IMG/VR virus record: IMGVR_UViG_3300031760_000006
Coordinates: 1-27,126 of that record
Origin: a virus
Lineage: Duplodnaviria > Heunggongvirae > Uroviricota > Caudoviricetes
Strand: one strand, 5' to 3'
Length of the DNA stretch: 27,126 nt
The notes beneath the pieces are model-generated. The model did no database searches. It had not been told where the DNA came from and saw nothing but the letters and a program-made list of their open reading frames with translations. Shown here in pieces: positions 1 through 27,126 of the stretch (the first letter of the stretch is position 1; each line of letters begins with the position of its first letter). The position numbers and the translations under genes were made by a program.

Positions 1-94
1 TGATAATAATTTAGATTTGTCAGAGGAATTGGTAGATTTGAATGAACTCTTCTCTCCTTTTAATGATGACGGTGAGAGTGATTCAGATGATTAA
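1..94 (+). CDS. 3' end of upstream gene (partial), acidic C-terminus ...DNNLDLSEELVDLNELFSPFNDDGESDSDD*; possibly terminase small subunit or neighbour
   Basis: Frame 2 open from window edge to TAA 92-94, overlapping the likely terL ATG at 87. Identity from position only. Confidence 0.5.
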   Translation, partial: DNNLDLSEELVDLNELFSPFNDDGESDSDD

Positions 95-362
95 TCCACA
101 ATTTTTAAAAGAACTAACTGAAGGACAAGATTTAAAATATTGTAAACAGGAAAATGTAATATATGTAAAACCGGGCATATTTGCAATGTCTCAAAGAAAA
201 ATTGAGAGATTGATTCGAATTGCCGAAATGCAAAAATATTATCAATGTAATCCTGTTCGTTTTATTAATGACTTTTTTAATATAGAATTACTTGATGCAC
301 AAGCGTGGATTATTCAAAGGTCATGGACTTGTCCTAATGTATTGTTGGTTTGTACAAGGGGT
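87..362 (+). CDS. terL: Terminase large subunit, exon 1 (join 87..362,702..2498; about 690 aa)
   Basis: ATG 87 follows GGTGAG and overlaps the upstream stop. Encodes NPVRFINDFFNIELLDAQ and ends LVCTRG, the first half of the Walker A motif. Confidence 0.85.
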
Positions 363-701
363 TAAACAAAAAATGTTTTATGTAAATAAAATATGAAAAA
401 ATAAAACATTTTTTAGGCTCCGCTGCTTAGAAATAAGTAGGCAATAATCGGGCAAAATCGGTGAACGACTAAGTTGTCATGATATGTCAACACCGAGATA
501 ACCAATAAGATTGCGAAAGGTTTATTGGTATTGTAACGCATAGGTAGTGAATAAATATAATCTACCCACGAGTGTCCGACACCCGAGCATTTAAAGATGC
601 GGGTGAAAATATATGCTAATCTGAATTGGAATTGACCAATTAATGAAAATGAAGGAAACTTCCAGAGCGTAAGATAAAAAGCTTACGGTTAATAACGAAT
701 G
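363..701 (+). mobile_element. Group I intron without ORF (IA-like, 339 nt) in the terL Walker A motif
   Basis: 5' exon ends GGT and intron ends G701, giving RG|FGKST. P1 GGGGU/GCUCC has the U.G pair. P3 UCGGGC/GUCCGA, P4 UCGGUG/CACCGA, P7 GCAUA 538-542 / UAUGC 612-616, P8 CACCCG/GGGUG. Confidence 0.9.
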
Positions 702-2498
702 TTTGGAAAATCAACAATTATAGATATCATGATAATGGCAAAAGATATGTTGTTCAATAATTATTGGACATATATTGCTTCAGGTTCTGGTTCTCAGGCT
801 GAAGAAACTTTTACAACTCTTGAACGATTAGCCAACGATAATATAGATACAATGCTTGGTTCTACTGGTTATATTTTTAAACAGGAAGTAGAAATCAAGA
901 ATGCCGCAGGTGATGGTTTTAGTCATTCGTCTAATGGTTTTTCGTATAGTTTGTATAATGGAGCTTTTACACAAACGCTTAACTCAAATGTTGATAAAAA
1001 AAGGGGCAAACGTGGCTCTGTAGTATTTGACGAGTGTGGTTTCTTAGATGAGGAAATGATGAGTGTTTATGCGGCTTTTGCCATTGTAAACAAAAGTTTT
1101 AAATCTGGTAAAGATAGAGATGGAAACACAATTGATAGAAACAGACTTCGTTGTATTCCTAGTAATATCCCGAATCAGTTATTCTACATATCTTCTGCTT
1201 CTTCTACTGATACAGAATTTTATAAATTATACCGAGATTTTAGTAAGCGGCAATTAATGGGTGACCCTGATTATTTTGTTGCACATATTGATTGCGAAAT
1301 AGCTTTTAATCCCACTATTCATGGTGAGGTAATGGAGCCGCTGCTTTCGAGAAGCACTGTAGAAGCGGCAATGAGAGCGAATCCTGAAAAAGCAAGAAGG
1401 GAATATTATTGTCAATTTACATCGGATGCAGGAAATAATGCAGTTATTCGTAGAGGTGTCATTACTCGTAATGAAAAAACATATAAGCCAGTTCTTTATA
1501 ATGATACTGGTAATCGTAAAGTAGTAATTACATATGACCCCGCCCGTTCTCGTGATAATTCTGTAATTTTAGTTATAGAGATATATCCTTTTAAGGATTC
1601 TAATGGAGATGTTGAATATAAAGCACGTTTACTTAATTGTATTAATTTGATTGATATAGGTAAAAAAAGAAAGTCTCCAATGCAAACACCTGACCAAATT
1701 GATTACTTAAAAGAAGTAATTCTTGATTATAATCAAGGTGGCGATGAAAATTATAGTAACATTCTTGGTGTTTATATAGATGCTGGTTCTGGTGGAGGCG
1801 GTGTTAATATTGCTGATTTCTTAATGGAAGATTGGGTTGGAAAAGATGGAAAAATGCATAAAGGGTTAATTGATAAAGAATATTCAAAAGAATATATTAA
1901 GAAATTTCCTAATGCTGTGGATAAAATTCATTTAATGTCTCCTAGTCAATACAAATCTATTATGTATGAAGCAATGATAGAAATGATTAATCAGAATAAA
2001 GTTGAATTTCCTGCTTCTTATGATAATAAAGGTTACTTAACGGTATTTGATATAGATGAGGAAAAACTTGAAAAAGAAAAAGCTAAGATAGAAACAAAAT
2101 TAAAAAAGAAGAAGTTATCACAGGAAGATTTTGATTATCAGCTACAAGAAGAATTAGATAAAATTCAAAATGTAAAAACAAAGAATGTTAAACTTGATTG
2201 GCAAGAAGAAATAGCCTTAATTGGTATAGATGCCTTGAAAGAAGAATTGGTAAATATGATTCGTATTAAACGTGAATCTGGAAAAGACAGTTTTGAACTT
2301 ACGCCAGAGAAACGCAATAAATTAAATGATGATAGAGCATATTGTTGTTGCATGGCTTGTTATGCTTTATCTGAAGAAAGAAGAAAAAATATTACTTCTC
2401 GAAGAAAACAAGAAGACCCTAATAACCTTCTTGATTTGTTTGAAATTCGTAGAGGGACTAGACCTTCTGCTTTTAGTGATAAAAAAATAGCGATGTAA
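702..2498 (+). CDS. terL: Terminase large subunit, exon 2
   Basis: FGKST completes Walker A. Walker B VVFDECG, motif III ISSAS, RNase H-like nuclease motifs YDPARSRDNS, YIDAGSGGGG and NDDRAY. Confidence 0.92.
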   Translation, partial: FGKSTIIDIMIMAKDMLFNNYWTYIASGSGSQAEETFTTLERLANDNIDTMLGSTGYIFKQEVEIKNAAGDGFSHSSNGFSYSLYNGAFTQTLNSNVDKKRGKRGSVVFDECGFLDEEMMSVYAAFAIVNKSFKSGKDRDGNTIDRNRLRCIPSNIPNQLFYISSASSTDTEFYKLYRDFSKRQLMGDPDYFVAHIDCEIAFNPTIHGEVMEPLLSRSTVEAAMRANPEKARREYYCQFTSDAGNNAVIRRGVITRNEKTYKPVLYNDTGNRKVVITYDPARSRDNSVILVIEIYPFKDSNGDVEYKARLLNCINLIDIGKKRKSPMQTPDQIDYLKEVILDYNQGGDENYSNILGVYIDAGSGGGGVNIADFLMEDWVGKDGKMHKGLIDKEYSKEYIKKFPNAVDKIHLMSPSQYKSIMYEAMIEMINQNKVEFPASYDNKGYLTVFDIDEEKLEKEKAKIETKLKKKKLSQEDFDYQLQEELDKIQNVKTKNVKLDWQEEIALIGIDALKEELVNMIRIKRESGKDSFELTPEKRNKLNDDRAYCCCMACYALSEERRKNITSRRKQEDPNNLLDLFEIRRGTRPSAFSDKKIAM

Positions 2499-2510
2499 GG
2501 GGGTGAAAGT

Positions 2511-4085
2511 TTGGCAAGAAGTATGAAAAAAAGTAATAGAAAAACAAAAGACAATGTTCAGCAAGAACTTAAAAAGCGTCCAGAATCTGCTGGCGAAATT
2601 CAAAGGTGGTATGAACAAAACAAACTTCAAATAGAAAATTTTGCTGATGCTTCTGATGCAATAAAAATATTAAGGGACGTTAATTCTAATAAAATTAACA
2701 GAACAATTAGTACTTTTGATAAAAGTAGATTGAGAAGTTATTTGCAAAATATTTCTTCTAACTCAACTAACTTAATTAATTTATCAAGGTATTTAGAGTA
2801 CCGTTCTCAGATTTATCACAGAATTATAAAATATTACGCAAATATGCTTTGCATGGAGGCAAGGATTGTGATTCCACCTTATAGTTTGACACAGCCTCTT
2901 TCACCTGAAGAAACTTTAAAGATATATGAAGAAAGTCTAGTTGTTTTAAATAATATGAATCTTCAGTATGAAATGTTAAAAGCGGCAATTGTATGCTGGC
3001 GTGAAGATGTGTTCTTTGGATGTAATTATTATGACGATAGCGGGCATTTCATTTACCCATTAGATTCTCAGTATTGTAGAATTATCGGTATTTATCCGAC
3101 AGGTGATTTTGCATTTGCTATGGATATGACTTACTTCAGAAGTAGGCAGGAACTATTAGAAGCATTGGGTGAACCATTTACTACTATGTATAGAGAATAT
3201 GGTGGAGATAACCAAAAAAAATGGGTTCCTTTCCCAGATGAGTACGCTGTTTGTTTTAAAATTCGGTCTGAAGATTGGGAAACTATTGTTCCACCTTTAG
3301 TCGGTTTATTTAATTCTTTGTTAAATTTATCTGACCTTGAAGACATAGAAGCAATTGCAGATGAACAGCAAATTTATAAAATGTTGTGGTTAGAGTTAAC
3401 TACTTTAACTAATACAGATATACCAGACGATTGGAAAGTGAGTCCTTCTATAGTTGCTCAATATTATAGGAAGATAGTCAATGACGGTATACCAGATTAT
3501 ACTACAGCAATTATATCTCCTGTACCAATTCATGAAGTATCTTTTAATAACGATGCGGCTAGTGATACTACAAAAGTTCAAAAGGCAACCGAATCTGTAT
3601 TGAATACTTCAGGTGGAGCACAAATATTGAATTCTGCTGCAATTACTGGTAGCACTGGGCTTAATTTGGTAATGAAGGCTGACACAGAATATGCTATCTC
3701 TTCTCTCTTACCTCAAATTCAGGCGTGGGTTAATAGATTTTTATCTTATCAAGTTTCTAAGCCTTGTAAAATTAAGTTTTTTGAAGTAAGTGCGTATACT
3801 AAAGGAGAATTAAAACAAGAGCTATTAACGTCTGCTACTTATGGCTTGCCGAATAGATTGGCTTTAAATAGTCTTATGGGTATAAGCGAACTTGAGACAT
3901 TATCTATGCTTAATCTTGAAATTGAGATACTTGAATTAGATGAAAAAATGATTCCAGTTTCTACTTCTTACACAATGTCAGGAAATAATGCAAATAGGGA
4001 TAATGTTGGTAGACCAAAATCTAGTGACACAGAGATTACCGATGATGGCGAAGCCAGCAGAGATAAAACAGATAGAGCGAATTAA
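2511..4085 (+). CDS. Portal protein (524 aa, TTG start)
   Basis: Directly after terL with SD GGGGGTG. Size typical of portals. SRYLEYRSQIYHRII helix and C-terminal VGRP...D tail typical of SPbeta-like portals. Confidence 0.8.
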   Translation: MARSMKKSNRKTKDNVQQELKKRPESAGEIQRWYEQNKLQIENFADASDAIKILRDVNSNKINRTISTFDKSRLRSYLQNISSNSTNLINLSRYLEYRSQIYHRIIKYYANMLCMEARIVIPPYSLTQPLSPEETLKIYEESLVVLNNMNLQYEMLKAAIVCWREDVFFGCNYYDDSGHFIYPLDSQYCRIIGIYPTGDFAFAMDMTYFRSRQELLEALGEPFTTMYREYGGDNQKKWVPFPDEYAVCFKIRSEDWETIVPPLVGLFNSLLNLSDLEDIEAIADEQQIYKMLWLELTTLTNTDIPDDWKVSPSIVAQYYRKIVNDGIPDYTTAIISPVPIHEVSFNNDAASDTTKVQKATESVLNTSGGAQILNSAAITGSTGLNLVMKADTEYAISSLLPQIQAWVNRFLSYQVSKPCKIKFFEVSAYTKGELKQELLTSATYGLPNRLALNSLMGISELETLSMLNLEIEILELDEKMIPVSTSYTMSGNNANRDNVGRPKSSDTEITDDGEASRDKTDRAN

Positions 4086-4155
4086 TACTATTGGGTCAAG
4101 TAGTTAACTTGATAAATAAAATTACAAACATATTGTTTATTTATGCCCTAAGAAT

Positions 4156-4190
4156 AGAGAGCCAATAAATGTTGGCTCTTTTTTATTTTT
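4156..4190 (+). terminator. Intrinsic terminator-like hairpin upstream of the GIY-YIG gene
   Basis: AGAGAGCCAA-taaatg-TTGGCTCTTT followed by a T-run. Confidence 0.6.
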
Positions 4191-4201
4191 AGGAGGTAAA
4201 A

Positions 4202-5401
4202 ATGTCTTTTAATAATAATACTAAGTTGTTTGAAGGATATATTTATAAGATAGACAATAGTATTAATAATAAAATATATATTGGTCAAACTTCAAGCAAA
4301 ATAAATTTAAGATGGAATCAACACAAAAGTGCCGCAAAAACTAAAGTATATAGCCTACCCTTGTATAATGCTATGAATAAATATGGTATAGAAAAATTTT
4401 CTATTCATGTAATCGAAAAGTATTATGCGAATACAAAAGAGGACTTGTTGGATATTTTGAATGAAAAAGAGATTTATTATATATCAAAGTACAACACATT
4501 ACGTCCCAACGGGTACAATGTCAGTTCTGGCGGTGATAATCTTTCTCATTTAAATATTATTCCTGTTGATGCTTATTATGCCGATGGAACTTTATTTAAA
4601 AGATTTAGTTCTCAAATAGATGCTAAAGAGTATTTAAATCGTCCTTCTGCGTCTATATCTAAGTGTTGCAAAGGCAAAGCGTTTTCCGCAAGTGGATATG
4701 TGTGGAGGTATAAAGATGAACCGTTTGAAAAGTATAATATTAATGTAACTCAAGAGCAATTAGATAGGGATAATAATAAAATTCCCGTAGATGTCTATAC
4801 TTTGGAGGGCGTTTTTGTAGATAGTTATGATTGCATAAAGAAAGCGTTGGAAGGTTTGTGTAATCGGAGTGAGGGAACATCTTTTGTTAAAAAAGTATGT
4901 GATGGCATATATAATCAGGCTTATGGATATGTTTTTAGATATCTTGGAGAGCCTTTCGACAAGTACGAATACAAAACTAATGCCGTGTATAAACCAGTTG
5001 ATTTATACACGTTAAATGGTGATTTCATCGGTACATATCCTACCATTGCTCAAGCCGCCCGTGAAAATAATATTTCTAATCGTTCACATCTTTCTGACTG
5101 TTGTAACGGTAAACGAAAATATGTGGAAAATTTTGTTTGTAGATACACTGGAGAACCTTTTGATAAATATTTATTAGAAAGAAAGAAATCTGGAACGATT
5201 CCAAAAAAGGTGAACCAATATAGTTTGACGAATGAATATTTAAAAACTTATTGCTCTTCTAAAGACGCTTACAATGAAACAAAAGTTTATTTTACAAGCA
5301 TATTAAAAACTTGTAGGGGTACGCAGAAAACAGCTGGTGGATATAAATGGTTTTATGCTGATGACCCCAATCAACCTGATAGAACCAAAATAATATCTTA
5401 G
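4202..5401 (+). CDS. Free-standing GIY-YIG homing endonuclease with four NUMOD1-type repeats
   Basis: GYIYKI..N.IN.KIYIGQT, RWNQH, EKEIYYI and PNGYN motifs. Four repeats of pattern (P)V..Y...G.....(F/Y).S.......I..(C)C.G....A.GY.WRY. SD AGGAGG. Confidence 0.9.
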   Translation: MSFNNNTKLFEGYIYKIDNSINNKIYIGQTSSKINLRWNQHKSAAKTKVYSLPLYNAMNKYGIEKFSIHVIEKYYANTKEDLLDILNEKEIYYISKYNTLRPNGYNVSSGGDNLSHLNIIPVDAYYADGTLFKRFSSQIDAKEYLNRPSASISKCCKGKAFSASGYVWRYKDEPFEKYNINVTQEQLDRDNNKIPVDVYTLEGVFVDSYDCIKKALEGLCNRSEGTSFVKKVCDGIYNQAYGYVFRYLGEPFDKYEYKTNAVYKPVDLYTLNGDFIGTYPTIAQAARENNISNRSHLSDCCNGKRKYVENFVCRYTGEPFDKYLLERKKSGTIPKKVNQYSLTNEYLKTYCSSKDAYNETKVYFTSILKTCRGTQKTAGGYKWFYADDPNQPDRTKIIS

Positions 5402-5440
5402 TGTTGTTAGGTTGCGAACCACATATAAGATGGTGAGAAA

Positions 5441-5620
5441 ATGAATAATAAAAACCTTTTTGTAAAAACAACTGATGCTGAGACAGCAGAGCAGTTAAAA
5501 GCTGAAGGTTTTCAGCTTATTTCTAAAGAAGGAAATACTTATACTTTTTTAAATAAGACTCCTTCGACATTTAATAAAGATAATAAGAAAATATCTTATT
5601 CAAATATATTAGCAATTTAG
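5441..5620 (+). CDS. Small hypothetical protein (59 aa, MNNKNLFVKTTDAETAEQLKAEGFQLISKEG...), not in ORF track
   Basis: ATG 5441 after GGTGAG, TAG 5618-5620. Fills the gap in the head operon. Confidence 0.7.
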   Translation: MNNKNLFVKTTDAETAEQLKAEGFQLISKEGNTYTFLNKTPSTFNKDNKKISYSNILAI

Positions 5621-5637
5621 ATATATTAGCAATTTAG
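5604..5637. repeat. Perfect 17-bp tandem duplication ATATATTAGCAATTTAG x2
   Basis: Copies at 5604-5620 and 5621-5637. Confidence 0.9.
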
Positions 5638-5674
5638 AATCTTCCTTTTACCAGAAAGGAGGGAAAATGAAGGA

Positions 5675-7345
5675 ATGAAGTTGTTAACACTAGACCAATT
5701 ATATCAGTTTTGTCTAAAAAATAAATTCTATAATTTCAGTTCCAAAGATAGTGGATATCAATTATGTGTTCAAGTTCCTGCTAAATTTGAAAAAGAAGCT
5801 TCTGATGATTCTCTCTTATTTGTAAAAATCAAAGTTTTTCATACTGGCAAGAATAGAAATAAATCCAATGTAACTGTTGATGCGGCAAAGAAAGCAATGA
5901 AGAATATGGCGTATAAACCCATTTTAGCTAATTTTACAGATGTTAATGGTGAAAAGGATTTTACATCTCATGATGGTTATATTGATGAAAACGGTGATTG
6001 GAATTATTTAGAAAGACAAATTGGATGTTTTACCACTGATAAACCATATATGGAGCAAGACCCAGATAATGAGGATAGACAATACGTTTATGCTTACGGA
6101 GCTATTCCACGAGAATATACTGATGCCGCAGATATCATAGAAAGAAAGAATGGTACAAAAGTTTCTGTAGAACTTGCGGTTAATGAAATGAGTTTTGATG
6201 CAGAAAACAAGGAACTTATTCTTGAAGATGTTACGGTAATGGGTTGTACTTGTCTTGGTGTTGATGAAGATGGTAATCCAGTTGGTGAAGGTATGGAAGG
6301 AAGTCGTTTGGATATTGAAGATTTCAGTGCGAAAAATTCCATATGTATGAATATTGACTCAACTGATTTAGTGAAAACTCTAGAGAGACTTAATGCTACG
6401 CTCTCTAGTTTTAATATAGATAGCAAATCTGAAAAGGAGGTGAAAAACGAAATGAGCTTTATGGAAACATTAATGGAAAAATACGGTGTCACTCTTGAAG
6501 ATATCGATTTTGATTTTGAGACTATGAATGACGAAGAACTCGAAAAAGCTTTTGCAGAAAAGTTTGAAACCTCCGAAGAAACTCCTGTTGAAGAAAACGC
6601 AGAAGAAAATGCAGAAGAAAATACTGAAGAGTCCACAGAGAATTTCGGTGACGATGATGAAGATGGTGATGACCCAGCAGATGAGCCTGATACCGATGAA
6701 GATGATTACACAGGTGATGATGAGGTTACACCAAAGAGATATTCTATTGAAATGTCTGATGGCACAGTAAAAGAATTCGCATTGTCTCTTCAAGATAAAA
6801 TTTCTGCTTTAGATACTCTTGTTAACGAAACTTATTCAGAAACAGATAATGATTATTATTATACTCTTGTTTATGATAAGGATGTTGTAATGGTTTCTTA
6901 TTGGACAGGTACAGCTTACCGTCAGGCTTATAAAGAACGTAAAGGTGTTTATTCCCTTCAGGGAGATAGAATTCCTGTACATGCTTTATATGTAACAGAT
7001 GATGAAGAAGCTGAACTGGATAGAATCCGTTCTAATTATTCTGTTATTGAAACAGAATTATCTGAATATAAATACGCTGAAGAAAAAGCTAATAAAGATG
7101 TTCTTATGACATCTGATGAATACTCTTCTATTGTAGATACAAAAGAGTATAGCGAGATTAATGTTGACGAATTAACTTTTGATGAGCTTAAAGGTGAACT
7201 TGACAGTATTCTTCTTAATTACGCTAAAGCTGGTAAGTTAAGTTTTGCAAAGAAGAAAGCTGAAAAGAAAACTACTTTTAAGCCTCTTCCATTTAATGAA
7301 AAGAAGAAGAAAGGACGTTACGGTTCTTTATTTTCTAAGAAATAA
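5675..7345 (+). CDS. Prohead protease-scaffold fusion (556 aa)
   Basis: Between portal and capsid genes. N-terminal VFHTGKNRN...KVSVEL (candidate His/Ser of HK97-type protease), very acidic linker, coiled-coil C-terminal part with basic tail. Confidence 0.7.
   Translation: MKLLTLDQLYQFCLKNKFYNFSSKDSGYQLCVQVPAKFEKEASDDSLLFVKIKVFHTGKNRNKSNVTVDAAKKAMKNMAYKPILANFTDVNGEKDFTSHDGYIDENGDWNYLERQIGCFTTDKPYMEQDPDNEDRQYVYAYGAIPREYTDAADIIERKNGTKVSVELAVNEMSFDAENKELILEDVTVMGCTCLGVDEDGNPVGEGMEGSRLDIEDFSAKNSICMNIDSTDLVKTLERLNATLSSFNIDSKSEKEVKNEMSFMETLMEKYGVTLEDIDFDFETMNDEELEKAFAEKFETSEETPVEENAEENAEENTEESTENFGDDDEDGDDPADEPDTDEDDYTGDDEVTPKRYSIEMSDGTVKEFALSLQDKISALDTLVNETYSETDNDYYYTLVYDKDVVMVSYWTGTAYRQAYKERKGVYSLQGDRIPVHALYVTDDEEAELDRIRSNYSVIETELSEYKYAEEKANKDVLMTSDEYSSIVDTKEYSEINVDELTFDELKGELDSILLNYAKAGKLSFAKKKAEKKTTFKPLPFNEKKKKGRYGSLFSKK
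6452..7345 (+). CDS. Probable nested in-frame scaffold protein (297 aa) from an internal start
   Basis: AAGGAGGTG at 6434-6442 precedes in-frame ATG 6452 at the protease/scaffold boundary. Confidence 0.6.
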   Translation: MSFMETLMEKYGVTLEDIDFDFETMNDEELEKAFAEKFETSEETPVEENAEENAEENTEESTENFGDDDEDGDDPADEPDTDEDDYTGDDEVTPKRYSIEMSDGTVKEFALSLQDKISALDTLVNETYSETDNDYYYTLVYDKDVVMVSYWTGTAYRQAYKERKGVYSLQGDRIPVHALYVTDDEEAELDRIRSNYSVIETELSEYKYAEEKANKDVLMTSDEYSSIVDTKEYSEINVDELTFDELKGELDSILLNYAKAGKLSFAKKKAEKKTTFKPLPFNEKKKKGRYGSLFSKK

Positions 7346-7434
7346 AATGATATATGGTGACTCATGTTAGGGTATGCTCCTAACCCATATATTTGAGAGA
7401 TTTGTGGGATAATTACTCACCACTCTCCTGTTAA

Positions 7435-7466
7435 AAGGGACTGCGAAATGCGGTCTCTTATTTTTT
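7435..7466 (+). terminator. Terminator-like hairpin upstream of the second free-standing endonuclease
   Basis: AAGGGACTGC-gaaat-GCGGTCTCTT followed by ATTTTTT. Confidence 0.55.
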
Positions 7467-7479
7467 ATAAGGAGATTTT

Positions 7480-8652
7480 ATGAGTAACGAGAAGAAATTT
7501 GTAGATATAGATTATCCTGAAATCGCAAAATTATTTAAATACCCAGAAGAGTCTCATGTTGGCTCTTTTTCTTCCAAAAAGGTTACCGTTGTTTGTCCGT
7601 ATTGTGGAAGAGAAAAGGAAATGGCCGTTTCCTCATTGGTTAAATTAGGTCATGTTACCTGTTCTTTTTGCAGTGACGGTTTTCCATATACTGAAAAATT
7701 GATGAGTAACATATTAACTCAATTAGGCATTGAGTTTGAATATCAATTTCAGCCAAATTGGGCAAAACCATATATTTACGATTATGCCTTTATACATAAC
7801 GGAGAAAAAATAATATTGGAGTTAGATGGCGGCATTGGACACGGAAGAAAAAACACGTTGGCTAAAAAATCTATAAAGCAAAGTTTATTAATCGACAATT
7901 TAAAAGACGATTTAGCAACAAAAAATGGGTATAGGATTTATAGAATCGATTGTGATTATGGTCACGATAGATTTGGATTTTTAAAGAACAAATATGAAGA
8001 TTTTTTGAAAACCATATTTGATACTTCTAAAATAAACTGGGAAACTGCAAATAAAAAAGCCTTAAACTCTAAGTTTTGGGAAGTTATAAATTACTATAAG
8101 AACACTAGTAAATATGTCGAGGATATTTCTGAATGTTTAAATATTAAACAAAGGACAGTAAAAAAGTATTTATATGAGGCAATGCAATATGGGTTTGTGG
8201 ATAAAAATTTAATAATTACACATAATCCATTTAAGAGTCTTCCAAAGCATATAAAGATTGTTGATGAATCGCATTTGTATCACAGAAAGGGTAACCCTGT
8301 ATTGTGTGCTGATGAAAATGTTGCTTTTGATTCAGTCGCAACCTTGGCAAATTATTATGGATACACTTTTGAAAATGTATTACATGCATTAAGGAAGTGC
8401 AATGGTTATTATAATTTTCATTTGTTTGTATTCTTGAAAGACCTCCCAGAGGATTATGACTTTGAAATGATTGATATTAATCTTAGTGATTATAATAAAT
8501 ATTCTAGAAAAAAGATTATTTATCAATATGATAAAAAAATGAATTTGGTTAAGTCTTATAAAGGTGTTGATGAAGTTTCTCAGAAATATAATATGTCGAA
8601 CATATATAATGCCATATACGAAAGGCGAGGAACCGCATTTGGCTATATATGA
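7480..8652 (+). CDS. Free-standing putative homing endonuclease: Zn ribbon, Vsr/DUF559-like PD-(D/E)xK nuclease and NUMOD1-type repeats
   Basis: CPYCG...CSFC, then EFEYQ...YDYAF...ILELDGGIGH...DNLKDDLATKNGYRIYRI, then C-terminal IYQYDKKMNLVKSY...AFGYI. Confidence 0.75.
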   Translation: MSNEKKFVDIDYPEIAKLFKYPEESHVGSFSSKKVTVVCPYCGREKEMAVSSLVKLGHVTCSFCSDGFPYTEKLMSNILTQLGIEFEYQFQPNWAKPYIYDYAFIHNGEKIILELDGGIGHGRKNTLAKKSIKQSLLIDNLKDDLATKNGYRIYRIDCDYGHDRFGFLKNKYEDFLKTIFDTSKINWETANKKALNSKFWEVINYYKNTSKYVEDISECLNIKQRTVKKYLYEAMQYGFVDKNLIITHNPFKSLPKHIKIVDESHLYHRKGNPVLCADENVAFDSVATLANYYGYTFENVLHALRKCNGYYNFHLFVFLKDLPEDYDFEMIDINLSDYNKYSRKKIIYQYDKKMNLVKSYKGVDEVSQKYNMSNIYNAIYERRGTAFGYI

Positions 8653-8722
8653 AGTTATGATTATCTAGTAGCTAGTTAATAGCTATATTTTTTTTGTAAA
8701 AAATTAGAAAGGAGAAAAAGCT

Positions 8723-9226
8723 ATGAGTTATAGTATTTCTGTAGCAAAAAGAGGAGTTTTCTTCCCCAGCAAGATTCTTGCTGAGAATGGTGGAGAACAC
8801 TTTTTCAATATTAAGCTGACATCCGACATGGATAACGGTACAATTATTGGTCGTTCCGATGGATGGTCTAGTGGTGAATTTGATGTTTATGATCAAGCTG
8901 CTGCTCCGAACGGATTTGCAGGAAAAATCCGTGGACAGGCCGCTAATGGTAATTGGTATGTTGAGGTTACTACACCTGCTGATGCACTTGTTATTTACAA
9001 TTCTGAGATTCTTCCGAGAGATGACGAAGACCTTTCTCAGATTTCTATGTTCTATAACAGCGTTGTTAATGAAGTAGTTGTTCCCGGTATTGGTCTTCAT
9101 AAGGGAGATATCGGTGAGTTCTCTAAAGAGTGCTTCACAACTACTCCTACAACTGCGTCCATTGGCAAGGCAGTTTCTGTATCTTCTGCAACCGCAACAC
9201 TTGGTAAACTTGTTATTGCTTCTTAA
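8723..9226 (+). CDS. Probable capsid decoration / head stabilising protein (167 aa)
   Basis: Immediately upstream of the major capsid gene, strong SD (GAAAGGAG), codon usage like the capsid gene, G/A/T-rich beta protein. Confidence 0.55.
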   Translation: MSYSISVAKRGVFFPSKILAENGGEHFFNIKLTSDMDNGTIIGRSDGWSSGEFDVYDQAAAPNGFAGKIRGQAANGNWYVEVTTPADALVIYNSEILPRDDEDLSQISMFYNSVVNEVVVPGIGLHKGDIGEFSKECFTTTPTTASIGKAVSVSSATATLGKLVIAS

Positions 9227-9250
9227 TTATAGGGAAAGGAGGAAAAAATA

Positions 9251-10372
9251 ATGAATAAGAGAATGTTTAACTTTTCTGCACATGTAACAAATGTTTTCGC
9301 AGAGGAGAATGTTGAGTACGAAGGACTTAAGAATTTAATGCAAGACCTTTATTATGGTCGTGAGATTTTTGATGATGAGACTGGAAGAGTTATCTCCAAG
9401 AAGGAAGCTAACGACAAAATCCTCTCTATTTCCCATAAGATTATGGGCATTAATGAGAATTCCAGAAAGATGGATAGGAAAGTAGCTTATAATAAGCACG
9501 GTTTAGAGTGGTTCTCTATTATTGCAGAGACCGTTGACGATTTACTTTCCACAGGTTTCCGTGATAGCGAATTCTTCGACCAGTTCGTAGATTACAGGAA
9601 TCAGGCTCTTGATGATGAGATGCAGTTCTGGACAGAGAAAGAAATTATTCTTAATGTTGCCAAAGCTGGAAGAACTCATCATGACCACATTTTGCAGAGA
9701 CTTGGTGCAAGGGAATACACCACAATTCCGTTTGCTCGTTATGTAGCTGCTGTAGGTGCTAATATCGACCGCTTTATGTTAGGTAAGGAAGATTGGAGTA
9801 AACTTATTAACGCTATTACAAGAGCATTCCAAGTACAGATTCAGGATGAAATCTTTGAGAAGGTATTCTCTGCAGCTTCTGCTATTCCTGCACCTGCACA
9901 GTTCATCGCAACTGGCCCTCTTACAAACGCAACAAAGGCTTACTTTGATGGGATTATCGAGAACGTATCTATTGCAAATGGTAATGTTCCTGTAGCTATC
10001 TTTGGTACACAGACCGCTCTGAGAAATGTGTCTGGACTTGCTGGCGTTGTTGGTGGCAGTGCCGATGTCCATTGGATTGCACCTTCTCAGAAGGAAGATG
10101 TTGCTCATCTTGGCAGACTTGGCGATTATGAGGGTCATGTACTCGTAGAGATTCCGCAGAGATTTGCTCGTAACGATGTTACCCAGAAACTGTATGACAA
10201 TACTAAACTTCTCATTCTCCCGATGGGCGAGGACATGAAGATGGTACTTATGACAGATGCTGGCGAGACTCTGATTGATGAGATTACAGACCGTGGAGAG
10301 GCTAATGGCTTCATTGGCGATATCATGAAGTACGAAATCCAGAGGGATTACGGTATCGCTGTAAAGATTGGT
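9251..10372 (+). CDS. Major capsid protein, exon 1 (join 9251..10372,10646..10696; 390 aa)
   Basis: SD AAGGAGG, higher-GC biased codons, position after scaffold/decoration genes, HK97-fold size. Ends GIAVKIG. Confidence 0.85.
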
Positions 10373-10645
10373 AAATTTTGCCAGTTTGTATAGAAATATA
10401 CAAATGTAATCGGGCAAAATCGGTGAAGGCTAAGTTATCATAATAATTGATGATATGCTAATACCGAGATAACCAATAAGATTGCGAAAGGCTTATTGGT
10501 ATTGTAGAGCGTAGAAGTTGAATAAATATAATACTTCCACGAGTGTCCGACACCCAAACATTTAGGATGTGGGTGAATATGTACGCCGAACTTATAGGAA
10601 ACTATAAGAACTAAGGGATAAAAAGCCTTTAGGATAACATAATTG
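10373..10645 (+). mobile_element. Group I intron without ORF (273 nt), sister of the terL intron
   Basis: P1 AUUGGU/GCCAGU with U.G at the splice site, terminal G10645. Long blocks identical to the terL intron. P7 GCGUA 10509-10513 / UACGC 10582-10586. Confidence 0.9.
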
Positions 10646-10696
10646 AGATATTTCGGTTGCTGGACTATCGGTTCTAGCTACACTCCCGGTGCTTAA
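10646..10696 (+). CDS. Major capsid protein, exon 2 (RYFGCWTIGSSYTPGA*)
   Basis: In frame after splicing. Supplies a plausible final beta strand. Codon usage matches exon 1. Confidence 0.8.
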   Translation, partial: RYFGCWTIGSSYTPGA

Positions 10697-10729
10697 TTAA
10701 TATATAAATTTGAATAAAAGGAGAAAAAT

Positions 10730-11305
10730 ATGGCAAGACAGATGAAGAAAAAGGAAGCCGTGGTTGAAGAAGCTACGGCTTCTGTTGTGGATAAAACCGA
10801 GAAAACAGAAGTAAAAGCAAAAACTGCAAAGAAAGTTAAGAAGGAATTCAAAGATACTGACGGTATCATGTGTCGTTCTGTTGTGGAGGGTAGATTGCTA
10901 TTTGTTGGCGAAAAGACAGGTATGCTTTATCAATGGTACGGTTATGGTGCTGAATACGAAGTTGAGTATAGAGACCTTGTAATTGCAGTTCGTACAAGAG
11001 GCCCTTACATTTTCAATCCTTATTTTATTATTGAAGACGAAGATTTCCTCGAGGAATTCCCAGTTGTTAAAAAGTTCTATGAGGATTCTTATGATGTAAA
11101 AGAACTTAAAAATATTCTTTATATGCCTCTTGAGGATATGAAGAAGGCAATTGTTGCACTGCCGAAGGGAGCATTAAAGACTCTTCAGAGCATAGCTTCC
11201 ACCGAGGTTTCTAATAAAACTCTTGATAGTATCCAGAAGATTCGTTATCTTGACGAAGTTTTCGGTACAGAACTTTTGCTCTTAACGGAGTTCTCTGAAA
11301 GCTAA
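10730..11305 (+). CDS. Hypothetical head-associated protein (191 aa)
   Basis: SD AAAGGAG, directly after the capsid gene, K/E-rich N-terminus. Confidence 0.6.
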   Translation: MARQMKKKEAVVEEATASVVDKTEKTEVKAKTAKKVKKEFKDTDGIMCRSVVEGRLLFVGEKTGMLYQWYGYGAEYEVEYRDLVIAVRTRGPYIFNPYFIIEDEDFLEEFPVVKKFYEDSYDVKELKNILYMPLEDMKKAIVALPKGALKTLQSIASTEVSNKTLDSIQKIRYLDEVFGTELLLLTEFSES

Positions 11306-11316
11306 GGTGATTATTT

Positions 11317-11656
11317 ATGGTCACTGTTGATTTTGCTGATGTTTATTCTGTTTTTTTTAATAAAATAGAAGCTTATGATTTTCTTGAATTAGATGATTCT
11401 GTAATCAATCAAATGTTGTTATTATATTTGAAATCATCTTTTACTAATCCATTTATCAGACAGCTGTTCTCTTCTCTCACCGTTGATGAAGATGGAGAAA
11501 ATTTTAGTTTTGAAATGAAATATGTAATTGATGACGATTCAGATACAGAATTTATAAAAGAAGTTCTTGCTTTAGGATTATGCATTAAATGGATTACTCC
11601 TAAAGTTAATTCTATTGTTGGTGTAAATCAAACTTATGGAAGTAAAGAAGAAAAAT
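11317..11656 (+). CDS. Probable head-tail connector/adaptor, exon 1 (join 11317..11656,13092..13216; 154 aa)
   Basis: Position and size fit a neck adaptor. Splicing gives GSKEEK-F-FSEASHKAELRNIL. Confidence 0.65.
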
Positions 11657-13091
11657 TGAGAGGTAAATTACCTCACGGTTCGCTATATTCGGAAACGGTA
11701 TAGTGTATTCCTTCGAATATGCTGGGACGCCCTTAGAGTCACAATACCGAAACAGAATAATGAAATATGTATAGATGGTATGGTTTGAGAAAAATGTGAA
11801 TTGGGCAATCAGCAGGGAAGTTGCGAATAGTGACACCCTCAACGACTGTGGATTGAAATATCCGTAGGGAGAAGTCTCCCGAAGTGAAGGACTCCTAAGT
11901 ACAACTTTGTTGTATATGGTGAATGATATAGTCTATGCTTGCGTGAAAGCGTAAGAAAATTTTATACGGTAATGATAACAAGACCAGACAGCGGGTAGCT
12001 CCCGTTTCATCGTAGCTCCTTAATGCGATGATTATGGTCTTTTTATATTTTTTTGTTTTTAAGGAGGAAACATTAGACATGTTATTTTCACAAAAAGATA
12101 AGAGACAAATTATAAAAATGTATAAAAGTCAAGAATCAATAGATTCAATAATTGCTTATTTTCAGTGCAAGGAAAAAGATATTCGAGTTATTCTGAAAGA
12201 AAATTATTTAGATAGGGCTAAAAATCAAAAGTTTTCTAAAGAATTAGAAAATAGAATAATTACTATGCATCAAAATAATAAACTTCATAAAGAAATAAGC
12301 GATGAATTATTAGTGTCAAGTAGTGGAATAAATAAAGTGTTAGATAGAAATAATATACCAAGAATGTCCGCAAGTATGCGGAATCGGAAATATGATAGAA
12401 ATTCATTTTATTTTGATAATATTGATACTCCCAATAAAGCTTATATTTTGGGGTTATTATATGCGGATGGTAATTTAAGCAGAGAAAATCAAATAATCAT
12501 TAGTTTGCAAGAAGAAGATGGATATATAATAAAACAAATTAAAAATGAATTAGGATATACTGGAAATATTTCCTATGTCGATTTAAAAAAGAAATCTCCT
12601 CAATGGAAAAATCAATATAGATTAGCTATTAACGATAGTCACATGGCAAAAGAATTGATGAACAAGGGACTGGTCTATACAAAAAGCTTGGTTCTTCAAT
12701 TTCCCGATTTCTTGAATAGCGAATTAATATCTCACTTTATTAGAGGTTATTATGATGGAGATGGAAATATTTGGTATGATAATAAACGAAATAAATGCCA
12801 AGTATCTATATGTGGCACCAATGAGGTGATGCAAGGTTTATCTATTATACTCACGAAATTAAATATTAAGCATAATATTTACTCTCCAAAACAGTGTAAA
12901 GGACGTAACACTTTTGTTTTAAGAACTTGTGGCAACAAATCAAGCTATGCCATTTTATCTTGGTTATATAAAGATGCTAACATGAAGATTTTAAGAAAAT
13001 ATAATTATTATTTAGATTTTTGTGAAAAATATAATAAAGTACCTGTATAAAATCTTATTTGAATTAACGACTCAAATAAGTAATGCAACAG
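11657..13091 (+). mobile_element. Group I intron (1,435 nt) carrying a LAGLIDADG homing endonuclease in P9
   Basis: P4 UGCUGG/UCAGCA, P7 GACUG 11844-11848 / UAGUC 11929-11933. Long-range stem 11959-11971 with 13040-13053 encloses the ORF. Terminal G13091 restores the frame after T11656. Confidence 0.88.
12079..13050 (+). CDS. Intron-encoded double-motif LAGLIDADG homing endonuclease with N-terminal HTH-like repeats (323 aa)
   Basis: AYILGLLYADG and SHFIRGYYDGDG motifs. SD AAGGAGG supports ATG 12079 rather than 12028. Confidence 0.92.
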   Translation: MLFSQKDKRQIIKMYKSQESIDSIIAYFQCKEKDIRVILKENYLDRAKNQKFSKELENRIITMHQNNKLHKEISDELLVSSSGINKVLDRNNIPRMSASMRNRKYDRNSFYFDNIDTPNKAYILGLLYADGNLSRENQIIISLQEEDGYIIKQIKNELGYTGNISYVDLKKKSPQWKNQYRLAINDSHMAKELMNKGLVYTKSLVLQFPDFLNSELISHFIRGYYDGDGNIWYDNKRNKCQVSICGTNEVMQGLSIILTKLNIKHNIYSPKQCKGRNTFVLRTCGNKSSYAILSWLYKDANMKILRKYNYYLDFCEKYNKVPV

Positions 13092-13216
13092 TTTTTTCAG
13101 AGGCATCTCATAAAGCAGAGCTTCGAAACATTCTTAATCTTTGGAAAAGAGAACAGTTAAAAAAAATTCGTGACAGAGGATATATTTGGAACGAATATTT
13201 GGATGGTGAAATCTAA
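13092..13216 (+). CDS. Probable head-tail connector, exon 2
   Basis: Coding part of ORF 13022-13216. Its stop overlaps the next ATG (TAATG). Confidence 0.7.
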
Positions 13217-13560
13217 TGAAAACTATCTATGGCGGTTATTTTCCAGAGGAACAATTTGAGGAATATAAAAAGAAAATGCATAAAGAAATGTTTTGGCTCT
13301 TAATATATAAAGACCCAAAAACAAAAGATGATTATCTTTATGTAGATTTTGAAAAATATTTTATAGGATTGATGAAGAAATTAAATGGTCTAAACGCTCT
13401 CTTCTCTTATCCTGTTGAAATGGTGTCTATTATGGGATTGCTTCAAGGAGCGTATCTTGAGACACAAAAAGAAAACTTTGATTATTCGATTTACAGAAAA
13501 CTTGTTTTAGATGCCCATGCTTTGGTTGACCAAATTGGAAACAATATTGAAAATGAGTGA
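13216..13560 (+). CDS. Hypothetical virion/neck protein (114 aa)
   Basis: Translationally coupled on both sides within the neck cluster. Confidence 0.65.
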   Translation: MKTIYGGYFPEEQFEEYKKKMHKEMFWLLIYKDPKTKDDYLYVDFEKYFIGLMKKLNGLNALFSYPVEMVSIMGLLQGAYLETQKENFDYSIYRKLVLDAHALVDQIGNNIENE

Positions 13561-14771
13561 TTGTTATGAATATCAAACAATATAAAGAATATTTAACCTT
13601 GCATGGCAGAAATCAAGCAGAAGTAAAGAAAAATCAAAGTGATTTTAATATTGACACTACTTTTACTCGTGACCCAAATTATAAACGAGTATACATTTTA
13701 ACAAAAGACGGATGGCAATATGAAGATGCGAAATACCAATTTCATGTTGCTAATTCTATTCTTAAAGATAGTGTTGATTATTATTTGCAATTTAGACCAA
13801 AGGTACATTATCCAGTAGGAAGTTATGTTATAGTTCCTGATGACACATCTTTTGATATAAATTTGACCGAGGAACAATTAGAGAATCCATTCTCTCAACC
13901 TGTTTCTGAAAGAACTCAATGGTGGTTTATAGTAGGTAGGGACGATGCTCGTTCTTATGTAAGATATAATATTCTTAAATGTAATTGGAATTTCCAGTGG
14001 ATCTGGAAAGGAAAAGTTATGAATTGTTTTGGTGCTATTAGAGTTGCCAACAGCTATACAAGTGGCGTTTGGAGGGATGAAATCTCCGAATCTCTTGACA
14101 ATATTATATCTGCATGGGTTCCTGATTATTATTCTGCTTATGGAATTGAAAATCTTTCAAAATTAGGATTGGATAATAATCAAACCATTACTTACAATCG
14201 GCGTTTTATGATTACTGATTCTGAATATGAACCCAAGTGTTACAGGGTTACTAAAGTAATTGAATTAACTCCAAAAGGGGTTATTAAGTACACTTTAAAG
14301 CAGGATGAATTTAATGAAAAACGAGATGAGCCATTATTAAAAATCTGCGATTATTATACCAACGAAGGCAATCCATTAGCTGAAACAACTATTTCTGGAG
14401 ATGAGGAAAAAACAAGTACCATTATTTGGAAAGATATTAACGAAGCTGGAGAATTAATTGATAATGAAAATGTAGATAAATTCTTAACTTTGGGAAAATC
14501 TTCGTATTTTTCAGTGGTATTTTCTACAGAAAAAGTTGATGCAAAATGGGAAATTAATATTAAAGCAGATGGTCAAAATGGTCAAAATAATCTATCAAAA
14601 GATGAAATTAAATATTATAACAATTTAATTAAAATAAGTAAATTCGGCCCAACAGTCATGTCTTTAAAGCCTAGCAAAGCTCACAGTTTAATAGGAAAAG
14701 TCTTCACATTATCAGTTAGTGATATTAATGGAGATTACTATTCTTCTATTGAATTGGAGGTGAAAGGATGA
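13557..14771 (+). CDS. Probable neck/head-closure protein with beta-rich C-terminal domain (404 aa)
   Basis: Coupled ORF in the neck cluster. Function from synteny only. Confidence 0.5.
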   Translation: MIVMNIKQYKEYLTLHGRNQAEVKKNQSDFNIDTTFTRDPNYKRVYILTKDGWQYEDAKYQFHVANSILKDSVDYYLQFRPKVHYPVGSYVIVPDDTSFDINLTEEQLENPFSQPVSERTQWWFIVGRDDARSYVRYNILKCNWNFQWIWKGKVMNCFGAIRVANSYTSGVWRDEISESLDNIISAWVPDYYSAYGIENLSKLGLDNNQTITYNRRFMITDSEYEPKCYRVTKVIELTPKGVIKYTLKQDEFNEKRDEPLLKICDYYTNEGNPLAETTISGDEEKTSTIIWKDINEAGELIDNENVDKFLTLGKSSYFSVVFSTEKVDAKWEINIKADGQNGQNNLSKDEIKYYNNLIKISKFGPTVMSLKPSKAHSLIGKVFTLSVSDINGDYYSSIELEVKG

Positions 14772-15388
14772 TTAGAGATATAGATAAAATAGTTAGAGAT
14801 CTGGAAGAAAAACGAAATAACGACATTATTCTTAAAAAGAATAAATTGGAAGAAATGTTTTATCAAGATCCTGACTTATTAGAAGTTTTAGGCCAAAAAG
14901 AAAAACAACCTTTAAATCAGTATGCAGATCCTAATAATCCAACAGATGAAGAATTAGAGGAACGCAGAAAAATTCTTGATTACAACGAAAGAATAAGTCA
15001 CAAACAAATTATTCCTTTTCTCAAATTAAATGAGTTACAGAAGGAAGTTGTGAATTTTATTATGTTTGATATTGAGGATAGTCTTATACGTTATGGTACA
15101 TCTGATGCAATAAAACAGCAAAACATAGTTGTGATGTGTTTAGTTCAGGAAGATGACATGGATACTCAATACGGTATACAAAGAGCAGATTTGTTAAGTT
15201 ATATTGTTAGAGATTTACTTTGTTGGACAAATGCTTTAGGTTCTCAGCTTAGATTGGCTAGTGATTATCCTGAAGTTACCGATTCAAAATATTATTGCAG
15301 AACTTTAAAATTTATAATTGAAGCTCCAAATGTTGTAAAAGGTCACATGGGAAAGAATAATAAGTATGACAGATTCCAAAGCATATGA
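14768..15388 (+). CDS. Probable tail completion/terminator protein (206 aa)
   Basis: ATGA overlap with the previous gene. Located upstream of the tail tube gene; RADLLSYIVRDLL helix then beta strands. Confidence 0.5.
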   Translation: MIRDIDKIVRDLEEKRNNDIILKKNKLEEMFYQDPDLLEVLGQKEKQPLNQYADPNNPTDEELEERRKILDYNERISHKQIIPFLKLNELQKEVVNFIMFDIEDSLIRYGTSDAIKQQNIVVMCLVQEDDMDTQYGIQRADLLSYIVRDLLCWTNALGSQLRLASDYPEVTDSKYYCRTLKFIIEAPNVVKGHMGKNNKYDRFQSI

Positions 15389-16163
15389 AATTGACCAGTT
15401 ACGTTTATATTTTGGAGAACCTTTTTCAATAAAGATTCCTTCAATAAATCCAGATATTCCTTATAAAGAAATGATTATATATCAACCAACTATAGGGGAT
15501 ATTATTAATTTTGGAGAAAAGAGATTGTATTCTGCGGTAAATGTTTTTGTAGCTAATTCAACTATGTATCGATTGCAATTATGGGAACTAGGGCTTGATT
15601 GGAATGAGTTATCCGATTTTGAAGTGTTTAGTATGTTGGTAACCAGCTTATCAATTGAAGATACAAAATTATTATTTGGTGATATTGATTTTTCAAAATT
15701 TGTTCCAATGGGTAAAAGAATGCCTGATTCAGAAGAAACAGAATTTATTTTATATAATCAAGAACAAGATATTGAAATAAATAAAGATATACACGGAATT
15801 CTTTGTAATTATATAAGAACTATGTTTAATATCTTTCCAAAACGAGAATTTGCAAAAGGTAAAGCTACTAAAAAAGCATTGATTTGGGAAGACAGACAGA
15901 AATTAGAACGAGATAAAGACAAAACTTACTCCTCTTCTCTTCTGCCGATGATTAGTTCTTGTTTAAATCACCCCGGTTTTAAATATAAAAAAAATGAACT
16001 TCGAGAAGTTGGAATTGTAGAATTTATGGATAGTGTGCAACGGTTGCAGATTTATGAATCTACAACCGCTTTATTAAGAGGAATGTATTCAGGATTTATG
16101 GATACTTCTAAAATAGATAAGGAACAATTTAATTTTATGCGTGAGATAAAGCTTACTCATTAA
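15366..16163 (+). CDS. Hypothetical structural-module protein (265 aa)
   Basis: Long ORF overlapping the previous gene. No motif recognised. Confidence 0.65.
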   Translation: MTDSKAYEIDQLRLYFGEPFSIKIPSINPDIPYKEMIIYQPTIGDIINFGEKRLYSAVNVFVANSTMYRLQLWELGLDWNELSDFEVFSMLVTSLSIEDTKLLFGDIDFSKFVPMGKRMPDSEETEFILYNQEQDIEINKDIHGILCNYIRTMFNIFPKREFAKGKATKKALIWEDRQKLERDKDKTYSSSLLPMISSCLNHPGFKYKKNELREVGIVEFMDSVQRLQIYESTTALLRGMYSGFMDTSKIDKEQFNFMREIKLTH

Positions 16164-16198
16164 ATTAAAACAGTAAATATATTAATTATAGTAATTTT

Positions 16199-16224
16199 GA
16201 ACTTGCTTATGCAAGTTCTTTTTT
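16199..16224 (+). terminator. Terminator-like hairpin just upstream of the major tail SD
   Basis: GAACTTGC-ttat-GCAAGTTC-TTTTTT. Confidence 0.6.
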
Positions 16225-16251
16225 ATTCGAAAAAATGAAGGAGGAATAAAT

Positions 16252-16272
16252 ATGAGTTTTGCTCTTGGCGAT
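16252..16272 (+). CDS. Major tail (tube) protein, exon 1, MSFALGD (join 16252..16272,16605..16772,17129..17737; 265 aa)
   Basis: Strong SD AAGGAGG, ATG, 7 codons, then TAG at the intron start. Confidence 0.8.
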
Positions 16273-16604
16273 TAGCGAAATAGTCGCTTCATATAGTAAT
16301 ATATGTCGAAAAGTCGGTGAACACTTTGTGTGGTGTACAATTCACGTTTAGTGGCCATAGGAAATGATGGTTAAGAATTGTGCTAACAGGGAAACCCTAA
16401 GTGAATAAATTAATTCATATGGCAATCCTGTGCCAAGCTTAGATGGCGACATCTTTGAAGGTGCAACGACTAGGATATACCGACTCTCTGAGTTGATGAA
16501 ATCCGTACTCACATTTTATGTGGGGAAGTGCCGACCGTCCTAAAAATAGGATGATGATATAGTCTAACCCCTTTTAAATATTGCGAAAGCAAGGGTATTA
16601 AGTG
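16273..16604 (+). mobile_element. Group I intron without ORF (332 nt), first major tail intron
   Basis: P1 GGCGAU|UA...UAGUCGCU with U.G, P3 GUCGGU/GCCGAC, P7 GACUA 16468-16472 / UAGUC 16560-16564, terminal G16604. Confidence 0.9.
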
Positions 16605-16772
16605 GTTATCGTTGATAGAATTCAATTTGGATGGGCAGAGAAATTTGACGGAACTCCCATCTATGTTTTAACACAGCTTTCTGAGGGTTCTCTTGAGATT
16701 ACTGCTGAGTCTAAGGATGCCGTTGATAAAGATGGTACTTTGATTAAGAGATTCTGGCAAGGAAAGACGGGT
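16605..16772 (+). CDS. Major tail protein, exon 2 (VIVDRIQFGWAEK...IKRFWQGKTG, 56 aa), not in ORF track
   Basis: Open frame between the two introns, phase 0 on both sides, codon bias like the capsid gene. Confidence 0.85.
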
Positions 16773-17128
16773 AAATGAATTGCTCCCTCGCATAGTGATA
16801 TGCGTTGAATAAGTTAGTGAACACATAAATATGTGGTGTGTGACTCACGTTTAGTAATTATAGGAAATGATAATTAAGAGTCATGCTAACAGGGGAAGCC
16901 TAAGTCAGTTTAGCGTTGCTGATATGGTAATCCTGTGCCAAGCTTTAACTATTGTTAAAGAAGGTCAAACGACCATCCCATTGGTACTGAAATGTACTTT
17001 AGGAGTAGGGCTAGGTGAAATTCCTAGTGGGTGAGACCCCCTTAAATCGAAGTGCTAACTACCCTATTAAATAGGGTAAAGATATGGTCTATTCCCATCT
17101 AAATATTACGAAAGTAAGGGTATTAAAG
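16773..17128 (+). mobile_element. Group I intron without ORF (356 nt), second major tail intron, sister of the first
   Basis: P1 GGGU|AA...UUGCUC, P3 GUUAGU/GCUAAC, P7 GACCA 16971-16975 / UGGUC 17085-17089, terminal G17128. Confidence 0.9.
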
Positions 17129-17737
17129 ACATTCACAGCTACTAACGCTATGATTAACCTGTCCATGCTTGCTTCTAACTCTGGTGTAGATCCCGAGGTT
17201 GTTTCTGATGGAGTTATTAAGGCTACTGGAAACAATGGAACACTGAGAATGCCGAGAATTATTACTGTAAATTCTGGTCAGGAATATACTCTGACTGGTG
17301 TTCAGGAAGGTACTGTTAAGTGTGCTGTTCTGAATCCTAATGGTTCTATGGGTGACACAATGACAGCTGGTACTAATAGTACTGCTACAACCTATGTTCT
17401 TTCTGGAACAAGCTTTACTGCTCCTACAATTGCTGGAGCACAGTTTGTTGTTAAGTATGACAGAACTGTAGAGAACGGTGCTATCGTTCATAATAGTGCT
17501 GACAAGTTTCCAGCTACTATTCGCCTTATTCTTAAGTGTCTTGCCGTAGATCCTTGTGAGGCAGATACACTGAAGGCAATGTATTTAGAGCTGCCTAGCT
17601 TCCAGCCGAGTCCTGAGATTACTGTAGGTCTTCAGACAGACACTACTCTTGATTACAGTGGAGACCTTCAGGTTGATTATTGTTCAGCAAATAAGGCTCT
17701 TTACAATATTTACTGGTGTGATGATGACGAGGAGTAA
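17129..17737 (+). CDS. Major tail protein, exon 3 (TFTATNAMINL...YWCDDDEE*)
   Basis: T/G/A/V-rich beta protein with highly expressed codon usage, followed by a strong terminator, located upstream of the TMP. Confidence 0.8.
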   Translation, partial: TFTATNAMINLSMLASNSGVDPEVVSDGVIKATGNNGTLRMPRIITVNSGQEYTLTGVQEGTVKCAVLNPNGSMGDTMTAGTNSTATTYVLSGTSFTAPTIAGAQFVVKYDRTVENGAIVHNSADKFPATIRLILKCLAVDPCEADTLKAMYLELPSFQPSPEITVGLQTDTTLDYSGDLQVDYCSANKALYNIYWCDDDEE

Positions 17738-17784
17738 TCTCCCGTTATTGTCATAGTTATTAATAATTAAGAGTTTATATTTTT

Positions 17785-17820
17785 ACCCCTATCAAGGGTC
17801 AAATCTTGATAGGGGTTTTT
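17785..17820 (+). terminator. Intrinsic terminator after the major tail gene
   Basis: ACCCCTATCAAG-ggtcaaat-CTTGATAGGGGT-TTTT. Confidence 0.85.
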
Positions 17821-17926
17821 AAAACTGAATACCGTTTAAAATACAAAATTTTTTTGTGTTAATGAATGCAACTTATGGTTAATTATTTAAAAGAGCCAAA
17901 TGGCTCTTATGGAGAAAGGGGTCATT

Positions 17927-18370
17927 ATGGCTACAAAAAGATATAAAAAAATTTGCACAGTGTGCGGAAAAGAATATGAATTTTGTTCAGGTTGTCGTGA
18001 ATATGCTTTACAGCCATCTTGGAAAAACATTTATGATAATGAGAACTGTAGAAACATTTTTAATACTTTAGTTGATTTTAAGCAAAAGAAAGTATCTGTT
18101 GCAGAGGCAAAGGAAAGAATTAATGCTTGTGACCTTTCTTATAAGGATGATATTCGGGTAGATTTACAAGAAGTATTAGATGAACTTCTTACCGCTGATA
18201 TAACTGAGATTGCAATTCCTGTGGTTGAAGAGGTTGAAAAAGCAGTTGATAATAAAACCGCTATTAATGAAGAAAAAGAAGAATTAGAACAAACCAACGA
18301 CATTGTTTCGGAAATTTCTGGTTTTAGAAAAGAAACCAAAAAAAGAAAAGCGAATGCTAAAAATAAATAA
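17927..18370 (+). CDS. Hypothetical protein with N-terminal Cys cluster (CTVCGKEYEFCSGC)
   Basis: SD AAAGGGG supports ATG 17927. CxxC-x6-CxxC motif, likely zinc binding. Confidence 0.7.
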   Translation: MATKRYKKICTVCGKEYEFCSGCREYALQPSWKNIYDNENCRNIFNTLVDFKQKKVSVAEAKERINACDLSYKDDIRVDLQEVLDELLTADITEIAIPVVEEVEKAVDNKTAINEEKEELEQTNDIVSEISGFRKETKKRKANAKNK

Positions 18371-18436
18371 GTATTTTGAACAGTGATTTTAGTCTTCGGG
18401 GGAAGACATTAGATTTCGGTGGGGAGTCTAGCTTTT

Positions 18437-18485
18437 AAGGGGATATAGCCTAAATATACACTGTTCAGGCTATATCCCCTTTTTT
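18437..18485 (+). terminator. Long terminator-like hairpin
   Basis: AAGGGGATATAGCCT...AGGCTATATCCCCTT (15 bp) followed by a T-run. Confidence 0.75.
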
Positions 18486-18513
18486 AGTTTTGATTTTAAG
18501 GAGTGATAAAAAC

Positions 18514-18735
18514 GTGGAAATAAAATCGAATTTGTCTCCCCGTGATTATACAGAAAAAGAAGTCTGTAGAATTATTAATCCTCTTCAGGCAAAAATGTAT
18601 ATTAAAAATCGAGTTTATCCAATAGATATTTATACATCTTTTGACATGAACGGTAATGATATAATTGTGTATATTTTTCTACGAAAAGACACACAAGATG
18701 TATATAAAAAATGGATAAATTATGAATTAAAATAA
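18514..18735 (+). CDS. Small hypothetical protein (73 aa, GTG start)
   Basis: SD TAAGGAGTG precedes GTG 18514, in frame with the tracked ORF. Confidence 0.65.
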   Translation: MEIKSNLSPRDYTEKEVCRIINPLQAKMYIKNRVYPIDIYTSFDMNGNDIIVYIFLRKDTQDVYKKWINYELK

Positions 18736-18750
18736 ATAGGGAGAATAAGG

Positions 18751-19029
18751 ATGGGAAAAAGATATTTAGAAAAAAAGAAAAAAGTATTTGTAATTGCTTC
18801 TACTGATTGTTTGTATATGAAAAAAACTTTTGGTAAAAGCGATTACAGTTTTATTGATGATATAGAAGGAGCAACCAAATTTATATCTAGAGAGCTGGCT
18901 AAAAATTACATTGAATATTATAAACGTGATTTAGGTCAGTATGCTTTAGATGTAATAGTTATTCCATTGGAGATTAGTTATGAACTAATTCAGGAAAACA
19001 TAAACGAATATAATGAATACTTAAATTAA
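18751..19029 (+). CDS. Hypothetical protein (92 aa)
   Basis: SD AGGGAG, operonic spacing. Confidence 0.65.
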   Translation: MGKRYLEKKKKVFVIASTDCLYMKKTFGKSDYSFIDDIEGATKFISRELAKNYIEYYKRDLGQYALDVIVIPLEISYELIQENINEYNEYLN

Positions 19030-19045
19030 ATAATGAGTTGATTAT

Positions 19046-19522
19046 ATGAACGAAACATCTGAATACAAAATTATAATTGATAATGCTTTAGTAGATGAGT
19101 ATTGTCAATTATATTTTAAACAGCATCCACGAGCAAAGAAGCATCCAATTGACAGACCAATACATCCTAGTTTGAATCAATGGATGATATTGCCAAGAAT
19201 TCAAATGAACACATTAAAACAAAAATGGAAAGATTTTGGTAAATTTATTATTAAAAAATATGGGTTAGAAAATAAAATGTTAGAAAATTTTGAGATAGAA
19301 TTTTCGGTATTTATGCCGACTAGAAGAAGGATTGACCCAGATAACACTTGTCCAAAATTTTTGTTGGATGCCTTTACCGAATCTGGTTTTATTGTGGATG
19401 ACGATAGTAAGCATTTAAAAAAATTAATTTTGAGTGCGGATTATGATAAAGATAATCCACGAACAGAAATTATTGTTGTAATAAATGATAATAAGAAAAA
19501 AAGGAGAAAAGATATATTATGA
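19046..19522 (+). CDS. rusA: RusA-like Holliday junction resolvase
   Basis: PSLN, RRIDPDN..KFLLDAF..SGFIVDDD and DKDNPRTEI match the RusA acidic catalytic pattern. Confidence 0.8.
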   Translation: MNETSEYKIIIDNALVDEYCQLYFKQHPRAKKHPIDRPIHPSLNQWMILPRIQMNTLKQKWKDFGKFIIKKYGLENKMLENFEIEFSVFMPTRRRIDPDNTCPKFLLDAFTESGFIVDDDSKHLKKLILSADYDKDNPRTEIIVVINDNKKKRRKDIL

Positions 19523-20043
19523 CTGTATTAGAATTTATCGAAAAATATAATAGGCTAAGTTCAACATCAGCAAAAAACAAAATGATAGAATCTATTATGA
19601 AAAGAACTTATTGTCCAGTTTTAGAAAAGCGGGTAATTTTACAAAAAATGCTAGAAAAATCTATAGCTACTGATTCATCTAATGAGACTATACAATATAT
19701 TGACATGTTTGTTTTCAAATTAAATTATATTATGTCTATTATAATATTATATACTTCTTTAGCAATAGATACTAAAATAGTAGCTGGAGAAAAAATAGCT
19801 AAGACTGAAGAAATATATGATGGGTTAGTTGAATCTAAAATAATAAAAGAAATATATGAGCAAATTGGAGAAGACGAATTAAAGGAATTGAACAATATTA
19901 ACGAAATGTTAATAAGTAATTTTGATTATACGCATTGTACTGGTTATGCATATTTAACAAAAACACTTAATAATGCGACACAATTAATATCAACAACTAT
20001 TCAACCTATTATTGGTTATGTTGATCAATTAATGGGTTCGTAA
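19519..20043 (+). CDS. Hypothetical protein, possibly tail assembly chaperone (174 aa)
   Basis: Helical protein two genes upstream of the TMP. Position only. Confidence 0.5.
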   Translation: MTVLEFIEKYNRLSSTSAKNKMIESIMKRTYCPVLEKRVILQKMLEKSIATDSSNETIQYIDMFVFKLNYIMSIIILYTSLAIDTKIVAGEKIAKTEEIYDGLVESKIIKEIYEQIGEDELKELNNINEMLISNFDYTHCTGYAYLTKTLNNATQLISTTIQPIIGYVDQLMGS

Positions 20044-20067
20044 CTGTTATAAAAAGAGGGGGTAATT

Positions 20068-20523
20068 ATGGCAGTAGGTTTATCAGATTTTTACGCTGAT
20101 TGCAAAAAATATGGTGATGTTTTTGCAAGGACAGCTGCTCAAACAGCAAAGGATTTATTATATAAAGAGGCGACTTTAGCTATAGATAATTATTACGGAA
20201 GTTATTCCCCTCGAGTTTATGATAGAGAATACAATATTAAAAATAATTCATATATGGGGTTTTATCGTAATAGTGGGAAAGCATGTACTGGCGGTGTAAG
20301 AATTACGCCAGAAAGAATGCATGAATATTTTTTACATACAAATTGGAGCAATTCAAAAATAGCAGGAAAAGTTTGGAACGAAGGATATCATACTAGGGGT
20401 GTTGTTACAACCCCACCATTACCTTTTGTTGCAAGTCGTTTAGAAGATATTAAACAAATTTGTATCGAAAAAGGAGAACAAGCCGCTAAAAGCGAATCGT
20501 ATTCTGTAATTAGTTTTTCTTGA
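20068..20523 (+). CDS. Hypothetical tail-module protein (151 aa)
   Basis: SD AGAGGGGGT, directly before the TMP. Confidence 0.6.
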   Translation: MAVGLSDFYADCKKYGDVFARTAAQTAKDLLYKEATLAIDNYYGSYSPRVYDREYNIKNNSYMGFYRNSGKACTGGVRITPERMHEYFLHTNWSNSKIAGKVWNEGYHTRGVVTTPPLPFVASRLEDIKQICIEKGEQAAKSESYSVISFS

Positions 20524-20538
20524 AAGTGAGGTGAAAAA

Positions 20539-23500
20539 ATGGCTGCAAATGCTACTGTGCAATTAACTTTTGACCCTAATGAGCGTTCAATGAGAGTAGT
20601 TGCAAAAAAATATGACGATTTTATTAAAAGTCTTCAAGATAAAGGAAAAGTAAATATTGTTGCATATTTACAAGAAAATTATGATGAAGCTGTAACAAAA
20701 GGAATTGAATCAAAATATATAGATAAAATTAGTGGTTTAGGTAATTTTATTTATAAGAATAAAACTGGAATTCTTGAAGACGAAACAATGGGGTTAGAAG
20801 AAAAAATATATAAAATTATTGATTATGGCAAAAAAATGGAAACTTTGTCTTCTATACCTCAAAGAGATTTGGCAAATATGTCAACTTTTACTGGTAAGCA
20901 ACTTGATGAAGCTATTACTAAATATGAGAAGGTTTTAGATTTAAAAAACCAACTTGAAGAAAAAAAAACTGCGGGGCAAGAAAATGCCAGAAATATATTA
21001 AATGATTCTAAACTAAGCAAAAAAGATTTAAGTAACGAGGTTAGAAATAGTAATTTAAATTACACAAAACAAGGATTAACCAATAAAAAAATCGCAGAAC
21101 AATTATTGGGAGCTTGGGGACTTGAAATAAAATCTTCTGAAAAAGATTTACATTCTATACAAAGTAATCTTGGTGAATATGGTAGAACCATTGAATATTT
21201 TCAATCTTTACAAGAAAAATTACTTTCCCCGGATAAAATAACTACAAAACAACAAGCTGAATCGCAACTAAAAACTATACAACATATGCAAGATGCTTAT
21301 AACCAAATGTTTAAATTAGAAGGTAGTTTTAAAACAAGTTTACAATCTTCAGATGGTTCTGATTTTAAATTGGGTATAGAGCAACTGGGAATAAAAAATC
21401 CAAAAGAAGTTATTGGAAGTTATATAAATGCATATGTTAAGACGTTTACAAGTAGTTTAGAAAACCAATTTAATAAAGCACAAACAGATTTTAGTGCAAC
21501 TATTTCTAAAAGAGCTGCTCAACAAAAGAGCACTGCTGAAAAAGGAGAAAAAAGGGCGTTACAAAGAGAAGAATCAAGAAGAGAAAGAGGGCGTTCTAGT
21601 AAATCTTTTGAAGGTGGTACTGGGGGTACTGGAGGTACTGGACAAGCACTGAACAATCAAGATTTAGAAAATACAGAAAGAGAATTTAATAATACCGCTA
21701 CACAAACAGAAGGTGTAGTAACTGAGGAAGCAATAGAAAATGTTAATCAATACATTTCTTCTCTTGATTCTTGTATAAGCAAAATTAAAGAATTGATGAC
21801 TGTTTATAATGAACAAGGAGGAGACTTATCTGACCAAGAATGGGCAGAATTAGGAAAATATTATGAAGGAATAAATCGAATTGCTAAAGATGAGGGGATT
21901 TCTGAAAAAGAATTAAAAAATAAAATGTCTTCTGCTAAAATTCCTAGTCAATTAATAGATGATTTTTTCTTTTATGCGACTCCTAATGATATTGAGGATA
22001 TTATTGAAGATGAAAATGTTTTAAAGAATTTTCAAAAAGATATTAAATCAATTCAAACATCTAAAAGACCAGATACTAATGAGTTACAAAGTAAAGTTGA
22101 CCAAATAGCTTCTTTAATAGATGAATCTTTTAATTATGAACCTGACACTAAAGAATATATAGAAAATTTAGAAAAACAAGCAAGATTATATGGAGAAATA
22201 AAAGAAAAATTTGGTGAAGCTATTAAAGACCCTATGCTTGATATTAAATCAGAAGAAGATATAAAAGAATTAGAAAGTGTATTAGCGAGGTTAGAGTCTC
22301 AAAAAGAAAAATCTAAAAGCACTCAAAATAGCAATCAAAATCAAACATATGATAAAAAAGAATATGGAAATAACCAAGAATATTATGATAATAATCGTAG
22401 TACAGAAGAGTATTTTGATGAAACATCAATGGGAGATTTTGATGAAAAAGGCTTAAATAATTTAAAAGCTATTTTTTCACAAATTTCTTCTTTAATTTTA
22501 AATATAAACGAAACAATTTCTTCTACGGGTGATATAGATATATCTTCGAGTATGGAACAATTAAAAAAAAGTGTTTTAGATTTCCAAGATATATTTACAA
22601 CTATTGGCAATATGCCTTCTCCTGAAAATTTTGACTCTTTAATATCTACAATAAAACAAATTATCCAAGCTATCTCTGATTTATCTACTTCTTATGGTGG
22701 TAATCAATTTGCATCTGCTATGAAAAATTGGGAAGAAGCGGATGAGATTTTACGAGAATTTAGAAGAGGTTCAGGTTCAATAGGTTTAACTACAAATGTG
22801 GAAGAATTTGGCCCGTTAGAACGTGCGGCACTTGTAGATTCATTAACTGGAAAAATATCTAATACTCATGCTATTGGACATGATGGTTTTACAGAACAAA
22901 AAACTATAAGAAGATTACAAAAAGGAAAATCATATGATACTTTCTTACATTCTCATCCTGCTTTCGGACAAACGATAGCAGATGACACTTCAGGCACTTG
23001 GTATAAAGGAAAAGGAGCCGACCTTGCTTTTTCTCATGCAGATATATCTCTTTATCGTGATTTCTTAAAAGAGGGCTTTGTTAAAAAAATGATGGCAGAG
23101 TCTAAAGGAATGATACGAGAATTAGACCTTTCTTCGCTAGATAAAGATTCGTTAGATAAAATTGCTGATACATTTCTTGCACCATCAAAAAATTTTGATG
23201 GTGCAATTACTCGATTTGACGAGTATATGATGGAAGAAAAAGACAAATTGGTATCTTCTTTATACGATTCAAAAACAAAAACTTACGATTATGATTTACA
23301 AAGTAAAATTGCTACAGATTTTTTAATGCAAGCTATAAAAGAACACGGAACAATAAACGGAGAAAAAATAACTGACCCAACACAATTTATAAAAGATTAT
23401 TCAGTTGATAGTCTTCAAATAGACCAAAATGTTTTAGAACAAAATAAGCAAAATATATTATCTTCTATTGCTAATGTTAATGAAATTATGACTGGTTTAT

Positions 23501-26500
23501 CTTCTGTTTTAGGTGAGACGACAATTTCTCAAGGTAGCGAAGTAGATACCGCATCTATTATACAAGGATATCTTGAAAAATATCAGAATACTTTTCAAGC
23601 AATAAATAATATGATGAGTTCAATTGCTACGATGTCTTCTGAGTCTTCTTCTATAAATACAGAAGAACTTATAGCATCTATTACAAATTTGGGGGAATGT
23701 TTAAAATCTATAACAACTAGTATAACCAATATTATTCCTACCAATGGTGAAATGCCAGATTTTGCAAATAGTGATTACCTTAGTCAATTTACTAGTTTTA
23801 TTACAGGTATTGAAAATTTTATTAATCAAGTAACATCAGTATTTAGTAGCAATTCTGTTTTAGCAAGTAATGAAGAGGGAACTTCTTTAGATTTTTCTGA
23901 AAAATTTACTGATGTATTCAATACTATTGAAAAAATAAATTCAATTAAAACTAGTATGTCTCAAATGTTACAACAAGGAGAAAATTCTACAGATTTTGAA
24001 GTGGAAGATTATTTAGGAAAAATAGATTATTTTAAAAATCTATTTATACAAATAAGTAATCTTTTAACTGAGGTGTCTTCTTTATTTGCAGAGAATAATT
24101 TTGAAAACATATCTGGTTTAGAGGATATTAGCAGTATAACAGGAATTTTTAACAATCTTTCGGTATTGTTTCAATCTTTGTCATCAATTCAAAGCGAACC
24201 AGATACTATAGCTGGATTAGAAAGTTATGTTAATCAATGTCAAAATGTTTTTAAAGCGATTAATAATACAATTGATAAAATAACTTTAATAGGCATAGGG
24301 GTAGATACTGGTTCCGTTGGTAATTATGCACAGAATTTAGATTCGATGATGAGTAATCTTAATAACACTATACAGAATGTTGAATATATACTGGCTCAAA
24401 TGGCCAATAATGAAGATGATATATATTATTTTGATAACAGCTATTTTGAAGGACTTATTACGGTTTTAAATCGTGTCAGTGATTTTGTTCATGATGTTAA
24501 AACTATTTTTGGGACATTGGGAGCTGCTTCGGATACGCAGACTGCTGAATTTCAAGGGCTTGAAACATCAATAACTCAAATTACTCAATATATTCAACAA
24601 ATTGGTGAAATTAATAATCTTATGGCATCTTTGACTCCTCAAGAGTCAACAGATACATTTACACCAGAATCTAATTTAACTATATTGGCAGAAAAATTAA
24701 CTGCAATTAATACATTTTTTTCTCAGTTAAATACATTTTTTGTAGCAATTTCAACATCAATAAGTAGCTTAAATACGGCTGATATTTCATCACTTTCGGT
24801 TCAGTTATCTTCTTCAATAGAAAGTATTAAAAATATTATTTCTGCTATAAACAAAATAAATGAAATTAACATCGAAAGTTTCAATCAAAATCTATCTGCT
24901 TTTAAAGAAAATCAGTCATTTAATGTTTCTTCACAAGAAAAAGCAACAACTGAAGGAATTGATGAAAAAGATTTTACTAAAATTCCTAACGAAACTATTG
25001 AAATGGGTTCATTAGAACAAGCGGTAGATTCTGTTACAGCCGCTGTAGATAGAAAAACGAGGGCTTTTGTAGAAGAGGGACAAGTTGTTCAAGGTGTTAT
25101 ACAATCAGAATCTAATAGTATAGAAACTTTAACTGGTTGGATTAATATGCTAGTTGAAGAGCTAGAAAAAATGGGGCAAATCAGTGAAAAAATAATGGGC
25201 AATACCGATTTGCATCGTTTGATGTCTAATGGAATTAGTGATTCAAATAATACTGGTTTTAATAATGCAGATAATACTCCAACAAAAGATGATTTAAATT
25301 CTGGGAAAAAATCTTCTTGGGACGAATACAGTAAAAATGCCTATGCTCTAAAAAGAGATGCCGAAAAATATAGCAACAATATTAAAAAATGGTTTTTAGG
25401 TCAAAAATTTGATTCAACTTTTGTATCTGAAACTTCTAAACAAATACGAGAAGCCCAAGATTCGTTTTCCAAAGCTTTAAATTCTGATAATCCTCCCGGA
25501 CAAAGATGGGAAAATGGCTATAATGCTTTTATAAACGAATTCAAACAAAAAGGAATCGAGTTAGGAAAAACATTATCGGGTTCTTTTGATAATACTATAT
25601 TAGATTTAAATCCTGATTCAAAGAATTTAGTTCATTTAGAAGAATATGTTTCAAAATTTGACGATTTAAAAGCTAAAGTAGCAGAATTAAAATCTTTATT
25701 TAAAGAAGATGATTTTTTATTAAATGGAGATAAATTACGCCAAGCATATGATTTGTCATCAAGTATAAATAAACAATCAGATTATTTAAAAGGCGATAAT
25801 TTTATTCCAATTGATGAACTTACTCGTTCTAAATATCAAGCTAAAGTTGAAAAATGGGGAAGAAAAAATAGTGCCGCATTAAGAGATGAGAATTTAAAAC
25901 AAAGTTTTGATGATATAACTGCTAAATTATCATCAAACGAACTATCTAAAGCGGATTTATCTCCAATTATTCAACAATTTAATGAATTAGATGCTGTTAC
26001 ATCGAAAACTGGGAAAAATGGCCTTTCATTTTTTGATATGTGGAAAGGTCGTATACAAAATTTAGGCACATATTTATTATCATATGTATCATTATTTAGA
26101 GTTTGGAATACTTTTAAACAAGGTGTTTCTATTGTAAGAGAATTAAATACTGCTTTAACAGAAATGCGAAAAGTTAGCGATGAATCAATGACCTCTTTAA
26201 AAAATTATCAATTCGAATCGTTTGATATTGCTGATAAAATAGGTTCGACAGGTCAACAGATTCAAAATTCTACAGCTGATTGGATGCGATTAGGCGAATC
26301 TATGACTGAAGCTTCTCATTCAGCAGAAACTTCTAACGTATTATTAAACGTATCTGAATTCCAATCTATTGATGAAGCGACAACAAGTTTAGTGTCCATG
26401 AGTCAAGCCTATAAGAATTTGGATAAAATGGATATTGTTGATAAATTAAATAATATTGGTAACAATTATAGTATATCAACAGACCAAATTGCTACAGCTT

Positions 26501-27126
26501 TACAAAATTCGGCGGCTTCTTTAGTAACTGCTCATAATGATATTGATGAATCAATTGCTCTTATTACTGCTGGTAATGCTATTACTCAAGATGCTTCTAA
26601 AACTGGTGCTGGTCTTAGAACTATCGCATTAAGAATTCAAGGAACAGAAGAAGCAAAAGAAGAACTGGAATCTCTTGGCGAGGACACTGATGATTATGTT
26701 GTTGCCACGAAATCAAAAATTGACCAACAGGTAAAAGATTTTACAGCAGTCGCTTCTAATGGTTTTAAGGGCATATCTGTTTTAGATGAAAATGGTAATT
26801 ACCGTTCTACATATCAGATTCTTCAAGATATCGCAGATGTATATGACGAAATTAAAGAAACAGATAAACAGTATGGTACAAATCATGAACAAGGTTTGCT
26901 TGAATTGTTGGCAGGAAAAACACGTTCAAATATTGCCGCTAGTATATTGCAAAATGGCGACATGCTTAGAAGTGTTTATGAAAGCTCTCAAAATTCTAAG
27001 GGGTCTGCTTTAGAAGAAAATGAAAAATATTTAGATTCTGTTGATGGAAAAATTCAACAACTCCAAAACAGATTGCAAGAATTAGCTTTTACTCTTCTTG
27101 ATGATGATTTATTAAAAGGTGCGATT
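20539..27126 (+). CDS. Tail tape measure protein (partial, >2,196 aa; TP901-family core from about 26100), not in ORF track
   Basis: SD GAGGTG and ATG 20539; frame 1 reads as protein wherever translated and the track lists no terminated ORF here. Core motifs VRELNTALTEMRKVSDES and LNNIGNNYSISTDQIATALQNSAASL...SIALITAGNAITQDASKTGAGLRTIALRIQG. Confidence 0.9.
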   Translation, partial: MAANATVQLTFDPNERSMRVVAKKYDDFIKSLQDKGKVNIVAYLQENYDEAVTKGIESKYIDKISGLGNFIYKNKTGILEDETMGLEEKIYKIIDYGKKMETLSSIPQRDLANMSTFTGKQLDEAITKYEKVLDLKNQLEEKKTAGQENARNILNDSKLSKKDLSNEVRNSNLNYTKQGLTNKKIAEQLLGAWGLEIKSSEKDLHSIQSNLGEYGRTIEYFQSLQEKLLSPDKITTKQQAESQLKTIQHMQDAYNQMFKLEGSFKTSLQSSDGSDFKLGIEQLGIKNPKEVIGSYINAYVKTFTSSLENQFNKAQTDFSATISKRAAQQKSTAEKGEKRALQREESRRERGRSSKSFEGGTGGTGGTGQALNNQDLENTEREFNNTATQTEGVVTEEAIENVNQYISSLDSCISKIKELMTVYNEQGGDLSDQEWAELGKYYEGINRIAKDEGISEKELKNKMSSAKIPSQLIDDFFFYATPNDIEDIIEDENVLKNFQKDIKSIQTSKRPDTNELQSKVDQIASLIDESFNYEPDTKEYIENLEKQARLYGEIKEKFGEAIKDPMLDIKSEEDIKELESVLARLESQKEKSKSTQNSNQNQTYDKKEYGNNQEYYDNNRSTEEYFDETSMGDFDEKGLNNLKAIFSQISSLILNINETISSTGDIDISSSMEQLKKSVLDFQDIFTTIGNMPSPENFDSLISTIKQIIQAISDLSTSYGGNQFASAMKNWEEADEILREFRRGSGSIGLTTNVEEFGPLERAALVDSLTGKISNTHAIGHDGFTEQKTIRRLQKGKSYDTFLHSHPAFGQTIADDTSGTWYKGKGADLAFSHADISLYRDFLKEGFVKKMMAESKGMIRELDLSSLDKDSLDKIADTFLAPSKNFDGAITRFDEYMMEEKDKLVSSLYDSKTKTYDYDLQSKIATDFLMQAIKEHGTINGEKITDPTQFIKDYSVDSLQIDQNVLEQNKQNILSSIANVNEIMTGLSSVLGETTISQGSEVDTASIIQGYLEKYQNTFQAINNMMSSIATMSSESSSINTEELIASITNLGECLKSITTSITNIIPTNGEMPDFANSDYLSQFTSFITGIENFINQVTSVFSSNSVLASNEEGTSLDFSEKFTDVFNTIEKINSIKTSMSQMLQQGENSTDFEVEDYLGKIDYFKNLFIQISNLLTEVSSLFAENNFENISGLEDISSITGIFNNLSVLFQSLSSIQSEPDTIAGLESYVNQCQNVFKAINNTIDKITLIGIGVDTGSVGNYAQNLDSMMSNLNNTIQNVEYILAQMANNEDDIYYFDNSYFEGLITVLNRVSDFVHDVKTIFGTLGAASDTQTAEFQGLETSITQITQYIQQIGEINNLMASLTPQESTDTFTPESNLTILAEKLTAINTFFSQLNTFFVAISTSISSLNTADISSLSVQLSSSIESIKNIISAINKINEINIESFNQNLSAFKENQSFNVSSQEKATTEGIDEKDFTKIPNETIEMGSLEQAVDSVTAAVDRKTRAFVEEGQVVQGVIQSESNSIETLTGWINMLVEELEKMGQISEKIMGNTDLHRLMSNGISDSNNTGFNNADNTPTKDDLNSGKKSSWDEYSKNAYALKRDAEKYSNNIKKWFLGQKFDSTFVSETSKQIREAQDSFSKALNSDNPPGQRWENGYNAFINEFKQKGIELGKTLSGSFDNTILDLNPDSKNLVHLEEYVSKFDDLKAKVAELKSLFKEDDFLLNGDKLRQAYDLSSSINKQSDYLKGDNFIPIDELTRSKYQAKVEKWGRKNSAALRDENLKQSFDDITAKLSSNELSKADLSPIIQQFNELDAVTSKTGKNGLSFFDMWKGRIQNLGTYLLSYVSLFRVWNTFKQGVSIVRELNTALTEMRKVSDESMTSLKNYQFESFDIADKIGSTGQQIQNSTADWMRLGESMTEASHSAETSNVLLNVSEFQSIDEATTSLVSMSQAYKNLDKMDIVDKLNNIGNNYSISTDQIATALQNSAASLVTAHNDIDESIALITAGNAITQDASKTGAGLRTIALRIQGTEEAKEELESLGEDTDDYVVATKSKIDQQVKDFTAVASNGFKGISVLDENGNYRSTYQILQDIADVYDEIKETDKQYGTNHEQGLLELLAGKTRSNIAASILQNGDMLRSVYESSQNSKGSALEENEKYLDSVDGKIQQLQNRLQELAFTLLDDDLLKGAI

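What the first reader, a model, noticed from the sequence alone, without database searches (positions are those of the whole stretch)
363..17128. Five group I introns make packaging, head, neck and tail genes all splicing-dependent
Seen: five introns in four morphogenesis genes within 17 kb. Each has a U.G P1 pair, P3/P7 pairings and a terminal G, and each restores the frame when removed. Unspliced mRNA hits an early stop in every case. Known: phage group I introns are best described in DNA-metabolism genes (td, nrdB, nrdD, DNA polymerase), with scattered cases in terminase and other late genes. Inference: this density in capsid, connector and tail-tube genes is unusual. Virion assembly would depend on five guanosine/Mg-dependent ribozyme reactions, which could act as a timing or metabolic checkpoint, or protect conserved sites from rival endonucleases.
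Basis: partly seen in the sequence, partly recalled or inferred. Interest (0 to 1): 0.85.

Follow-up and report, generated by a model that had tools for sequence, protein, structure and literature searches.

The report
Five mobile introns in phage assembly
An uncultured, probably gut-dwelling phage carries five introns of the self-splicing (group I) type in four virion-assembly genes, and close relatives lack each of them, so they are most likely mobile genetic parasites rather than a built-in assembly checkpoint; one of them also holds an RNA fold, absent from Rfam, that is predicted to block translation of its nuclease.

Summary
All five insertions lie at the stated coordinates, end in U|…G and restore proteins collinear with intronless relatives. 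All five fold into complete group I cores with covarying helices; Rfam finds only two. Splicing itself was not shown: RNA-run contigs join two junctions exactly, but intronless alleles give the same join.

The checkpoint idea is not supported. Each site is empty in most relatives, a near-clonal strain lacks the capsid intron, relatives carry introns at other sites, and the same intron lineages also sit in DNA-metabolism genes. This genome has a sixth intron, in dUTPase. Intron-rich phages (18.5 introns per genome on average) and RT-PCR-confirmed capsid and tail introns are published. This scan earlier noted 16–17 introns in single structural genes on other DNA.

Best reading: homing-driven accumulation at conserved codons. 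The 'neck' gene is assigned only by position and predicted secondary structure.

In 27 of 31 variants it pairs 6 bases or more with its own downstream region. It is absent from Rfam; this scan noted it earlier elsewhere.

The parts
42..362 (+). terL exon 1; likely true start is the ATG at 87 (inferred from homologue conservation and an upstream GGTGAG)
363..701 (+). I1: ORF-less group I intron inside the Walker A motif of terL (motif name from recall). P1 358-362/417-421, long hairpin 368-414 where relative L002 has a ~1 kb longer insert, P3 448-454/573-579, P7 536-542/612-617
702..2498 (+). terL exon 2 (PHROG 2, terminase large subunit)
4202..5401 (+). Free-standing GIY-YIG/NUMOD1 homing endonuclease between portal and protease genes; absent from L001 and L398
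7480..8652 (+). Free-standing putative endonuclease (PHROG 4538/503, unknown function); absent from L001 and L404, its 3' end present in L405
9251..10372 (+). Major capsid protein exon 1 (homologues annotated major capsid protein in Bacillus phages)
10373..10645 (+). I2: ORF-less group I intron, 80% identical to I1 over 182 nt. P1 10365-10374/10378-10387, P3 10410-10416/10544-10550, P7 10507-10513/10582-10587; absent from near-clonal L399
10646..10696 (+). Major capsid protein exon 2 (16 codons plus stop; conserved C-terminal strand)
11317..11656 (+). Exon 1 of a conserved 154-aa gene two places after MCP (PHROG 3853, unknown); head-tail adaptor by position and predicted secondary structure only
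11657..13091 (+). I3: group I intron of a third lineage. P1 11654-11658/11676-11680, P3 11709-11715/11885-11891, P4 11720-11725/11809-11814, P7 11842-11848/11929-11934, nuclease cassette inserted after P9
11980..12068 (+). Three-way-junction leader RNA (11980-12041) whose third loop (12016-12023) is complementary over 8 bases to 12059-12066, overlapping the Shine-Dalgarno of the nuclease gene
   Evidence: no Rfam family
12079..13050 (+). Intron-encoded LAGLIDADG homing endonuclease (start at 12079 inferred from Shine-Dalgarno spacing; listed ORF starts at 12028)
13092..13216 (+). Exon 2 of the putative adaptor gene
16252..16272 (+). Tail-tube exon 1 (7 codons)
16273..16604 (+). I4: ORF-less group I intron with two extra hairpins between P3 and P4. 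P1 16267-16272/16283-16288, P3 16313-16319/16529-16535, P7 16466-16472/16560-16565
16605..16772 (+). Tail-tube exon 2 (56 codons)
16773..17128 (+). I5: ORF-less group I intron, about 75% identical to I4. P3 16813-16819/17053-17059, P7 16969-16975/17085-17090
17129..17737 (+). Tail-tube exon 3 (intronless homologue falls in YomU_Tube, PF27173, atlas score 0.98)

Best explanation
These are five group I introns from three distinct lineages, sitting at conserved codons of four virion-assembly genes; each is absent from most relatives, and they likely splice themselves out and likely accumulated as mobile parasites spread by endonuclease homing, not as a designed checkpoint. Shown: boundaries, frame restoration, complete covarying ribozyme cores, patchy occupancy, and a LAGLIDADG gene in I3. 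Inferred from group I chemistry: exogenous guanosine attacks the U.G site in P1, the terminal G then takes the P7 pocket, and the exons are ligated; in-frame stops just inside each intron would release ribosomes so the RNA can fold. I3 would home with its own nuclease. I1, I2, I4 and I5 have no ORF; they would be post-fixation remnants (L002 keeps a ~1 kb longer insert in I1) or be carried along by the intronic or free-standing nucleases nearby. The leader RNA in I3 would hold nuclease translation down by pairing a loop with the Shine-Dalgarno, keeping ribosomes out of the intron so that splicing is not impaired.
For: Collinearity with intronless alleles. Covarying cores. Empty sites (loci not de-duplicated): I2 in 154 of 154 scored loci, I3 in 138 of 144, I4 in 108 of 110, I5 in 107 of 111, and I1 in 103 of 105 after correcting two false 'empty' calls from one contig. 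L399 differs from the window at only 2 positions between 9552 and 13499 outside 10330-10708. It lacks I2 and has 15 differences in that patch, 11 of them in the 33 nt spanning the junction, as co-conversion or allele swapping would leave. Relatives carry introns at many other late-gene sites. By flanking ORF, the I1/I2 lineage is in morphogenesis genes in 17 and DNA/nucleotide genes in 8 of 26 clusters, and the I4/I5 lineage in 12 and 19 of 41. Sixth intron with a LAGLIDADG ORF in dUTPase. Leader pairing in 27 of 31 variants versus 18% of cross pairs, 0 of 10,000 permutations. The ORF-less I3 of L400 lacks the leader, and L001 keeps the leader but has lost Shine-Dalgarno and ORF. T4 precedent for RBS sequestration protecting splicing (PMC2988022, passages).
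Against: No direct splicing evidence: the joins in RNA runs X3 and X6 also occur in run X7 (type not on record) and could be intronless alleles. No nuclease target was tested, and four of five introns lack an ORF. The direction of the I2 event is unclear, because the window's flanks resemble more distant intronless phages more than L399's do. Five of six detected introns are in late genes, which is not excluded as a real bias. Host genes were assigned by adjacent ORFs only.
Confidence: 0.82

Rival explanations
1. The introns form an adaptive timing or metabolic checkpoint that makes virion assembly conditional on GTP, Mg or host state.
For: Five of six detected introns in the genome are in late genes. 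The sensor idea is mentioned as an unproven hypothesis in PMC11878797 (introduction).
Against: 54 of 89 relatives have no detectable intron core in the same region. A near-clonal strain lacks I2. Occupied sites differ between relatives. The same lineages sit in polymerase, nrdD, dUTPase and helicase genes.
Confidence: 0.06
2. The ORF-less introns are kept because they interrupt the target sites of this phage's own (free-standing or intronic) or rival nucleases, as in collaborative homing; they shield self while competitors' intronless genes are cut. This is compatible with the best explanation.
For: Two free-standing, variably present nuclease-like genes lie in the same operon. There is a dense patch of differences around the I2 site in an otherwise near-identical strain. 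Collaborative homing is described in PMC3984707 and PMC10448857 (passages).
Against: No cleavage site is known for any of these nucleases. The free-standing genes lie 1.7-3.8 kb from the nearest intron site. No locus shows both the free-standing gene and the I2 site in the intronless strain, so linkage could not be scored.
Confidence: 0.3
3. The insertions are dead or mis-assembled sequence and the genes are pseudogenes.
For: Rfam misses three of five. No direct splicing data.
Against: Cores are intact with compensatory changes. An independent contig (L399) carries I3, I4 and I5 with one difference in total inside them. Exons are intact and conserved.
Confidence: 0.03

Closest known systems
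Cluster J mycobacteriophage introns (LittleE capsid gene; BAKA/Optimus tail gene), PMC3706429, passages read
   Same: Group I introns in capsid and tail genes of a siphophage; optional among relatives; with or without a nuclease; U at the exon end and G at the intron end.
   Different: One intron per genome there and splicing shown by RT-PCR; here five in four genes, three lineages, splicing not shown.
Staphylococcus phage Twort orf142 (three introns, exon skipping), as described in PMC10136302, passages read; original paper not read
   Same: Tandem, similar introns in one gene (I4 and I5 about 75% alike); skipping exon 2 here would stay in frame (209 aa).
   Different: The middle exon is 168 nt rather than 23 nt, the two guide sequences differ, and skipping is untested.
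Intron-rich gut phages: crAss-like Delta/Zeta (PMC7886860) and Jug phages (PMC12880540), passages read
   Same: Many group I introns per genome, including MCP and terL.
   Different: Those infect Bacteroidota and have more introns (up to 14; mean 18.5). This phage has SPbeta/Tsamsa-like late gene order and six detected introns.
Bastillevirinae introns (PMC11878797, parts 1 and 3 of 6 read)
   Same: terL genes split by group I introns, mostly resembling subgroup IA; some ORF-less.
   Different: Four gene families there (DNA polymerase, terL, thymidylate synthase, ribonucleotide reductase); no capsid, adaptor or tail-tube genes.
RBS-sequestering hairpins of T4 I-TevI, I-TevII, I-TevIII and segB (PMC2988022, passages read)
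   Same: RNA structure upstream of a homing endonuclease masks the Shine-Dalgarno; loss impairs splicing of the host intron.
   Different: Here a three-way junction with a loop-to-Shine-Dalgarno pseudoknot and a palindromic second loop, also found before free-standing nucleases, TnpB and DUF1376/HTH genes. No relieving late promoter was found (sigma-70 scan only).

Membership tests
Group I intron | P1 helix with U.G pair at the 5' splice site | tested here: met
   All five; U.G kept in 4 of 5 and 8 of 8 aligned relatives. P1 was not in the alignment for I1/I2.
Group I intron | Terminal G at the 3' splice site, fixed independently by intronless alleles | tested here: met
   exact joins
Group I intron | P3-P7-P8 and P4-P5-P6 core, with the P7 bulge and G-C guanosine-binding pair | tested here: met
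   the G-C pair is invariant in all three alignments
Group I intron | Match to Rfam RF00028 above the gathering score | tested here: inconclusive
   I4 52 bits (met), I5 45 bits (below 50), I1-I3 no hit at E<=1; I3-lineage introns in relatives score 88-92 bits
Group I intron | Guanosine-dependent self-splicing | not testable with these tools
   RNA-run contigs cannot separate splicing from intronless alleles
Subgroup IA (IA2/IA3) | Extra helices P7.1/P7.2 between P7 and P3 | tested here: inconclusive
   One such helix in I1/I2 and two in I3; hairpins seen in I4/I5 but not scored. The subgroup rule is recalled and no subtype models were available.
Mobile (homing) group I intron | Intron-encoded homing endonuclease | tested here: met
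   Met for I3 only (LAGLIDADG_3); I1, I2, I4 and I5 have no such ORF
Mobile (homing) group I intron | Nuclease cuts the intronless allele | not testable with these tools
   No assay
Head-tail adaptor (gp6/gp15-like) for the gene split by I3 | Sequence or fold match to a known adaptor | tested here: inconclusive
   No PDB sequence hit; PHROG unknown; nearest named atlas clusters only 0.87, DUF6712 and SU10_adaptor; model pLDDT 81 with helices, a beta-hairpin and two long helices; no fold comparison obtained
Siphophage tail tube (YomU-like) | Family match and gene position | tested here: met
   Atlas 0.98, PF27173 on 59% of the top cluster; same position as 'major tail protein' in Bacillus phage KoopaTroopa
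Any Rfam family, for the I3 leader RNA | Covariance-model match | tested here: not met
   None at E<=1 in the window; in 20 of 46 motif loci at E<=5 only a chance-level U6 hit overlaps the motif (E 2.2)

The most novel reading that the evidence does not exclude
The I3 leader is an uncatalogued, widespread phage RNA class: a three-way junction that pseudoknots onto the Shine-Dalgarno of nucleases and replication-type genes, with a palindromic loop that could let it dimerise. Inside introns it would act as a switch coupling splicing of an essential virion gene to nuclease translation. The same locus may also be the first case of a group I intron in a head-tail adaptor gene.
Probability: 0.45. 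Interest if true: 0.62.

Novelty: new member of a known kind. Interest (0 to 1): 0.36.

Why it matters
The five introns extend a known pattern to a large clade of gut and rumen siphophages and show that Rfam misses three of five real phage introns, so terminase, capsid and tail genes in this clade are easily mis-annotated as fragments. A near-clonal intron-plus/intron-minus pair at the capsid site is a natural test bed for homing and target-site escape. The leader RNA, if it represses as predicted, would be a new structural solution to the old problem of how a parasite inside an intron avoids wrecking its own splicing.

Tried and rejected
RNA evidence: 9 runs were listed with small word shares. 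Four were laid and two of them again. X6 joins 16272/16605 and 16772/17129, and X3 joins 16772/17129 on a contig only about 84% alike. X7 (type not on record) shows intronless forms at I2-I5, so none of this proves splicing, and small shares are no evidence of habitat.

'Spare tail' reading of I2, prompted by earlier scan notes: rejected. The six intron-encoded residues are largely dictated by the P1 guide sequence and are one residue out of register with the conserved strand.

preQ1-II hit at 10635-10732 (E 0.29) and the RF00028 hit at G000 129.7 kb (17 bits): treated as chance.

A generic P7 grammar scan gave 9 and 5 hits on the two strands versus 4 on one shuffled strand, so it was uninformative. 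My first I3 structure had P8 mis-registered and was corrected. The automated occupancy script mis-called L002 and L402 as empty at I1.

Host search in GTDB gave only two weak 22-residue hits, so the host is unassigned. No fold comparison of the adaptor model and no model of the tail tube were obtained.

Literature: ten searches. None showed the leader RNA or an adaptor-gene intron in titles, abstracts or the passages read; subscription papers are not in the library. In PMC10690425 (10,000 candidate viral RNAs), supplementary files 1, 2 and 4 could not be searched and may hold the leader.
Full report
Context. The window is the first 27,126 bases of G000, a 155,126-base linear virus record, 91% complete. 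Gene order is terL, portal, protease/scaffold, decoration, major capsid, then five small genes, tail tube and tape measure. This matches Bacillus phage KoopaTroopa and Geobacillus virus E3. Capsid homologues among cultured phages are distant (best rows 26-28% identity; Bacillus, Lactococcus, Clostridioides). The host is unassigned; a Bacillota host is my inference from these relatives and the Shine-Dalgarno usage.

Observation. Each follows T and ends in G, and removal restores frames of 705, 390, 154 and 265 aa. These align without gaps at the junctions to intronless alleles in L001 and L002. Unspliced reading stops after 0, 6, 15, 0 and 1 intron codons. For the capsid gene the unspliced product is 380 rather than 390 aa, but it lacks the C-terminal strand that is conserved across homologues, so splicing is probably still needed.

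Structure. Rfam finds I4 (52 bits) and I5 (45 bits) only. Helix enumeration shows full cores in all five. They fall into three lineages: I1 and I2 (80% over 182 nt), I4 and I5 (about 75%), and I3. With homologous introns from relatives, 33 of 78 pairs (I4/I5 set, 5 sequences), 40 of 64 (I1/I2 set, 6 sequences) and 28 of 66 (I3 set, 8 sequences) show changes on both sides. None of 500 shuffles reaches these values, and slid controls fall to 31-47% paired. The structures were drawn by me from these sequences and the tool warns that related sequences can beat shuffles, so this supports rather than proves. The P7 G-C pair is invariant in all three sets. I4 and I5 carry two extra hairpins between P3 and P4, which covary; I recall such P3.1/P3.2 elements from Bacillus phage introns, but a search for them returned nothing. 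I3 carries a LAGLIDADG gene after P9.

Gene identities. terL is PHROG 2. The capsid call rests on annotated homologues. The tail gene's intronless homologue falls in YomU_Tube at 0.98. The 'neck' gene is unassigned: PHROG 3853 of unknown function in 26 of 26 members, no PDB sequence hit, and named atlas neighbours only at 0.87. Its model (pLDDT 81; helices, a beta-hairpin, two long helices) and its position fit an adaptor by my recall, but no fold comparison was obtained.

Occupancy. In loci from IMG/VR and metagenomes (not de-duplicated), the sites are empty in 154 of 154 (I2), 138 of 144 (I3), 108 of 110 (I4), 107 of 111 (I5) and, after correcting two false calls from one contig, 103 of 105 (I1). 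The terL set is the best 80 of 167 hits and may favour unsplit genes. L001 has I5 only of the five; L002 has I1 (with a ~1 kb longer insert) and I3. L399 is near-clonal: outside a swapped block at 13500-15499 it differs at 19 positions, 15 of them between 10330 and 10708. It carries I3, I4 and I5 but not I2, and 11 of the differences lie in the 33 nt around the empty site. The same intronless letters appear in run X7. Relatives carry introns at other sites: several in the tail tube, several in the capsid gene, two more in terL and a cluster in the homologue of ORF 13557. Of 89 distinct relatives spanning capsid to tail, 54 have no core, 13 one, 17 two, 3 three, 1 four, and the window five. The window is the top of a continuum, not a separate design.

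Gene preference. They collapse to 37 and 61 clusters, of which I annotated 26 and 41, nearly all those with enough flank. By adjacent ORFs, the first lineage is in morphogenesis genes in 17, DNA/nucleotide genes in 8 and unassigned in 1 of 26. The second is in morphogenesis genes in 12, DNA/nucleotide genes in 19, and unknown or unassigned in 10 of 41. G000 itself has a sixth intron, I1/I2-like, with a LAGLIDADG ORF near its 5' end, in dUTPase (about 82532 to 81054, minus strand). No further cores were found with four lineage profiles or Rfam, which may miss other types. So these introns go to conserved phage genes of either class.

RNA data. Contigs of two RNA runs join the I4 and I5 junctions, one at about 99% identity over 145 nt. 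Since a run of unknown type holds intronless forms and contigs cannot be tied to a genotype, this fixes the boundaries but does not show splicing.

Just before the I3 nuclease, 11980-12041 folds as a three-way junction (z -3.8, 1 of 200 shuffles as stable). Its third loop pairs over 8 bases with the Shine-Dalgarno region. A pattern scan found 46 loci; 25 lie directly behind an I3-like core, and others precede GIY-YIG and TnsA-like nucleases, TnpB, and DUF1376 or HTH genes (18 downstream ORFs tested, 4 with no family). Of 35 parsed copies, 31 have distinct loops; 27 of these pair 6 or more Watson-Crick bases with their own downstream region, against 18% of cross pairs, and 0 of 10,000 permutations reach the observed mean. 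An ORF-less intron at the I3 site lacks the element (L400), so the ribozyme does not need it. L001 keeps it but has lost the Shine-Dalgarno and ORF. The second loop contains a palindrome; 28 of 32 copies share the loop used in the search pattern, and the 4 that differ are palindromic too. Rfam has no family for it. Two earlier notes of this scan describe what appears to be the same element in other genomes. I found the loop-to-Shine-Dalgarno pairing before reading them and tested it afterwards; the palindrome test follows their lead. Function is inferred from T4, where RBS-masking hairpins delay nuclease translation and their loss impairs splicing (PMC2988022, passages).

Comparison and verdict. 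Group I introns in capsid and tail genes were shown to splice in cluster J mycobacteriophages (PMC3706429). crAss-like Zeta phages have up to 14 introns (PMC7886860), Jug phages average 18.5 with 37 of 76 supported by reads (PMC12880540), and Bastillevirinae terL genes carry up to three (PMC11878797). Reviews link intron placement to conserved nuclease targets and describe in-frame stops and collaborative homing (PMC3984707, PMC10448857). All papers were seen as passages or named parts, not whole. Earlier scan notes report 16 and 17 introns in single structural genes (unchecked by me). The finding is real and accurately described, but it is a new instance of a known kind. The checkpoint reading is unlikely (about 0.06); homing-driven accumulation is the best explanation (about 0.8). 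What lifts it above routine is the near-clonal polymorphic capsid site, a possible adaptor-gene intron, and the leader RNA.

Noticed in passing
G000:C1 about 82532-81054, minus strand (L004): Sixth group I intron, I1/I2-like, in the dUTPase gene, with a 393-aa HTH-LAGLIDADG ORF in its 5' loop.
   Followed up: partly
window 13500-15499 vs L399: A 2-kb block (ORFs 13557, 14768 and part of 15366) differs at about 426 positions in an otherwise near-identical strain: a swapped neck/tail-joining module. The first of these genes is an intron hot spot in relatives.
   Followed up: no
L399:804-836 vs window 10355-10660: The intronless capsid allele is recoded at nearly every codon around the I2 site (11 differences in 33 nt, one amino-acid change) and matches no other locus closely; possible nuclease-escape allele or foreign recombination tract.
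   Followed up: partly
window 4155-4201 and 7425-7479: Both free-standing nuclease-like genes are preceded by a stable hairpin, a U-rich tract and then the Shine-Dalgarno, resembling terminators or RBS-masking structures.
   Followed up: no
L411:6036-6590, L448:11413-11918, L119:20365-20994, L419:6927-7587 and similar: Two intron cores back to back in the homologue of ORF 13557: either tandem introns around a tiny exon or nested introns.
   Followed up: no
L034:9471-9826: An I5-like intron sits one codon upstream of the I4 site in the tail-tube gene, a second independent insertion 3 nt away.
   Followed up: partly
L092:8968-10001: terL carries an in-frame, intein-like insertion four codons after the I1 site (label from sequence appearance, not tested).
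   Followed up: no
window 547-561 and 10519-10533: The P7.1 loop of the I1/I2 lineage keeps a long A/U-rich sequence almost unchanged across six introns while its stem covaries; role unexplained.
   Followed up: no
L350, L358, L367, L368, L394, L395: The leader RNA also occurs in higher-GC phage contigs outside introns, before DUF1376 or unannotated genes.
   Followed up: partly
window 16252-17737: Skipping exon 2 of the tail-tube gene would stay in frame (209 aa).
   Followed up: no

Follow-up and report, generated by a model that had tools for sequence, protein, structure and literature searches.

Group I splicing consists of two transesterifications begun by free guanosine, and subgroup IA of these introns is defined by additional helices (P7.1/P7.2) that separate P7 from the 3′ strand of P3. 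The two-transesterification pathway is set out in PMC3984707, and PMC12350094 describes phage group I introns as favouring genes of nucleotide and DNA metabolism. A close known counterpart of the locus analysed here is orf142 of phage Twort, in which three group I introns occur and a 23-nt exon is skipped (Landthaler and Shub 1999, as reported in PMC10136302), and which was later shown to be a tail tube gene (PMC11878797). PMC10136302 ascribes skipping either to a hybrid ribozyme formed from two similar introns, or to a second intron that takes the first junction as its alternative 5′ site. A search of the openly available phage-intron literature gave no paper on the present phage group.

The window (the whole stretch of viral DNA analysed, 27,126 nt) comes from a virus record, G000, of 155 kb that is 91% complete. 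Sequencing runs containing the stretch are mainly from bovine gut, and a distant relative (46%) is located in a Lachnospiraceae bin, which may serve as a weak hint at the host. We conclude, with high confidence, that a tail-tube gene in this window is split by two ORF-less IA-type introns of different lineages, each likely self-splicing alone, such that the 265-aa tube would need double splicing. The gene is laid out as follows:

16240..16244, + strand: Shine-Dalgarno-like GGAGG, 7 nt ahead of the start codon at 16252 (read from sequence)
16252..16272, + strand: tail tube exon 1 (21 nt, 7 codons); matches the N-termini of intronless relatives, and a DNA allele joins 16272 to 16605
16273..16604, + strand: intron 1, an IA-type group I intron without an ORF (332 nt) that opens with TAG
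16605..16772, + strand: tail tube exon 2 (168 nt, 56 codons), with about four predicted core β-strands
16773..17128, + strand: intron 2, ORF-less IA-type group I (356 nt), with an in-frame TGA as second codon
17129..17737, + strand: tail tube exon 3 (609 nt, 202 codons plus stop), phrog_2729 virion structural protein
17785..17820, + strand: terminator-like hairpin followed by a T run (read from sequence)

Both introns lie in phase 0, are preceded by T and end in G when the coordinates are joined; the three joined exons encode 265 aa, a join that skips exon 2 encodes 209 aa, and translation of unspliced RNA ends after 7 codons (7 aa) at the TAG with which intron 1 starts. Exons 1 and 2 are missing from the 60-aa ORF list, as the sequence-only reading had remarked, and the ORF that is listed (17084–17737) begins at an ATG within intron 2. 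A search with exon 3 gave 233 proteins; of the 120 listed, the best 40 were aligned. A full N-terminus, gapless over both junctions, is present in 36 of these 40, intronless P0006, for one, having the same N-terminus as the window's protein, and exon 2 is identical at up to 55 of its 56 residues; in P0001, P0003, P0013 and P0018 (4/40) the N-terminus is absent or mis-called, as would be expected of gene callers working on intron-bearing alleles. The proposed exons of 7, 56 and 202 codons are thus borne out by gapless relatives together with near-identical DNA alleles that lack each intron at exactly these boundaries. Alignment of the joined protein to intronless tail proteins, whose failure the sequence-only reading had named as a refutation, is gapless at both junctions. 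The corrected annotation is that of an essential virion gene, which ORF callers truncate.

Sequencing runs provide the alleles. In DNA run X3, 16272 is joined to 16605 (2 differences over exon 2), and 16772 is joined to 17129 in X3, X6, and X7 (among 4 runs). Other contigs of X3 and X6 carry intron 2 with both junctions, most of intron 1 is present in X7 (continuing into exon 2), and intron 1 with its exon-2 junction is also found in runs from other studies (X22, X7); neither window intron is present in locus L130, at 94% amino-acid identity. Because DNA alleles with and without the intron exist, each intron is polymorphic for presence or absence, and its boundaries are those predicted. Among 4 runs, both joints are contained in RNA run X24 and the second joint only in RNA run X21. 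We rejected these joined RNA contigs as proof of splicing, since DNA runs show identical joined forms, and the X24 site-1 joint was not counted because its contig bears a 2-base insertion common to the intronless X3 DNA allele. All run data are contigs from 8 runs (of 24 listed), and contigs drop rare forms.

The ribozyme elements of the two introns map as follows:

16267–16288, + strand: intron 1 P1, U.G at the splice site, 6 contiguous pairs
16313–16318/16530–16535, + strand: intron 1 P3, motif in place
16468–16472/16560–16564, + strand: intron 1 P7, motif in place
16473–16529, + strand: intron 1 extra helices, a folding 57-nt insert
From 16782, + strand: intron 2 guide sequence, P1 with U.G, 4 contiguous pairs
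16813–16818/17054–17059, + strand: intron 2 P3, motif in place
16971–16975/17085–17089, + strand: intron 2 P7, motif in place
16976–17053, + strand: intron 2 extra helices, a folding 78-nt insert
16576 and 17101, + strand: shared 26-nt 3′ motif, one copy per intron

The two ORF-less introns claimed from sequence, with their P3, P7 and 3′-end motifs, are therefore all found at the named places, with compensatory changes in P3 and P7. The full RF00028 model of Rfam matches both, intron 1 at 52 bits (E 1.1e-10, above the 50-bit cut-off) and intron 2 at 45 bits (E 1.4e-8, below it). Over 7 aligned introns of the tail-tube gene family, P3 and P7 pair in 77/77 cells with 10 two-sided changes; none of 500 shuffles equals this covariation and slid registers pair 13–48%, controls that lean toward the proposed structure because it was derived from the same sequences. 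The Rfam match and covariation together place a P3–P9 core with the P3/P7 pseudoknot in both introns, and in both P1 has its U.G pair where the 5′ splice site lies, while cutting after the terminal G at the 3′ splice site restores the frame, matched by natural intronless alleles. The 57-nt and 78-nt inserts form hairpins at the position of the IA extra helices (z-scores of −2.0 and −0.5, which are weak, with some covariation), and the P10 pairings are weak (−4.6 kcal/mol for intron 1, −2.6 for intron 2). No intron-encoded homing endonuclease was found, the longest stop-free stretch in either intron being 55–56 aa. A weak preQ1-II match from the Rfam scan (E 0.29) was discarded, as it overlaps the last capsid exon. 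By the established group I pathway, free guanosine would attack at the U.G pair of P1, with exon ligation following at the terminal G; each intron would be spliced independently from the late transcript, and both removals would be needed for tail assembly.

A predicted structure and profile comparison identify the product as a siphophage tail tube, the nearest match being the tube of Bacillus phage SPR. A profile built from 108 intronless relatives matches two solved tail tube sequences (E 1e-4). The structure model of P0008, a relative rather than the window's own joined protein, has a mean pLDDT of 81.7 and, in a Foldseek search of the PDB, finds the SPR tail tube best (8xkn and 8ygm, E 2.5e-12 and 3.6e-12, TM 0.65–0.72), followed after the SPR chains by the tail proteins of YSD1, JBD30, and Chi. 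The fold check suggested in the sequence-only reading accordingly came out in favour of a tube β-sandwich, for this relative's model, and the profile search agrees. Gene order places terminase, portal, and putative capsid upstream and a tape measure gene downstream at 20539. A tblastn search with P0008 matched no cultured phage among 50,697 records, and a Pfam scan gave no family for the tube protein (its precomputed label is PF27173).

The two introns had been taken for tandem sisters, a description that the comparison with their relatives does not support: they are 66% identical to each other, each has closer kin at other sites, and a single clade is rejected. Intron 2 shares 93% identity with its counterpart at the same site in L148, where the flanking exon DNA is only 80–82% identical (an excess of intron over exon identity that may also stem from RNA structure constraint), 86% identical to that of L008, and 73–76% identical to introns at codons 6 and 253. 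The closest kin of intron 1 are introns at codons 242 (72%) and 246 (70%). A tree of 22 rows (9 introns of tail-tube genes and 13 non-redundant relatives out of L097–L128), in which 4/19 inner branches are well supported, puts introns 1 and 2 on opposite sides of a 95/94 branch, and forcing intron 1 together with the codon-63 introns is rejected (AU test, p 0.00086). The 26-nt 3′ motif is a family trait. It has 11 matches in viral contigs, none of them in a tail-tube gene; inspection of the translations by eye assigns 6 to anaerobic ribonucleotide reductase, 2 to DNA polymerase III alpha, 1 to terminase and 2 to a capsid gene of giant-virus type. Two of these introns contain ORFs encoding LAGLIDADG proteins. 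As a separate observation, in L094 and L095 a major capsid gene of giant-virus type is interrupted by two group I introns in tandem, one of which has the 26-nt 3′ motif.

Across the tail-tube gene family we located nine intron sites, given here in window codon numbers:

After codon 6: L098, L148, L155
After codon 7: window (intron 1)
After codon 63: window (intron 2), L008/L135, L148
After codon 213: L098, L179–L185, L187, L189–L192
After codon 238: run X6 only
Within codon 242: L054, L152, L167, L190/L191
After codon 242: L148, L155
After codon 246: L130, L152, L189/L193
After codon 253: L130, L133

Boundaries in L130 and L133 were read by eye, and L192 lacks a clean one. L148 has three introns, and micro-exons of 21 nt and about 14 nt occur in L130 and L152, respectively. 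The metagenome scan yielded at least 21 interrupted loci of 65 and showed no intron in 44/65 (a count that takes in L129, identical to the window, and both L191 and L193, which are one contig). The full-length viral scan, which favours intronless genes, yielded 2/80; three genome loci have a continuous tail-tube gene, and continuous loci total 116. The tail-tube alleles L191 and L193, at opposite ends of their shared contig, differ in having introns at codons 213 and 242 versus codon 246, which would reflect mixed strains or recombination.

The introns internal to codon 242 (L054:3207–3624, L167:3024–3435, L190:3385–3796, and L152 from about 610) form a case apart: P1 covariation places their U.G one base beyond the only frame-keeping cut, and canonical splicing would therefore shift the frame. 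Either the 5′ cut falls ahead of the U, or A is the last base of the intron.

Apart from the window and L129, which is identical to it, only sequencing runs show site 7; the 5′ junction pattern of intron 1 gave 0 matches in viral contigs. A further copy of intron 1 stands after the GAT of codon 238 in X6 contig 17 (735 nt, depth 4.5, a single contig), where it ends in G and the frame resumes; over about 320 nt, 16 substitutions and 23 gap positions set it apart from the window's copy. In the intron-1 lineage, GAT precedes each of the four tail-tube sites (7, 238, 242, 246), a context shared by only 19/254 T positions of the spliced gene, and sites 6, 63, and 253 of the intron-2 lineage are all preceded by GGT or AGT, in line with what the respective guide sequences require. 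Of six introns compared, four have a guide sequence whose best or joint-best pairing is with its own exon end; for the codon-63 intron and the L133 codon-253 intron, another site of the same lineage gains one Watson–Crick pair. This site pattern fits RNA-guided insertion and selection for splicable insertions equally, and therefore does not discriminate between routes. We regard it as unlikely, though worth stating, that group I introns without ORFs move from one site to another within a gene through an RNA intermediate (reverse splicing). The window's genome encodes a reverse transcriptase. Such hopping, if true, would be a recent natural case of reverse-splicing transposition, for which PMC3984707 (2014) states that direct evidence is lacking.

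Our preferred account is that the introns are near-neutral mobile passengers and that a conserved essential gene acquired each of them independently. As neither encodes an endonuclease, they would likely spread by recombination or by co-conversion driven by neighbouring homing endonucleases, landing occasionally at a new site where the exon end suits the guide sequence. The codon-246 intron of L130 contains a LAGLIDADG gene, and the window also encodes GIY-YIG and LAGLIDADG genes. Nine sites in 265 codons, with close kin at different sites, provide a compact natural set on endonuclease-free intron spread.

Three other introns in the window were settled by comparison with relatives, PHROG scans of the short outer exons being uninformative:

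363–701, + strand: group I-like intron (339 nt), inserted at the Walker A motif of the large terminase subunit, which it splits; missed by Rfam
10373–10645, + strand: group I-like intron (273 nt), close to the 3′ end of the gene for the putative major capsid protein (9251 onward)
11657–13091, + strand: group I-like intron (1435 nt) carrying a LAGLIDADG ORF, splitting a phrog_3853 gene

The terminase join gives 690 aa and its junction is continuous in intronless L204; the 16-codon last exon of the putative capsid gene matches 5/5 relatives, and the capsid intron shares its type with the one in terminase and with those after codon 6 in L148 and L155. The phrog_3853 junction is continuous in L206, L207, and L208. 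L203 and L205 (G001) have apparent insertions at the window's terminase and phrog_3853 sites and a continuous tail tube gene.

Further elements were recorded in the window and its genome. A free-standing gene for a GIY-YIG/NUMOD endonuclease, located behind that for the portal (window 4202–5401, +), and a phrog_4538/HTH protein in the head module (window 7480–8652, +) are candidates for trans homing. A sixth intron, of the terminase/capsid type, lies at about 81055–81300 of G000:C1 (−) in a gene with, by eye, a dUTPase-like C-terminus, a 400-codon open frame sitting just upstream. A UG27-type reverse transcriptase (470 aa, PADLOC E 5e-131) is found at about 127050–129160 of G000:C1 (−) and at L211:290–2406, and next to it come about three repeat units that contain G+C-rich hairpins, on its downstream side.

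The window contains five introns across four morphogenesis genes, a concentration that invites the idea that they are retained to regulate tail assembly, two splicing steps serving to delay or gate tube synthesis (by GTP or growth state) and perhaps to limit free tube protein, which in the SPR system triggers DSR2-type defence. Introns as on-switches are discussed as a hypothesis in PMC11878797, and the closest solved fold is the SPR tube, reported to be the DSR2 trigger. We nonetheless consider such regulation improbable: most relatives are intronless (the 116 continuous loci, and the 44/65 of the metagenome scan), near-identical alleles differ in intron presence, and intron sites are scattered rather than conserved.

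Still less probable, to our minds highly so, is the proposal in the sequence-only reading that tandem duplicate introns act jointly to yield a regulated, exon 2-skipped isoform of 209 aa with a role in the tail. The in-frame 209-aa join stands as described, both introns being phase 0; a function for it is not supported. A hybrid of the two introns would pair in P7 (−5.4 kcal/mol) and the 3′ ends are nearly identical, but the hybrid P3 is mismatched (−2.8 versus −10.7 and −6.9 kcal/mol for each intron's own P3), and the P3 covariation that the earlier reading had pointed out thereby counts against a hybrid ribozyme. Intron 1 P10 pairs poorly with exon 3 (−1.4 versus −4.6 kcal/mol), and the intron 2 guide makes 1 pair with the end of exon 1 versus 4 with its own exon end. 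Three other U sites give this guide 4 pairs (one shortly before the final codons of exon 1, the remaining two within exon 2) and could, judging from pairing, be cryptic 5′ sites for intron 2; a P9.0 swap between the introns is possible, given the identical 3′ ends. Reported skipping of the 23-nt exon of Twort orf142 (PMC10136302), and in 47% of transcripts of the phage SIOphi polymerase, provides precedents; against these, engineered pairs are reported in PMC10136302 to lose nearly all skipping once splice-site elements are differentiated, and the present introns, 66% identical and not a single clade, differ from a Twort-type skipping pair in that identity, in the hybrid P3 mismatch, and in a 168-nt exon. 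Exon 2 also spans predicted strands 9–19, 25–30, 32–47, and most of 53–69, and the skipped spacing occurs in 0/56 homologues scorable by motif (of 120 listed proteins). The 16272/17129 skip joint was found in none of the 8 runs, which is weak evidence because all 8 were contigs, in which rare forms are dropped. A useful 209-aa isoform is thus unlikely here; trace skipping may occur, as a rare error that would yield an unfoldable protein.

That the introns are degenerate remnants or assembly artefacts, in a gene that is dead or starts inside intron 2, has in its favour the called ORF (17084–17737) and the fact that splicing was unobserved, but is scarcely tenable given intact and covarying ribozyme cores, the junctions recovered with intron 1 (X22, X7) and intron 2 (X3, X6), the near-full identity of exons 1 and 2 to intact relatives, and an ATG at 17084 without a ribosome-binding site.

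The reading of a tube gene split by two independently acquired introns can be set beside described systems. The parallel with Twort drawn in the sequence-only reading is a sound one, orf142 being a multi-intron tail tube gene with skipping (PMC10136302 and PMC11878797): both are tail tube genes broken by several IA-type group I introns. In Twort, however, two highly similar IA2 introns flank the skipped 23-nt exon, whereas those of the window are 66% identical, of separate lineages, 168 nt apart, and have P3 and guide sequences that are non-interchangeable, in a host gene with a siphophage SPR-like tube fold. The Bastillevirinae phages (PMC11878797) likewise have conserved core genes, terminase among them, that contain several IA-type introns each; their introns are reported in nucleotide/DNA metabolism genes and terminase, whereas those of the window are also found in tube, major capsid, and another morphogenesis-module gene. 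The SPR tube (PDB 8xkn, 8ygm, 8k98, 9jgh) agrees in fold (TM 0.65–0.72), in length (264 versus 265 aa), and in profile match, and differs in sequence, at about 15% identity. As for RF00028, the full model fits both tube introns, intron 2 under the gathering score, and misses the three other window introns. Multi-intron tail-tube genes were already known from Twort orf142; what is new here is nine sites in one gene family, which makes rumen siphophage tail-tube genes a group I intron hotspot beyond the usual DNA-metabolism targets.
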